Counted from the first letter of the stretch, positions 1 through 64,000 are shown. The stretch: DNA of 64,000 bases from a virus (IMGVR_UViG_3300028591_000210:879-64878), one strand, 5' to 3'. Numbers and translations are program-made. The notes: generated by a model from the letters alone, not told the origin.

Positions 1-34
1 TTTTGTTTAAATATTTATTTAACTGTTAAGAACA

Positions 35-77
35 CATGTTTCTAATACATGCGAGGCTACCGTTACTCCATATCCGC
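35..77 (-). pseudogene. 5' half of a tRNA-like gene (acceptor 5' strand, D arm, anticodon arm), no T arm
   Basis: Minus strand reads GCGGATA-TG-GAG TAACGGTAGC CTC-G-CATGT ATTAGAA ACATG. No GTTCRA T-loop follows before the window edge. Confidence 0.4.
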
Positions 78-82
78 ATTTA

Positions 83-220
83 GGGAACATTTATTTTTGA
101 CCGCCGTGTTTATCCACTCCACCAACCTTTTTACGGGTGCAGGATTCGAACCTGCGAATGCTTTACGCATAGCGGTTTTTTAAAATACCTTGAATAAGCA
201 GAGATTTGCTGTTTGCTCCC
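83..220 (-). ncRNA. Circularly permuted tRNA-like ncRNA (Y RNA/YrlA-like architecture)
   Basis: Terminal stem GGGAGCA/TGTTCCC, then TATTTT/AAAATA and ACCGCT/GGCGGT. These enclose a variable arm (ATGC GTAAA GCAT), a T arm (GCAGG TTCGAAT CCTGC), a loop-closed ACC/GGT stem and a D arm (GTG GAGTGGATAAA CAC), in that order. Confidence 0.7.
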
Positions 221-232
221 TTGTTTCTTTTG

Positions 233-240
233 CAAATATA
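233..240 (-). promoter_or_regulatory. Bacteroidota-type sigma promoter -7 element (TATATTTG) for the ncRNA
   Basis: TAnnTTTG consensus, with a TTTG 19 nt upstream (-33 element). It lies 12 nt before the ncRNA 5' stem. Confidence 0.65.
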
Positions 241-264
241 CAAGAATTTTATTAAAAAACAAAA

Positions 265-624
265 TTATTCGTTAATAAAATCAGAAAATTCACCAAAATT
301 AACATTTATTGGCTCAAAATTATCATTTATTATACTTTCCGAATAATAATCTGAAAATAATTTCTGCAAATCATAATCTACGACAATATTAAAATCTTCA
401 TTTTCAATATTATCATAGGCGTTTATTGACAGTATTTTAAGCTTTTTAACGCCGTCAAACTGTTCTTCATCGTCCGAATAAAGATTATTCTCTTCTTCCA
501 ATGAATAAGTTACCACATATGAATAATCGTCAATTTCAAATTCAATATCATTTTCTCCCTCAATAAATGTCAAATCGAGGTCGTATATTTTATTAAATAA
601 TGTTGTTTTTGGAGAATCTACCAT
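265..624 (-). CDS. Acidic hypothetical protein
   Basis: 119-aa ORF, co-oriented with neighbours; no recognisable motif. Confidence 0.7.
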   Translation of the reverse strand: MVDSPKTTLFNKIYDLDLTFIEGENDIEFEIDDYSYVVTYSLEEENNLYSDDEEQFDGVKKLKILSINAYDNIENEDFNIVVDYDLQKLFSDYYSESIINDNFEPINVNFGEFSDFINE

Positions 625-639
625 GATTTTATATGCTTT

Positions 640-768
640 TTATCTGATTTCTCTTTTAATTATTCTGTTATTTTTCTTTTCCGGAGTGGACTCTTGAACA
701 GAACTTGAAGAAGTCTGAATTACTTTGCTGCCACCACCATTTTGTTTGTTTTTACAACCACATGCCAT
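640..768 (-). CDS. Small basic protein with N-terminal CxC (MACGCKNK..., 42 aa), absent from ORF track
   Basis: ATG at 768 and TAA at 640-642, translated by hand; it fills the gap between two co-oriented genes. Confidence 0.55.
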   Translation of the reverse strand: MACGCKNKQNGGGSKVIQTSSSSVQESTPEKKNNRIIKREIR

Positions 769-804
769 AATATATATACTTTTTTTTTTAGTTTTTTATT
801 CTTA

Positions 805-1290
805 TTAAAACTCTGATTCATCTTCCGGATAAAATTCTAATTCATCTTCGGGAATACATACAATTTCCTTGATAGCATCACGAATTCTGCCGTCATCATA
901 TAATTCTAAACTATTATAATTATCATCAAAGATAACTATTTTATTTATTACTACATTGCACTCGCCTTCAAATTCATCCGGGTCATCTGGTAAATCTCTA
1001 TCGTTGCTTCTCCATCCATGCCTTAACATCCTATTATCGCTAAAATCACAAGATATTATTGCAATGTTTTTGCCATTTTCGTCATAGTCATCACTCAATG
1101 GAACTATTACATTATCAGGATTATTTTCAATTTCTTCCTTGCTAATGTATTGAAGGCCATCTGCAATTAAATCCAAATACATGGAATCATTTGACGGAGT
1201 ATTAAATCCTTCAGATAAAACCTTTTGCACACTTTCTTTAATTATATTGTGCAAATCGCTTTCAGTTAATCTTATTATTTGCTTGCCCAT
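805..1290 (-). CDS. Putative head-internal protein with LTESDLHNIIKES leader
   Basis: Likely start is MGKQIIRLTESDLHNIIKESV at 1290 (ORF track starts at 1305). The late motif lies at 1315-1322. Confidence 0.7.
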   Translation of the reverse strand: MGKQIIRLTESDLHNIIKESVQKVLSEGFNTPSNDSMYLDLIADGLQYISKEEIENNPDNVIVPLSDDYDENGKNIAIISCDFSDNRMLRHGWRSNDRDLPDDPDEFEGECNVVINKIVIFDDNYNSLELYDDGRIRDAIKEIVCIPEDELEFYPEDESEF

Positions 1291-1342
1291 ATTGATAAAA
1301 TTCACATTTTTAAATATAAATATAACATTAATTTAAAAAATA

Positions 1343-2020
1343 CTATTTATCAGCTTTGGCTAAAACCTTATCAGCGATTCCATAATTAACAGCCTCTTGG
1401 CCAATTAACCAAAAATTTCTATCACAATCTTTTTCAATCTCCTCATAAGATTTACCGGTATTATTGGATAAAATCGTATATAAGTCTCTTTTACATCTGA
1501 GCGTTTGCTCCAATTCAATTTCAAGGTCTTTGCTAACACCGCCCATATGACTGCTCACTTGATGAATCATAACCCTGCTGTGAGGCAAAACAGTTCTTTT
1601 ACCCTTTTCGCCACAGCTTAATAAAACAGCACCCATAGACGCAGCCATTCCAACACACGTTGTCGAAACACTACAAGGAATGAAATTAATCGTGTCTATT
1701 ACGCCCAATCCATCAACAACAGAGCCACCAGGACTGTTAATATAAATATTTATATCCCTGTTGTCAGTAGAAGAAAGATACAACAACTGAGCTATAACAG
1801 TGTTACAAGATGTGTCATCAACAACGCCGGAAAAATAAATTATGCGGTCAAAAAGTAGCCTGCTAAATACATCCATCTGCGTAACGTTCATTTTTCTTTC
1901 TTCCAGAATAAACGGCATAATACTATTTTCATATGACTTAACTTTATCGTCAATAACAGATGGAGAAATATTTGCTTTATCTATTGCAAATTTTCTAAAA
2001 TCTTTAACTATATTTTCCAT
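1343..2020 (-). CDS. clpP: ATP-dependent Clp protease proteolytic subunit
   Basis: Motifs YINSPGGSV, GMAASMGA (catalytic Ser), RVMIHQ (His) and DRNFWL. Confidence 0.95.
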   Translation of the reverse strand: MENIVKDFRKFAIDKANISPSVIDDKVKSYENSIMPFILEERKMNVTQMDVFSRLLFDRIIYFSGVVDDTSCNTVIAQLLYLSSTDNRDINIYINSPGGSVVDGLGVIDTINFIPCSVSTTCVGMAASMGAVLLSCGEKGKRTVLPHSRVMIHQVSSHMGGVSKDLEIELEQTLRCKRDLYTILSNNTGKSYEEIEKDCDRNFWLIGQEAVNYGIADKVLAKADK

Positions 2021-2026
2021 GTTTTA

Positions 2027-2848
2027 TTAATCTTTTTTCTTTTCTAAAGTTTCGTTAATTATTTTTTCAGCAATATTATAATATTTTTCGACCTTTTCAA
2101 TTCCAATAAAATTTCTATTGTTTAAAATTGACATTTTACCGGTCGTTCCGCTCCCCATAAATGGGTCAAAAACCACATCGTCCTCATTTGACCACGATAA
2201 AATTTGGTCTTCTGCCAATTTATCTGGAAAAACGGCAGGATGTCCAGTTCTTGAACCTCCAACGGTGTAGGTAAAAATATTTGGATGGTATTTTGTATCT
2301 TTTGTCACCATTAATGTGGTTTCATCTGGAGACCTCATGGCTTGTTTATTGTCCAACACACCCCTTCTCTCAGAGCCATACTTTTCCACCTTGCCAGCGT
2401 GCTTGCATGGAATTTTAATGGGGTTAAATGTCTTTGGCTTGCCCTTTGAAAAACAGAACATATACTCAAAAGTCTGCTCATATCTATTATGAGTCAATGG
2501 AATATAATTCGCTTTTTGATATATCATCGTATCGTGCAAATTGAAGCCAATTTCCATAAAATACAAAGCTTGCCTGAACGAGGTACCGGTTTCTGAGCCT
2601 TTAATTGTCGCATCGTTGACAACCCATATTACAACGCCGCCATTTGCAGTTATATTATAAAGGAGATTCGCAACATTTCTGAAAATGTCGAAATTCCATT
2701 GTAAATCTCCCTCATAACCTCTTAAATTATCATATGGCGGACTGCACACGGTTAAATCAACAGTGATTCCCTTTTTAATTAAATCCTCCATAACTGGAAT
2801 GCAATCCCCCAAGTATAAATCAACTTTTGCCATTGGCCTTATCATCAA
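2027..2848 (-). CDS. DNA N4-cytosine/N6-adenine methyltransferase (beta class)
   Basis: Catalytic CSPPY precedes HPAVFP and the SAM-binding DPFMGSGTT. Confidence 0.9.
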   Translation of the reverse strand: MMIRPMAKVDLYLGDCIPVMEDLIKKGITVDLTVCSPPYDNLRGYEGDLQWNFDIFRNVANLLYNITANGGVVIWVVNDATIKGSETGTSFRQALYFMEIGFNLHDTMIYQKANYIPLTHNRYEQTFEYMFCFSKGKPKTFNPIKIPCKHAGKVEKYGSERRGVLDNKQAMRSPDETTLMVTKDTKYHPNIFTYTVGGSRTGHPAVFPDKLAEDQILSWSNEDDVVFDPFMGSGTTGKMSILNNRNFIGIEKVEKYYNIAEKIINETLEKKKD

Positions 2849-3515
2849 TTTTTATACCAGTATCTTGCTCATATTCAGCGTTAATTGCCGATATTGATTT
2901 GCTTAGTGTTGAATCAAACGCCAACGAAGCTTCATCCAATGTTGCTGCACATCTATATGCCGTTGCTGCTGTTGATATGACATTATAGTTATTATAAAAC
3001 TTATTCTTGCTTGTAAAACCCCTATACTTAAAATCCATATCATTTGCATCTTTGGCATCTGATAAGTCATTTCCAAGATAAATAAACTTCCACCCATATG
3101 TGTTTTCCTGGGTTTTAATCATCTCCTTAATCTTTTTAAGCTTATATTCCTTGGAAAAATTTTCTTCGCCATCTGTAATGACCACAAAAATCTTTTCGCC
3201 ACCTCGCTTATCTTCCGGTTGCCGATTATACCAAGCTCCAATCTTATCGATTGCCGTACCAATTCCATCGTACAAAGCAGTCAATGACTGAGGCTCGTAT
3301 ACTAATTCTTTGACCTCATCCAACTCCTTGCCAATAAAGCGCTCCTTAACCGTGTCATTAAAAGTGAATAATGATACAATACATTTTCCATCCTTTACTG
3401 CCTTTTGCTCATCAATGGTTTTCTGGAAGCCCCCCAACACATCAGCAGAATTAGCATACATACTTCCGGATTCGTCGATGCAAAATATTAAATGTATAAG
3501 TTTTTCTTCTTTCAT
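2820..3515 (-). CDS. von Willebrand factor A domain protein
   Basis: MIDAS motif DESGSM, plus TALYDGIG and VVITDGEEN. Confidence 0.85.
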   Translation of the reverse strand: MKEEKLIHLIFCIDESGSMYANSADVLGGFQKTIDEQKAVKDGKCIVSLFTFNDTVKERFIGKELDEVKELVYEPQSLTALYDGIGTAIDKIGAWYNRQPEDKRGGEKIFVVITDGEENFSKEYKLKKIKEMIKTQENTYGWKFIYLGNDLSDAKDANDMDFKYRGFTSKNKFYNNYNVISTAATAYRCAATLDEASLAFDSTLSKSISAINAEYEQDTGIKIDDKANGKS

Positions 3516-4879
3516 TTTATTATTTCATTTAAAAAATTATTTTTATTTTCAGCTTCTACAACATCACATATGTCATTTTTATCAACAAATGTATTTTTGT
3601 TATTGTAAAATAATTTATAATTATTATATTTTTGTGGAACAATATAAAGCAGCAAAACGCCATTATCTTTACAGAGTCTATTTTTTAAAGCATCCATTTC
3701 TTCTCTATGCTTTAAACCTTCCTCACCTCCTAGGTGTTTAAACGGTATAAAATGCTGCTCCCCTTGGTATTCTATACCAATTTTATATTCTGGCAAATAA
3801 ATATCTATGCTTTGCCTGCCTAGCCAGTCAAATCTAGCATTCCTAAGCGCTTTTCCGTATTTAGCTAAAAAATATTGGTATAACGCCTCCTCAATTTGCC
3901 CACCGTTCCTGTTGCATATATAACAACCCCTTCCATTTAAATGGTCGAACGGCTTTTGCCAAAACTCCCCATGCTCTGGGCATATTATACATATCTTTAT
4001 AGTCGCATCAACATACTGAGCCTTTGAATAATCATATTTGTCCCCATGAACTTTTTTAGCCCTTTCAATAAACATGTCGGTTGTTAGTCTTTCTTTTTCC
4101 GCTCTTTTTAGTACGCCGCAGTTAAAACAGCCTTGCCCTCTCATATGTCTGTCTGGAGTTTGCCAAAATTCGCCATGCTCTGGACATATTATACACACCT
4201 TTGTTCTATTATTAACATAATTAACTTTTGAATAATCATATTTGTCGCCATGAACTTCACGCGCTTTTTTTATAAACCCCTCCGTTGTGATTTGTTTGTT
4301 TTTACAACAATTTGGGCAACCTTGGCCATTTAAGTGGCAATTTGGAGTTTGCCAAAATTCTCCATGTTCTGGGCACACTATGCATACTTTCGTATGATTG
4401 TTGATGTATTCTACATTTGAATAATCATATTTATTATTATGTAATACTTTAGCTTGTTCGATAAATGCTTCAGCTGTTTTTTTTCGCTTTTTGCTGGCAG
4501 TTTTAATGCCACAAATAGGACATCCGTTGCCTAATAAATGTGAGCCAGGAGATTGCCAAAATTCTCCATGTTCTGGGCACACTATGCATACTTTCGTATG
4601 ATTGTTGATGTATTCTACATTTGAATAATCATATTTATTTTCATGCACCTTATTGGCTTTGACTATAAATTCTTCAGTAGTAAGTTTTTTAGTGCCACCA
4701 CATTTTGAACAACCATATCCTTTAGTATGGTTGGCTGGCATTTGCCAAAATTCGCCATGTTCTGGACATGTTATACATACTTTTGTTTTGTTATTTATGT
4801 AATGCACCTTTGAGTAATCATACTTATCTCCATGGACCTTTCTTGCTTTTTTAATAAATTCATCCCTTTTATCTATCAC
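3512..4879 (-). CDS. Free-standing endonuclease: five zinc-binding DUF723-like repeats plus C-terminal PD-(D/E)xK/Vsr-like domain
   Basis: Repeated HGDKYDYSKV..CPEHGEFWQ.P..H..G.GC..C, and C-terminal IDIYLPEYKIGIEYQGEQH. Confidence 0.8.
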   Translation of the reverse strand: MIDKRDEFIKKARKVHGDKYDYSKVHYINNKTKVCITCPEHGEFWQMPANHTKGYGCSKCGGTKKLTTEEFIVKANKVHENKYDYSNVEYINNHTKVCIVCPEHGEFWQSPGSHLLGNGCPICGIKTASKKRKKTAEAFIEQAKVLHNNKYDYSNVEYINNHTKVCIVCPEHGEFWQTPNCHLNGQGCPNCCKNKQITTEGFIKKAREVHGDKYDYSKVNYVNNRTKVCIICPEHGEFWQTPDRHMRGQGCFNCGVLKRAEKERLTTDMFIERAKKVHGDKYDYSKAQYVDATIKICIICPEHGEFWQKPFDHLNGRGCYICNRNGGQIEEALYQYFLAKYGKALRNARFDWLGRQSIDIYLPEYKIGIEYQGEQHFIPFKHLGGEEGLKHREEMDALKNRLCKDNGVLLLYIVPQKYNNYKLFYNNKNTFVDKNDICDVVEAENKNNFLNEIIK

Positions 4880-4900
4880 ATTAAATTAAATTTCATAATT

Positions 4901-5356
4901 TTATTTTCTCTTTTTGTTTTCCTTTTCGGCTTCTTTTCTTGCCTTTTCTTCTTCGGCAATTTCATCAATTATAATTTGCGAAGCTTCAATAATATCAATA
5001 TAATTCGGATATTTCCTTCTCATTCTTATCAGCTCGCCATACTGACTGTTGTCAATCAAAATCCTCTCCTTGTCGGTATCATAAGCTACATTACTCAATA
5101 CTCCTTCCATAAGTATATTCTTATATTCGTCCGAAAGTCTATCAAAAACTTCCTCGTAAACGAATAACGTGACCACATCACTATCACGTATCAACCATTC
5201 AGTGGTTGCATTTGCTCTTGCGATTTTGAGTGGTTGTTTTGATTTTGTGACTGACATTACTTTTAGGTTTACTCCTATTTGTTGCAGCCCTGTTTCATTA
5301 AACTTGTCATGTGCAAGTTTTAAAATGTCTTCGTTGGTTTTAAAAATTTTGCTCAT
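4901..5356 (-). CDS. Hypothetical protein (possibly degenerate phage metallopeptidase-like)
   Basis: 151-aa ORF preceded by a TATATTTG promoter; family resemblance is weak. Confidence 0.6.
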   Translation of the reverse strand: MSKIFKTNEDILKLAHDKFNETGLQQIGVNLKVMSVTKSKQPLKIARANATTEWLIRDSDVVTLFVYEEVFDRLSDEYKNILMEGVLSNVAYDTDKERILIDNSQYGELIRMRRKYPNYIDIIEASQIIIDEIAEEEKARKEAEKENKKRK

Positions 5357-5414
5357 ATTATTATATTTCTATTTATTTATTTAAATAATAATCAAATATT
5401 TTATATACTTTTTA

Positions 5415-5422
5415 CAAATATA
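5415..5422 (-). promoter_or_regulatory. Bacteroidota-type -7 promoter element
   Basis: TATATTTG on the minus strand, upstream of the 5356 operon. Confidence 0.55.
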
Positions 5423-5460
5423 CAAAAAAATATTTTAAAAAAGAAGAAAAATGTTAAAAT

Positions 5461-6156
5461 ATGAAAAAAAATTCTCGTAGGCCCAAGAAAAACATATACC
5501 ATATTATATTAACGAGTAATGGTAAGCGTATTAAGACACTTTACAACTGTGCGTCTGAAAAGCTTGTTAATAGCAAGTTTAACAAATTAATTGAGGAAAA
5601 TAAGAATGTTAAATTTCCGGTGAGGTATATAAATGTTGGAAAGTTGGTGAAGGCTCATTATGAATTATTTATCATAAAGAGGAATGATGATGATAAAGAG
5701 GTTATTAAATTAAAGGACAATGATGGCAAGATAAAGGGGTTTAAGACGGATGATGAAGATTGGGTAATATATGACCGTAGTGATTATGAGAAGGAAGAGA
5801 CCTTTTGGGTATATGGTTTTCATCCAATTTTTCAGAGGAAGGATTTTTCTTGGATATATGATAATTTAATTTCAAAGAATGTTTCAAAGGAGAGCGCCAA
5901 GCAGGTTTTGGTTTATCAGAATAAGCTATTAATATCCACCGCATATGATTTGCAAATTGTTTTTTGCAAGAACATATCGGACTGTGTAAGGTTATATAAT
6001 GAATTGGAGCGGGAGCGTGATAATAATAAATTAAAGTATGTATTTTTCAATGGCGATGTATATAACAGCTATGTAAAGGGTAATTGGTTAAAGAAGATGA
6101 AGGAATTAACGGGATGGGATTCACATAAGTTGGCAAGAAAAAGCCTAAGGCCATGA
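5461..6156 (+). CDS. Hypothetical protein
   Basis: 231-aa ORF ending at a bidirectional hairpin. Confidence 0.75.
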   Translation: MKKNSRRPKKNIYHIILTSNGKRIKTLYNCASEKLVNSKFNKLIEENKNVKFPVRYINVGKLVKAHYELFIIKRNDDDKEVIKLKDNDGKIKGFKTDDEDWVIYDRSDYEKEETFWVYGFHPIFQRKDFSWIYDNLISKNVSKESAKQVLVYQNKLLISTAYDLQIVFCKNISDCVRLYNELERERDNNKLKYVFFNGDVYNSYVKGNWLKKMKELTGWDSHKLARKSLRP

Positions 6157-6194
6157 AAAATGGAAGGTAGTTTATTTGCTATCTTCCATTTTTT
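6156..6194. terminator. Bidirectional intrinsic terminator
   Basis: aaaaatggaaggtag...ctatcttccattttt between convergent genes. Confidence 0.7.
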
Positions 6195-6435
6195 CTTCTG
6201 CGGCGAATATAATATTAAGGTTTTCAAACTTTACTATTACATCATTATCTGATGGAATAAATTCTTTTCCTTCCGGTTTATTTCTATAATAAAGGTCTTC
6301 ATCTATTTTTTTCAAAATATTTTTATCCACCTTTATCACCAAATTATTTTCATCATTTATTCCATTTTCATGCAAGAACTTTGAAATATATTCTCCAAGT
6401 TCATATATTTTCATGCTATTTAGTTCAACGTTCAT
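6172..6435 (-). CDS. Hypothetical protein
   Basis: 87-aa ORF in a co-oriented run. Confidence 0.7.
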   Translation of the reverse strand: MNVELNSMKIYELGEYISKFLHENGINDENNLVIKVDKNILKKIDEDLYYRNKPEGKEFIPSDNDVIVKFENLNIIFAAEEKMEDSK

Positions 6436-6530
6436 AATTTTAGATTAATATTTTCGATTAAGATGTCAAATTCTCTTTTCCATCTTTCATTTGTTACGTT
6501 TGGGTATGACCTGACTACATTATTTTCCAT
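6432..6530 (-). CDS. Small hypothetical protein (32 aa, MENNVVRSYP...), absent from ORF track
   Basis: Fills an intergenic gap; its TGA overlaps the next ATG (ATGA). Confidence 0.45.
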   Translation of the reverse strand: MENNVVRSYPNVTNERWKREFDILIENINLKL

Positions 6531-6532
6531 GC

Positions 6533-7132
6533 TTAATCAACGGTAAAAGTAATTACCCAATTTGATGTATCATCAACAATATCGTTAATAAAGTCTGTAA
6601 CGGTTCTCCATGTTGCGCCGGCTTCCTTCATTGCATCAAGATATTTAACAACTGATTTCATATCATCGTCAACGAAATCCCCGCATCCATTTTTGCCCTC
6701 ATGGATATAAACATAATATTGGTGTTTTCCATTATTAACGATGCAATATGCCGTCATTTTCTTTCCGGTCATATCACTTACGGTATTAAGAACCTTAAAT
6801 GCTTTTTCCAATTCATTATCATTTAATGTTGTTGCTTTTTCTCCATTGAAATAGATAATTTCGTTGAAATTAACAGCATCATCATATCTTCTATATTCGG
6901 AAGAATTCATAACGTTATGTAGCTTGCCGTCAAAGCTATAAACGCCTCTTAATGCCGTGTCAATTGAAAACATATCATTTACGCTTGCAGTGCTTCTTAG
7001 CAATTCTTTAACGCCATCTGCATCATATAATGATGGCGACATGAAATTTCTAACATCCTTTAAAAATCTTTTTCCATAAAAGGCAAAACTTTCAGCAATG
7101 TACTTAACCTTGTTAAATAGTGTTTTTTTCAT
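6533..7132 (-). CDS. Hypothetical protein
   Basis: 199-aa ORF. Confidence 0.7.
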   Translation of the reverse strand: MKKTLFNKVKYIAESFAFYGKRFLKDVRNFMSPSLYDADGVKELLRSTASVNDMFSIDTALRGVYSFDGKLHNVMNSSEYRRYDDAVNFNEIIYFNGEKATTLNDNELEKAFKVLNTVSDMTGKKMTAYCIVNNGKHQYYVYIHEGKNGCGDFVDDDMKSVVKYLDAMKEAGATWRTVTDFINDIVDDTSNWVITFTVD

Positions 7133-7370
7133 CTTTGCAAAATAATTTTTTAATTTTATTCTTATAGTATGTTTTTTTATATTTAATTTTTTCTTTAAAT
7201 GATAACTTAACTTTTTTCTTTCCGCTTAAAACATCTTTCATATCTTGGCCAACAGAACCCTTTAATAATGCTTCCCATCGCTTTTTCTCTGATTCTACCG
7301 CCCTCTCTGTCATAAGTATTTCATTATTAAGTAATTTCGTTTCTCTAATTAATTCACGATTTGATTCCAT
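7113..7370 (-). CDS. Hypothetical basic protein
   Basis: 85-aa ORF in an operon-like run. Confidence 0.65.
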   Translation of the reverse strand: MESNRELIRETKLLNNEILMTERAVESEKKRWEALLKGSVGQDMKDVLSGKKKVKLSFKEKIKYKKTYYKNKIKKLFCKDEKNTI

Positions 7371-7371
7371 A

Positions 7372-7519
7372 TTATGTTAGATAAATTGCCTTAATTATCT
7401 TATTTTCATTGGCTTTATTCATTTCTCCAAAATTCTGTAAAGCATTTCTAACCGCCTTGTAGAATTGTTTGCCAACATGTATATCATTTCCTTCATTTAT
7501 TATTAATTTTCTTCGCCAT
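7372..7519 (-). pseudogene. Frameshifted small gene (MAKKI-IINEGNDIHVGKQFYKAVRNALQNFGEMNKANENKIIKAIYLT)
   Basis: Removing one nt after codon 5 gives a 48-aa ORF whose stop lies 1 nt before the next ATG. Confidence 0.35.
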
Positions 7520-7871
7520 TATTGGAACGCTCCAATGCTTCTTGCAACGTATGTATAAGCCAATTAATGCCACTACCTATGGCCCCATCAAAAAATATTA
7601 TAAATGGAAACATTGTTTTATCATTTATTAAAAAATTCATTGGCGTTATTGGAAATAAGCTAAAAAATATCAAATTCACAGAGCTTATAAACATTGCTAC
7701 CCACCAAGGAGTGCATATCATGCACCTACTGGCTTCTGCCAATATTGGATGTGCTTCGTCCAAATATGTGTGCATTTTTTTAAAAATATGAAATGGCCCA
7801 TTGGCAAATACAATGGTATTGCTTATTCCATATACAATTAAACAAAATGTGAAAATTATAATGAATTGCAT
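7503..7871 (-). CDS. Membrane protein with CxxC (DUF1360-like)
   Basis: Three hydrophobic segments and a CMICTPWW motif. Confidence 0.6.
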   Translation of the reverse strand: MQFIIIFTFCLIVYGISNTIVFANGPFHIFKKMHTYLDEAHPILAEASRCMICTPWWVAMFISSVNLIFFSLFPITPMNFLINDKTMFPFIIFFDGAIGSGINWLIHTLQEALERSNNGEEN

Positions 7872-7874
7872 GTT

Positions 7875-8324
7875 TTATTCTTCCTTTTTATCTTCAATTA
7901 TTATTTCATCAGCGGTAACTTCAGTTTTCTTTTTTCTTGTGTATTTTCTTTTTGGTTTTTCTTTTTTCTCCTCTTCAATTGAAATCTTAAGTCTGCTTAA
8001 ATCTTCATATGTATTCTTTTTAAAGATTTCTTTAAGTTCATTTATTTTTTCAGTTAATAGTCTTACCTTAAGTTCAGCATCTTTATTTGCTTCGATTGTT
8101 TCTTTAATCAATGAAAAAATATCATCCAAAGATACTTTATTCATGTCGCCATAATAGAAATATTCGCCTTCTATTCTTTCACTTCTTGCCGGCTTTATAT
8201 TACCATCTTCAGAGGGATAAATCTGCCATCTGGGAGGGAAATTAACTTTAACAATTAAAGCTTCATTATAATATTCTATCCCCCTAAAATAATCTCCCAA
8301 TTTCATTATTTCATCCTGTAACAT
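7875..8324 (-). CDS. Hypothetical protein
   Basis: Probable start is ATG 8324 (MLQDE); ORF track starts at TTG 8366. Confidence 0.7.
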   Translation of the reverse strand: MLQDEIMKLGDYFRGIEYYNEALIVKVNFPPRWQIYPSEDGNIKPARSERIEGEYFYYGDMNKVSLDDIFSLIKETIEANKDAELKVRLLTEKINELKEIFKKNTYEDLSRLKISIEEEKKEKPKRKYTRKKKTEVTADEIIIEDKKEE

Positions 8325-8407
8325 TTTTTTAAGTATTTTATAAAATATAAAAAAAATGTCCAACAAATAAAGGTTTTGCTGAACATTTTTTTAAAATTAT
8401 TTTTTAA

Positions 8408-9100
8408 TTATTTTTTTAACAAATCAAATGTTAATGATGCACCTACCACTGTACCAAATGTTTTGTTTGTTAAATCATATCCATATGTTATTGATGGTCC
8501 TAAAGAAAATCTCTTCCAAAAATTCCTTTTTCCTTTCTTAACCACCGTTACATCTGTAATATCAGCATTATGCCATGAATCTCCTATGGTTATATGATTC
8601 ATTCCATTTTCATACTCTTTATTTATAATGGTAAATTTCGTAGAAGTTCTAATGTCTAATGAATACCAATTAGGCTCTTCCGTTGAATTCAATTTTAACT
8701 TATACAATAACGTATCATTTGGATTTACATTTGTATATTCAAATGTTTTAGCATTCTTTATACTATCGGCATATATAGTATCTCTCACTATCTCTTTTTT
8801 GATGATTACTTTACCAGTATGATATTCTTGATTGGCAGTAAATTGCACCAAAAAATCTATCCTATCTTTGCTTTTCTTTAAAGAATCATATAGTTCTTTA
8901 TTTGTTTTTTTCAAATCACTTATTTCACCTTCATAATATATCTTATGGTAAGTATTTAAACTATCCAAATACTCTATTTCTTCCATTTTTTCATGGGTCA
9001 AACCTATTTTATAATGAGTAAACCCCAATAAAAATATTATTACAAAAAATGAAATAATAAGAAAAACATGACACTTTTTATTACTACTATCCAAGCCCAT
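8408..9100 (-). CDS. Membrane-anchored coiled-coil protein (spanin-like candidate)
   Basis: N-terminal TM helix, coiled coil and C-terminal amphipathic beta strands. Confidence 0.5.
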   Translation of the reverse strand: MGLDSSNKKCHVFLIISFFVIIFLLGFTHYKIGLTHEKMEEIEYLDSLNTYHKIYYEGEISDLKKTNKELYDSLKKSKDRIDFLVQFTANQEYHTGKVIIKKEIVRDTIYADSIKNAKTFEYTNVNPNDTLLYKLKLNSTEEPNWYSLDIRTSTKFTIINKEYENGMNHITIGDSWHNADITDVTVVKKGKRNFWKRFSLGPSITYGYDLTNKTFGTVVGASLTFDLLKK

Positions 9101-9106
9101 AATTTA

Positions 9107-9919
9107 TTAATTTTCTTTGAGTTGAACATCCAAGTCAAGCAAAGGCGTTATAACCTTGCCATATTGTTCAAGTTTAGTTTTTATAACGTCTTTAGACACT
9201 ACTGGCTCAGAGTGGAATGACACGCATAAAAACCCTAATGGCAAACCTCTCGATGTCAAATATATCATGCCTAAATACAAGCCTCCAATTCTCTCTATGT
9301 GCTTTGCGAACCCATTATCTATTTGGGCTATATCAGATATGCTACCATATACATACCCATGTTCAGCTAAGTAATGAGGATATTTGTATAATGTAAGAGG
9401 TATGTCCTGAAATTGCATTGCACACCTTTCAACATTTTTCTCTTCATTAACTTCCTCATATGACATATCAGCATATCTAAACGGTAAACCACTTGCGTTT
9501 ATTTTACCATTATGTAACTCAAATATAAAAACCCTGTCAGCATTTATTGTATAGCATAACGACTCTAATTTCTTCTGAATTTGTGGAGTTACTTTATCAG
9601 TCCTAATTCTTAAATTGGTTTCCTCATTCTCCGTATTGTTGGATTCCATATTCTGAGCCAAAGCATACATGAATTGCTCATTGTTTATTGCATTATAAGC
9701 AAATTTGAAACTTAAAAATAACAATAAAAACGATAAAATAACAACCCAAAATTTTATTATGGATTTTATTTTAGTCCCCGTGACAAACCTAAAAAAATCT
9801 TTAAACGGAGACATGTATTTACTGACTCCTGGACCTTTTTCACTAGTTTCCTTAGAAGGAGCAGAAACATTAACATTAATTATGCTCTGCCCTTTCTTAT
9901 CTTTATCAATCTTTCTCAT
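9107..9919 (-). CDS. Holin candidate (single TM plus soluble GAF-like domain, T4 gpT-like layout)
   Basis: TM segment FWVVILSFLLLFLSF followed by NADRVFIFELHNG. Confidence 0.45.
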   Translation of the reverse strand: MRKIDKDKKGQSIINVNVSAPSKETSEKGPGVSKYMSPFKDFFRFVTGTKIKSIIKFWVVILSFLLLFLSFKFAYNAINNEQFMYALAQNMESNNTENEETNLRIRTDKVTPQIQKKLESLCYTINADRVFIFELHNGKINASGLPFRYADMSYEEVNEEKNVERCAMQFQDIPLTLYKYPHYLAEHGYVYGSISDIAQIDNGFAKHIERIGGLYLGMIYLTSRGLPLGFLCVSFHSEPVVSKDVIKTKLEQYGKVITPLLDLDVQLKEN

Positions 9920-9947
9920 AATGTCTTCAAATAATTAAAAAAGGTTA

Positions 9948-10823
9948 TTATTTCATCAACTTTCTAGCCTTATTTAATATATCCGAAAACTCTTTATTTT
10001 CATTTATTCTTGATTGAGAATTTGTTGTCGTAAAATAATCTTTACTCTTATAACCATAAAGAGACTTAATCCTTTCCATCTCTTCATTAACCATAGCCTT
10101 ATTTAATTTCTTTGTCACATTGGGCTTCTTATCCGTCCACTCTACCAAATATTCATTGCCGACAGAATCCTTCATGATAAAACTCTTACCCTCTACCTTA
10201 AATTCATCAGGTACCTTTGATAGCATATGGCCCTCAGAAATAAACTGAGTGCGCTTAAATTGTATCTTACTTATCTTCTTTGACTCAAACATAGTATCAC
10301 TGTTTTTTTCTGTTTCATCCTTATATTTGCTGCTAACCAAGCCATCAGTCATGCTCCTGTCTTTCTCCTTCTTGGCATCCTTGGCGTGTTTTTCAATCTC
10401 CTTGCTTAAATTGTCAGAATCATAATAAGCGTTGCCAAATTCATCATTCTTGTGCAATTTTTCATCCTCGGCTGATACATAGCCCTTAATCTGTGATTTA
10501 ACCTTGTCCTTGAAAGGCTTTGAAATCGAATCATAATCAAGGTCTGACATGCCCCTGTTATTGGCAGGAGTAACAGCGCCAAGAGACTTCTTTTCTTGAG
10601 TTAACCCACCATCATAATCTCCAGTCTCCTTCTGAATGTCTTTATATGCTTGAGTGTTTATTTTTTTATTATCGGATGGAACATTCTTGCCAAACACCGG
10701 CTCAAATTCATTCTTCGCATCCTTAGCCTCAAGTACACTTTTCTTGGACACTGATTTAGCCTTTTCAATATTCTCTCTGATTCTTTCCTTTAAATCACCA
10801 ACTTTGTACTTTTTATATTCCAT
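9948..10823 (-). CDS. Putative head-associated protein
   Basis: 291 aa, charged, with multiple (I/L/F)xE motifs (VLE, MFE, INE). Confidence 0.6.
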   Translation of the reverse strand: MEYKKYKVGDLKERIRENIEKAKSVSKKSVLEAKDAKNEFEPVFGKNVPSDNKKINTQAYKDIQKETGDYDGGLTQEKKSLGAVTPANNRGMSDLDYDSISKPFKDKVKSQIKGYVSAEDEKLHKNDEFGNAYYDSDNLSKEIEKHAKDAKKEKDRSMTDGLVSSKYKDETEKNSDTMFESKKISKIQFKRTQFISEGHMLSKVPDEFKVEGKSFIMKDSVGNEYLVEWTDKKPNVTKKLNKAMVNEEMERIKSLYGYKSKDYFTTTNSQSRINENKEFSDILNKARKLMK

Positions 10824-10858
10824 ATTTATTTATATTTTTAAAAAAATTAATATATATC

Positions 10859-11041
10859 CTACATACATAAATAGTCCTGAGATTGAGTTAAATATAAACC
10901 ACGCAACATCTGCTCAAACATTAATTGCGTCCTCTTACCTCTATCAGTCTCTTCCCTTAATTTATCATCTATCTCCTTCACAGCACTTACAACCTTTGCA
11001 TTGTCAAAAATGCCATGCTCATCATAGTAATCTACCATCAT
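10859..11041 (-). CDS. Hypothetical protein
   Basis: 60-aa ORF in an operon. Confidence 0.55.
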   Translation of the reverse strand: MMVDYYDEHGIFDNAKVVSAVKEIDDKLREETDRGKRTQLMFEQMLRGLYLTQSQDYLCM

Positions 11042-11046
11042 CCATA

Positions 11047-11364
11047 TTACCTTTTAGGAATTGATATTGAACCACCTTTGCCATCCTTGCGCTTCATGGC
11101 AGGTCCCATATCGACATTACTTGATTGCTTTGTTACATCACCTTCAGCGCTCTTATCCTTCGGCTGATATATCTTCCTCCTCTGAACATTGCCAAAAGGA
11201 ACATCAATGTGATTCTTTTGCTGGCCACTTGGGTCTGATAAACTGCCGGCAGGAGAATTAACACTAAAACTAGAAGTGCCTCCCAAATCTTCCAATATCC
11301 TATTAACGGATTCCTTTATTATATTATGCAAATCATTTTCCGTTATCTTAATTACTTTTCCCAT
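11047..11364 (-). CDS. Putative head-internal protein with ITENDLHNIIKES leader
   Basis: Leader MGKVIKITENDLHNIIKESV; late motif at 11386-11393. Confidence 0.7.
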   Translation of the reverse strand: MGKVIKITENDLHNIIKESVNRILEDLGGTSSFSVNSPAGSLSDPSGQQKNHIDVPFGNVQRRKIYQPKDKSAEGDVTKQSSNVDMGPAMKRKDGKGGSISIPKR

Positions 11365-11405
11365 ATAAATTTAGACATTTTTTTATATAAATATCTACAA
11401 ACATC

Positions 11406-11432
11406 AAAAATGCAGCCATATGACTGCATTTT
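11406..11432. terminator. Intrinsic terminator hairpin
   Basis: aaaaatgcagccatatgactgcatttt, nearly identical to the hairpin at 44636-44663. Confidence 0.6.
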
Positions 11433-11492
11433 AAATATTTATGATGAGAAAATTTTAACCTCTCCACTTTTTATATAAAGCATAAGCATTTT

Positions 11493-11582
11493 TTAATTGC
11501 TTATCGGTGAGAGTAAAACTAATGTGTTCTTAGCTGCCTCATATTCCGCATGACTATTAAATAAACTAATATAATTTTCCAT
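11493..11582 (-). pseudogene. Truncated 29-aa remnant of a YxxLFxxxxEY...L(V)L N-terminal domain gene
   Basis: MENYISLFNSHAEYEAAKNTLVL resembles the N-terminus of the LRR gene at 49159, then stops. Confidence 0.45.
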
Positions 11583-11611
11583 AAAAAATATTAATTACAA
11601 ATATTAATTTT

Positions 11612-14260
11612 TTATTCAAAGCTAACAGTAGCTATGCCTGAAATATCAGATACGTTATTATCATGGTTAATTCCATATCCGTACATTACTTGGCTATGTT
11701 CTCCATAGTTTACGCTATTCACAGCTTCTCCGTTATACTTACAGTTTTTGAAGTTAAACTTCCAAGTTGCCAACTTGCTTGTATCTCCGTTTAATGCAGC
11801 GTCGGTTGCTGAAGGCTGATATATTATAAGTCCTGCCCATGCCCAATCGCTTACTGGAGCGTTTTCATATGTCCATTCAACGTTTTCAAAGTTAACGGTT
11901 ACTCCGGTAGCATTTGTATAGTTGGACAATCTCAGCACATTTGATTTATCAGCATCAAGGTTGAAATATGAATCCTTAATGGTTACAACGGCATCATCAT
12001 TAAAAGTATAGATATTAACTATATTATGATTTAGCTCTGTATTATCAACGGTTAAGTTGGAAACTTCATAATTGCTTGTGAAATATTCTGAAGCTGCCGT
12101 GCTTTGAGAGGACTCAAATATATTATATGCCGTTGAGCCACTTTCTATTTCAACATTTTTCAGTACAACATTTTCTGAAGATATAAGTATTCTGCCGTTT
12201 GAAGCGCCTTTATCGCCATTGACCGTCATACCGTCTATTGTAAGCTTATCGCTTGCAATTGCTTTTATATCGCCATTATTGGCATTTCCACCAACGATTG
12301 TGATGGTATTATATTTGGTATTTGATGTTAATGCCTGTATTGCTTCAGTGCTTGTCAGAACCAAGTTTGAATTTGCTGCGGCATTTTCAACGGCGCTTGC
12401 ATCGTCAGCAACAACAACGCCATTTTGTTCCTCAAGGTTTTCAATTCTTGTTAGCAATTGTGACATTATACCGTTTACCTGTTCCTGAGTATAGAAATCA
12501 GTTGGAATCTCTGTTTTATCGGCTTTTAATGCCAACTCATCATTAACATCTGCTGTTTTTGCATATATTGTCAAATCAATGGCATCAACCTTATCATCGA
12601 CGGCTTCAACCTCTGCTTTTGTTGCAAGGTTGGAAATGTCTTGATGTTCGGTTAAATAGTGTTTATCTTCCACCCATTGTTCTGTAGCATAGCCCGACAA
12701 TGACTGATGCTCTGTCAGGTATTTTGCATCACTCTCTGCCTTGGTATAAACATTGCCTCTGAGAGTCTCTAAATCGCTTGTTGAAGCCTTTGAATCTATC
12801 TCGCCTTGTAATTCTACATCCTTTGCTTTTAATGCCACTATATCGCTTTTATTTGCGCCAATATCGGCAATCATTGCTGCTGTGGCTGCGCTATCACTTG
12901 CAATATAATCTGCGATTTCTTTTAAGGTGTCATATGCTTCTGGAGCATCATCCAAAATCTTGTTTATTTCTGTTGCTACAACATCTTCTGTTTCTGCCTT
13001 TGTATAGACATCGCTTTTATTTGCTTTTGTTTCAACGAGGTCACTGATGGCGTTCTTAATTTCTTCTTCCACTGCTTCTGCTCTGCTAACCTCAGAATCT
13101 ATTGCACCGCTAAGTGCTCCTTCTTTGGCTGTTGCTCTTGTTGTTTCGCTGTCAATGAGCGTATTTAGAGAAGTTTCAGCGCTGGCTGCACGTGAAATTT
13201 CGGAAGTTAAATCACTTCTTAATGTATTTTCTGCTGTGGTTGCCCTATTTGTTTCAGCTGTTATTTTTGTTTCCAAGAGTATATCAGCATTTTCTCTATC
13301 GCGTTTTTCATCGGCGATGGCAGTTTGACGGCTTGTAATTTCGTCTGTCAATTTGCCATTAATATCATTGAATTTATATGTGACAGTTTCAGTTGAACCG
13401 GTAGCAAAACCGTTGCCAATTGTATCGTTGATGCGTTTTTCTTCTGCTTTTGCTCTTGTTTCCTCGTCATCGACATCTTGTGTTCTATTGGTGATTTCGG
13501 CTGCAATTTGTTCTGCCAAAGCTGTTTCTGCTGAAATTGCTCTGCTTTCCTCATTATCAACGTCTTGTATCCTATTGGCTGTTTCATCTGACAATTGATT
13601 TGCCAAAGCTGTTTCTGCCGAAATTGCTCTTGCTTCCTCATCATCAACATCTTGTTCTCTGTTGGAGATTTCCAATGTTAATAGCTGGTTTAAAGTATTT
13701 TCAGCATTGGTGGCTCTTGTTTCTTCTTCATTGACGGCAGCTATTCTATCGTTAACTTCCTGCTGTTCGGCTAGCATGGCTCTATTTTTCTCAACGTCTA
13801 TTGCGTCATTTACGCCATTTATTTTTAAGCCACCTTCAGAAACTGTTAAAAATCCTTCTCCACTTTTATCAATTAGAATAGAGAACTTATTGTCATCCAA
13901 TTTTAGGCCATCGCCTGCATCTTGAGAGCTTATCAGGTCATTTAAATCAATTGTTACAACGTCATCGTTATCGAATACAATAATTAATTGTTGTGTTTCA
14001 GCATCATATCTTGCTTCTTTAATTAATGTTGACGCAACTATTTCTGTCATTGGAAGTTGTGCGACAATATCGCCATTGGAGTTTTTAAACAATACTGTTT
14101 CGAGTTGTTTATCATATTCAACGCTAGTAAATGATTCCCTTGCTTGTTTTTCGTCTATTTCTCTATTTGTTGCAATTTCATCATCTATGGCGTTTCTGAT
14201 GCTGTTATAATTATTTTCATCATAGAAGCCATAAGGCTCGCACATTCTATATTTTCCCAT
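11612..14260 (-). CDS. Tail fibre/appendage-like protein: coiled-coil stalk plus C-terminal beta-helix-like domain
   Basis: ExxRAxxAExxL repeats with a 29-aa period, and an Asn/Thr/Val-rich beta C-terminus. Confidence 0.6.
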   Translation of the reverse strand: MGKYRMCEPYGFYDENNYNSIRNAIDDEIATNREIDEKQARESFTSVEYDKQLETVLFKNSNGDIVAQLPMTEIVASTLIKEARYDAETQQLIIVFDNDDVVTIDLNDLISSQDAGDGLKLDDNKFSILIDKSGEGFLTVSEGGLKINGVNDAIDVEKNRAMLAEQQEVNDRIAAVNEEETRATNAENTLNQLLTLEISNREQDVDDEEARAISAETALANQLSDETANRIQDVDNEESRAISAETALAEQIAAEITNRTQDVDDEETRAKAEEKRINDTIGNGFATGSTETVTYKFNDINGKLTDEITSRQTAIADEKRDRENADILLETKITAETNRATTAENTLRSDLTSEISRAASAETSLNTLIDSETTRATAKEGALSGAIDSEVSRAEAVEEEIKNAISDLVETKANKSDVYTKAETEDVVATEINKILDDAPEAYDTLKEIADYIASDSAATAAMIADIGANKSDIVALKAKDVELQGEIDSKASTSDLETLRGNVYTKAESDAKYLTEHQSLSGYATEQWVEDKHYLTEHQDISNLATKAEVEAVDDKVDAIDLTIYAKTADVNDELALKADKTEIPTDFYTQEQVNGIMSQLLTRIENLEEQNGVVVADDASAVENAAANSNLVLTSTEAIQALTSNTKYNTITIVGGNANNGDIKAIASDKLTIDGMTVNGDKGASNGRILISSENVVLKNVEIESGSTAYNIFESSQSTAASEYFTSNYEVSNLTVDNTELNHNIVNIYTFNDDAVVTIKDSYFNLDADKSNVLRLSNYTNATGVTVNFENVEWTYENAPVSDWAWAGLIIYQPSATDAALNGDTSKLATWKFNFKNCKYNGEAVNSVNYGEHSQVMYGYGINHDNNVSDISGIATVSFE

Positions 14261-14291
14261 TATTTATATGTTTTTTTTAAAAAAATGTTAT

Positions 14292-16748
14292 TTAATATGT
14301 TTCGTGAGTAAGTGCGCCAAGCAAGTTATTTATGCATACATATTCTCCTTCTACCCACATATATACGCTTCCGTCTTGTCTTACTTCAAGTGCATTTTTT
14401 CTGACTGAATCGCTTGTGCCTATACCAATGCTAAATATGGTACAGCCGCTAGGTATATCCATTCCCGATATTTGGTCAACCTCTTTATTGGAGATATTAT
14501 ACCTACCAATTGCAATTTCGTCTTCATTTCTTATTTGTGCACCTTTGGCTTTATGTATTGTTTCGCCTTTATATTGATGAAATTCTTTGTGCAAAACGTC
14601 CAAAATACCATTACCGGTATCATCATAATTACTAATATCTGTACCGGATACGCCTTTCAAACTTGAAATAGCATTAATCTTGGTGGTATTTTCGCTAATT
14701 GCTGTTTGCAGTTGTGTATGGCCGCTATCGCAATATAATTTCAATTCAGCCTCAAGGTAGCTATTCTTTAGGTCAGAGTATTCATTTGCCAATGTCGTTG
14801 CACTATTTACTGCTGCAATACGAGTTTCTATATCTTTAGAATCGACATATTCTTTCTTTGCATAAACGCTCTTTATTGATGAGATTTCAGAATTGATGGA
14901 ATCATCTTCTCTCATTCTTTCTGTTCTTTCTTGCGCAATTGCATTTGTATTGGCAGCTATCTCACCTGAAACGGAAGAAATCTTTGTTAATAATTCATTT
15001 CTTAATGAAGTATCGGCATTTGTTCTATCAGTTATTTCTTGATTTAACAAGCCTTCTATTCTTTCATCTTCGCTATGTCTATTTCTTTCTTCCGCATCAA
15101 TTCTATTGCCCAAGTTTGTTTCTGCAACTATGGCACGTTCTCTTTCTTCAGTAATCTTCGTGTCTATGCTTGCAGAAATAGCCGAATCACCTGCTATTCT
15201 TTCACTTGCTTCGGTTTCTATTTTGGTATTTAATGCCGTATCTGCCGATATTCTGCTTAATATTTCTTGCTCTAAACTATGGCCAATTTCAGCATCGGTT
15301 CTTTCTCTTGCGGATATTTCATCAGAAATTGCTGACCATAGCTGAGTATCAACAGCTTCAAGTTCTTGTCTATTTTGCGTTATTGCGCTCCATTGCTGTG
15401 TGTCAACATTGATAAGTTCTGCTATGACTTCAGAAATACCTGACAATTTAACGCCGTTTGGTGATACGGTTAAATATTCATCACTTGTTGGGTCAATTTT
15501 AACAGAAACCTTGCTATCATTTACTTCCAAGCCATCTGCGAATTCTGTTTCTATGATAATTTCAGAAATATCAATATAAACGATATTTTCTTCTCCGGAT
15601 GTGTTTATATAAACAATTTTAAGGAAATCGCCATGGTGTCCTTGGTCATCTTCATGGACAAATTCAATTGTTTCTATTGAACTATTCTCATAGATATTTA
15701 TTTGCTCGCCCAATTGCTCTCCAAGCTTATTTGTTAATATATAAGCTTCTTTAACATTTTCGGGTAATCCGGAAGTGATTTTTTCAATAGATGTTTCATT
15801 ATTCTCTACAATTCCCGATAATTCATTTAGATTTTCAGTTAGTAACTCTGTATCACCTGATAACGTATCAATTTTATCGTTGATGCTTTCTATTTCAGAA
15901 TCATGTTCATCCAATCTATTTTTATTTTCTTCAACGGTATCTTTTACCGTATCCAAATCACCGGATATTGTATTAACAGAAACTTCCAATTCTCCAACCT
16001 CATTTTCCAAATCATTAAATTCGTCCAAATCAGCCTTAGAATCAATTCTTTCATCAATACTTGGGTCTTCCTCTTCAGTGCCAAGTACCCTAAACACTTT
16101 TTCTACATTGTCCTCTATTGAATCAACTTTTTCAATTAAAGAACTAATATCACCAGTTAAACCACTGATTTCATTGAATCTCTCATCAACATAAGAAATA
16201 TCAGCCTTGCCACTAACAGCAGTTTCAACCTCTTCATCTGTGGCAATTTTATCACTTATGCTCAAACCCGCATCACTTAGCTGAAGTATGTTTTCACCTT
16301 CTGCTAACTTAATACTAATTGGCTTTCTGCCATTCTCGCCCTTCTCCCCAATTGCTATGCCTTGGCCGGCTTCATATAATTCTACAATGCTGTCAACATT
16401 TAATTCAATGGTGCTTGTTTCATCACCATATAATGATTTAACGTCAAACAATATTGAATTGCTCTCCTGGTCAAATCTGCAATTATAAATGTAGTCAGCA
16501 TTTGGCATATCAACCGTGGCCAATTCTGCATTATCATGTGCAACATCAACCAATGTTAATACGCCACTGTTAGAATCAAATTGAAGGCCAACGCACGCAT
16601 ACAAAGCCCCATCCTTCTCAATGGTAATTATATTACCATCTTTGTCGGATATTTTGACCTTGTATGGAGAATCAAGGGTGGACTCCAACATGTTATTTTC
16701 ACCATAGTTATAAAACTCTAGTGTGCTTGTATTAATTATATTTGACAT
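14292..16748 (-). CDS. Tail fibre/appendage-like coiled-coil protein
   Basis: Long ExxxRxxxD coiled-coil repeats; C-terminal IFSIGIG...RKNALEV motif; late motif at 16786-16793. Confidence 0.6.
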   Translation of the reverse strand: MSNIINTSTLEFYNYGENNMLESTLDSPYKVKISDKDGNIITIEKDGALYACVGLQFDSNSGVLTLVDVAHDNAELATVDMPNADYIYNCRFDQESNSILFDVKSLYGDETSTIELNVDSIVELYEAGQGIAIGEKGENGRKPISIKLAEGENILQLSDAGLSISDKIATDEEVETAVSGKADISYVDERFNEISGLTGDISSLIEKVDSIEDNVEKVFRVLGTEEEDPSIDERIDSKADLDEFNDLENEVGELEVSVNTISGDLDTVKDTVEENKNRLDEHDSEIESINDKIDTLSGDTELLTENLNELSGIVENNETSIEKITSGLPENVKEAYILTNKLGEQLGEQINIYENSSIETIEFVHEDDQGHHGDFLKIVYINTSGEENIVYIDISEIIIETEFADGLEVNDSKVSVKIDPTSDEYLTVSPNGVKLSGISEVIAELINVDTQQWSAITQNRQELEAVDTQLWSAISDEISARERTDAEIGHSLEQEILSRISADTALNTKIETEASERIAGDSAISASIDTKITEERERAIVAETNLGNRIDAEERNRHSEDERIEGLLNQEITDRTNADTSLRNELLTKISSVSGEIAANTNAIAQERTERMREDDSINSEISSIKSVYAKKEYVDSKDIETRIAAVNSATTLANEYSDLKNSYLEAELKLYCDSGHTQLQTAISENTTKINAISSLKGVSGTDISNYDDTGNGILDVLHKEFHQYKGETIHKAKGAQIRNEDEIAIGRYNISNKEVDQISGMDIPSGCTIFSIGIGTSDSVRKNALEVRQDGSVYMWVEGEYVCINNLLGALTHETY

Positions 16749-16953
16749 ATTATTGATAATATTTATATAAAATTTATGTTATACTTATAAATATTGGCAA
16801 TTATATAATAATTGACCAGCCATTGTTTGAGCATCTTTATTTTTAATTTAAATGCGATATTTATGATAAATATTTTTTAAAAAACAAAAATGGCACTAAC
16901 TATTTAAATAAACAAAATATTTAACTATATTTTATAAAAACAAACCAATAATC

Positions 16954-17214
16954 ATGGAAAATATTTATAAAATAGAACCAAATTTTAAATCAAATGATTA
17001 TATCATAAATCGTTCGGCGGGAGATATGGCCATAGTCAAGGGAATTTCAAAAAAAGGATATTATCAATTTGAAGCATATTATGATAATATGTTCAATAAA
17101 TTGAAAGATTTAAAAACATATAAATACGAACTTCAAATCAATTATCAAAAATTTTGGGATTTTTGCAATGAAAATGAAAAAAATAAAATGGATAAAATAC
17201 TAAAAGCAAAATGA
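16954..17214 (+). CDS. Hypothetical protein
   Basis: 86-aa ORF overlapping the next gene (ATGA). Confidence 0.65.
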   Translation: MENIYKIEPNFKSNDYIINRSAGDMAIVKGISKKGYYQFEAYYDNMFNKLKDLKTYKYELQINYQKFWDFCNENEKNKMDKILKAK

Positions 17215-17705
17215 AAAAACCAAGCGAAATAAAAGTTGTTAAAGCAAAAAAAGCACACTTCCTACTTCCAACATTTAAAGCAATAACATGGTTTGGCATA
17301 ATACGATGCCAAAGCAAATCAGACGTTGAACTGATTAATAAAACAGATACAATTGATGGGAAATTAAAATGCCACGAAACCATACACGTAAGACAAGCGG
17401 AAAGCAAAAAAAATTCATGGCTCCGGTTTTATTTGGCATACTTATGGCAATGGATATGCAACTTGCCACTGATGACAATAAATATATATTTTCCATATAA
17501 ATTCATACCTTTTGAATTGGAAGCATACGCAAATGAGGAAAATTATACATACCCAACAAATGGGCCATTAACACAATGGAAAAAATTTAAAAAATTAACC
17601 CTCAAAGAAAAAAGAAAATTTGCAAAACAACATAAAAAAGAATATCTGGCAAGATTTCCAAACTTTATAAGAAAAAATATAATACCATATATAGAAAACA
17701 AATGA
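17211..17705 (+). CDS. Zincin-like metallopeptidase domain protein
   Basis: HETIH (HExxH) and a downstream PFELEAY. Confidence 0.65.
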   Translation: MKKPSEIKVVKAKKAHFLLPTFKAITWFGIIRCQSKSDVELINKTDTIDGKLKCHETIHVRQAESKKNSWLRFYLAYLWQWICNLPLMTINIYFPYKFIPFELEAYANEENYTYPTNGPLTQWKKFKKLTLKEKRKFAKQHKKEYLARFPNFIRKNIIPYIENK

Positions 17706-17709
17706 TTAT

Positions 17710-18864
17710 ATGTCGTATAGCAAAGAAGAAGTAATAAAATTGTGTAAAGAAATCCATGGCGATAAATATGATTATTCTATAACTGAAGGAGTTCAAAATA
17801 AACTTGGCAAAATAAAATATATTTGCCCGGTTCATGGAGTTAGAGAACAAATACTACATAATCACTTACAGGGAAAAGGATGCCTAGAGTGCGCCAACAT
17901 AAAATATAAGCCGCACAATAAATTTACAAATGATAGCTTTCTTGAAAAAGCATCAAAAAAACATAATCTAAATGATTATGATTGGACAGATTTTGATGTA
18001 AATAAAAGAGATGAAAACGGAAAAGTTGAATTCTGTTGCAAAAAACATGGAAAATATTGGGATTGGCCAAGCAATTTTATACAAGGGCATGGATGCCATA
18101 CATGCCATGGCAGAGAAAAAAATGACGAAGAAGTAAGAGAAGAATTGTCTAAACTTCATCCGGAGTTAGATTTTTCGCAAACAAAATATTCAGAGCGAGG
18201 CAAAAATCAAAAAATTAAAGTTATTTGTCCAAAACATGGCGTACAATATATAAGCTATTACAATCTAATAAATGGACAAGGATGCTATTATTGCGGCAGA
18301 GAAAAAACTGCCATTAAAAAAACAATAACAAACGAAGAATTTATAAAAAGAGCAAAAAATATATTTGGTGATGAATATACATATGAACATTTAGATACAT
18401 ATAATCGTGATGAAGACGGAAAAGTTACAATTACTTGCAAAAAACATGGGGATTTTAAAACACTTCCGACAAATTTCTTTAAAGGCGTTGGATGCCCAAT
18501 ATGTTCAGAAAGCAGTCTTGAAAGAGAAATGAGAACATTCTTGGAAGAAAATAATATCAATTATGAATATCAATGTTCAAAAAAACGTTTTAAATGGCTG
18601 GAAAAACAAAAATTAGACTTTTATTTGCCGGATTATAATGTTGCAATTGAATGCCAAGGAGGACAGCATTTTAAACCGGTCGATAAATTCGATGGAGAAA
18701 ACGGATTTGCAAAAACAATATTATTGGATTTAACAAAAAAAGTAAAATGTAGAAAAAATAACTTACCACTATTTTATTACTCCAACGAAAAATATGATTT
18801 TCCATATGAAGTATACACAAATAAAGAACGCCTGTTAAACGAAATAAAAAAAGCAGCCACTTGA
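17710..18864 (+). CDS. Free-standing zinc-repeat endonuclease (DUF723-like plus PD-(D/E)xK-like)
   Basis: CPxHG...GC repeats and LDFYLPDYNVAIECQGGQH. Confidence 0.8.
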   Translation: MSYSKEEVIKLCKEIHGDKYDYSITEGVQNKLGKIKYICPVHGVREQILHNHLQGKGCLECANIKYKPHNKFTNDSFLEKASKKHNLNDYDWTDFDVNKRDENGKVEFCCKKHGKYWDWPSNFIQGHGCHTCHGREKNDEEVREELSKLHPELDFSQTKYSERGKNQKIKVICPKHGVQYISYYNLINGQGCYYCGREKTAIKKTITNEEFIKRAKNIFGDEYTYEHLDTYNRDEDGKVTITCKKHGDFKTLPTNFFKGVGCPICSESSLEREMRTFLEENNINYEYQCSKKRFKWLEKQKLDFYLPDYNVAIECQGGQHFKPVDKFDGENGFAKTILLDLTKKVKCRKNNLPLFYYSNEKYDFPYEVYTNKERLLNEIKKAAT

Positions 18865-18874
18865 GCTGCTTTTT
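18847..18874. terminator. Bidirectional terminator
   Basis: aaaaaagcagc cacttga gctgcttttt between convergent genes. Confidence 0.7.
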
Positions 18875-18876
18875 GT

Positions 18877-19290
18877 TTATTTCTTGCCACCTTTGCCGGT
18901 TAACAATTTATCACTGGATAAAAACACATCCTTAAAAAATGCATATATTTCACTTGATGGATGGTCAGCATATTTTTTCAAACCATCAATCGCAGTTTCC
19001 CTTATCTTTCCAACAATCGGCTCATGCTGTATTACCTCTTGAGCGTGCATTGCCTGCTCTTCGGCACTTTGTGCGGCATCTGGAGCTGTTTGCTGTTGAA
19101 CGCCATCCGGAGACATCTGGGGCTGTTTCATTGACATGCCCTCATCACCATCCATTGGCTGTTCCATTTCCATTCCTGACTCTTCCGGAGCCCCTTCTTG
19201 GCCATCAAATATATAAGCCTCGGTAAGATATTTTGATGTGTGCTTTAAATCCTTTAAAATCTCACTTATAAAATTACTACGTTTATCCAT
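18877..19290 (-). CDS. Hypothetical protein with acidic Met/Pro/Gln-rich linker
   Basis: 137-aa ORF; late motif at 19311-19318. Confidence 0.7.
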   Translation of the reverse strand: MDKRSNFISEILKDLKHTSKYLTEAYIFDGQEGAPEESGMEMEQPMDGDEGMSMKQPQMSPDGVQQQTAPDAAQSAEEQAMHAQEVIQHEPIVGKIRETAIDGLKKYADHPSSEIYAFFKDVFLSSDKLLTGKGGKK

Positions 19291-19320
19291 AAAATATATA
19301 TATTTTTAAATATAAATATC

Positions 19321-20451
19321 TCATTCATTAAAAATATTTTTTAATAAGATATTTTTATCAGTTACACAACCATAACCGTCAATGTTTGAATAATAAATTA
19401 TTTTTATATTGTTCTCAGCCAATAACTTGCGCTTCCTCTCATCCCTCTCCTTTATCACCTTATATCCTTCATCACCGCCAAAATACTCAATCGGTCTAAA
19501 ATGTTGCTCACCTTGACACTCTATGGCCACGTTATATTCGGGCAAATAAAAATCCAAATGCTGCTTTCCAAGCCAAATGAAATGCTTGCCCAACTCATAC
19601 TTAATATTATTGTTAATTAATAATAACTCAACCTCCTTCTCCAATAAACTCTGACAACAAGCAGGACAACCATGCCCATGTATATGGTCAAACGCACGTT
19701 GCCAAAACTCTCCATGTTCGGGACATATTATGCAAACCTTCTTAAACGCCCCCTTATAAACAGCCTTGCCATAATCATACTTATTTCCATGAACCTTTAT
19801 GGACTCGTTTATAAATTGCTCGGTGCTTTTCATCCTCCTTTCAGAACGGTCAATAATGCCGCACTTTCTGCAACCTTGGCCATTTATATGTTTTGCCGGA
19901 GTTTGCCAAAATTCTCCGTGTTCAGGGCATATTATGCAAACCTTTTCGTGCATTTTATTAAACACAACCTTGGAATAATCATATTTATCACCATGAACCT
20001 TCCTAAACCTTTCCAAAACCTCATCGGTCGATAAACCCCTTCCAGCACATTTTGGACAGCCCTGCTTTTGACGATATATATGATTTACAGGACGTGTCCA
20101 AAATTCGCCATGTTCAGGACAAATTACACAAACCTTGGTATCTGCATTTTTATACACAACCTTGGAATAATCATATTTATCTCCATGTACTTGTTTCGCC
20201 CTTTCAATGAATTTCTCTTCATCAAATCTAAAAGTATCACCCCTCTTAACATTTGCGCACTCAGGGCAACTATTACCCCTTAAATGAGCATATGGACATT
20301 GCCAAAATTCTCCATGTTCAGGACATATTATACATACCTTTGTCTTGCTGTTTATATACTCAACCTTTGAATAGTCATACTTATCTCCATGAACCTTTCT
20401 TGCCTTTTCAATAAACTCTTCCCTTTTTTCCGCTTTCATAAATTCTATCAA
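19321..20451 (-). CDS. Free-standing zinc-repeat endonuclease
   Basis: Four HGDKYDYSKV/CPEHGEFWQ repeats and LDFYLPEYNVAIECQGEQH. Confidence 0.8.
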   Translation of the reverse strand: MIEFMKAEKREEFIEKARKVHGDKYDYSKVEYINSKTKVCIICPEHGEFWQCPYAHLRGNSCPECANVKRGDTFRFDEEKFIERAKQVHGDKYDYSKVVYKNADTKVCVICPEHGEFWTRPVNHIYRQKQGCPKCAGRGLSTDEVLERFRKVHGDKYDYSKVVFNKMHEKVCIICPEHGEFWQTPAKHINGQGCRKCGIIDRSERRMKSTEQFINESIKVHGNKYDYGKAVYKGAFKKVCIICPEHGEFWQRAFDHIHGHGCPACCQSLLEKEVELLLINNNIKYELGKHFIWLGKQHLDFYLPEYNVAIECQGEQHFRPIEYFGGDEGYKVIKERDERKRKLLAENNIKIIYYSNIDGYGCVTDKNILLKNIFNE

Positions 20452-21154
20452 TTAAAACATTTTTATCAGTTATACAACCATAGCCATCAATATTTGAATA
20501 ATATAATATTTCAATTCCATTTTTTAAACATAAATCATTTTTATATTTATCTCTTTTCTTTGTTTCATCCAATAAACCATTTTTAAAATGTCCATCTTCA
20601 AAATGTTGAACTCCTTGACATTCGACGCCAATATTATAATCAGGCAAATAAAAATCCAAACTATAATATTTGTTCCAAGGCAACCTCCACTGATAAATAA
20701 AGACAATTTCATTCAACGACAATAATTCTTTAATATCCCTCTCCAATTTGCTTTCATTGCAAATGGGACAGCCACGCCCAGATAAATGATTATTTGGAGA
20801 TTGAATAAAGTCACCATGAATTGGGCATGTTATAATTACGCCGGTTGAATTATTTTTATATTTAACCTTGGAATAATCATATTTATTTCCATGTACCTTC
20901 CTCGCCTTTTCAATAAATTCTTCAGTATTTGAAGCAAATATATTGCTCAACCGTTCACGCTTGCAATCAGGACAACCATTTCCATATAAATGATTCGTGG
21001 GCGTTTGATAAAATACGCCATGAACAGGACAAGTTATACCAATCTTAGTGCGAGAATTAATATAATTTGTATCATTATATTCATATTTACCGCCATGAAC
21101 CAACACAGCCTCATTAACAAATTCATCAAACGTTTTCCTAATTCCTCTCATCAT
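20408..21154 (-). CDS. Free-standing zinc-repeat endonuclease
   Basis: Two repeats and LDFYLPDYNIGVECQGVQH. Confidence 0.8.
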   Translation of the reverse strand: MMRGIRKTFDEFVNEAVLVHGGKYEYNDTNYINSRTKIGITCPVHGVFYQTPTNHLYGNGCPDCKRERLSNIFASNTEEFIEKARKVHGNKYDYSKVKYKNNSTGVIITCPIHGDFIQSPNNHLSGRGCPICNESKLERDIKELLSLNEIVFIYQWRLPWNKYYSLDFYLPDYNIGVECQGVQHFEDGHFKNGLLDETKKRDKYKNDLCLKNGIEILYYSNIDGYGCITDKNVLIDRIYESGKKGRVY

Positions 21155-21266
21155 GTCACACCAATTATTAATAATTCTTTTACAAAATATAAATATTATA
21201 ATAAAAAAATTAATAAAAAAATATTTATATTAAAATAATAATATATTTAAACTAGTTTAAAAAATT

Positions 21267-21755
21267 ATGAGTGATTTGCTATTAAAGATGCCATTGAACT
21301 ATGAGCCCCTACGTAAAAATAGATGGCTCTTTAGATTCCCCGCTGATTTGGGAATTCAAGAATGGTGGTTATCAAGTGCATCTCGTCCAAATATTACACA
21401 AGACGAAACAGAAATTCCTTTCTTAAATACTTCCACATATGTTGTTGGAAGATACAAATGGGAAACCATACAGGTTACACTCCGTGACCCAATTGGCCCT
21501 TCAGCTTCTCAAGCTGTAATGGAATGGGTTAGATTGCACTCAGAGTCAGTTACCGGTAGGCAAGGATATGCAGCAGGTTATAAACGTGACGTGGAATTGG
21601 AAATGCTTGACCCAACTGGCGTTGTGGTTTCAAAGTGGATTCTTAAAAACTGTATGTTAACAACCGTAAACTTCGGAGATTTGGACTACAGTTCATCAGA
21701 CCTCGCAACCATACAACTTACTATACGATTTGACTATGCAATATTGTGCTATTAA
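21267..21755 (+). CDS. Tail tube protein (T4 gp19-like)
   Basis: EPLRKNRWLFRF, W...SASRP, GRYKWETIQVTLRDP and LDYSSSDLATIQLTIRFD. Confidence 0.85.
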   Translation: MSDLLLKMPLNYEPLRKNRWLFRFPADLGIQEWWLSSASRPNITQDETEIPFLNTSTYVVGRYKWETIQVTLRDPIGPSASQAVMEWVRLHSESVTGRQGYAAGYKRDVELEMLDPTGVVVSKWILKNCMLTTVNFGDLDYSSSDLATIQLTIRFDYAILCY

Positions 21756-21791
21756 TGTCATGCGTATTGTAGCACTTTTTTAAGACAAAAT

Positions 21792-21825
21792 AAAAGACCA
21801 ACTATTAATTTAGCTGGTCTTTTTT
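21792..21825. terminator. Bidirectional terminator
   Basis: aaaagaccaac...gctggtcttttt between convergent genes. Confidence 0.65.
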
Positions 21826-21827
21826 CT

Positions 21828-23540
21828 TTATACCGTTGTTTCTTCTGCAATTAATGTTTCATTTTCTTTTTTAACCGGATTTCTCCATACATATTTAAAT
21901 AAGCCACAGTCATATATCCTTATATAGCCCAATTTTTCTGTCATTTCCTTTTCCGTCATAGATAAAGGGAGGCCATATTTTTTATGAAGAATTTGTTTTC
22001 TAAAATTGAATTTATGAAAGCGTTTATATCTATCTATTTTCGAATTATAGTATCTATATTCTGGTTTTAGTATTGAAGATAAAATAAATCCAAGTTTTGT
22101 ATATAAATTTGTTTTTTCGTCCAACGTCCATCTTCTATCTGCGAATGATTTTACTTCTTGCGGTTTAAAATTATTAATAAAATATGAAAACATTTTGCCG
22201 CCAACTCCCATGCAGACTGTTCCATTTTTTGAAGCAAATCTTGTTAAATTCCACTCATTATCTTTTTCGTTTAAAAAGCTCATAACGGCTATTAATTCTT
22301 TCTCATAATATGCTCCAATATATACAGTAGATTTTGTGAATCCTTGAATATGATATTTTTTTAAAAAATCTTCAGCAATAAAATACTTAATTAATGATAT
22401 TTTGCATTTTCTTCCCGGTATTTTAATTGAATTTTTTCCTTCCAAACCCAAAATATGTTTTATTTTACTTAAAACAATTTCTTTATGTTCCGCATATTCG
22501 TCTTCAAATATTTGAAGCAGTTTAATCCCACGTTGATTACATTCTATAAGTTTATTTAGATGATAATTTTTATCTTTTCCAAATTTTTCAGAATGCCATA
22601 AATTTCCATTAAATTCTATTGCTACATTTTTTGATGGTATAAATATATCTAATTCTTTTCCATGCAAAATTTTTCTATCTGTATAACATTCTACGCCAAA
22701 TGACTCTATAAAATCTTTTATTTCTTTCTCTTGGCTTGAAGAAAAAAACCTCTCCATATTTATATTTGCTTCTGTACCAATTTCACTAAGCCTTTTATGG
22801 AGAGAATTACATGTTGTACTGGATAAAGAAAATTTATCCATGTATTCTTTTTTGGTTAAATTATGTTTTTTTAAATGAACATCTGTAATTCGTCTTAATT
22901 TCTTTCCGCATATTTTGCATTCAACAAATTCATTTTCATCGGTTTCAAGTTGAAGATTAGCTGTGTGATTTGCCATGGTAAAAAACTCTTTGTCTTCCGG
23001 ATGTTTTAATAAATGTTCACTTTTTGATATATTATGCTCTTTCTGCAAATGAACGGCAAATGCCCCGCTTCTGTTATCAACATCAATGGTTTCCCAATCG
23101 CAATATGGGCATTTTTTTGTTTCGCCATCTTTAACTTCTTTAACAGATAACCATTGTTCCCACCAATAATTTCCTGTCATCATATAATATTTTCTTCTAT
23201 CATATAACGTTGGCGTTTTTATTCCATATTCCTTTTCTATATAGCTCGTAAGGCATCCAGACTTGTTGCTAATATCCGTGGACTCAAAACTTTTCTTGGG
23301 GTCATATGCCACATAATGATAGCCATCGCGCAATTTATACTTTTCAATTTTATAATCATTTAAAATATAAGCGCTTTTATCTGTTTTTTGGCCACCTCTT
23401 CCCCTAATTTCTATGCCATTTTTCTCTAATATTTCTTTTGCCTTAATTTTTCCTATATGATATTTATAGCATATTTCATAAATATTATATTTCTTATCTG
23501 CATAATCATATATTAATGATTTTATAATTGAATCTTCCAT
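21828..23540 (-). CDS. Zinc-finger/HTH plus PD-(D/E)xK-like nuclease (Hef-like free-standing endonuclease candidate)
   Basis: C2H2-like CPYC...HLQKEH and CKIC...HLKKH fingers; ELDIFIPSKNVAIEFNGNLWHS; C-terminal RIYDCG. Confidence 0.65.
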   Translation of the reverse strand: MEDSIIKSLIYDYADKKYNIYEICYKYHIGKIKAKEILEKNGIEIRGRGGQKTDKSAYILNDYKIEKYKLRDGYHYVAYDPKKSFESTDISNKSGCLTSYIEKEYGIKTPTLYDRRKYYMMTGNYWWEQWLSVKEVKDGETKKCPYCDWETIDVDNRSGAFAVHLQKEHNISKSEHLLKHPEDKEFFTMANHTANLQLETDENEFVECKICGKKLRRITDVHLKKHNLTKKEYMDKFSLSSTTCNSLHKRLSEIGTEANINMERFFSSSQEKEIKDFIESFGVECYTDRKILHGKELDIFIPSKNVAIEFNGNLWHSEKFGKDKNYHLNKLIECNQRGIKLLQIFEDEYAEHKEIVLSKIKHILGLEGKNSIKIPGRKCKISLIKYFIAEDFLKKYHIQGFTKSTVYIGAYYEKELIAVMSFLNEKDNEWNLTRFASKNGTVCMGVGGKMFSYFINNFKPQEVKSFADRRWTLDEKTNLYTKLGFILSSILKPEYRYYNSKIDRYKRFHKFNFRKQILHKKYGLPLSMTEKEMTEKLGYIRIYDCGLFKYVWRNPVKKENETLIAEETTV

Positions 23541-23554
23541 AATACCATTTTTTA

Positions 23555-23562
23555 CAAATATA
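23555..23562 (-). promoter_or_regulatory. Bacteroidota-type -7 promoter element
   Basis: TATATTTG 15 nt upstream of the 23540 start, in the same context as 5415. Confidence 0.55.
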
Positions 23563-23736
23563 CAAATAAATATTTTAAAAAAGAAATTTTAATCCATTTA
23601 ATTTCACGCCAACAATTCCTGTATAATATTTTTTCAAAAACCCATTTAGTTTTGTGCCAACAATACGTAATAAGAACAAAAAAATGGTAAGCATTTGCCT
23701 ACCATTTAATTATTTGTTTTCCAATAAGTTACACAC

Positions 23737-25764
23737 TTATCTCAACTCGCTCACAGGCCAATGGACGAGGCCATCTATTCTTACATGCCCGTAATATCTG
23801 TTGTTAACCATCTTCTTAGCGTAACGTGTCATGATGCCCTTTACGGGAGCAAAGTTAAACGGATTGATGATGGTTGGGGTCAACTGCATCGGAACATACG
23901 GTGCGTAGATATAACCTGTGTCAAGAAGTGACTTACCCTTATGGCCGATAATTATTGACCAGTGAGGTGAATATGGGTCACGGTAGACCTGATAACGTCC
24001 GCTGAGTGTACCAATCTTCTCAATACCCATGTTGTACTGGTCGCTTTCAGCTGATGCGTCAGAAACATGGAAGAACTCAAGGTTGTCAAACAGTGCGCTG
24101 ATTTCTGAAGAAACAACGATGAAGTTTGCTCCGCCACGGAGAGTTGCTTTATGAATCTGTGCTGAAATCTGGTTAATCTTTGTGAATAACTCTTGGTTCC
24201 AGTCTTTCTGGGTGTAGTTAGTTGAGAAAGCAGCCATTCTTCTCCAACCGTTAACGTCCCAACGAGCTTGCCAAGGTGCGCCTTTACGAAGGTCGCGGAG
24301 TATTTCACGGTCTATTTCAGCAGCAATCTGCTCTGAAAGTATAGCTGTTAACTCTGCTTCAGCGTCGATGTTGTGGAAAGCAGAAACGTCCTGTGCAAGT
24401 TCTGGTGACCATGTAGCACGAAGTTTTCTTTCTTCAACAGCAACTGTTACGCTGTCGAGTTTGAATGAAACCTCACCGATTTCAGTCTCAAGCTCTAATG
24501 AGTCGTACTGTGCCCAAGCAATCTTAAAGAGAGCTGCGATAGCTTCTTTTGTTGCGGCGGGGTCATCGGGAGTAATAGCTGCTGACAACTGAGCTGCGTC
24601 AACACCGATGTAGCCATCGATTGTACCGGCTTGCTGTACAACGGGTTTTGCAAGGTCGAGTTCGAGATAGATTTTGCCTTCTGCGTCGCAGATGCCTTCG
24701 TACTCTACTATGCCTTTACCATATTTCTGTGTAACAACACGGAAGGGGATTGCCTCATATTTTCTGAAAGCTGAAGTCTGAACAGCTGAATCGCCGAGGT
24801 TTTCTGCTGTGAACTCTTTCATGGTGATAACTTTCAATGAAGCCAAGAAGCCCTCTGTGTCCATTTCGTTGCCGTCAGGACCGGTAAGACGACCTGCGTT
24901 GAATGCTGAGAAGCCATCAACCTCAAGAATAATGTTACGAACGGTTCCGTCAAATCCACTCTTGAAATATTTGCTAAGGTTATCGCCTGCGAAAGGACGG
25001 ATGCCCATAGGAGTTAACATTACGGGAACAGCCTCACCAACTTTAATAGTTACCTTACCTTTAGAGTTATCATAAAGGAAGTCGTTGTAGAAGAGGTCAT
25101 AGAGGCTCTTCTGGAAGTACTGTGTCACATCGGGGCCTGCCTGACGATAGTTTGTAGCAGGAATTGTTGGGTCAGCTTTTACAGCGTCAGCGAGAGCTTT
25201 GCCGTCTGCATACTCATCAGCACCTGCTTCGATGGCGGGATTGATTTTAACGAATTTCTTCTCAAGCTCGTTAATTGTCTCATCGGGGAGGTAGTATCTT
25301 GGGTCAATGCGTCCACCCTGATTACGGTTTACTCTGTCGTAGCCCATTAAGCCCTTATGACGACCGGTTGTGCCGTCAACAATATCTCCGGGTTCTGCTG
25401 TTGCGCCTTCGGGAAGTTCCCACTCTCTTTCTGATGTAACAGGAAGGATGAAGAACAGTTTACCGACGGGAAGGTTCATAGCCTGAACAGATACGATGTC
25501 GTTAGCAAGAAGTTTGCTAAACACACGGCGTATAATTGGGAAAACTACGGTTTCGAATGAACCGCTGTTATCTGAAGCGGTAGCCTCATAGATGAGGTGT
25601 TTTGCCTCGTTCTCATACAATGTTGCAACATTCTCTTTGATGTTACCCTCGAGACCTTCTGTAAAGCCTAGAGAGTCCCAACGATTCTGAATGTCCTCAC
25701 GTATTTTTTTCTGTGCGTTAAGTTCTATATTACCAACTTGTCCGCTAGTTAAAAATTCTCTCAT
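23737..25764 (-). CDS. Major capsid protein (T4 gp23-like)
   Basis: FPIIRRVF..DIVSVQAM, RKLRATWSPELAQD, EIDREIL, YAPYVPMQLTP and GIMTRYA. Confidence 0.95.
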   Translation of the reverse strand: MREFLTSGQVGNIELNAQKKIREDIQNRWDSLGFTEGLEGNIKENVATLYENEAKHLIYEATASDNSGSFETVVFPIIRRVFSKLLANDIVSVQAMNLPVGKLFFILPVTSEREWELPEGATAEPGDIVDGTTGRHKGLMGYDRVNRNQGGRIDPRYYLPDETINELEKKFVKINPAIEAGADEYADGKALADAVKADPTIPATNYRQAGPDVTQYFQKSLYDLFYNDFLYDNSKGKVTIKVGEAVPVMLTPMGIRPFAGDNLSKYFKSGFDGTVRNIILEVDGFSAFNAGRLTGPDGNEMDTEGFLASLKVITMKEFTAENLGDSAVQTSAFRKYEAIPFRVVTQKYGKGIVEYEGICDAEGKIYLELDLAKPVVQQAGTIDGYIGVDAAQLSAAITPDDPAATKEAIAALFKIAWAQYDSLELETEIGEVSFKLDSVTVAVEERKLRATWSPELAQDVSAFHNIDAEAELTAILSEQIAAEIDREILRDLRKGAPWQARWDVNGWRRMAAFSTNYTQKDWNQELFTKINQISAQIHKATLRGGANFIVVSSEISALFDNLEFFHVSDASAESDQYNMGIEKIGTLSGRYQVYRDPYSPHWSIIIGHKGKSLLDTGYIYAPYVPMQLTPTIINPFNFAPVKGIMTRYAKKMVNNRYYGHVRIDGLVHWPVSELR

Positions 25765-25800
25765 TATTAAATTAATTATTTAAATAATTTATTTTTAATT

Positions 25801-27348
25801 TTATTTACAAATTCTGTGCATTAAATCTAGTGAATTCAAAATATCATTTGAACGATAGATTTGTGTTTCATTAATTTGTTTTTTATCTGTGCCTAAATTT
25901 TTATTTTCATCGATATTCATCTTTGATTTTTTCTTTAGGTCTCTTGAGATGCTTTCGTACAGTCCTTTTGATGCTTCCACTGTTTTTGCTTCGTTACCGA
26001 ATCTATCTATAATTTCTTTTTTCTCATCGTTGGTTGTTGCATTTTCCATGACGAGTTTAATTATATTTCCAAGATTTACGTTTGTAACGGCAGCTTCTTC
26101 GAGTGTGTGTTTAAACTTCATCAGGGCTGCTTTTAGCTGTTTGTTTTCTTCGAAAATCTTATTGGCCTTTTTAATAATAGATTCGACTTTCTGTGAGTCG
26201 GTCGAGTAGGGGTTATCGGCCGTACCTGTTTCCTGTCCGTTCTGTGCGGTATGAAAGTTACGCCCTTTACGTTTACGATTTCCGTTATCACCATCTGTTC
26301 TTGAGGTGCTACCGACATTTGCTGTGTGCTCCTGTCTTGTTTTAAGCTCCTGCAATGGTGCATCCGTATCGCCTCCACCCATCTCAAGGTTATCTTCCTC
26401 TTCTACGGTTTTACCCTTTTCTGCTGTAAAAGGCTGATTTTCGCTCTTATCATTTTTCTTTCCTGACCAGGGCTTTTTAGAATCCTTGGGAACTCCTTTA
26501 TCCCAGTCATTAACGTTTTTACCCGGCTCTGTCATTCCAGGATTTGTCATTACATCTTTATTTTGGTAATTATCTGTATAACCAACGTTAGAGTCATACT
26601 CATTTAATGCAATTTCAAAAATTCTTGATTCATTCATATCTTCATCGTCTTGATTATCAAAGTCATCTTCTCCGTCGAAGCCTTCATTATTATCGTCATC
26701 AACATTGAATTCAAATTCTGCCTCTTCGTCACCATTTGAATTATCAATTGGTTCTTCTTCGGTGGCAGTTACATTATTATCATTTCCGCCTAAGTCGATA
26801 AGATATTCAGCGCCGGTTTCATTGTCTTTAATGTTAACCTTATCATCATCTTTTGTGACAACAACTTGGTCATCATCTTTTAATAATTTGTAAACCTTTA
26901 CGATTTCATCGTCTTGTGCTTCTGAGAAGTCATACTCTCCATCTGAGACCTTATATTTATCAAACTCTGACCATTCATCACTATTATCTTCTGAATCGTC
27001 AACCACTTCATCTTTTGTCTCTTCGCCTTCAATATCACCATCAGGTGTTTCAACGAACGAATCTTCGGTTTCGGTATCAGTTTCAGAATCCATTCCATTA
27101 TCAGAAGTATCTTCTGTTCCATTGTCTTCGTTTGGGTCCACAGAATCAGTATCATCCACTTCTTCTACATCGTACTCATCCTCATCATCACCTTCAGTAA
27201 TGATTTTGGCATATTGCTCACGTACTGCTTCTTTTAATAAATCTCTAACAGCACTTTCTGTGTTCTCTTTTAAAGTATTGGCAAGATTGTCATAATCCAT
27301 CAAAGATTCTTTAACAAAATTGCTTCTAATTTTACTATTATTTTTCAT
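25801..27348 (-). CDS. Prohead core/scaffold protein (T4 gp22-like position)
   Basis: Highly acidic and immediately upstream of MCP; C-terminal helical region with ATTNDEKKEIIDRF. Confidence 0.7.
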   Translation of the reverse strand: MKNNSKIRSNFVKESLMDYDNLANTLKENTESAVRDLLKEAVREQYAKIITEGDDEDEYDVEEVDDTDSVDPNEDNGTEDTSDNGMDSETDTETEDSFVETPDGDIEGEETKDEVVDDSEDNSDEWSEFDKYKVSDGEYDFSEAQDDEIVKVYKLLKDDDQVVVTKDDDKVNIKDNETGAEYLIDLGGNDNNVTATEEEPIDNSNGDEEAEFEFNVDDDNNEGFDGEDDFDNQDDEDMNESRIFEIALNEYDSNVGYTDNYQNKDVMTNPGMTEPGKNVNDWDKGVPKDSKKPWSGKKNDKSENQPFTAEKGKTVEEEDNLEMGGGDTDAPLQELKTRQEHTANVGSTSRTDGDNGNRKRKGRNFHTAQNGQETGTADNPYSTDSQKVESIIKKANKIFEENKQLKAALMKFKHTLEEAAVTNVNLGNIIKLVMENATTNDEKKEIIDRFGNEAKTVEASKGLYESISRDLKKKSKMNIDENKNLGTDKKQINETQIYRSNDILNSLDLMHRICK

Positions 27349-27517
27349 TTAAATGAAATGTATTTATTTTACATTATTTTAAGGCAACTACTTCAAATAT
27401 ATATAGTTAAAATTACCTATTTTAATTATAAATATTATTTAATAAAAAAAAATTTAAAAAAATATCAGATATAGATAAAAAAATTATCAAAATTATATGT
27501 TTTTTTGTTTTTTTAAA

Positions 27518-27531
27518 TATAAATATTTATA
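27518..27531. promoter_or_regulatory. Back-to-back late-promoter-like motif TATAAATATTTATA
   Basis: Palindrome between the divergent scaffold and protease genes; the same palindrome occurs at 61166-61179. Confidence 0.6.
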
Positions 27532-27557
27532 TAATATGAAATATTATTTTTTTAATC

Positions 27558-28271
27558 ATGGAAAAAAAAGATTTACAAGAAATAAAAAAAGGAGAATTCG
27601 GCCATGGACTGTTAATTGAAAATGATGGCTATATTTCAATTAATGATACCAAACATAATAAATTAATTAAAGAAGAATTTGAAAATGCTACAGAGTGGCA
27701 CGTTCCAAAGCCATTTATAATTGATGCAGTGCTTCAAAAATTTGACACTAAAAATGCAAACGGAAGAATATATCCAGAAAGAATATTAAAAAGAGAAGTA
27801 GAAAAATATCAAAAACTAATCCAAGATAGAATGGCACTATCTGAATTAAACCACCCTTCAGACAGTACAATTGACCTTGGGCGCATATCACATAATATTA
27901 TTGAATGCCATTGGGAAGGCAAAACACTTGTTGGTAAACTAGAGCTTAATATTTCGGAAGGCTTTAGAAGGTTCGGCATTTGCTCAACTTGCGGGGACCA
28001 AGCAGCGCAACTACTTTTATCTGGCTTTAAGATAGGTATCTCATCAAGGGCTGTCGGTAGCGTTGAACAAAAACTTGGTGTAACCGTTGTTGGTGACGAC
28101 TTGGAGCTTATTGGATTTGACATAGTGAGCTCACCCAGTACCCCTGGGGCTTATTTATCCATGAACGGTCCTGAGCCATTGCAACAATATGTTGAAAGCA
28201 ATAATGCCAACCCCAATAAGCAATCAATAAATGAAAAAATTAATAAAATAAATAAAATTCTTCAATCATAA
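27558..28271 (+). CDS. Prohead maturation protease (T4 gp21-like)
   Basis: NANGRIYP, ELNHP, GISSRAVGSV and FDIVSSPSTPGAY. Confidence 0.9.
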   Translation: MEKKDLQEIKKGEFGHGLLIENDGYISINDTKHNKLIKEEFENATEWHVPKPFIIDAVLQKFDTKNANGRIYPERILKREVEKYQKLIQDRMALSELNHPSDSTIDLGRISHNIIECHWEGKTLVGKLELNISEGFRRFGICSTCGDQAAQLLLSGFKIGISSRAVGSVEQKLGVTVVGDDLELIGFDIVSSPSTPGAYLSMNGPEPLQQYVESNNANPNKQSINEKINKINKILQS

Positions 28272-28400
28272 AAAATAACAATTCAATTCTATTAAATAAA
28301 ATTAAGCGAGACTCATTAATTTGAATCTCGCTTTTATTTTATGATTATTGGTTTTACCTTCGGAAAAATCAGCCTCATTTGTATAGTAATATCATTGCCT

Positions 28401-28661
28401 TTATAAATATCCTCCCGGGTCATATGCATTATCAAAATGTCCATTCATTATGGCCAAATCTGCTTCATTGGAGTCAGCCATATCTTTCATGTCATCTTCA
28501 TAATCTGCGTTCCATTGGTCTCTTTGCTGTCGAATGTTATTTAATTCATTTTCCGGCATATTATATTCATCGTTATCATATAATCCGTATTCTTCTGCAT
28601 CTCCTATATATTCCAATAATTTTTTAAAAGAAGATTCATTTATTTTGATTACCTTTGCCAT
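28401..28661 (-). CDS. Small acidic protein with KVIKINES leader
   Basis: 86-aa ORF with a leader variant. Confidence 0.6.
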   Translation of the reverse strand: MAKVIKINESSFKKLLEYIGDAEEYGLYDNDEYNMPENELNNIRQQRDQWNADYEDDMKDMADSNEADLAIMNGHFDNAYDPGGYL

Positions 28662-28669
28662 TTTGTTTT

Positions 28670-29068
28670 TTATAATTTAATCAATTTCATTTTTTTGCCT
28701 CCGAGGGCTTCTATTTTAAATTTTGTGGTTGATTTTTTTCTATCTGCTGGCGTTACGTTTGTTGCCATTATTAATTTGCTTTTCAGGTCTTGTTCTGTTT
28801 CGGTATATATGCTTATATTTTTTTCTTCTTTTTTCTTTGCTTTATTTTTATGTTTTTCAATTATTGGTATTCTATTTTCTTTTATTTTAAATTTTTCATC
28901 ATGTTTAATGAATTCGTTATTATATGTTTCTAGCAAAAAAGAGTTTAGCAAATCGATATTAATATCTTTTTTAATTATTCCGATTTTAATTAAAAACTCC
29001 AAAAATTCTTTTGTTAGTTTATAATTAACATTTTTTTCATACCATTTTAAAACGTTGTCTATTGTCAT
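28670..29068 (-). CDS. Hypothetical protein
   Basis: 132-aa ORF in an operon. Confidence 0.65.
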   Translation of the reverse strand: MTIDNVLKWYEKNVNYKLTKEFLEFLIKIGIIKKDINIDLLNSFLLETYNNEFIKHDEKFKIKENRIPIIEKHKNKAKKKEEKNISIYTETEQDLKSKLIMATNVTPADRKKSTTKFKIEALGGKKMKLIKL

Positions 29069-29499
29069 TTTCTTTTGCTGATTTCAAAATCATTTTCGAT
29101 TAAATTATTTTCCAATTCATTAAACAGATGTCCAAAATCATAATAAATTATCTTTTTTAGATTTTTTAAGTCTATTATTTTTTCAGGGTTTTGCTTGATA
29201 AAAAGTGAAATTGAACAAAATTTCTTTTTATTTTTCTCCAAATTATCTGGATTAATATCGAAGTCCAATATATGTTTTTTATCAAAAACAATACTATTGC
29301 TTAATTCTTTTGATAACTTTTTTTTAAAGTTATTATAAATAGCATTTATTGGCGTTTCAAAATCTCCATCATAAGTTGGGCACAACCACATTTTACCGAA
29401 AATATAAATCACTTGCGGACAAACTTTATTTGTGCTGCCATATTTTAAGCAAATATTTTTGCATAAATCAATCTTAAATTCTTTATTTAATCTGGTCAT
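29065..29499 (-). CDS. Hypothetical protein
   Basis: 144-aa ORF with an ATGA overlap. Confidence 0.7.
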   Translation of the reverse strand: MTRLNKEFKIDLCKNICLKYGSTNKVCPQVIYIFGKMWLCPTYDGDFETPINAIYNNFKKKLSKELSNSIVFDKKHILDFDINPDNLEKNKKKFCSISLFIKQNPEKIIDLKNLKKIIYYDFGHLFNELENNLIENDFEISKRK

Positions 29500-29538
29500 A
29501 TACTTTTTTTATAAAAGATATGATTTTTACACAAAAAG

Positions 29539-30480
29539 TCAAATATATTTATCATGTTCATTGTCACTTAATACAGCCCCAATTTCAAGCAATTTTGCAA
29601 TATCTCCAACAATGCTGTTTTTATCATATTCCTTTAGCATAATGGTTTCCTTTAGATTTAAAAGTCTTTCCTTTTCTTCTCCCTCATTTTCGGAAATCAT
29701 TTTATTAATCTTTTCAATGCACTCATTTTTAATTTTATTAAAAAGATTCTGCCTTCTTGATTCTGCAAGACTTGTATTAGCTGCCATAATATCTTTAACT
29801 AATGCTTGTTCAGCTTCGTTTAAAGAATTTAATTTCTTTTCAACTTGCTCGGCCATTGAAAGAACATCAATTTTATTATCATTGACCTTTTTATTTTCAA
29901 CAATATAATCGCTAATGCTCTTTATCCTATTTGTATATTCCGTTAAATTGTTTAATGACTTTTTATGGGTTAAAACATAATCACAATTTTCAGCAAATTT
30001 TAAATCACTTTCACTAATGTCATCCGTGGGCCTGATATTATATTTAATCAATAACTTTGCAAATTTATTATTTGATTCCTTTAAAGTCTTTTTGTCAATA
30101 TCCTTTGACACTAATTTCAAAGATTCATTTATATAATCCTTTGCATCGGAATCACAATTAAACTTCCTTAATGCATCACAAAATTTAAATTGGGAAAATA
30201 AATTCTTATCTTCCTTAATTAAATTAATACATTCCTTTAACGCCTTTTTATTCTTTGATAACAATCTTGGCAATGCACTTTCTAACGTGGCATTTAACGT
30301 GGCAAATTTTGAATTATTTGTAGTGTCTTCAAAATCCACCGCCTCCTTATATCTCTCATAAAAATCTTCCATTTCCTGATGATACTTTTCAGCATCCGAT
30401 ATATTTCCACTTCTCATTGCATCGGCAGCTTTTTTAACAGCATTCTGCCATAGTTGCAAATATTTAGCTTTTTCATTCAT
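29539..30480 (-). CDS. Hypothetical helical protein (head cluster)
   Basis: 313-aa ORF. Confidence 0.75.
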   Translation of the reverse strand: MNEKAKYLQLWQNAVKKAADAMRSGNISDAEKYHQEMEDFYERYKEAVDFEDTTNNSKFATLNATLESALPRLLSKNKKALKECINLIKEDKNLFSQFKFCDALRKFNCDSDAKDYINESLKLVSKDIDKKTLKESNNKFAKLLIKYNIRPTDDISESDLKFAENCDYVLTHKKSLNNLTEYTNRIKSISDYIVENKKVNDNKIDVLSMAEQVEKKLNSLNEAEQALVKDIMAANTSLAESRRQNLFNKIKNECIEKINKMISENEGEEKERLLNLKETIMLKEYDKNSIVGDIAKLLEIGAVLSDNEHDKYI

Positions 30481-30539
30481 ATTATATACAATATTTTTTT
30501 AATAAATATTTATATTTATAAAAAAAGTTCTTAAAACAT

Positions 30540-31358
30540 ATGATTACAATAAACGAATCAATTATAAAAAAAGCCTTAAGGAAAACAATCAATGAAATGA
30601 TTGAAGAAGATAGGATTGAACAACAAAATGGCGTAATAGAATTGGATAATTTCCAAAATGTAAGGCAAATTATGAATTTCTCAAAGCCGGGAGATACCAT
30701 CTATTTTGTTCAAATAATTAAAAGAAAAAAAGATAATCCTGATATGATGGATTCTCTTCAATACATCACACAGTATTATTTTAAAGGAGAACAAGAATTT
30801 AACGATGCAGAAGAAACAATCAAAACAATCTGCAAACAATTGGGAGCAAGAGCATATATATACCTAAATGCACGCTCAAAAGCAGTCATTGATAAATATA
30901 CAAAAATATATGCTGATAGATTTGCAAGAAATAGAAGCATGGCAAAACATTTCGGAAATAATCCAATGGCAGTTGCCGCAGGAAGAAGCTTTGATTCTCC
31001 TGATAGGCCTCTATGCTTTGTAGATATTGATTCATCAGACTTCAAAGATATAAGCCTCGCAATGAAAATAATACAAGATGCAGGCATTAAACCCCTATTC
31101 GCATATAGAAGCCTAAATAATGGACTGCATATTATACTTCCAAATAAAGAAGATGCCAAAAAATTGGACTTTACACCAATTAACGGAAATCTAAATGGTC
31201 TGAGCCAATTCTATAAGAATAACGCAAAAGTAAGCGTGGAAATAGATAAACCAACACTATTGTATGCCTGCTTAAAGCCAAATGGATATGATGCCCAATA
31301 TAAAAGATTTCAAAAAGCAGTAAATATAAGAGACAAAAGCAATAAAAAAACCCCATGA
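30540..31358 (+). CDS. Possible primase-polymerase (AEP)-like protein with INE-rich leader
   Basis: FVDIDS (DxD) and RSLNNGLHII (sxH-like) motifs; late motif upstream. Confidence 0.4.
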   Translation: MITINESIIKKALRKTINEMIEEDRIEQQNGVIELDNFQNVRQIMNFSKPGDTIYFVQIIKRKKDNPDMMDSLQYITQYYFKGEQEFNDAEETIKTICKQLGARAYIYLNARSKAVIDKYTKIYADRFARNRSMAKHFGNNPMAVAAGRSFDSPDRPLCFVDIDSSDFKDISLAMKIIQDAGIKPLFAYRSLNNGLHIILPNKEDAKKLDFTPINGNLNGLSQFYKNNAKVSVEIDKPTLLYACLKPNGYDAQYKRFQKAVNIRDKSNKKTP

Positions 31359-31372
31359 AAATGAGGTTTTTT
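31344..31372. terminator. Bidirectional terminator
   Basis: aaaaaaacccc atgaaaat gaggtttttt. Confidence 0.6.
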
Positions 31373-31381
31373 ATTTTGCCA

Positions 31382-33397
31382 TTATTCCAAATTATTTAAA
31401 GATTCTATCATTTTATTAAATTCATCATTTATTAATAAAGATTTATCATAAATATCTGCCATTTCCATTATGCTATCATTCTTCTTGGCAAGAGAATCAC
31501 GATTGCCTATTTTATTAACGTATGATTCAAATATAGTGTTTTCATTTATGATTGGTTTTTTCTTTAAATTCTCATTGGCAGGTGTAGGTTCATTTGAAGG
31601 CTCACTTGGTTCATTATTCATATCAGCAGTTGGTTCAGCGCCTTCATTTCCAGCAATCTCGCCCTCTTCATCAGCCCCAGGAGCTCCAAGTGTGTCGAGA
31701 CCACTTCCAAAGTCTCCGCCTCCTACACCAGGCATTCCGCCACCACCAGGCATTTCACCTTCAGGTCCACCCTGCTGTTGGTCTTCCATATATTGAGCAC
31801 CCGGCTCTCCATACATTCTATCAACAATGTCAAATACGCCAGTTCTCTTAATAATTTGAGATGTCTTCTCAAGCTCGGCAGCAAGACCCTTCTCAAGACG
31901 TATTTCTTCAAGATTCTCCTTAATCTCTTTATCAGACCACTTCATAATCTGCTTTAATGCCCTTGTTTGAGACATTATCGGCAATCCATTACCAGGGTCA
32001 GATACAGCATCCCTACAAGCAGATATTTTCTTTTGAATATTATCTATCTCAAGTTGCTCCGCCTGAGTGGAAGGATTATTCATTGTAAGATTGAAATTGG
32101 TTATGTCATCCTCAAAACCCAACAAATACAAATGAATGCTTGCAATCTTGGTAAGCTCCATCAAAAACGCCTGCTGAATCCTATTAATCACACGCGTAAA
32201 ACGAACATCCATTAAAGCAAGATTCTTGCCATCTCCAGCACTCTCCTCAAAATTCAAAAATGACTTTGGAATCCTTAAAGCAGTTAATACCTTATTTTGA
32301 ATGTATTTTATATCATCTATTGCCGTCAAATTCTGAGCAGCTGGTAACGTATCAATAGGTGTTGGCTGACTTGGGTCTCTTACAGGAATGAAGATGTCCT
32401 GACTGACATCCAATATATTCTTCCTTAAATCAACCTGTCCGGTCATTGGGTCAATAATGGGAGTTCTCTTGAAATTATTCGCCACCTGTTCAACATATGC
32501 TTGAACATCTGCATCGTCAATTGCGCCAACGTAAATCTTATATACACGCCTCTCAATTGAACGCTCCAAACGATAAATTAGCATCATATCCTCCATTAAA
32601 GATAATAATCTCCAATGCCTTCTAGCAGAATTAAGATATGAACATCCATAAGGCAGACACATTGAATTCGTTAATAGCCTAAAATGAGCAATCTGCCAAT
32701 TTCTAAACGGAACTTGACTGTTGTTCTCATCAACCCACACAAATTTTGTTGCAAAATCATCCTCATTGGTACTAGTGTTATTTGCAGCAATACTGTACCC
32801 ACTTCCATATGGATTCTGTATACCATTTTCAAGCCTTTCAACATTAAATACCGGTAATTGCCTCCATCCCTTGACGCCCAATTTATTGTCAATATCAAGA
32901 AGCATGAATTGATTGCCATATTTACACATGCTCCTTATAACCATTGGAGCAGTTATCTGCAAATTAAGACGGTTTATGAATAAATCATCCAAAATTGCTT
33001 TAATCCTATCTGATTTTGAATATATATTCACCACCTGACCCTTGTCGCCATTAAGAGTGCTTTCCTCAGAAACAGTGTCAAGAGCCGCACCAATCTCAGG
33101 AAATGAGTCCATTAAGTCAGCTTCACGGTACATTAACTTCACGTTGTTTAAACCGGCTAAAGCTGTTACAGATAAATCAATATTTGCCTTAAGCCACCTG
33201 TCCTTAAGATACCTGTTCTGCTGTAACTCCAATTTTGACTTGTCATAATCATCCTTGTCCTTAGCTTTATATAAAATAGAATTAGCCCCTGACATGTCAT
33301 ATGAATTTATATGAGGCTGCATCGATTGGTCAGATGTAAAATTACCCTTCAACGCCCTCTCAAGAGTCTGAAATACTGTTAATTTTTTCTTTGCCAT
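31382..33397 (-). CDS. Portal protein (T4 gp20-like)
   Basis: PEIGAALD, IAHFRL, PYG.SYL..ARR.WR.L.LMED.MLIYRL.R..ERRVY.I.VG. Confidence 0.93.
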   Translation of the reverse strand: MAKKKLTVFQTLERALKGNFTSDQSMQPHINSYDMSGANSILYKAKDKDDYDKSKLELQQNRYLKDRWLKANIDLSVTALAGLNNVKLMYREADLMDSFPEIGAALDTVSEESTLNGDKGQVVNIYSKSDRIKAILDDLFINRLNLQITAPMVIRSMCKYGNQFMLLDIDNKLGVKGWRQLPVFNVERLENGIQNPYGSGYSIAANNTSTNEDDFATKFVWVDENNSQVPFRNWQIAHFRLLTNSMCLPYGCSYLNSARRHWRLLSLMEDMMLIYRLERSIERRVYKIYVGAIDDADVQAYVEQVANNFKRTPIIDPMTGQVDLRKNILDVSQDIFIPVRDPSQPTPIDTLPAAQNLTAIDDIKYIQNKVLTALRIPKSFLNFEESAGDGKNLALMDVRFTRVINRIQQAFLMELTKIASIHLYLLGFEDDITNFNLTMNNPSTQAEQLEIDNIQKKISACRDAVSDPGNGLPIMSQTRALKQIMKWSDKEIKENLEEIRLEKGLAAELEKTSQIIKRTGVFDIVDRMYGEPGAQYMEDQQQGGPEGEMPGGGGMPGVGGGDFGSGLDTLGAPGADEEGEIAGNEGAEPTADMNNEPSEPSNEPTPANENLKKKPIINENTIFESYVNKIGNRDSLAKKNDSIMEMADIYDKSLLINDEFNKMIESLNNLE

Positions 33398-33465
33398 TTA
33401 TCTAAAAACTTTTATAAAAAATAACTACTTATCGATAAATATAAATATTTACAGCAACCATTTTA

Positions 33466-36400
33466 TCATTTACCATAATTGGCAAATAACCACATGAAAT
33501 TACCATTAATACCATCAATCTTTTTCAATAACTTATTGTCATAAAAAGGTAAACCACTCTTGGGAGTAATCGGAGAATCATTGCTCAAATGCTTCTTATT
33601 TAAACTAATTGAATTTCCCATCATGTATGCGCCCAAAATCGCCTTGTCCTTATTCTGAGCACTCTCTAACTTTTTATAAGAAAATAACATTACAAATAAA
33701 CCCATCGCCAAACAAGTAATCGCATCGTCATGTTGACCATCTTGGTGGTCCATTCTCTTTGCTTCACCCTTGAATATCCAACTGTTTAACTCAGTTATTA
33801 CCCTGTTTGACCTAATCTTAAATTCATTGTTCCTTACCATGTTTGCAAAATTAGCAAGAACAGGATAACGGTTTCCCTGCATATGAAAACCAGGCATAAC
33901 ATCGGTATAATCCTTCGACGGCTGCTGAGTGCTAACCTGAACCGTGTACTTCTTTAAAGTAGAATCGTCGTAAAATAAATTCTTATAACCCTTGTTTATT
34001 AATACAAATAAAGGAACATCGCCCAACCCATTCGTACAATCTATTACTACATAGGCGTTGTTGTATAAAACCGCGTAGTTATAAAGTATTTCACCAATTT
34101 CATCTCCAAGTTTTTTTCCATAATATTCCATAACTTGTTCAACTATTGGAAACCCGTTTTCATCCTTTCCATCCATATCGATAACCTCAATCGCAGTATT
34201 GTCATCAGAGCTGCCCCTTGATGGGTCACAATTCCCAACGCCTATGTAGTTACACATGTACGAATGGCTATTGGATTCTGTTTCGAAATTATATACTCTT
34301 CCAGAATATTTTTGTACTTTAATATCTTTTATTCTTAAAAATAGTATAGTTTCATCATCATTGAAAAATGAATATGATATTGCCCTTCTATTTTTTGATT
34401 TAGATAAATAATCTATTCCTATTTTCTCGCATAACAAATTTGTGTTTCCTTTGCTTAAAGTTAAGTCATATTTATCGTTTAAATGACACATTCTTCCAAT
34501 CACTAAGCCAAAATGTTCTTTTGTGCATTGTTTTATCGAACTTATTATACCAATTGACAGTAGCATGTCTCTCACATCTTTTAATAAATTCAGCGAAATT
34601 GAAACAAATTCTATAATATTAAATTTATTTAAACAACCATCACCATCAAAATACCCCCTTAAAAATTCAATCACATATTCTGACGGAAGCATTTTTACCC
34701 ATTCACTAACGTGTTTGTTTTTCGAACCAAAAGAAAATGTATCAATTAAAAATTTTTTTAAAGCACTTGAAGTAAAACGAATCTGTGTACAGTTTTCATT
34801 TTTTATTTTGCATATTGAGGCATTTGCGTTAAAAATAGTAGTAGCTACCATTTCAGCCCTATGTATAATTTTGTTTTCATTACTATTGTGAGTTGTAATT
34901 ATTGTATTATCGTGATTTGTTAAACTTCCTTCTGCCACCCATAGCCCACAATACCACCAAAAATCTTTGTTTAATAAAACGTTAGATTCTAAATTATATC
35001 TACAGTATTTTTTTATTTCATCGACATTAATTTTATTAATTTTATAAAAATTTGGTATGGCTAACCAATCTCCTTTTTTCAATAAATTCGCATTATTTTT
35101 ACAAAATTTAAAATCCCAATATCTGCCTCTAACATCATTTCGTTTTAATTTTGTATCAATAGATGACCATATTGGATGATTCCAAGTAAATCTGGTGCTA
35201 TTAAATGCCATATACGGCAATATCTCCACAACCTCCTCATTCTCAACTTCCCTACACATTCTGTGCTTTATCTTTGTAAACTCACCCTCCTTGGTAACAA
35301 GAAGGTCATCATCTTGCACATTTTCAACATTAACAAGGCCACGCTGCGTTAATACCTGCTCTCCAGTTGGTAAACAACTACATATATATCTATGCCCCTC
35401 AATTGGTGGCTTCCAAAACCAAGTTTCATCAACCAACGGGTCTTTCATGTCAGTCAACGGCTCACGAACGTTTAATGTTTCATGCATTTCAATATACTCA
35501 GGGTCAATAACGTTGTCAGAAGAACCTGCAAAAGATACATCCAACTCCTGAGCAATCTTAACACGGTCATTGTTAAATGATTGGCACATGTCCTCATACC
35601 AAGGTGAACGGGGAGTCCACCCTTTTTGTATGAGTCCTTCCCAGTGCTCTTCGTCATATTTAACCGAACCTTCTTTATCAAGCGTTGGCTCAATTATCCA
35701 TTTCATTTCGCCAGTTTTTTCATCTTTTTTAAACCACTTAAGATTTTTATTATATCTTGGGTCTTGATACCAACGGAATTGAACGGCAACAAAGTTATTT
35801 TCTCCAGCAAGCGCTTGTCTATAAGTATCATAATACAATTCATCATGTCCATTCGGTGTGCTCACCATAACTGTTTTTGAGCTAGGGTTTGAAGCCATTG
35901 TTGCTGCCGCTGTTGCATATACGGCCTTTGAATTTTCTATAAAGGCAGCCTCATCGAGAATTAGTATTGATACTGCTGAGATACCACGCGCTGCATTTTC
36001 TCCTGAAGAACGTGCAACAACTCTACAGCCATTAAAGAGTTCTAGCTCTGATTTTGAGTCTTTAACGAATATGCTTTTTTGGTTTTTTTCTGACTTTGGG
36101 TCTGGCGAATAATACTCGTCTCCCCAGTACCATCTTGGAACCTGATTTAAGAAATCATGTATCTTCGTGATGAGTTGCTGGGCGAGGTCGAGTTTATTAC
36201 CTATGCAAAGTATTGTTTCTGGCGCGTCTTTATCTGCTAGTGCGCATTTTCTTGTTGCCCATGCTGATGTTAGTGTTGTAATACCGCACTGTCTTGGTTT
36301 GATTGACACAACGTTTCTATTTTTTGCGAGTGTTTCTAGGAACACACGTTGTCTTGGAAAGAGCATGAATGGCATTTTCTTTCCTCTTGTTGCATCAAAT

Positions 36401-36492
36401 GTATATAGATATTTTTCAATAAATTTGATTCCTGACTCATCTTGTAGACATTCTATGTAGTCACGAACCATTTCTTCTGTATCATGTATCAT
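33466..36492 (-). CDS. terL: Terminase large subunit with intein
   Basis: Walker A KPRQCGIT and Walker B LILDEAAF; nuclease DPSRG and DDAITCLAM. Confidence 0.93.
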   Translation of the reverse strand: MIHDTEEMVRDYIECLQDESGIKFIEKYLYTFDATRGKKMPFMLFPRQRVFLETLAKNRNVVSIKPRQCGITTLTSAWATRKCALADKDAPETILCIGNKLDLAQQLITKIHDFLNQVPRWYWGDEYYSPDPKSEKNQKSIFVKDSKSELELFNGCRVVARSSGENAARGISAVSILILDEAAFIENSKAVYATAAATMASNPSSKTVMVSTPNGHDELYYDTYRQALAGENNFVAVQFRWYQDPRYNKNLKWFKKDEKTGEMKWIIEPTLDKEGSVKYDEEHWEGLIQKGWTPRSPWYEDMCQSFNNDRVKIAQELDVSFAGSSDNVIDPEYIEMHETLNVREPLTDMKDPLVDETWFWKPPIEGHRYICSCLPTGEQVLTQRGLVNVENVQDDDLLVTKEGEFTKIKHRMCREVENEEVVEILPYMAFNSTRFTWNHPIWSSIDTKLKRNDVRGRYWDFKFCKNNANLLKKGDWLAIPNFYKINKINVDEIKKYCRYNLESNVLLNKDFWWYCGLWVAEGSLTNHDNTIITTHNSNENKIIHRAEMVATTIFNANASICKIKNENCTQIRFTSSALKKFLIDTFSFGSKNKHVSEWVKMLPSEYVIEFLRGYFDGDGCLNKFNIIEFVSISLNLLKDVRDMLLSIGIISSIKQCTKEHFGLVIGRMCHLNDKYDLTLSKGNTNLLCEKIGIDYLSKSKNRRAISYSFFNDDETILFLRIKDIKVQKYSGRVYNFETESNSHSYMCNYIGVGNCDPSRGSSDDNTAIEVIDMDGKDENGFPIVEQVMEYYGKKLGDEIGEILYNYAVLYNNAYVVIDCTNGLGDVPLFVLINKGYKNLFYDDSTLKKYTVQVSTQQPSKDYTDVMPGFHMQGNRYPVLANFANMVRNNEFKIRSNRVITELNSWIFKGEAKRMDHQDGQHDDAITCLAMGLFVMLFSYKKLESAQNKDKAILGAYMMGNSISLNKKHLSNDSPITPKSGLPFYDNKLLKKIDGINGNFMWLFANYGK
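34231..35376 (-). mobile_element. LAGLIDADG intein (382 aa, residues 373-754)
   Basis: Starts CLPTGEQV and ends VYNFET...IGVGN before Cys(+1); motifs GLWVAEGS and FLRGYFDGDG. Confidence 0.9.
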
Positions 36493-37606
36493 GTTTTTTT
36501 ATTTCGTTTAATAGTTCATTTTCATCAATAATGATTTCATCGTTATATTTCTTTTTTGCAAAATATAGTAGTTTTACATTATTTTTATCGCATAATTCTT
36601 TTTTTCTTTTATCTCTTTCTATTGTTTTTAAAAATTCTACGTTTCCGCCAAATGCTTCTCTTGGTTCAAAATGTTGAATACCCTGGCATTCTATGGCAAC
36701 ATTATAATCCGGCAAATAAAAATCAAAATGTTGTTTTCCTAACCATTCTATTGAAAATTGCCTTTTAAAATTTAAATTATTTTTAACGAGAAATTTATCA
36801 ATTTCCATTTCTAATTTAGACTCTCTGCAATATGGGCATCCTACTCCCCTTAAATGTGATGATGGCACTTGATAAAAATCTCCATGCTCTGGGCATGTTA
36901 TTAATATTTTTTCTTGAGAATTTACATATGTTTCTTTATGATATATATATTTATTTCCATGAACATTTTCTGCTTTTCTTTTAAAATCTTCAAATGTATC
37001 TCTTCTTGCTTTAGATATTAATCTATTTGCGCACTTTCTGCATCCCCTTCCATTCAAATGTCCGCTGGGCGTTTGCCAAAATTCGCCATGTTCTGGGCAC
37101 ATTATTTTTATTCTACCCTTTTCATCTCTATTATCTATGCATGTTTCACTATAAATATATTTGCCTTTATGTATTTTATTTGCCCTTTCTATGAATTCTT
37201 CATTTGTCATTTTTATTCCTCCATTACATTTTGAACACCCTTTACCTATTAAATGTGAAAAAGGTTCTTGCCAAAATTCGCCATGTTCCGGACAAATTAT
37301 GCATACTTTCGTATGTGCATTTACATAATCTACTTTGGAATAATCATATTTGTTTTTATGTATTTTATTTGATTTTTTTATAAATTCTTCTTTGGATAAT
37401 CTTGATGCATCTGCTATTCTCTTTCTTCCGCACATATAGCACCCCCTTCCACTTAAATGGTCAGATGGGGTTTGCCAAAATTCACCATGCTCCGGACAAA
37501 TTATGCATACTTTTTCCTTATTATTCTTACCATATTCTGTTTTAGAATAATCATACTTATCACCATGAATTTTTTTAGCCTTTTCAATAAATTCTTCTGT
37601 ATTCAT
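36482..37606 (-). CDS. Free-standing zinc-repeat endonuclease overlapping the terminase start
   Basis: Four CPEHGEFWQ-type repeats and FDFYLPDYNVAIECQGIQH. Confidence 0.8.
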   Translation of the reverse strand: MNTEEFIEKAKKIHGDKYDYSKTEYGKNNKEKVCIICPEHGEFWQTPSDHLSGRGCYMCGRKRIADASRLSKEEFIKKSNKIHKNKYDYSKVDYVNAHTKVCIICPEHGEFWQEPFSHLIGKGCSKCNGGIKMTNEEFIERANKIHKGKYIYSETCIDNRDEKGRIKIMCPEHGEFWQTPSGHLNGRGCRKCANRLISKARRDTFEDFKRKAENVHGNKYIYHKETYVNSQEKILITCPEHGDFYQVPSSHLRGVGCPYCRESKLEMEIDKFLVKNNLNFKRQFSIEWLGKQHFDFYLPDYNVAIECQGIQHFEPREAFGGNVEFLKTIERDKRKKELCDKNNVKLLYFAKKKYNDEIIIDENELLNEIKKHDT

Positions 37607-37732
37607 AATTTCAAAAAATTTTTAATGTATAAAAATATGCAAAAAATATTTAAAAAAAAGAAATTAATTTTAATAATTATCATGTTATATATAAAATATA
37701 ATAAAAAAACCGGGAAAGTCAATTTCTCGGTT

Positions 37733-39850
37733 TTATGCGTTGTACTTATTTATTATTTTAATCTTATTTGCGTCAAATATAACATAATTATATGCATTTT
37801 CTGAAGCCCCTTCTGGCTTTTTCCATCTTGTTCCTGATGGGTATTTTATACCATCAAATCCGCATTGTATTAATAATAATGATGCTGCTTTTTGGCTACC
37901 CGTTATGCTGCTTAATCTATTATAGACATCTTTTCCATCTGCCTTTAGGACCACAGTATAGAATTCTGGTGAAAAGAATGAACTATATTTTTCGTCTTTT
38001 GTTAAACATTCAATCATATAATCTACATAATCCGGATTACGTTTTATCCACTGTATTTTACTATATAGTCCTTCTTTAAAAGGATAATTATGTTCCGCCA
38101 TCATATTCAAATATTTATCCGGTACTCTTAAAAATCCTTTTATTAATCTTACCATAAATTCTTTTGGAAATGGTTCATACCATTCAATATAGTTTTGCCC
38201 ATTATCATCAGGTATATCTACCTCATATAAGAATGCATCTTCTTTTCTAAGTGACATTACTATATTATACCATCTTTTATTTCTTTGTTTTTGCTCTTCA
38301 TTGTTCCATTCTGCTGTAATTCCTTTTTCGCAAATTTCAATAAATTCTTTTAAACTTCCGACCCATCGAAAATTTTCAATAATATCATGTGCTTCCCTTT
38401 TTGCCTCTTCCCATTCATAGTCATATTTGGTAACTAATATATTAATAATATCATTTTCCGAAGTTTTTCCTAATGTTTTTGCAGTTTCAGAATAGCCTCT
38501 CGCCACTGCTTCATCGTCTGTTACATATGTTCCCCACCCAAACGACTGTGAGCCCGCTCCGGTATTTAAATATTTTTTATGGTTGAATTTATCAAAATTA
38601 GAACCTGTTCCATGATATGCCATCATTTCATCAGTTTCGTTTTCTTCGATGACATCATATTCTTCAAGTTCATCTTTTGAAAAGCAATCATCAGAAATTA
38701 GGCTCGCTTCAATATTTTTTTGGTCTATTTTATCTTTAAATTCCTGATATTCTGCATTATGTGCGATGGTTTTATCTATTTCTTTGGCCACACGTTCTCC
38801 TTTATTGGTTCCGATTAAGAAATCTTTCATAACCTCATTAAATTCTTCTGTTGGTAGATTGCATAATTCCATAAAGAAGAATGGTATTCTATTAGGTAAA
38901 GATAATAACTCTGTGTGATATTTCTTTGTTAATGTATCATTCAAAATATCAATAATGCTCATGCCAAACCTCAAATCCCATGGCTCTGCCAATAAGAAAT
39001 CAGATTTTTTAATAATATACATCGCTTTTTTATTATCTTCCGGCAATCCATGAGAAGAAAATAATTCAAGAAATCCTCTAATGGTATCTCTTAATAAAAA
39101 TGGAAATATTATACCTTGGGAATTAATTACAGTTTTCTTGCCATTTCTCCCCAATTTAACTTCAACATAAGACATTAAAAAAGGATTTTTATTATCTATC
39201 TTCTCTTCATTTGTAAAAAGCAAATAATCACTAATCTTTTTTATCTTAAACCAAAGATTCCATAATTCATTATTTAAACCATCTACAGTATCATATAAAT
39301 CATCAATATCGGTTGAAAGCCAATATGACATACCCTGTATTAAAGAATTTATAAATCTCCTCTTTAACACACACCTATTCATTATTTCAATTTCAGCCAA
39401 ATCTTCAAATGTATATAGATTATCACTATTTTCTTCAGGTAAAACCCTCACTGAACTTTTTGGCTTAACTTTACCCACCAAATTACAATTCAAAATAATT
39501 GTTTCTTCCGGTATTGAAAAATATTGATTTACAACATTATAACATAACTTTTCTAATTGAGGCCTAATCGGTTCTTCTATCTTCTTACATTTACTAACTA
39601 ATTTGCTTAATAAATTTAAAAGATATTCAGTATCTTTTGACTCTATCTCCCCATCCTCAATCATTCTGTCAATAACGAAATTAACATCTTCAAATTTTTT
39701 CTTTATAATATCATATTCAAACCCAAAATCGCCATAGGGCGGAAATGCAGGATTATCGCCCAATGACGTTCTCTTTTCTTTAATTGCTTTATATATAAAC
39801 GGGGGTAATTTAAGAAGGCCTAATTGCCCCTCAGTTAAAACTATTTTCAT
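37733..39850 (-). CDS. Two-domain protein with C-terminal ADP-ribosyltransferase-like (ART-PolyVal-like) domain
   Basis: AYHGT..NFDKF...FGWGTYVT, LYEVDIP and GFDGIKY...NYVIFD; leader MKIVLTE. Confidence 0.65.
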   Translation of the reverse strand: MKIVLTEGQLGLLKLPPFIYKAIKEKRTSLGDNPAFPPYGDFGFEYDIIKKKFEDVNFVIDRMIEDGEIESKDTEYLLNLLSKLVSKCKKIEEPIRPQLEKLCYNVVNQYFSIPEETIILNCNLVGKVKPKSSVRVLPEENSDNLYTFEDLAEIEIMNRCVLKRRFINSLIQGMSYWLSTDIDDLYDTVDGLNNELWNLWFKIKKISDYLLFTNEEKIDNKNPFLMSYVEVKLGRNGKKTVINSQGIIFPFLLRDTIRGFLELFSSHGLPEDNKKAMYIIKKSDFLLAEPWDLRFGMSIIDILNDTLTKKYHTELLSLPNRIPFFFMELCNLPTEEFNEVMKDFLIGTNKGERVAKEIDKTIAHNAEYQEFKDKIDQKNIEASLISDDCFSKDELEEYDVIEENETDEMMAYHGTGSNFDKFNHKKYLNTGAGSQSFGWGTYVTDDEAVARGYSETAKTLGKTSENDIINILVTKYDYEWEEAKREAHDIIENFRWVGSLKEFIEICEKGITAEWNNEEQKQRNKRWYNIVMSLRKEDAFLYEVDIPDDNGQNYIEWYEPFPKEFMVRLIKGFLRVPDKYLNMMAEHNYPFKEGLYSKIQWIKRNPDYVDYMIECLTKDEKYSSFFSPEFYTVVLKADGKDVYNRLSSITGSQKAASLLLIQCGFDGIKYPSGTRWKKPEGASENAYNYVIFDANKIKIINKYNA

Positions 39851-39854
39851 CCTT

Positions 39855-40256
39855 TTAAAGAGATTTTAAAAAATTATCAAGCTCCTTTTTGGAAAATGCT
39901 ATACCCTCTTTTAAATTTTTCTTTCTGTTCTTACCCTCTATTCTAATCTTACCAGGCATATCAACAGGATTTGATGTTGTTATCATCCTCATCGCTTGAT
40001 TTATAGACGAAGCATCCTTCGGAATTGTCATCGTCTGATTAGCATTTGACGGCGCTATGGTCTTATTTGTATAACCTTGAGTCTGTATCTCCACCGGATT
40101 GTTATTAGTATTCTGCTGCTGAACAGAATCATAATCCTGCTGCAATGAATCAACATTGTTGTCATTTTCACTATTAACAACAGATAAAGCAGGCTTATTA
40201 TCCGTATTTATATCCTCAACTAACTTTAATTGACTTTTTTTAAAAATAATATTCAT
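39855..40256 (-). CDS. Hypothetical protein (head cluster)
   Basis: 133-aa ORF; late motif at 40275-40282. Confidence 0.7.
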   Translation of the reverse strand: MNIIFKKSQLKLVEDINTDNKPALSVVNSENDNNVDSLQQDYDSVQQQNTNNNPVEIQTQGYTNKTIAPSNANQTMTIPKDASSINQAMRMITTSNPVDMPGKIRIEGKNRKKNLKEGIAFSKKELDNFLKSL

Positions 40257-40322
40257 AATACATACATGTTTTAATATAAATAATAAGAAAAATGAAAAAA
40301 GGAGTAAATTACTTACTCCTTT

Positions 40323-40817
40323 TTATCTATTACAAACAAATGGACTGTTTTTTGATATTTTATCATTAGAAATATATTTCTTGTCACGCTTTACAGGCTT
40401 CCTACCATTTAAAATCTCATCAGAAATCTCTTTCACTAATCTATTTTCCATGGCCATCTGAGACTGCTCTTCATCACCCATAGGCTCCTGCAACTCATCA
40501 TCACTCATATCTTCAGAATTACCCTTCAACTTCTTTATCACACTTCTCTTATCTTTATCAGTCAATGAATCTGCAACTTGAGCCGCTATCATGTTAATAG
40601 CATACTTGTTGATTTTTTCATCATCCGTTGGGTTCTCTTCATTATATGTGTTTAATGCCTGACTAAGCTCTCCAGAATATTTCTTAACATCTGAGCCAAC
40701 TCCGCCTTCATTTCCATCTGTATTCATTGGAGGCTCATCTACACCCATCTGGTCTGACATGCCTCCATCCATAGGACCTTGTTCAGGCGCAACTCCCATA
40801 GGAGGCATAGGAGGCAT
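40323..40817 (-). CDS. Probable C-terminal part of the 40868-42526 protein (separated by a frameshift)
   Basis: Frame is open 28 codons upstream of the first ATG and overlaps the upstream gene end at an A9 run. Confidence 0.55.
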   Translation of the reverse strand: MPPMPPMGVAPEQGPMDGGMSDQMGVDEPPMNTDGNEGGVGSDVKKYSGELSQALNTYNEENPTDDEKINKYAINMIAAQVADSLTDKDKRSVIKKLKGNSEDMSDDELQEPMGDEEQSQMAMENRLVKEISDEILNGRKPVKRDKKYISNDKISKNSPFVCNR

Positions 40818-40867
40818 TGGAGCTTCATTACTGCCATCGTTGGGCAGTCTTAAAACATTTTTCTCAT

Positions 40868-42526
40868 TTATTTGTTTTTTTTTAAAACCCTTTTGATACT
40901 CTCAGAAATAGCGTTATCTATTGCCTCAGGGTCAATATCAAACGGAGCGCCATCGCCAATCTTCTCACCATAAGGAGCATCACTCTTGACAGAATCATCA
41001 TTCATATCATAATATCCGGGGAATTCCTGCATGTCCTTTGGAGGAAGCTCCATCACTTTCTTCTGAAAAGCAGGATGCTTTCCAAAATCGTCCAACTTGT
41101 TCATATTTCCACTTGGAACACGACCAGCATCTTTGAAAGGAGTCATATCACCTTCATTGACAACCTTCTTCTTACGCATGGCCTCCTTGAGCTTCATTGC
41201 CTTGTAAGCCTTTGACTCAAAAACAGTACAATCCTCTATTGGCTCTTCCTCATCGGGTCCAAAATCATCTTCTGCATCCAAGTCATCCTCTGCACCATCT
41301 TCATTGTCATAAAGGTCATCTTCCTCATAATCATCTTCTGCTATGGCTGCAAGAATTTGGTCTAACTTATCTTCAATGGCAGAAATTCTATCCTCTAGGC
41401 TTCCCATCTCTTCCTCTTCACCGCCTAATTCAAGCTCGTCAGCATCTTCATCTGCGCCAATCTCGTCAGCATCTTCCTCGGCATCAAGGCCTAAGTCAGC
41501 ACCATCATCAACACTTAAGCTGTCATCATCGCCTAAATCAGCATCGCCATCTTCAAGACTTGAATCACCATCAAGGTCATCAATAGCTTCATCAATCTGC
41601 TTGCCCTTCTCACAATCAAATGGTTGGTTGTCGCCAACGGTGCCAACACCGGGCTTTGGAGAATTCTGATTATCTTCAGAATCAATCATTGAAGTCTCTT
41701 CATGAATTGTTCCTTGCTTCTCCTCACCAGATGAAGTGGCTACTTTATTATTGTCTATGTTTCTCCCTTCAGGGCCGTCAAAAGGCATATCATCACCAAC
41801 CTCTGTTCCATGAGACTTGTCCATATAGTCAGGGTCTACACGATTCCAACCTAAAACTTTCTCACTTGCCTCTTTTATGTCAGTACCTTTAGTTGAAGCT
41901 TCTTTATAATCTTTGTTGGCCTTTTTAGCATCGCCACCCTTCTCTGGAGCACCTTTAATGTTGTCCTTATCTTTATCAGTGAATTCCTTATCAGGTTTCT
42001 CACAGAATGGGTCGCCACCATCACAAGCCTTTTCCTCGTTAATAGGTTTAACTGCTGTCTGAGGCTTTCTATTAAAGATTGACATGGCATTTTCCATTAT
42101 CTGCCTCTCACGAGAAATCTCTTTCTTCATCTTCTCTGTGGCTTCAACAGATAACTCCTCCTGTTTATCAGGATTCCAAGATTCAACAACAATGTTTTTA
42201 CCATTGCCATAAGCTTCAGCTAAAGACCTTAATTTGAAATCAAAGTTCTTCTGAGCGCCAGCAAAACTTGAATATTCGTTATCTTTTCTGTTTCTAAAAC
42301 CGCCAATATATTCAAAGTCCTCTGCTAAAACATTATCTTTTTTAGAAGAAACTTTTATGAAATACTTAGTACCTTCGCGTACAATACCGTACAATTTTCC
42401 GTCGGCAGCAACTTTTGTATACTCAATTCCAGTATAAGGCTGTTTTTTATTTTCATTTAAGCCGTAGTTCATTAACTGTTTCATTCTACTGAACTGGCTA
42501 TTCATGTCTTTGTTATTATTAATCAT
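40868..42526 (-). CDS. Acidic head-internal/scaffold-like protein
   Basis: Many (L/I)xE motifs and an Asp/Glu-rich centre; late motif at 42565-42572. Confidence 0.7.
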   Translation of the reverse strand: MINNNKDMNSQFSRMKQLMNYGLNENKKQPYTGIEYTKVAADGKLYGIVREGTKYFIKVSSKKDNVLAEDFEYIGGFRNRKDNEYSSFAGAQKNFDFKLRSLAEAYGNGKNIVVESWNPDKQEELSVEATEKMKKEISRERQIMENAMSIFNRKPQTAVKPINEEKACDGGDPFCEKPDKEFTDKDKDNIKGAPEKGGDAKKANKDYKEASTKGTDIKEASEKVLGWNRVDPDYMDKSHGTEVGDDMPFDGPEGRNIDNNKVATSSGEEKQGTIHEETSMIDSEDNQNSPKPGVGTVGDNQPFDCEKGKQIDEAIDDLDGDSSLEDGDADLGDDDSLSVDDGADLGLDAEEDADEIGADEDADELELGGEEEEMGSLEDRISAIEDKLDQILAAIAEDDYEEDDLYDNEDGAEDDLDAEDDFGPDEEEPIEDCTVFESKAYKAMKLKEAMRKKKVVNEGDMTPFKDAGRVPSGNMNKLDDFGKHPAFQKKVMELPPKDMQEFPGYYDMNDDSVKSDAPYGEKIGDGAPFDIDPEAIDNAISESIKRVLKKNK

Positions 42527-42594
42527 GATTAAAAAAATTAATTAAATTCTTTTTATTTTTTAAATATAAATAGTTTAAAAAAAGAAAAAATATT

Positions 42595-43172
42595 TTATTT
42601 TAGCTTAATTGATAATAATTTAGGTAATAATTCTTCAGCTGAATGTATTTCATTATCATAAGAGCCAAAATATTTGCTTTCAGCTATAAAATATATTATA
42701 TCGATTCCATTGGATTTACATATATTATATTTTTCTTTATCATGTTCTTTTGCGTAAGAAAATAAATTTCTTGCCCATTCTTTGCCTTTTCCCGCAAAAT
42801 CTACTGGTTCAAAGTGTTGTATTCCTTGACATTCAATGCCAATATTATAGTCCGGAAGATAAAAATCTATACTCATTTGCCCTAATATTTTACTATCTCT
42901 ATATTGGTAAAAGCTATTTATATTAAGTTCTTCTAATTTTTCTCTAATGTTTTTTTCTAAATTTGTTTCTTTACAACTTGGGCATCCTGCGCCATTTAGA
43001 TGATTTGATGGCTCCTGCCAGAATTCTCCATGTTTTGGACAAATAATGCATACCTTTTCGTGGGCTGATTTATAATCAACCTTAGAATAATCATATATGT
43101 TGCAGTGAATTTTTCTTGCTGCAAATATGAACTTATCAGTGGTGAGCCTTTTAGCATTAGATGTTTTTTCTA
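42595..43172 (-). pseudogene. 5'-truncated zinc-repeat endonuclease
   Basis: One repeat plus the nuclease domain; the frame runs into the transposon end with no native start. Confidence 0.6.
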
Positions 43173-43197
43173 GGCAATAATATAGAAGTTGGCACAA

Positions 43198-43300
43198 ACG
43201 CCTAAAACTCCATCTATCTTGCTGCTTCATAGGGTTCGTAACCTCTTCCCTCCACAGCCTCTACACCCACTTGCCAATGGGCTTTAATTCGTTATTTTCT
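43198..43300 (-). ncRNA. TnpB omega-RNA 3' scaffold and guide (5' extent uncertain)
   Basis: GCTG-TGGAGGG-loop-CCCTATGAAG-CAGC-AA ends at 43219; putative guide GATAGATGGAGTTTTAGGCGT. Confidence 0.65.
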
Positions 43301-44426
43301 ATACTCCGACAAGGTTCTGCTTGTCGAAGGCAATATTCTTGATATTAATTGCAGCGTTAACGTCCCTATCAAGATGTTCACCACATTGAGGACATATCCA
43401 TTCACGGTCTTTCAACTGCAACTCTTGATTGATGTAACCGCATTTGTGACACAGTTTGCTGCTTGGCTCAAATCTACCAATGAACAGTATGTTCTTGCCA
43501 TACCATTCACTCTTATACTCCAACTGCCTCACAAACTCACTCCAACTTGCACCTTGAATTGCCCTTGCAAGGTGATGGTTCTGTTCCATCCCCTTAACAT
43601 TCAAGTCCTCAAGACAAATCACATCGTAGTTCCTTACAAGATTAGTGGATAACTTGTGCAAGAAGTCATTCCTTTGGTTGGTGATGCTTCTATAACACTT
43701 AGCAACCTTTACTCTCATTTTTTCGTGATTCATTGACTCCTTACCCTTCCTTGCAAACACCTTCTGCAAGTGAGCAAGTTTCCTTTGTACTTGTTCAAGG
43801 TGTTTTGGATTTGAGTATTTTGTTCCGTCTGAGAGTATTGCGTAGTCCTTAATGCCAAGGTCAATTCCAACTGCATTATCCTTAACCAACTTGGTTTTCG
43901 TTGGTTTGGGTTGCAAGTCATCAACTGTTATTGAACACCAATATGTTCCGCAATGGTCTCTACTGACAGTACAAGTGCCTTGTTTACAAATGCTTTGGTC
44001 AAACGCTCTATTTTCGCATAGTACAACCTTACCTAACTTTGGTAGTTTGACAGTCCAATTCTCAAAATCAAAATGTACAGATTTTATGAATTTCACAGAA
44101 TCCTTTGTACGTTTCTTGGATTTGAATCTTGGGTATTTTGCTTTCTTGCGGAAGAATGCAGTGAAAGCGTTGTCAAGGCTTCTTAGTGACTGTTGCAATG
44201 CTTCTGTTGTACATTCATTAAGCCAAACGTATTCCTCAGTTTGTTTCAATAAAGTAAGTTCTTTTGCAAGCTGTAGGTAGTTGATTGCCTTTCCATTTTC
44301 CTTATAAGCACTTGTCTTTGCATTTAAGCCCCAATTATAGATATAGCGTGTACAGCCGAAGAACTTTGACAAAAGTTCCTCTTGCTGTTGGTTTGGTTTT
44401 ATCTTATATTTGTAGGCTTTTAACAT
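43299..44426 (-). CDS. tnpB: RNA-guided endonuclease TnpB
   Basis: HTH KAYKYKIKP, RuvC GIDLG / CLEDL / DRDVNAA, and a CxxC-CxxC zinc finger. Confidence 0.93.
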   Translation of the reverse strand: MLKAYKYKIKPNQQQEELLSKFFGCTRYIYNWGLNAKTSAYKENGKAINYLQLAKELTLLKQTEEYVWLNECTTEALQQSLRSLDNAFTAFFRKKAKYPRFKSKKRTKDSVKFIKSVHFDFENWTVKLPKLGKVVLCENRAFDQSICKQGTCTVSRDHCGTYWCSITVDDLQPKPTKTKLVKDNAVGIDLGIKDYAILSDGTKYSNPKHLEQVQRKLAHLQKVFARKGKESMNHEKMRVKVAKCYRSITNQRNDFLHKLSTNLVRNYDVICLEDLNVKGMEQNHHLARAIQGASWSEFVRQLEYKSEWYGKNILFIGRFEPSSKLCHKCGYINQELQLKDREWICPQCGEHLDRDVNAAINIKNIAFDKQNLVGV

Positions 44427-44507
44427 AGTATTTATCAGCTTCTTTACTAATAAATATCACGTTGGATTAAAAAGTTCTGTTTTTGATGAAACTTTTTTAT
44501 AAAAACA

Positions 44508-44633
44508 ATGAGTTTTACTTCAAAGAAAAGCGGATTAGTTATAAAACCTGAAGATGAAGGAGAAGATGGTTGGTCAAGATTATTAGGACTTGTTGGTGAT
44601 TTCAATTCTGCTTATATGAAAATAGCACGATAA
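44508..44633 (+). CDS. 41-aa ORF inside the cassette (MSFTSKKSGLVIKPEDEGEDGWSRLLGLVGDFNSAYMKIAR)
   Basis: Translated by hand; followed directly by a terminator hairpin at 44636-44663. Confidence 0.4.
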   Translation: MSFTSKKSGLVIKPEDEGEDGWSRLLGLVGDFNSAYMKIAR

Positions 44634-44741
44634 ACAAAATGCAGCCATTTCTGACTGCATTTTATAGGTTAATTGTGCCAACTGCGATGTTATTGCCTAA
44701 AAAAATCCTATATATAAAATATAGGATTTTTGCAAAAAAAG

Positions 44742-47700
44742 TCAATAGCTTGTAACATCATCTGCCGTTCCTTGTATATTATCGTATCCACGGTCATCAA
44801 ATTGTGGCCGGAATAGCCTTTTTGTGAACTTATCATATGCTCTAACATAGAGGATATTACCTGGTTCCATTGTAAGTGGGTCCCACTGTAAGCATATGCA
44901 GTAATTAAATCCTAGTCTTTGTGAGAGTGTTTCATCGTAGAGGCAGCGGTATTGTTTTCCGTTTTCTTTGCTTGTCATCAATTCTCCGTATGTTGCGACA
45001 TAATTTTTAAGTACTTCTCTTTCGTGCCGCCATCTTTCTTTGAACGGGTTATGTTGTGCATTTCCATCTGCTACTACTTCTTCGTTTATATTTTTTATAT
45101 GATATTTTATATATTTTTCTGCTATAAATTTTATTGTATTTTCTTCTAGTCCTAGTGAATTTACTTTATCGTACAGTTCAGCATTTAGATTCCACAATTT
45201 TTCCAGATATTCTGTTCTTCTTAATATTTTGAACATAACGTTAAATGCGTCCATTTCTCCGTTTCTGGCGAGTCCGAATTTTCTCATTCTTTTTATTTTA
45301 TTGAGCAATTTATGTGCTTTTTTGCCTATTTCTCTTAGTTGTGCATCGTCATCTGTTGAATTAAGTTCATTGTACAGATTATCTATTGTTGTCATTATTT
45401 TTGCTGTTTTATTTTTGATTTCGTATTTTTCTAGTCCTATATCTTTAATATTATTTTTATCTGGCGTTTTAATCCATTTATTTTGTTCAAGGTCGAATAT
45501 GCCTCCGGATATTGCATTTGCATTTATATCTTCTACGTATATTTCTACTGAATATCCGTATATTTTGAGTTTATTATGTTCTTCATTCCATTCATTTTTC
45601 TTTGCATTGAAGTATTCTTGTACGAAATCTTTTCTTTCGTCTATTTCTGAAAAGTCCACGATTACATGTAGGTCAATATCTGAATAATTTGACCAATTAT
45701 AGTTGCATATCGAACCGGTTAGGTATATTCCTTTTCTTTTTATCCAATTAATATTTGCGAAGTCCCAAAAATCGTCAGCTATATCTAATAATTTAAGTCT
45801 GACTCTTGGGTTTAGTTTCATTCCGTCCCATATTCTATCGGCAAGGGTATCATTTTTCTTAAACGAGTCTAATTTAACTTCGTTTGGTTCTACTTCTGTT
45901 TCGATATTTTCATTCATAACATTAGAATCGTTAATAAATGTTTTATTAGTAGTTCTTTTTATTTGATTTGGCTCAAACACAACAACAGTATTAAGTCTGT
46001 CATAATTATCATAAAATATAGCTGAATCATAGCCAAGTTTTTCAAATACTTCAATTGTTTTTATTTTGTCAGCATTTCCATTCAAACACAATTCAGCATA
46101 TATTCCAGCATCGCCATACTCATTTTCCTTATTGTAATTATATATGGTTCTTGCTGCTACAGGTAACGCTCTTCTATAATATTTTTCATTCCACTCTTCT
46201 CCGTAACCGGCCGGTTCATATGCTGCTACAACTGTATCTGCGAATGGCTTTCCTTCATCAAGTTCTGCCATAATTTTTATCAACTGTTGAAGAGTAATTT
46301 TATTACTCTTTGTTGTCATTGGGTTTTCAACTCTAAGGTATGCCTCAATTACATTTTTACTAGAATATCCTATTGCCCTTGATTCATAAGGAGTAAAATT
46401 GAATCCATACCCCTCATAAGAACCATGTCCTCCAATATACTCTTTACTGAATTCATTAAACACAGCATCAGTACCATGATACATTTTTATTGGCTGACCA
46501 TTTTCATCTTTCAAAATAGAGTCTCCAAACCAACTTTCAAAAGTATTATCCTCTTCAATAACTTTATTTTCATAAAGCCAATTATTACCTTGCGGCTTTA
46601 TGCCATTATCAAAATAATTAAATATATCATTAATTACTCTATTTGGATTTGCTTTTCTATATTCTGCCCCACAAACAGTACTGGCATAAAATCTATTTTC
46701 TACGTATTTAGTTATTTCTAAAAACACATTTCCATCATGTTCTAAAATGTACTTTTTCAAGTGTGGAATTTGTTTATTTGTTGGCCGTTTTGAAAGTTCT
46801 ATTCCACCTAAATATCCCAATCTTATATTTCCAATATTTAAAAATTTACCAGGAGTCATTCCTTTTATTTTGGAAATAAACTTGTGGTCTTTAAATGCAA
46901 TAATTGAACCGTCAGTTAATATATATTTGCTTTCTCCACCTGTTTGCACTTTTTTGGCTAAGTCATTAATATCTTCACTCTCATAAAGCCCATTATTACC
47001 TTGAGGTCTTATACCTTCTGAATAATATCTATCAATTTCTCCAATAACATATCTCCAGTTTGGGGCAATATATTTTGCTCCTATTTCCTCTCCATTATCA
47101 AAAATATCAAGATAAAGTTTTTCTTCACTGTATGAAGATATAACTTGTCTAAGAACCTCTTCTTGTTCATAAGTTGGCTCTGCTCCAATATCAATGGAAT
47201 TTTGCAAAACCCTTATGTTGCCCATTTTTATAAAATCAAATTTACTTTTTACCCCTGGTATTAGACATATTTCATTATGCTCGCTTGGAGTATATACAAC
47301 AACGCCATTAGAAAGTATAAAGCCTCTACAATTTTTATAGTATTCTCCATGAGAAAACAATTTCATTGCAATATCATTAAGTTCTTGTGGATTATTTAAA
47401 TCATAAGTGTTTTTTTCATAAAGTTCATACGTTTCAAATTTTCCACTTCCGTTTTCTATACACGTTTGCAACATCTGTTCAGCCATGTCTTTGCCAAACA
47501 AATCAACTAGGTCATCATATAGTAAATTTTGGTCTCCTATCATATAATGAAATGTATCATTATCAAAATAGTCAACCCCAAATGTTACATATTCTGTATA
47601 ATATTGATGCCTTACTTCTTCAGAATCTTCAAGTTCACAATCTTGAAGCCATTCTTGATATTCTTCCTCATCAAAATACCATTCATATTCTACCAGCCCT

Positions 47701-47906
47701 ACATCTGATAAATCCACTCCATTAAGTCTATTTTCATTTATATGGAAAAAATCATTGTTGCCTCCTTCGCCACCAATTTCAAATTCATCTTTTTCATAAG
47801 GAGGTTTATTATCAGCAATAAAAGGTTTATGACTAGTTTGTTCACTAGCCATAAGCCTTTTAATATTAAACAAATTATCTTCTTTTATATAAATTGTCTT
47901 CTTCAT
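44742..47906 (-). CDS. Multidomain polyvalent-like protein: duplicated unknown domain, ART-PolyVal-like domain, Pol-beta nucleotidyltransferase
   Basis: WFGDSIL...MYHGT...GYGFNFT...EAYL; LTGS..NYNWS.YSDIDLH; two ~130-aa repeats ending I(R/K)PQGNNxLYE. Confidence 0.75.
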   Translation of the reverse strand: MKKTIYIKEDNLFNIKRLMASEQTSHKPFIADNKPPYEKDEFEIGGEGGNNDFFHINENRLNGVDLSDVGLVEYEWYFDEEEYQEWLQDCELEDSEEVRHQYYTEYVTFGVDYFDNDTFHYMIGDQNLLYDDLVDLFGKDMAEQMLQTCIENGSGKFETYELYEKNTYDLNNPQELNDIAMKLFSHGEYYKNCRGFILSNGVVVYTPSEHNEICLIPGVKSKFDFIKMGNIRVLQNSIDIGAEPTYEQEEVLRQVISSYSEEKLYLDIFDNGEEIGAKYIAPNWRYVIGEIDRYYSEGIRPQGNNGLYESEDINDLAKKVQTGGESKYILTDGSIIAFKDHKFISKIKGMTPGKFLNIGNIRLGYLGGIELSKRPTNKQIPHLKKYILEHDGNVFLEITKYVENRFYASTVCGAEYRKANPNRVINDIFNYFDNGIKPQGNNWLYENKVIEEDNTFESWFGDSILKDENGQPIKMYHGTDAVFNEFSKEYIGGHGSYEGYGFNFTPYESRAIGYSSKNVIEAYLRVENPMTTKSNKITLQQLIKIMAELDEGKPFADTVVAAYEPAGYGEEWNEKYYRRALPVAARTIYNYNKENEYGDAGIYAELCLNGNADKIKTIEVFEKLGYDSAIFYDNYDRLNTVVVFEPNQIKRTTNKTFINDSNVMNENIETEVEPNEVKLDSFKKNDTLADRIWDGMKLNPRVRLKLLDIADDFWDFANINWIKRKGIYLTGSICNYNWSNYSDIDLHVIVDFSEIDERKDFVQEYFNAKKNEWNEEHNKLKIYGYSVEIYVEDINANAISGGIFDLEQNKWIKTPDKNNIKDIGLEKYEIKNKTAKIMTTIDNLYNELNSTDDDAQLREIGKKAHKLLNKIKRMRKFGLARNGEMDAFNVMFKILRRTEYLEKLWNLNAELYDKVNSLGLEENTIKFIAEKYIKYHIKNINEEVVADGNAQHNPFKERWRHEREVLKNYVATYGELMTSKENGKQYRCLYDETLSQRLGFNYCICLQWDPLTMEPGNILYVRAYDKFTKRLFRPQFDDRGYDNIQGTADDVTSY

Positions 47907-47918
47907 TAAATTAATACA

Positions 47919-48191
47919 TTAACAATTGTCACATATTGGATATTGCAAATCGCTTTCATAGTTATATTCTTCCCCAATAAATTCTCCTATTTGCGTGTAA
48001 TCAATCCAAGGCTCATCATCAGATTTATTGTAATTAAAAGCAGTACCTTGGCATACATAAGGAACGGTCTGCATACCAATTATTTCCCCATCTTGAAACT
48101 CTCCTGTTTTATATTCATAAAGATAATTTGTTTCTTCAGCATCATCGTGATACTTTTTTAAGAAATCTTCGTCATATTTTTTCAAATCCAT
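47919..48191 (-). CDS. Hypothetical protein
   Basis: 90-aa ORF. Confidence 0.6.
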   Translation of the reverse strand: MDLKKYDEDFLKKYHDDAEETNYLYEYKTGEFQDGEIIGMQTVPYVCQGTAFNYNKSDDEPWIDYTQIGEFIGEEYNYESDLQYPICDNC

Positions 48192-48250
48192 AGTAATATT
48201 TTACTTTTTGCTAATAATATATTATTTATATAATAAATATATGTTTCTCA

Positions 48251-49024
48251 ATGAAAAAAACTATTATAATATCTGAAAATGCTTTTAAAAAAATAAAAAG
48301 TTTTATTATTAAAGAGGCTATTGGTAGCAACCCAACATTTGGGCAAGGTAGAAATGTAACAAATTATAAACCATATCTTGATAGCATTGGAAAAATAGAT
48401 AATCTTCATAAGGACAGATATAAAGATTATGAATTGGATAAAGCATGGAATGATTGGAAAAATACTGGATATAATAAAAATTCAGATGAATACTTAATAT
48501 ACCTTTCAAATTTCAAAAATTTCATGTTTGGTAATGGCGGCTTTTTAAGAAATTTATCATATGTTGGCGACCGTTTAAATGGACCATTGCACTCTCTAAT
48601 ATTGGACCCAAAATGGGTACAATCATTAAATGGAAAGCCATCATGGAAATATTCAGATTTAAATTCCGGAGAAGGCGGGGATGAATTTCATTGTTTTTAT
48701 ACTACCATTTTAAAATTATTTCAAAATCCTGCAATATGGAATGATTTTTTCTTTAATCCATATTTTAAAGAATATAAAGAAAAATATGACTCTATAAGAA
48801 ATAAAATAACATCTATAATGAAAACAAATAAAGAGTCTTATGAAACACAATATAAACCTTTATTGCCAATGGAAGAATATAAACAGTTGAACTTCTTTAT
48901 GAACGAAATAAACCAAGATACCAAAAAGGTAGAAAAAGGCATAAATTGTAAACCAGATTTATTCTATGACCCGCAATTTGGTTCAAATGATGATTATCTT
49001 GATAATGATGATGAAGAATATTAA
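48251..49024 (+). CDS. Hypothetical protein with KKTIIISE leader
   Basis: 257-aa ORF; TATTTATA at 48223-48230. Confidence 0.7.
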   Translation: MKKTIIISENAFKKIKSFIIKEAIGSNPTFGQGRNVTNYKPYLDSIGKIDNLHKDRYKDYELDKAWNDWKNTGYNKNSDEYLIYLSNFKNFMFGNGGFLRNLSYVGDRLNGPLHSLILDPKWVQSLNGKPSWKYSDLNSGEGGDEFHCFYTTILKLFQNPAIWNDFFFNPYFKEYKEKYDSIRNKITSIMKTNKESYETQYKPLLPMEEYKQLNFFMNEINQDTKKVEKGINCKPDLFYDPQFGSNDDYLDNDDEEY

Positions 49025-49158
49025 AAATAAAAAGGAACGATATACCTGTTGACACAAGCCGCTCCTTTTAAATAAAAATGCAAAAATGAGGAATTGTATA
49101 TGCAATACCTCATTTTTTTACGTGTCTATCCGATATTTATATAAAAATATAAAACAAT

Positions 49159-50271
49159 ATGAAATACTTAAAACTTTTTAAAACAACAGCTCAGTATGAA
49201 GAAGTTAGGCAAAACTAAGTTTTGCCTAATGTTTCTCTATGTGAAGATGCTCCAACTACCGTGCATTACAGTCCTTATGCGCATGATTATTCCCAAGACT
49301 ATTTAACCTTTGTAGCAAAAGAAGATAGTACATTTAAGCTCGTTTATAATAGCGTTAGTTATTCACTTGACGAAGGTGAAACATGGACGGAACTTGCAAG
49401 TAATACAGATTCACCAACTGTCACAAGTGGAAACAAGATAATGTGGAAAGCAACGTTAACCCCAAATCAGTATGCTGGTATTGGTGAATTCTCTTCAACG
49501 GGTCAATTTGACGTTCAAGGCAATATTATGTCATTGCTATATGGTGATAACTTTAAAGAGCAAACGAGCTTAAGTGGAAAGAATGGCGCGTTTGCATATT
49601 TATTTAGTGGTTGTACAAATCTTGTAAGCGCTAAAAACTTATCATTACCTGCTACAACGTTGGCAGAATCATGTTATAATAGTATGTTCTATCGTTGCAC
49701 CTCGTTAACGACAGTGCCTAAATTACCTGCTACCACATTGGTAAGTGCATGTTATAATAGTATGTTCAGTGGTTGCACCTCGTTAACAACAGCGCCTGAA
49801 TTACCTGCTACAACGTTGGCAGACTACTGTTATAGTAATATGTTCCAAGGTTGCAAATCGTTAACGACAGCGCCTGAATTACCTGCTACAACGTTGGCAA
49901 ACGGCTGTTATAATTATATGTTCGCTGGTTGCACCTCGTTAACAACAGCGCCTGAATTACCTGCTACAACATTGGCAAAAGTATGTTATAATAGTATGTT
50001 CAGTGGTTGCACCTCGTTAACGACAGCGCCTGAATTACCTGCTACAACGTTAACAGGCTCCTGTTATACTGATATGTTCAATGGCTGTAGTAAATTGAAT
50101 TATATTAAGGCAATGTTTACCACAGAACCAAGTTCAACTTATACGTCAAATTGGGTAAATGGCGTTGCAAGTAGTGGCGCATTTGTTAAAAACAGCACTG
50201 CAACGTGGACAAGTGATTGTGGGCCATCAACTTTTCCATGCAATTGGACAGTTGATACAGCATCAAGTTAA
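49159..50271 (+). pseudogene. BspA-like leucine-rich repeat protein with in-frame TAA at codon 20
   Basis: ATG 49159 follows the late motif; reads MKYLKLF...QN*VLPNVS; six 26-aa LPATTL..CY..MF.GC.SL repeats. Confidence 0.75.
49645..50112 (+). repeat. Six tandem 78-bp LRR-coding repeats
   Basis: ttacctgctac recurs at 49645, 49723, 49801, 49879, 49957 and 50035. Confidence 0.9.
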
Positions 50272-50455
50272 ATTAATATATAAAAAATAACATTTTAACA
50301 TTTGCCACTTTATATAATAAAGTGGGGCGGATAAAAAGGTATCATAACATTTAACAAAAAAATCTGCAAGAAACGATGAGGTTCTTGCAGATTTGCATAT
50401 TTATTCAAAAGGAGCAGCTTGTGTCAACAGGTATTCATTCCCAAAATAAAAAGGA

Positions 50456-51380
50456 CTACTTATCATAGTCCTTTTTTCTATATGCTTCCAATTCCTCTTT
50501 GTATCTATCTGTATTAACAAACCCGCAGCAATTTAATTCTGGGCAAAAACCGCAATAAACACAATTTCTTACCATTTTGTCTGCCATAACAGGGTCAAAC
50601 TCTCTTATTTTATCCTTTACCATTTGCCAAGCTTCCCTTGTTTCCTTTGATGCGCATGTACATAACCTTTTTCTTGATATATTTTTCAAAGTTTGCGCAT
50701 TAACGACAAAATCTTGGTCATTTGGTGTTCCTTGCGGCAATTCATCTCTATCACAATCTAATTTTCGTCTATCTTCACGCTGTGAATGGATAAATGGCAA
50801 TGTAAAATCATGACGGAGTAACAATTTGTTATCTGCATGTCACCATGCAGTTCAGACTATCTCATCAGCCTAATAAATATTAGGTTGTCGTGCGCTTCCA
50901 TCTGTGCTATATCAGATGTACTGGGCTAAACTCATCACCCATAGTCGTTACAATTATTATGGAACAATATATACTTTGTTGTTTAATTTGTTAGTAATTT
51001 TATATATTCCAATCATAATCACGGTATTTTCTATTTAAAATATAATATAAATATTAATAAAGTAAATAGACTTCCACCGTTAGCTAATTATATAATTAAC
51101 CCTGTACTTGCAATCATACAGTTCACACGATTTTCATCACAACATTACTGTTGTGAGGCACTTACATTTAATGCACTCCGCACCATTGTCTAAGGTTTTT
51201 AAATGAAATAAGATATTCGACAAGTTTAATTGGAGAATGCTCTGCCAGAAGCACGCCAGCCTTCCAATTATTGCTAGGCTCCTTATCTATTGGCTCTTTG
51301 CCTATTGTGCGTCTGGCGGCATTTAAAGCGCGTTTCCAGGGTGTTTCTTGTGTTACTTCAACCGTTGTCTCTATGTTCAT
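50456..51380 (-). CDS. thyX: FAD-dependent thymidylate synthase ThyX-like; exons 51171-51380 and 50456-50821 (191 aa spliced)
   Basis: Spliced junction GVH|LLRHDFTLPFIHSQR fits the RHx-x7-SxR motif; EHSP in exon 1. Confidence 0.75.
50822..51170 (-). ncRNA. Group I intron (349 nt)
   Basis: 5' exon ends in U, intron starts TAAATG and ends in G; P7 pairing AACGACT / GATAGTCTG; removal restores the frame. Confidence 0.88.
50957..51016 (-). pseudogene. GIY-YIG homing endonuclease remnant inside the intron
   Basis: MIGIYKITNKLNNKVYIVP* (19 aa), with TATTTATA at 51046-51053 upstream. Confidence 0.8.
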
Positions 51381-51433
51381 GTTCTTTAATCTTTTTAACT
51401 ATGTTATTTACCTTCTTCTTTGCTCATATTTTT

Positions 51434-51940
51434 TTAAATCGTTTTAATATTAACTCCAACTGCCTTTAAAATATCTTTCACCATTTCAAAATATCCCTCT
51501 TCAAGTGGTTTTGATAATTTAAAAACGCTTTCACCATTATTATTTGTTATTTCAAAAAATTCATTGTTATTTTCAATATAAAAGCCATTTTCGCTTCTAA
51601 AGAACAATTCTTCGTTAATTGCCTCTAAATCAGCATTTTCTAATTTTTTATATTCATATTTCTTTTCTTTTATGAGTCTATTTAATGCTTTTCCTTGTGA
51701 TGAATCTTCCCTAAAAAGTAAATAATCCCCTACTGGAATATCATTGTATTGATATTGTGTACCATTTGAAAAAACTACCTTTAAAATTTTTAGTTTATTT
51801 TCTTCATCTATGCACTCGCTATATGGTATATTACTTGAGTTATACCAAGTTTTCTCCACATTTTTTCCGTCTTCATTTTTAATATATATGCTAAATTTTT
51901 TTGACATGATGTTTAATTTTTTTTGTTTTATTTTGTTCAA
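51434..51940 (-). CDS. KTSC-domain protein
   Basis: SSNI...LKVVFSNGTQYQY.DIP..Y..F..SQGK. Confidence 0.7.
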   Translation of the reverse strand: MNKIKQKKLNIMSKKFSIYIKNEDGKNVEKTWYNSSNIPYSECIDEENKLKILKVVFSNGTQYQYNDIPVGDYLLFREDSSQGKALNRLIKEKKYEYKKLENADLEAINEELFFRSENGFYIENNNEFFEITNNNGESVFKLSKPLEEGYFEMVKDILKAVGVNIKTI

Positions 51941-52125
51941 ATTTTTGAATCAATCCAATATAACGTGCCAAGTGGTTTATTCATTGGTTTGACAGTAGCC
52001 AAATCAAGCCCTATTGTCCTTGCAAAAACCTTTCGTACTGTTGGAATAAAATAGCCATAAAATTTGTTATTTTTTGTTAGACATGAATAATCATATCTTT
52101 TATAAACGAATTTCTTTTTATTCAT
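51937..52125 (-). CDS. 62-aa protein resembling a short segment of the major capsid protein
   Basis: PTVRKVFARTIGLDLATVKPMNKPLGTLYWI aligns to MCP PIIRRVFSKLLANDIVSVQAMNLPVGKLFFI. Confidence 0.6.
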   Translation of the reverse strand: MNKKKFVYKRYDYSCLTKNNKFYGYFIPTVRKVFARTIGLDLATVKPMNKPLGTLYWIDSKI

Positions 52126-53230
52126 AATTTTCCCTATTAAATGATTTGAGAACGGGGAATCTTAAAAGTTCATCATTTGTTTCCCCGAAATAGCAAACTG
52201 TTGCCATTTTTCCTATATATTTTTCTTTATTTTCCAATATTTCTTTACATACTTCATCCGGAAAACTTAAAGTTGCGTTGCATAATTTTCCATTCTTGAG
52301 CCTAATTGTTACGCTTTCAGCCATCGTCTTTGTTTTTCCAAGGTTTACGTCAACAACCTCAAACTCATCATCTTGGAACTTCTTATATTTTAATAGATTC
52401 TTGCTTCTTTTATGCTCATATGGTTTATCTAGCCTTATTATTGCTCCTTCATAACCATCATCTATAAATTGATTAAAATATTTTTCTACTTCTTCTTTTG
52501 AATTGATTTCAAATGTTGGCACAACCACCGCTGTTTTCAAATTTGAAAATATTTCTTTTATAATACTGATTCTTTCGGAAAATGGCATATTTGGTTCGTT
52601 ATCAAACCATGCATCATATACAAAGTATTTGACGGTACTTTCTATATTTTCTTTATCTTTTTCATCGATTTTTTGTTTTTTAACTAAAGAAACAATTTTA
52701 TTGAAATCATCGTGCAAATCATGGTTATAAAGCTCGCCATCAACGTGCATATTAGGAAAATTCTCCAATATAGAAGATAGTTCGCTTTCAATATGCTTGG
52801 TGGAATAAAACATTTTGTTTCTTCTACTTATTGAAGTAACTCTATCATTATCAGACATTGACATGTTGCATCTTATACCGTCCAATTTTGGCTGAATAAA
52901 TTTCATATCTTTAGCATAAATGCCATCATATACTTTTGCCAGCATTGGCGGGTTGAAGGATATTTTATCAACGTCTTCAATGTTAATGACAAAGTTTTCT
53001 TTCTCTATTTTCCGATTCCATATTGATTTTGCTTCCAATAAAGTTTGTTGATAATCATCGGTTTCATTTTTCTTGCCTTTATTTTTTCCAAAACAAAAAA
53101 CTTTGTCTGATTGTTGAACTGTACCGTCTACAAGTCCAAACTCGGTCCAATAATAATTTTCTTCGACTATTATTTTCCAGAAATTAATTTTTTTATTATT
53201 ATTTCTTTTATATAAAACTGGTAAACACAT
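52118..53230 (-). CDS. ATP-dependent DNA ligase
   Basis: PMLAK, QPKLDGIRC (KxDG), VDGELY, GYEGAIIR and LLKYK. Confidence 0.92.
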   Translation of the reverse strand: MCLPVLYKRNNNKKINFWKIIVEENYYWTEFGLVDGTVQQSDKVFCFGKNKGKKNETDDYQQTLLEAKSIWNRKIEKENFVINIEDVDKISFNPPMLAKVYDGIYAKDMKFIQPKLDGIRCNMSMSDNDRVTSISRRNKMFYSTKHIESELSSILENFPNMHVDGELYNHDLHDDFNKIVSLVKKQKIDEKDKENIESTVKYFVYDAWFDNEPNMPFSERISIIKEIFSNLKTAVVVPTFEINSKEEVEKYFNQFIDDGYEGAIIRLDKPYEHKRSKNLLKYKKFQDDEFEVVDVNLGKTKTMAESVTIRLKNGKLCNATLSFPDEVCKEILENKEKYIGKMATVCYFGETNDELLRFPVLKSFNRENYE

Positions 53231-53283
53231 GATATATAATATTATTTATAATATATTAGGTAATTATATACCTGTTGACACCA

Positions 53284-53362
53284 ATAGTGTCTAAGGATTT
53301 ATTATATTGACGTTTCATAGGGTGACTAATGCCATTGCCCTCACCGTCCATCAAACCGCCTA
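53284..53362 (-). ncRNA. TnpB omega-RNA 3' scaffold and guide (5' extent uncertain)
   Basis: GACG-GTGAGGG-loop-CCCTATGAAA-CGTC-AA ends at 53307; putative guide TATAATAAATCCTTAGACAC. Confidence 0.65.
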
Positions 53363-54520
53363 CCTACGGTCCGTTATTTCTTCAGCCTTTTCCTCAAAGC
53401 CTACCAAGGCTTGAGGGTTTAAGGCGAACTTCTTAATGTTTGTTGCAGCATTAATGTCTCTATCGTGATGCTCACCACAAATAGGACAAACCCATTCGCG
53501 GTCTGACAACTTCAAGTCACTCTTAACATAACCGCATTTGCTGCAAGTCTTTGAACTTGGTTCAAACCTACCAATAAATATCAAGTTCTTCCCAAACCAG
53601 TCACTCTTGTACTTAATTTGCCTAACAAATTCTCCCCAAGAGGCTGATTGAATGCTTTTTGCAAGGTTGTGATTCTTCATCATACCTTCAACATTAAGAT
53701 TCTCAAGACATATTGTATCAAATCTATTAACAAGGTCTGTTGTTAATTTATGAAGGAAGTCATTACGCATATTGGTTATCTTACGATACTGTCTTGCAAC
53801 CTTAAGTCTCATTACCTCGTGTCTCTTTGAATCTCTTACTGTTCTTGCAAACCTATGTTGTAGCAATGCAAGTCTTGCTTGACAATGCTCGTAATATTTT
53901 GGATTTGAGCATTTAGTTCCGTCAGATAGAATTGCGTAGTCCTTGATGCCCAAGTCGATTCCAACACTTGTACCTTCAGAAATCTTGGCTTTCGATTTCA
54001 TCTGTTCTTCTGTTTCCACGACTATTGAACACCAGTATTCTCCACATTTATCCCGACTGACGGTAAGAGTGCCTATCTTTGATGTTGACAAGTCAAATGG
54101 CTTATTCATACATAGTTTAACCCATCCACACTTTGGTATCTTAACCTTCCACTTGTCAAAGTCAAAGTGTACGGCTGCAATGAACTTTGCAACATCCTTT
54201 GAATGTTTTCTTGATTTGAACTTTGGAAATCCTTTCTTTGCTTTAAAGAACTGTGTATAAGCATTATCAAGGTTGCGTAATGATTGTTGTAGACATTCAT
54301 TTGGCACTTCCTTCAACCAAGTATACTCATCTGTTTGTTTCAATGTTGTTAGTTCTTTTGCAAGTTCAAAGTATGTTACTGTTTTATGCTCATTTGTCCA
54401 AGCCTTTGTCTTTTTATCAAGACCCCAATTATATATGAAACGAGCACATCCAAAAGTTTTTGACAATTGGATTTGTTGTTTTACTGTTGGTTTTATTTTG
54501 TACTTGAATGCTCTTTTCAT
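53360..54520 (-). CDS. tnpB: RNA-guided endonuclease TnpB
   Basis: RAFKYKIKP, GIDLG, CLENL, CSKC..CPIC and DRDINAA. Confidence 0.93.
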   Translation of the reverse strand: MKRAFKYKIKPTVKQQIQLSKTFGCARFIYNWGLDKKTKAWTNEHKTVTYFELAKELTTLKQTDEYTWLKEVPNECLQQSLRNLDNAYTQFFKAKKGFPKFKSRKHSKDVAKFIAAVHFDFDKWKVKIPKCGWVKLCMNKPFDLSTSKIGTLTVSRDKCGEYWCSIVVETEEQMKSKAKISEGTSVGIDLGIKDYAILSDGTKCSNPKYYEHCQARLALLQHRFARTVRDSKRHEVMRLKVARQYRKITNMRNDFLHKLTTDLVNRFDTICLENLNVEGMMKNHNLAKSIQSASWGEFVRQIKYKSDWFGKNLIFIGRFEPSSKTCSKCGYVKSDLKLSDREWVCPICGEHHDRDINAATNIKKFALNPQALVGFEEKAEEITDRR

Positions 54521-54765
54521 AATAATTATTAATCTTTTCTATTAATAAATATTACGAAGCTTTGAAAAATACTTGTTTTTATAAAAAAATATAAACTTTT
54601 TTTGTTAATGAAAGCTAGAGCACATATACAAAGTATATGTTAAAACATAAATGAGCAACCCAATTGATATTTAGAGTCAACAGGTATATAATTCCCATAT
54701 ATTATTATTAAAATATAATAAATTAAAATTTAATATAATATATAAAATTATTTTATTTAATATTA

Positions 54766-54773
54766 CAAATATA
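54766..54773 (-). promoter_or_regulatory. Bacteroidota-type -7 promoter element, probably of the ligase operon
   Basis: TATATTTG on the minus strand, ~60 nt outside the right target duplication. Confidence 0.5.
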
Positions 54774-54850
54774 CATTTTTTTTGAAAAAAAACAAAATTT
54801 TTAACTTGATTTTTTTTATTTTTTCCTTATTTTTTATAAAAAGAGAAATT

Positions 54851-57346
54851 ATGAGTGAGAAAAAAAATTATTCTTTTGAGTTACAAGGTGTGCTATCATA
54901 TATGATAGACATATTGGCAAATGAGTTTCCAGTTGATATTTTTACGCCGGAATATCTTATTGTATCAATTCTTGATACTAAGAAATGTCATGCTAATATG
55001 TTTTTAGACAATTATTTAATGTCTGAAAATATGGAGGAATTAAGGGAAATTTATACTTCTGTTCTTAGGGAGAATAAAGTCCCCATTTTAAAAGACAAGA
55101 ATAAAGAAAAAGTAGAATTTAATTTTGAATTAAATAAAATCATGGAAAAAGCCGAAGTTGAAGCTAATAAATTAGGTTCTTCAAGTATAGGAACTGAACA
55201 TATTTTATTATCAATATTAAATCCGGAAAACGAAATAAAGATTAGAGATGTTTTTACAACAGTTGGAATAGATTATGAATTAATATTCAACAAGTGTAAA
55301 GATAGCAGAAAGACAGTAATAAATAATAGAAAAAATGCTTTCATAAATAATAAAGGAACTAATCAGCAAACTCCAAAAATGATACCATTAAAAAGCGAAA
55401 TTAATGCAACAATTACAGTTGGTGATGCAGAATATATTTCAAAATATACAACAAATATTAATAATTTGGTCAAAGAAAACAAAATAGATGATTTGGTTGG
55501 CAGAGAGAAAGAAACCAATCAAATCTTAAAAGTACTTTCAAGAAGGCGTAAAAATAATGTTGTATTGGTTGGCCCCGGCGGAGTTGGAAAAACAGCAATA
55601 GTTCAAAATTTAGCAAAATTAATAGAATCCGGCAACGTGCCAAGTTTTATGGAAGGTAAAAAGCTTGTAATGTTGGATATAATGGCATTAGTAAGTGGGA
55701 CACAATTAAGGGGTATGTATGAAGAAAGAGTGAATGGTTTATTTAAGGAATTAAAGAATAGTAAAAAACATATATTGTTTATTGATGATATTCATACTGT
55801 TTTAAAAAGTGGGTCGAGGGATAATGATAAAGACTTATCAGGAATGTTGGGAGAAATATTATTAAACGGGGATGTGAAAATAATAGGAACTACAACAAAT
55901 AAAGAATATAGAAATTCAATAGAAACTAACCCCGGTATTTCTAATAAATTCCAAAAAATTATGATTGAACCATCAACAGTAGATGAAACCATTGAAATAC
56001 TTAAAAAAAATAAAAAATATTATGAAGAATATCATAATGTAGAATATACAGATGATGCCATTAAAAAGTGTGCAGAATTATCAGAAAGGTATATTACAGA
56101 TAGAAAATTACCAGACTCAGCATTTGATATATTAGATTTATCTGGTGCATATGTTTCATTAATTAAAAACGAATCACTTGAATTTTCAGAATTAAAGAAG
56201 AGGCTTTCCAAAATAGAAGAAGAAAAAAATGAAATATTAAATAACGGGGACTTTGAAAAAATAGATGCGTTAACAATAGAAGAAAATGACATAAAGAAAA
56301 GAATCAGCGATTTCAAAAGGAATAATAAAAAGAAAAAACAAATAGTAGTTAATTCTAATGATATTTTAAACACAGTATCAGATTCCACAGGAATTCCAGT
56401 AACAAAATTGTCTAATAGTGAAAAAGAAAAAATTGCTCATATTGATAAAAAACTTAAAGAGGATATAGTTGGGCAAGATGAAGCAATAGACGAGATTTGC
56501 AAAATTATCAAGAGGAATCGTGTAGGACTTGGAAGTAAGAAAAAATGTTCAGCGGCTTTCCTATGTTGTGGAAAAAGTGGAGTTGGAAAGACATTTTTAG
56601 CTAAAAGATTGGCAGCAGAAATCTTTGGGGATGAAAATGCAATGATTCGAATTGATATGTCGGAATATTCTGAAAAAAATTCAATAGCAAAATTAACTGG
56701 AACGGCCCAAGGTTATGTCGGATATGAAGATGGAGGCATTCTTACAACCGCAATCAAAAATAAGCCATACTCTGTTGTTTTATTGGATGAAATTGAAAAA
56801 GCTGATGAATCCATTTTCAATTTATTCTTACAAATATTTGATGAGGGAAGATTAACAGAAAGCAATGGTACTGTTGTTAATTGCAAGAATTGCCTTTTTA
56901 TTATGACATCAAATATTGGAGCAAAACAAGCTTCTGAGTTAGGAAAAGGCATTGGATTTGTAACAAATGAAGCTGACAATAAAAAAGCAATTATTGAGAA
57001 AGAGCTAAAAAGCAAATTTACTCCAGAATTTTTAAACAGAATTGATAAAATTGTTTATTTTAACTCATTAACAGACGATAATTTAAAAGATATTGTAAAC
57101 TTGGAAATTAAAAAATTAAACAAGCGTTTAAAAGAAATTGACTATAGCATACAATATGATGATAAAGTAGTAAACTTTATACATGAACAAGCGGTAAAGC
57201 AAAAAGAATATGGAGCCAGACCAATTATAAGGTTAATACAAAATAATTTAGAAGATTCAATTACTGATTTGCTGCTTGAGAATGAATATGAACCGGAATA
57301 TGTATTCAGTGCAACATGTAATTCGGGCAAAATAGAGATTAAATAA
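54851..57346 (+). CDS. clpC: ClpA/ClpC-type AAA+ unfoldase
   Basis: Walker A GPGGVGKT and GKSGVGKT, RYITDRKLPD, LLDEIEKA, GARP and IGF loop; ATG 54851 preferred over TTG 54782. Confidence 0.88.
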   Translation: MSEKKNYSFELQGVLSYMIDILANEFPVDIFTPEYLIVSILDTKKCHANMFLDNYLMSENMEELREIYTSVLRENKVPILKDKNKEKVEFNFELNKIMEKAEVEANKLGSSSIGTEHILLSILNPENEIKIRDVFTTVGIDYELIFNKCKDSRKTVINNRKNAFINNKGTNQQTPKMIPLKSEINATITVGDAEYISKYTTNINNLVKENKIDDLVGREKETNQILKVLSRRRKNNVVLVGPGGVGKTAIVQNLAKLIESGNVPSFMEGKKLVMLDIMALVSGTQLRGMYEERVNGLFKELKNSKKHILFIDDIHTVLKSGSRDNDKDLSGMLGEILLNGDVKIIGTTTNKEYRNSIETNPGISNKFQKIMIEPSTVDETIEILKKNKKYYEEYHNVEYTDDAIKKCAELSERYITDRKLPDSAFDILDLSGAYVSLIKNESLEFSELKKRLSKIEEEKNEILNNGDFEKIDALTIEENDIKKRISDFKRNNKKKKQIVVNSNDILNTVSDSTGIPVTKLSNSEKEKIAHIDKKLKEDIVGQDEAIDEICKIIKRNRVGLGSKKKCSAAFLCCGKSGVGKTFLAKRLAAEIFGDENAMIRIDMSEYSEKNSIAKLTGTAQGYVGYEDGGILTTAIKNKPYSVVLLDEIEKADESIFNLFLQIFDEGRLTESNGTVVNCKNCLFIMTSNIGAKQASELGKGIGFVTNEADNKKAIIEKELKSKFTPEFLNRIDKIVYFNSLTDDNLKDIVNLEIKKLNKRLKEIDYSIQYDDKVVNFIHEQAVKQKEYGARPIIRLIQNNLEDSITDLLLENEYEPEYVFSATCNSGKIEIK

Positions 57347-57376
57347 ATTTTCTCATAATTTCTACATAATATTTTT

Positions 57377-57420
57377 AAAAATGGTAGAGATAACATTTTA
57401 AAAGCTCTCTACCATTTTTT
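57377..57420 (+). terminator. Intrinsic terminator
   Basis: aaaaatggtagaga...ctctctaccatttttt. Confidence 0.65.
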
Positions 57421-57483
57421 GTTAAAAAATCTAAAAATAAGTATAATATTCATAAATTTTTTATATATAAAATATAATTTGTG

Positions 57484-57491
57484 TATATTTG
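57484..57491 (+). promoter_or_regulatory. Bacteroidota-type -7 promoter element
   Basis: TATATTTG 21 nt upstream of 57513. Confidence 0.55.
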
Positions 57492-57512
57492 CAACCGTAA
57501 TATTATATCACT

Positions 57513-58109
57513 ATGATGATAGAATTACAAAATAAACTAGTTGATAACAATTTAACAAGGGAAGAAATACTAGAAAATGTAAAAATTGAAAAGACGACAT
57601 ATAATGATGCAATGAAATTAACTGAATTGTTAACAAAATGCTTTGGTATACCAACGCAATATGAAGCATTAAGACAGTTAATATATTCAAATGCACAACT
57701 TGACGAATCTGTAAAGGTAGTTGATAAAAGAAATGGTGATATATACGGATTTTTAATATTTAGTCTATTTCCAATACATATTGGCTCTCCAATAATGCAT
57801 ATAAATGCAAAATTGGGCGGATTTTTAATTCAGTTTAAACAAATAAATGGACATTCATTTATATTGGATGAAAGATTAAGAGGAACTGGAATAGATAAAA
57901 AAATGCTATTATATAATAAAGAATTTGTTGACAAATTCGATTTTATATGGTGCGCCGTTGAAGAATCTTTAAAAAGTGTATCTTACTGGCATAAATTAGG
58001 ATTTATTGATATATTTGTTACTGATGAGGCCACATTTTTAATTAAACCAAATAACGAAGAAATGATAAATATATTTAAATCTAAAGAATTGGAAAAATTA
58101 AATGGCTAA
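57513..58109 (+). CDS. GNAT-like acetyltransferase
   Basis: FILDERLRGTGIDK (motif A) and YWHKLGF. Confidence 0.7.
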   Translation: MMIELQNKLVDNNLTREEILENVKIEKTTYNDAMKLTELLTKCFGIPTQYEALRQLIYSNAQLDESVKVVDKRNGDIYGFLIFSLFPIHIGSPIMHINAKLGGFLIQFKQINGHSFILDERLRGTGIDKKMLLYNKEFVDKFDFIWCAVEESLKSVSYWHKLGFIDIFVTDEATFLIKPNNEEMINIFKSKELEKLNG

Positions 58110-58162
58110 AAAGAAAAAGAAAACGTCTCTGACAATATTTATTTTATATTAAATGAATTAGA

Positions 58163-58537
58163 ATGATGAAAAAAATCATTATAAAAGAAGGCAAAGAAAA
58201 ACTTTTGTATGAGGAAGCTGTTATAGAAGAAATGTTTAATGGGTGGGGAGAAAAAGTTAAATCTATAAAAGACTATCTAGATAAGCATTTCGCAAGAGCC
58301 AATGCTACTACATTTGGAGAAGACGGTATGCCAACCATTCAAAAAGTAGTGGCTTGGCTTGATGACTATAAACAAGTGGTTAAAACCCTTACAGACGTTC
58401 AATTATTCTATATAATACAAGACAAATTTAAAAAAATATTACCGGATAAAAATGAAAGAGATAAATTTATCATACAGGTAATAAAAGATTGGTACAACCA
58501 TAAAATAAGCAAAAATAATTCATTATCTGCTTACTAG
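58163..58537 (+). CDS. Hypothetical protein with KKIIIKE leader
   Basis: 124-aa ORF. Confidence 0.7.
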   Translation: MMKKIIIKEGKEKLLYEEAVIEEMFNGWGEKVKSIKDYLDKHFARANATTFGEDGMPTIQKVVAWLDDYKQVVKTLTDVQLFYIIQDKFKKILPDKNERDKFIIQVIKDWYNHKISKNNSLSAY

Positions 58538-58647
58538 AGAAATCAATGACTAAGTGGTAAAGCGTAACAGATAGCTCAATCTCACGTATTCTGTTACCCA
58601 CATTACGTTAAATAATAACGTAATGGCCACGTTTAAATTTAATAAAG

Positions 58648-59265
58648 ATGAGACAAAAGAAAACATTATTAACGATTGCAGCACTAATCAGTGCATTTTT
58701 GATTTCTGTATCTCTTCCATTAAAATCAACTAAATTACAATTTAATGGAGAAACAGGAGAAACTGAAGTTCTAAAAGATTCAATTGTAATAGAATCAATT
58801 AGTCCTAAAGATAGCCTAAAAGACAAATTAATAATAGAAGTGGAAAACTATATATATAATAATTTTCCAAAAGTAAAAAAAGAAATTCCAACATTAATTG
58901 TTGAGCATGGCCTTGAACATAAAATAGATATTTTATTTATGATGGCTCAAACCCAAATAGAAACGCAGTATGGGACAACAGGAGCCGGAAGAGAAGCATC
59001 AAGGCGTTCACTTTTTGGCGTGGCAACAAAAAGGTATCAAACTTATAAAAATGCGTTTGAAGATTATGTTAGAGTCCTTAAAAAGTTTTATTTGACAAAA
59101 GGTAAAACTGAGGAACACCTAATGAGAAAGTATACGACTTCTGGAGGCTTAAGATATGCCGGAGACCCAAATTATGAAAAAGAGTTGAGAAATGCATATA
59201 ATGTCATTAAGAAGAAAACTAATATAGAAATTTTACAAAAAGAATATAGGCTAATCAATGCATAA
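58648..59265 (+). CDS. Glucosaminidase (GH73-like) cell-wall hydrolase with N-terminal TM
   Basis: AQTQIETQYG, SLFG and YAGDPNY. Confidence 0.7.
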   Translation: MRQKKTLLTIAALISAFLISVSLPLKSTKLQFNGETGETEVLKDSIVIESISPKDSLKDKLIIEVENYIYNNFPKVKKEIPTLIVEHGLEHKIDILFMMAQTQIETQYGTTGAGREASRRSLFGVATKRYQTYKNAFEDYVRVLKKFYLTKGKTEEHLMRKYTTSGGLRYAGDPNYEKELRNAYNVIKKKTNIEILQKEYRLINA

Positions 59266-59267
59266 AC

Positions 59268-59298
59268 AAAAAGTTTGGCAAAACGCCAAACTTTTTTT
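59268..59298. terminator. Bidirectional terminator
   Basis: aaaaagtttggc aaaac gccaaacttttt. Confidence 0.7.
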
Positions 59299-59788
59299 AT
59301 TTACCCCAATGATTCTGAAGCAGAGCTTCAAGTTCTTCAGGAGTTTTACCTGCATATGGGTTGTTTTTCATGATGGATTTCTTTTTATCCACTGGTTCTA
59401 CAACGTCTGCCTTTGGAGCAAAACCTTTTGATTTTTCTGCTGCAAAATAGTCAAAATCGGAATCATCATTGTCATTTGGGTCATCATACTTCAAATACTC
59501 AGCCTTTTGAGCAGCCGTCATTTTTCCCATTTTTTTAGCTTCTCTATCTCTAAAGTATTTTTTCATTGCCCTTGCTCTAGCGCCAAAGTCTTTTCCAAAC
59601 TCAGCTTTAATTGCATCATCCTTTGCTTTTTGCAATTTTGTCCCCTCAGCACTATCCGTAATATCTGGTGCATCTAAAAATCTATCAAATGCATCTTGCC
59701 AATTTTCTTCATTTAAAATTTTTACAACAGACTCCTTTATAATATTATGTAAATCGCTTTCTGTTATTCTGATTATTTGATTAGCCAT
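59297..59788 (-). CDS. Putative head-internal protein with ITESDLHNIIKES leader
   Basis: MANQIIRITESDLHNIIKESV; late motif at 59827-59834. Confidence 0.7.
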   Translation of the reverse strand: MANQIIRITESDLHNIIKESVVKILNEENWQDAFDRFLDAPDITDSAEGTKLQKAKDDAIKAEFGKDFGARARAMKKYFRDREAKKMGKMTAAQKAEYLKYDDPNDNDDSDFDYFAAEKSKGFAPKADVVEPVDKKKSIMKNNPYAGKTPEELEALLQNHWGK

Positions 59789-59791
59789 TGT

Positions 59792-60223
59792 TTATCTTCT
59801 ATTTCTAATGTTATGATTATTATTTCTATAAATATTGCCACCTTGCCTAAAGTTATCATTTCTTCTGGGATTTATGTTGTTTCTATGCCTATCAAAATAA
59901 TTCCTCCTATTATCATAACTATGATGCCTGCGGTAATCCATATTATCAAATCTATAATGAGACATATGAGCTGGATTAAAATACATATAAGGCCTTGAAT
60001 ATCTATAATAATAAACCGTATTATTTACATAGTATGGATAATAATACCAACCATTATATGAATAATAAGCGATAGTACCATTTACATAGTATGGGCTTCC
60101 ATATCTGACAACAACATCAATATCAACATCACCATCTTCATAAGCAAAAGCTGTTGATATGCATGATGTGGTTAAAGCCAACGTACTAAATAGCATAAAT
60201 AATATAAAAATAATCTTTTTCAT
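59792..60223 (-). CDS. Putative lipoprotein, Tyr-rich then Arg/Asn-rich
   Basis: Signal peptide MKKIIFILFMLFSTLALTTS-C. Confidence 0.6.
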   Translation of the reverse strand: MKKIIFILFMLFSTLALTTSCISTAFAYEDGDVDIDVVVRYGSPYYVNGTIAYYSYNGWYYYPYYVNNTVYYYRYSRPYMYFNPAHMSHYRFDNMDYRRHHSYDNRRNYFDRHRNNINPRRNDNFRQGGNIYRNNNHNIRNRR

Positions 60224-60245
60224 AATGAATTTAAGTTAAAAAAAG

Positions 60246-61151
60246 TTATTTAGCCCATTTCTTTACATTCTGAGCAAATATGGCCCTCTTTTTAGTTATA
60301 GGATTTTTTGAATGGGTTAATTCTTCAGTAGATTTGCCCGTTCTTTTTTTTGTTGCTGTAAATTTTCCTTTATTTTCAGGTTTAATATGAATGCTATTTT
60401 CAGTAACTGGGTCATTTTCATTCCTAATATCGCCGGCTTCTATGTATTCATGGCTTGCCCTGAGTTCTCTTAGTAATCCGCCCAAAAAGTTTGCAGCTCT
60501 CTTATAGCCACTTTGCAGCATTAAGCCTGCCACATTCATAGTTTTATTTTCAAAATCTTTCAAAGTTTCCAAATACAAATCAAGTTCATGCCTTGCAAAT
60601 TGTTTTTGGTCAAATACTGCCTCATTTATGTTTTTATTTGAGGTGACATTTTTTATTGCCTCATTTACCAATTCCCTTAACTCGTTTTCGGTTAATGAAT
60701 AAGTTTCTTTACCGTTTGACACAGTTACCCTATTTTCAAGCATTTTGCTTCTAAGGCGTTGTTTTAAGTTCTCTTTGATGGTAAAATCAACCAGATATAG
60801 TTTGCGCTGCATATCGCTTAAAAATGCCTCCGTGTCGCTTCTCATACCAATATAATCATCGCCTTCCTTCTTAAGTTTTGAATAGAAATCATTTGTAGAT
60901 GATATAACTTTTTCAACAAATGACTTAAGATTTTCTACATTTTCATTTCCGCCTTTTAAAATATTTAAAGGAAATTTACCTGAAATCGATTGTTCAACTT
61001 CAGCAATTTTATCTTGATAATCAGAGATTAATTCGGCTATATCATCACATAACTCATGTTGAGGCAAATTTTTTGAACTCCAATGTAGCTGCTTTATTAG
61101 ACTTTTGTATACCTCAAGCTCGTTAATAAAATCAATTATATATTTCTTCAT
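60246..61151 (-). CDS. Ferritin/Dps-like N-terminal domain plus basic C-terminal module
   Basis: LHW......HELCD......QDKIAE; internal LTENELRELVNE; C-terminal IHIKPENKGKFT. Confidence 0.55.
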   Translation of the reverse strand: MKKYIIDFINELEVYKSLIKQLHWSSKNLPQHELCDDIAELISDYQDKIAEVEQSISGKFPLNILKGGNENVENLKSFVEKVISSTNDFYSKLKKEGDDYIGMRSDTEAFLSDMQRKLYLVDFTIKENLKQRLRSKMLENRVTVSNGKETYSLTENELRELVNEAIKNVTSNKNINEAVFDQKQFARHELDLYLETLKDFENKTMNVAGLMLQSGYKRAANFLGGLLRELRASHEYIEAGDIRNENDPVTENSIHIKPENKGKFTATKKRTGKSTEELTHSKNPITKKRAIFAQNVKKWAK

Positions 61152-61165
61152 TTTTTATTTTTTTA

Positions 61166-61179
61166 TATAAATATTTATA
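61166..61179. promoter_or_regulatory. Back-to-back late-promoter-like motif TATAAATATTTATA
   Basis: Lies between the divergent genes at 61151 and 61202. Confidence 0.6.
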
Positions 61180-61201
61180 TAAAAAATAAATTGTAAATAT
61201 T

Positions 61202-62698
61202 ATGACAAAATTATTAAAAATAGGAGCAGAATATATCCCAAATTATACAGTAACGTTGCAGGATGGAAGTAAAAAACAAGAACCTTGTGTAATGTTTTAT
61301 TTTGATTCTGACGCAAAAACGGCAAATATGGTGGCTGGCTCTGGCGTAGCCAAAGGGTTGAAGGCTGCTGGTGATGCTGTTGTCAAAGCTATCAAAGTTG
61401 ACAAATATAAAGATTTTATTTATGGACAAAAAATGTTCCCTAAAATATTATCAGAATTTGAAAAATATGGGTACGTATATGATACAAATAGCCTTAATAC
61501 TTTAGAAGCCAATGTAGAGCAAGAAATTAATAACGTATTAACTGGAGACGCATCAAGTAAAATCTATGCTGATAATACATCATTTATAGATGATATTATA
61601 AAAGCAATGGAAGAAAATATGAATGACCCAAAATTTATGAGTTATGTTAATGCAGTTGGAAGTATTCAATATGTTGGTGATGATGTTTTAAGTAAAGTAA
61701 CAAAATTATCATATAAAAATACCGTTATGGTATTGTCTCAGTGGGTTAATGCCGGGAATTCAGGAGCTCCTACTTATTTGGCCACAAAAAGACAATGGTC
61801 AAAATTCTTTAATCGTGATGTAAATCCTGGCGCAACTCCATTATACATTGTTAACCCAAAAGATGTTGTGCATAGGAGTGTAAAACAAACGATGAGGGAT
61901 TATGGTGTATCACAAGCTCAATATGATGCAAACCCAATGATTAGAAAACAAATTGATACGCTTACAAACGATAAAGATTATGGAAAATACAACAATCATT
62001 CATTTGGTTTAAATGGTATTAGTCCATATTACGATTATAGCCAAACATCATTGCAAGCTGGCGCACAAAGCAATTATGATTTTGATAACATCAGCATGGG
62101 CAACGTTGACAAAGATAAAGACAAAGCAGAAGATGAGAAAAGAGGAGATATTTTGGCAGCAGCAACTGGGTCAGATTCAAGAATAAATGAAACTGATATA
62201 ATTAACAACTTAAAGGAATATGCCATAAAGAATAATAACACAGATTTGATAAATATATTAAATGGTAAAGGCAATATAATAACAAACGCAATAGAATATT
62301 TGGCAGAAAATTCAAAAACCATCCTTCGTGAAGTTGACGAAAATAAAAAGAAATTATATGAAGGCGTTCTGGTTGCATTAGTTTTAAAAAGGCTTCAAAT
62401 AAATATAGATTATTCAGATAACCTCATTATGAAAAATATGAGTAAACTTAAAACATATGGAGGCTTAAATAAACAAGCATTCTATGATGTTGGCTCTGAC
62501 TTCGAAAATATTATTTATATTGTAAATGGAATAAATGAATCAGTTAGTGATAATACATTTATGTGGATGCTTAATGCACTAGGTATATCAGTTGAAGAAT
62601 TTAAATCTATGCCAAATACCGAAGAAGAAGCAAATGAAATTAAAAACGGAATAAAAGAATCATTCATTAAAACGTTTAACAAGTTACTAAAAGGATAA
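61202..62698 (+). CDS. Protein with ArdC-N-like ssDNA-binding motif
   Basis: LSYKNTVMVLSQ...PTYLATKRQW.KFFNRDV.PGATPLYI. Confidence 0.55.
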   Translation: MTKLLKIGAEYIPNYTVTLQDGSKKQEPCVMFYFDSDAKTANMVAGSGVAKGLKAAGDAVVKAIKVDKYKDFIYGQKMFPKILSEFEKYGYVYDTNSLNTLEANVEQEINNVLTGDASSKIYADNTSFIDDIIKAMEENMNDPKFMSYVNAVGSIQYVGDDVLSKVTKLSYKNTVMVLSQWVNAGNSGAPTYLATKRQWSKFFNRDVNPGATPLYIVNPKDVVHRSVKQTMRDYGVSQAQYDANPMIRKQIDTLTNDKDYGKYNNHSFGLNGISPYYDYSQTSLQAGAQSNYDFDNISMGNVDKDKDKAEDEKRGDILAAATGSDSRINETDIINNLKEYAIKNNNTDLINILNGKGNIITNAIEYLAENSKTILREVDENKKKLYEGVLVALVLKRLQINIDYSDNLIMKNMSKLKTYGGLNKQAFYDVGSDFENIIYIVNGINESVSDNTFMWMLNALGISVEEFKSMPNTEEEANEIKNGIKESFIKTFNKLLKG

Positions 62699-62704
62699 AT
62701 AGTC

Positions 62705-63724
62705 ATGGAATTGTTTAAAAAAATAGCAAATAAATTATTAAAAGAAGAATTTGAACAAGACGGTAATTTCTATGTTTATCATGGCACACAAGATACTGCA
62801 TTAGATGGTATATCAAAACTTGGGTTTGAAAGATTTTTTACATCATCTAATGGAGGAAATATGTATGGCGCCGGATTATATTCCACATATAAATTATCTA
62901 CGCAGGGCCAAAACGCAAGAGGTGCTTACGGCCATTTAATGTTTAAGCTTAGAGTAAAAAGCCTCAGAAATTTTATTATATATGACCCAGATATAGCCAT
63001 AAAAGTATATGGAAATGCAAGTGTGGAATATCAACTGAAGAAAATATTATCTCCAGAAACATTTGAAAAATTAAAGCAACAGCATAATTATCAAAAAATT
63101 ATCAACTCAAGAGGAGACCAAATAACGAGTACATGCGCTCTCGCTTTATGCGAATATTTGAATTATTATGACCAAGAAGCCTCATATAAAATAAATGGTC
63201 TAATATTTTCCGGTAACCATGACGGATGGGTATGCTTTATAAAAGACTTTAAAAATGCATATCCAGTAGAAATAAGCAATGACTGTGGAAGAACATGGAG
63301 CAAATTTAAAGGTAAAGAAACTTTGAAAGAATTTGGAATCGATGATGTTGACCTCAAATTTCAACTTGGAAAACATAATTATAAATTAATGCAAGAATTA
63401 GACGATGTTCCATTTTATTTTATAAACGGTTTTGCAAAAGTTAAAAAAGCAAACAAATATAACTTTTTATATAGGAAAAAACCATTAGCACAAGGAGTAA
63501 TAAGCCCCGTTTGGTTTGATAACGCACCAGAAACATTTACAAAAAGAGGAACATGTACCGTTATTGTTGATGGGGAAACATATATAATAAGACTTGACCC
63601 AAAGACTAATTTATTCTATGTATATTATTCAGATGGAAGATACTTATGCAGACTTGATTTCTTTGATAAATTCTTAATGAACATTAATAATCAAGACTTG
63701 GATGATGAAGATGAAGAATTTTAA
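62705..63724 (+). CDS. PARP/ART-like domain plus WG-like repeat
   Basis: YVYHGT...GNMYGAGLYST; FINGFAKV..NKYNFL. Confidence 0.6.
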   Translation: MELFKKIANKLLKEEFEQDGNFYVYHGTQDTALDGISKLGFERFFTSSNGGNMYGAGLYSTYKLSTQGQNARGAYGHLMFKLRVKSLRNFIIYDPDIAIKVYGNASVEYQLKKILSPETFEKLKQQHNYQKIINSRGDQITSTCALALCEYLNYYDQEASYKINGLIFSGNHDGWVCFIKDFKNAYPVEISNDCGRTWSKFKGKETLKEFGIDDVDLKFQLGKHNYKLMQELDDVPFYFINGFAKVKKANKYNFLYRKKPLAQGVISPVWFDNAPETFTKRGTCTVIVDGETYIIRLDPKTNLFYVYYSDGRYLCRLDFFDKFLMNINNQDLDDEDEEF

Positions 63725-63743
63725 GCCATATATTATATATTAA

Positions 63744-64000
63744 GGCAATGATATAGAAGTTGGCACAAACGCCTAAAACTCCATCTATCTTGCTGCTTCA
63801 TAGGGTTCGTAACCTCTTCCCTCCACAGCCTTTACACCCACTTGCCAATGGGCTTTAATTCGTTATTTTCTACACTCCGACAAGGTTCTGCTTGTCGAAG
63901 GCAATATTCTTGATATTAATTGCAGCGTTAACGTCCCTATCAAGATGTTCACCACATTGAGGACATATCCATTCACGGTCTTTCAACTGCAACTCTTGAT
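63744..64000 (-). mobile_element. Third tnpB cassette (partial), near-identical to copy 1
   Basis: 3 differences in 257 nt versus 43173-43429, covering TIR, guide, scaffold and tnpB 3' end. Confidence 0.9.
63870..64000 (-). CDS. tnpB: TnpB, C-terminal part (cut by window edge)
   Basis: [42 protein letters not shown]. Confidence 0.9.

Follow-up and report, generated by a model that had tools for sequence, protein, structure and literature searches.

A 64,000-nucleotide stretch of DNA from a large sheep-rumen phage, here called the window, raises the question of how genes for the nuclease TnpB and for a leucine-rich-repeat (LRR) protein come to lie, one at a time, between the same inverted repeats, and by what means they would move. 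No transposase was present in the 64.9-kb record, which holds ~19% of the genome by the CheckV completeness estimate; the description of the virus as a jumbo phage in an earlier note on this DNA depends on this estimate. The whole explanation that we consider very probable is that these are non-autonomous IS1595 cassettes, mobilised in trans, whose TnpB would work with an omegaRNA built on the right end of the cassette.

Both strands of the window were scanned for the terminal motif GGNAATNATATANNNGTTGRCAC with up to 3 mismatches allowed, and dinucleotide-preserving shuffles (n = 100) served as the control. The 23-nt motif occurred at 8 sites in the window versus a mean of 0.17 in the shuffles, none of which (0/100) reached 8 sites. 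The scan recovered six of the seven ends listed in the earlier note, at 43173 (+), 44675-44697 (-), 49033 (+), 53259 (+), 54674-54696 (-), and 63744 (+); the seventh, ending at 50442 (-), carries a 1-nt deletion, is clear by eye, and forms with its partner at 49033 a repeat of ~37 nt. The end at 63744 is genuine, but it is not simply unpaired, as had been thought: it belongs to a fourth TnpB cassette, of which it forms the right end and which is cut off by the contig end. Two sites beyond that list were a solo end at 7469-7491 on the minus strand (1 mismatch) and a weak end-like site at 16796-16818 on the plus strand (3 mismatches), the latter either a chance match or the degenerate remnant of an end belonging to the TTTGACCC subfamily; a search for partner ends yielded no credible one for either site. 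IS1595-family elements have terminal inverted repeats of ~25 bp and generate 8-bp duplications. The ends GGTAATTAT and GGCAATAAT fit the form ggnnatTAT, the ISfinder consensus for ends of the ISNwi1 subgroup, to which the elements may belong.

The three complete cassettes measured 1525, 1410, and 1438 bp, as expected from the 1.4 to 1.5 kb given before. Cassette 1 (43173-44697, minus strand, 1525 bp) has IS1595-type ends and, by Pfam, TnpB as its only cargo. Its right-end inverted repeat (43173-43195, minus strand) was identified by the motif scan and by RNA covariation, its left-end repeat (44675-44697, plus strand) by the motif scan with 2 mismatches, and its tnpB (43299-44426, minus strand, 375 aa) by Pfam, NCBIfam, and alignment with ISDra2 TnpB. 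The flanks of this copy, TTTTTCTA versus TAAAAAAA, lack a target duplication. An HNH gene neighbours cassette 1. Cassette 2 (49033-50442, plus strand, 1410 bp) carries a BspA-type LRR protein of 349 aa (49222-50271, plus strand; Pfam LRR_5, 7e-9), homologues of which were found in four other cassettes and next to the transposase of contig L245. The A-rich direct repeat noticed earlier at one cassette corresponds to AAAATAAAA on either side of cassette 2, where the register of the duplication is ambiguous because the target falls in an A-run. Cassette 3 (53259-54696, minus strand, 1438 bp) holds only tnpB (53360-54520, minus strand, 386 aa; Pfam, NCBIfam), with 61% identity to its counterpart in cassette 1, and is flanked by the perfect 8-bp AT-rich duplication that had been described, ATATATTA, at 53251-53258 and 54697-54704. 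Cassette 4 (63744-64000, minus strand) is cut by the contig end, so that only its right end, comprising the inverted repeat, the omegaRNA region, and the 3' end of tnpB, is present. It is identical to cassette 1 at 254/257 bases although the two lie at different sites, a match that indicates recent copying. TnpB cargo in the window thus amounts to two and a half cassettes, ISDra2-like and with an intact nuclease site.

Among related IMG/VR contigs, 56 viral loci held the end motif, and ~18 inward-facing end pairs, enclosing cassettes of 494 to 2699 bp, were flanked by perfect 8-bp AT-rich duplications. Close relatives of the TnpB cassettes had the same ends and the perfect 8-bp duplications TACCAATA, TTAAAAAA, and TAATATAA, and in all surveys together ~50 different sites showed perfect 8-bp duplications of unrelated sequence. 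Besides TnpB and LRR proteins, these ends enclosed several unknown ORFs, and the cargo as a whole represents several unrelated families, in agreement with the interchangeable cargo proposed before. An empty allele with a single target copy, on whose existence the earlier note had staked its reading, was present in the syntenic relative L107, in which TAAAATAAAAAAGG occurs once at the position taken in the window by cassette 2 with the target on either side. This relative was also without cassette 1 and without its neighbouring HNH gene. In another relative (L086), the ligase gene directly adjoins the ClpB gene, cassette 3 being absent; no alignment of the ligase-ClpB intergenic DNA with the window was obtained, so that the empty site for cassette 3 rests on gene order only.

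The search for an IS1595 transposase with matching ends in phage and host DNA, suggested in the earlier note, was successful in both viral and Bacteroidales contigs. At L028:5899-8597, identical ends and the duplication TAAGGAAA enclose an IS1595 transposase (L028:7500-8495; Pfam DDE_Tnp_IS1595, 1e-44, with a second Pfam match at 2e-9; NCBIfam transpos_IS1595, 199 bits against a cut-off of 75). With a DDE_Tnp_IS1595 domain, a zinc ribbon at the N terminus, terminal inverted repeats, and an 8-bp target duplication, the element has the features of the IS1595 family. Autonomous elements were found in 8 viral contigs (L028 and seven more copies) and in 31 contigs from rumen Prevotella/Bacteroidales, with the isolate Prevotella sp. 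tf2-5 among their sources; many Bacteroidales contigs come from metagenome bins, which could include mis-binned phage DNA. Passenger genes were present in the autonomous copies too, with no tnpB beside the transposase in any of those found. Among the cultured phages of INPHARED, only four weak matches to the transposase were obtained, and a Protein Atlas search with the LTESDLH-motif protein returned no informative family. The TnpB of the Lak megaphage Lak-B5 was without ends of this kind. The possibility that the repeats are promoter/operator or invertase sites around genes is very remote, for although they are AT-rich and intergenic and contain TTGACA-like and TATA-like words, the perfect 8-bp duplications at ~50 sites of unrelated sequence, the empty site in L107, and the enclosure of an IS1595 transposase by the same ends all contradict it.

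The earlier proposal of non-autonomous cassettes mobilised by a DDE transposase agrees with the transposase between the same ends elsewhere, the 8-bp duplications, and the empty site, from which we infer mobilisation in trans. With IS ends, no transposase, an unrelated ORF, and a cognate IS in the gene pool, the cassettes qualify as mobile insertion cassettes, each made of two ~23-nt inverted IS ends around one cargo gene. An IS1595 DDE transposase supplied in trans would bind the ends and integrate the cassette at AT-rich targets, of which 8 bp are duplicated; its source may be an autonomous copy at another place in the phage genome, a co-infecting phage, or the chromosome of a Prevotella/Bacteroidales host, in which this IS family is common.

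Cassette 1 TnpB contains the Pfam domains OrfB_IS605, Cas12f1-like TNB, and HTH_OrfB_IS605, scored 332 bits against NCBIfam guided_TnpB, and aligned with ISDra2 TnpB (8BF8) at an E value of 6e-81, with the D-E-D residues in register. D189, E273, and D355 and four cysteines were invariant in six TnpB copies, which provides the RuvC D-E-D triad and CxxC...CxxC zinc finger of the TnpB/OMEGA family; by these residues TnpB looks active. The first base after the right end was T in 15/15 TnpB cassettes scored versus approximately half of the other cassettes, a bias that suggests selection by way of the RNA or of its target. At the 7 to 8 AT-rich insertion sites compared, the 5 nt preceding the duplications were A-rich and without a clear TAM motif.

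An Rfam scan of the whole window at the gathering threshold gave no match. By covariation only, a structured RNA is predicted that overlaps the 3' end of tnpB, extends to the element end, and includes a guide-adjacent pseudoknot. In cassette 1 the predicted omegaRNA scaffold (~113 nt, 43173-43285, minus strand; 5' limit approximate) consists of stem A, stem B, an inner stem, stem C, and the pseudoknot. RNAalifold on MAFFT alignments recovered mainly stem A because subfamilies were misaligned by 2 columns; for stems B and C, motif-anchored scripts were used instead. In stem B, 64/64 cells were paired, with 8 different strand combinations. The pseudoknot joins a hairpin loop, GGNAA, ~100 nt upstream to the last five right-end bases, UUNCC, with which it covaries: 97.5% of the cells were paired in the 16 right ends, the central pair being GC in 6, CG in 4, UA in 4, AU in 1, and UG in 1, and unpaired in none. 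None of 500 shuffles reached the observed covariation score, and slid controls were paired in only 15 to 54% of cells. Where left and right ends differ, the loop matches the right end. In cassette 1 the loop GGCAA lies at -103 to -99 from the end, and the right-end inverted repeat, read as RNA, contributes both UUGCC, its strand of the pseudoknot, and the 3' side of the last stem. The use of the last five right-end bases in the pseudoknot indicates that the scaffold probably runs through the inverted repeat, in which case the flanking DNA would serve as the guide, with the duplicated target as its first part. By analogy, the pairing of loop and right end resembles the pseudoknot that ISDra2 omegaRNA has beside the guide.

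It could be argued that the TnpB genes are decaying passengers without present function and that the cassettes spread by their ends alone; truncated copies do exist (L025 retains only the C-terminal 96 aa, and L013 is without its right end), and the varied cargo indicates a shell that moves anything. We consider this improbable, as copies only 59 to 85% identical to one another share all catalytic and zinc-finger residues, three RNA helices are kept by compensatory changes, and the fixed T after the right end speaks for selection. Slightly less improbable, though still unlikely, is a guide formed by a fixed internal sequence located after the 'GAA-N-NNNN-AA' end of stem B and before the inverted repeat, in which case the target would be constant and would not be the flank. 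The segment after stem B is 8 to 22 nt long and differs in length and sequence among subfamilies, and the 3' strand of stem B with its AA resembles the guide-proximal 'G-U-N-C-A-A' of ISDra2. Against this, the segment pairs with bases of the inverted repeat as the last hairpin in 16/16 sequences and is nearly constant among copies at different sites, and a search for internal-guide targets in 870 kb of related DNA returned self-matches and AT-rich chance matches only. Covariation of the terminal five bases with the upstream loop would moreover be unexplained if the functional RNA end lay upstream.

On the covariation, the omegaRNA scaffold has been remodelled to take in the borrowed right end: the repeat's inner half serves as the 3' arm in the last stem, its outermost five bases pair with the hairpin loop ~100 nt upstream, and the flank would be the guide. 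The RNA, presumably expressed, would direct TnpB through a putative TAM to cleave alleles that lack the cassette, either on the genomes of co-infecting phages or on sister copies, and recombination would copy the cassette in. Homing-type cutting of such alleles is the most likely role of TnpB, which would then be an RNA-guided homing nuclease on a cut-and-paste shell. What such elements gain from TnpB is debated, since DDE cut-and-paste transposition by itself generates a double-strand break (PMC13565253).

Both TnpB in DDE transposons with terminal inverted repeats and the movement of solo TnpB in trans have been described (Altae-Tran et al. 2023, PMC10691335), so that the general principle is not new; IS1595 adds a new family of partners to it. 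As in the DDE-1 to DDE-6 branches of that study, TnpB lies here between inverted terminal repeats, the 3' end of tnpB is close to the transposon end (101 to 128 bp here, within 250 bp there), and solo TnpBs share ends with transposase-bearing elements, by which mobilisation in trans is implied (PMC10691335). IS1595 is not named as a TnpB partner in the main text of that paper, where only IS630 appears, or in that of a 2026 review listing ISL2, IS630, and IS1031 (PMC13565253); a pseudoknot built from the inverted repeat, as predicted here, is likewise not described in the main text of PMC10691335. In MIC231 of IS231 and the passenger-carrying 'transporter IS' of IS1595 (De Palmenaer 2004 and Siguier 2009, as cited in PMC3129680), IS ends also enclose non-transposition genes without a transposase, for activation by a cognate transposase. 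The present cassettes differ from these in residing in phage genomes, in offering one end family to many alternative single-gene cargoes, and in including an RNA-guided nuclease whose predicted RNA uses the end.

ISDra2 omegaRNA has a 116-nt scaffold in which positions -5 to -3 pair with -103 to -105 beside the guide (PMC10097598). In addition to their protein similarity and shared catalytic residues, the two systems have a similar scaffold length and a pseudoknot that links guide-adjacent bases with a site ~100 nt upstream. They differ in that the cassettes have no TnpA and no subterminal-hairpin ends, with inverted repeats and an 8-bp duplication instead, and in that the 3' strand of the predicted pseudoknot is the transposase-bound end of another IS family. 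IS200/IS605 elements are defined by subterminal hairpins and a Y1 TnpA, without inverted repeats or target duplication (PMC13565253); the inverted repeats, the 8-bp duplications, and the absence of TnpA rule out an element of this type. Fanzor, in eukaryotic transposons with terminal inverted repeats (Bao and Jurka 2013, PMC3627910), is likewise a TnpB-family nuclease in cut-and-paste elements with terminal inverted repeats and target site duplications, whereas the present elements belong to prokaryotic viruses and carry an ordinary IS605-type TnpB.

A wider reading, which we offer tentatively as possible but somewhat doubtful, is that IS1595 shells shuttle genes one by one between Prevotella and large phages, that the transposase-binding end doubles as the pseudoknot, that insertion makes the guide from the target duplication, and that TnpB homes in phage crosses; T as the first flank base would then mark functional insertions under selection. 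For the TnpB family, the cassettes indicate that TnpB can switch carriers, from single-strand 'peel-and-paste' IS to DDE cut-and-paste IS. The 23-nt end apparently has a dual use, as a transposase binding site in DNA and as part of the guide scaffold in RNA, which makes it a testable case of guide acquisition kept when the transposition chemistry changes and bears on the origin of Fanzor. For large rumen phages, it means that single-gene cassettes are shared with their likely hosts, a gene flow that standard annotation misses.

With up to 3 mismatches to the end consensus of the earlier note allowed, 8 sites were found in the window (bases 879 to 64,878 of a 64,878-base IMG/VR virus record) versus 0.17 expected, and all three inward-facing pairs were recovered, at 43173/44697 (cassette 1), 49033/50442 (cassette 2) and 53259/54696 (cassette 3), which confirmed that the end family is real. 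The end at 50442 carries a 1-nt deletion and was recognised by eye. Cassettes 1 and 3 contained TnpB and cassette 2 a BspA-type LRR protein. The end at 63744 belongs to a fourth TnpB cassette extending beyond the contig, because 254 of the 257 bases following it are identical to those at the right end of cassette 1; a solo end (7469-7491) and a weak end-like site (16796) were also present. Both repeats described previously were found, ATATATTA being duplicated perfectly around cassette 3 and AAAATAAAA being directly repeated in the flanks of cassette 2. No target duplication was detected in the flanks of cassette 1.

An empty allele was represented by metagenome contig L107, which shares synteny with the window over 40-58 kb (protein identity of 43 to 92%). 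The ORFs at 48251 and 50456 have homologues in L107, and no cassette lay between these; the intervening DNA contained one TAAAATAAAAAAGG and then the terminator hairpin that is also present in the window, where a copy of the target flanks cassette 2 on each side. L107 was likewise without cassette 1 and its neighbouring HNH gene, having a 95-bp intergenic region in their place, and in L086, another relative, the ligase gene was directly beside the ClpB gene, cassette 3 being absent. In the window, the neighbouring genes encode a 1054-aa polyvalent protein with ART-PolyVal and nucleotidyltransferase domains (44742-47906, minus strand), the ATP-dependent DNA ligase (52118-53230, minus strand; absent in L107, present in L086) and a ClpB-like double-AAA ATPase (54782-57346, plus strand). 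The HNH homing-endonuclease-like gene (42595-43230, minus strand; phrog_559, 3e-34) adjoins the right end of cassette 1, and its true start is probably downstream, because the listed start codon overlaps the inverted repeat.

Across the collection, the end motif was found at 56 loci, and pairing of these ends yielded about 18 cassettes of 494 to 2699 bp with perfect AT-rich 8-bp duplications. Their cargo varied and comprised TnpB, truncated TnpB, LRR_5 proteins (one with a Big_2 domain), small unknown ORFs (141 to 186 aa) and other unknown ORFs. Each of the close relatives of the window TnpBs in other IMG/VR contigs (81 to 90% identical) was bounded by this end motif and flanked by 8 bp of perfectly duplicated, unrelated sequence. 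The ends thus behave as transposon ends with interchangeable cargo, as the earlier note had proposed.

Transposases with matching ends were identified in both phage and likely host sequences. The element at L028:5899-8597, a viral contig, contains GGCAATAATATAGCAGTTGGCAC in two perfect copies, shows the duplication TAAGGAAA and encodes a 331-aa protein with a DDE_Tnp_IS1595 domain and an IS1595 zinc ribbon (NCBIfam transpos_IS1595, 199 bits; cut-off, 75); viral contigs yielded seven more autonomous copies of 1.5 to 3.0 kb, most of them flanked by 8-bp duplications. Of the 63 transposase relatives found in a search of one genome per species, nearly all belonged to Prevotella and Bacteroidales from the rumen or gut, the isolates Prevotella sp. 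MA2016 and tf2-5 among them, and at 31 of these 63 loci same-family ends and perfect 8-bp duplications were present. In one of the 31, the autonomous element at L245:2249-5120 from a horse-faeces Bacteroidales MAG, which has the perfect duplication AAAAAATA, an LRR gene adjoined the transposase, up to 54% identical to the window LRR cargo across the aligned part; this element is a plausible precursor of the LRR-only cassettes. None of the autonomous copies in the viral and Bacteroidales sets contained tnpB. The window cassettes are transposase-less, no IS1595 transposase being found in the window's own record, whose completeness of 19% (CheckV) implies a genome of roughly 340 kb, and they are presumably mobilised in trans. 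Near-identical DNA to the window was present in sheep-gut metagenome runs.

A conserved segment of about 25 aa (consensus MNKKLIRLTESDLHRIVKESV) occurred at the start of or within many otherwise unrelated phage ORFs (window 1210-1290, 11287-11358 and 59708-59788, all minus strand; L075:4993-5943, L009:2375-2803 and many other loci). No other cargo was as common in the small cassettes, and most autonomous IS1595 copies carried it as a convergent passenger. No family was assigned to it in Pfam, NCBIfam or Atlas; possible roles are as a tag for targeting or packaging, or as a handle for recombination.

The two window TnpBs scored 332 and 337 bits with the NCBIfam model for RNA-guided TnpB (cut-off, 100) and 420 and 399 bits with the IS200/IS605 TnpB exception model, just below its threshold of 425. 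ISDra2 TnpB (8BF8) was the best natural structure match (E = 6e-81), with window residues aligned to its D191, E278 and D361, and D189, E273, D355 and four cysteines were invariant in six TnpB copies (59 to 85% identical). TnpB presumably has a homing role. A profile scan gave 80 further viral TnpB loci, and IS1595-type ends surrounded those 54 to 90% identical to the window TnpBs and one with lower identity. At this last locus, L168:1109-2466, ends of the GGGAYYTATAT type and the perfect 8-bp duplication ATTTTATA enclose a TnpB sharing 38% identity with those of the window; a loop complementary to its terminal ATCCC was not found, and this locus may be an older or independent TnpB capture. 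The TnpB cassette at L013:2636-4230 (the L139 locus) retains its left end and has lost the right inverted repeat just past the scaffold, a natural deletion that should have immobilised it.

Covariation was assessed in sixteen distinct, aligned right ends. A hairpin about 100 nt from the element end (stem A) showed compensatory changes; its loop is GGNAA, and the element terminates in UUNCC. In the loop-to-end helix, 97.5% of cells were paired over the 16 right ends, the central pair being G-C (6), C-G (4), U-A (4), A-U (1) or U-G (1) and never unpaired. The observed covariation score of this helix was reached by 0 of 500 shuffles, and pairing fell to 15 to 54% when the partner was slid by 1 to 3 columns. 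Where the ends of a cassette differ, the loop matches the right end, as in cassette 3 (left end GGGAAT, right end GGTAAT, loop GGTAG) and at L119, where it likewise tracks the right and not the left end; the constraint therefore acts on RNA and not on transposase binding. All 64 cells of stem B were paired, across eight strand combinations, and in 16 of 16 sequences the last hairpin joined a variable segment to the inner portion of the inverted repeat. The pseudoknot loops lie at -85 to -114. In the ISDra2 omegaRNA, the 116-nt scaffold has a terminal pseudoknot (-5 to -3 with -103 to -105) and the guide is immediately adjacent (PMC10097598); the cassette scaffolds similarly pair terminal bases with a loop about 100 nt upstream.

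From these alignments we conclude that the last base of the scaffold is probably the outermost base of the right end. With the scaffold ending there, the flank would serve as the guide of a presumably expressed RNA, and the target duplication would supply the first eight bases of this guide; a fixed guide inside the cassette is unlikely. No TAM could be inferred from the 5 nt upstream of 7 to 8 duplications. The first base outside the right end was T in 15 of 15 independent TnpB cassettes (window 43172, 53258 and 63743, and 12 loci), or 16 of 16 if L116 is counted with its boundary moved by one base; among 47 cassettes carrying other cargo or a transposase, about 24 had T there. This T bias is orientation-specific and could reflect what the RNA or the first guide position requires.

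IS200/IS605 and IS607 elements have neither inverted repeats nor target duplications (PMC13565253); in contrast, the window cassettes have inverted repeats, and cassette 3 a perfect duplication. Altae-Tran et al. (2023) described six TnpB branches that are associated with DDE transposases and have inverted terminal repeats, and solo TnpBs sharing those ends, presumably trans-mobilised, and named IS630 as a partner (PMC10691335); a 2026 review listed ISL2, IS630 and IS1031 (PMC13565253). IS1595 is absent from the main texts of these two papers, and the papers found to mention both TnpB and IS1595 drew no link between them. Mobile insertion cassettes and passenger-carrying IS1595 elements are established concepts (PMC3129680). 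Taken together, the feature is real and its overall interpretation as DDE-mobilised cassettes is supported. New relative to these papers are IS1595 as a partner IS family for TnpB, a family of cassettes with multiple cargoes in large rumen phages, and the formation of a pseudoknot from the inverted repeat.
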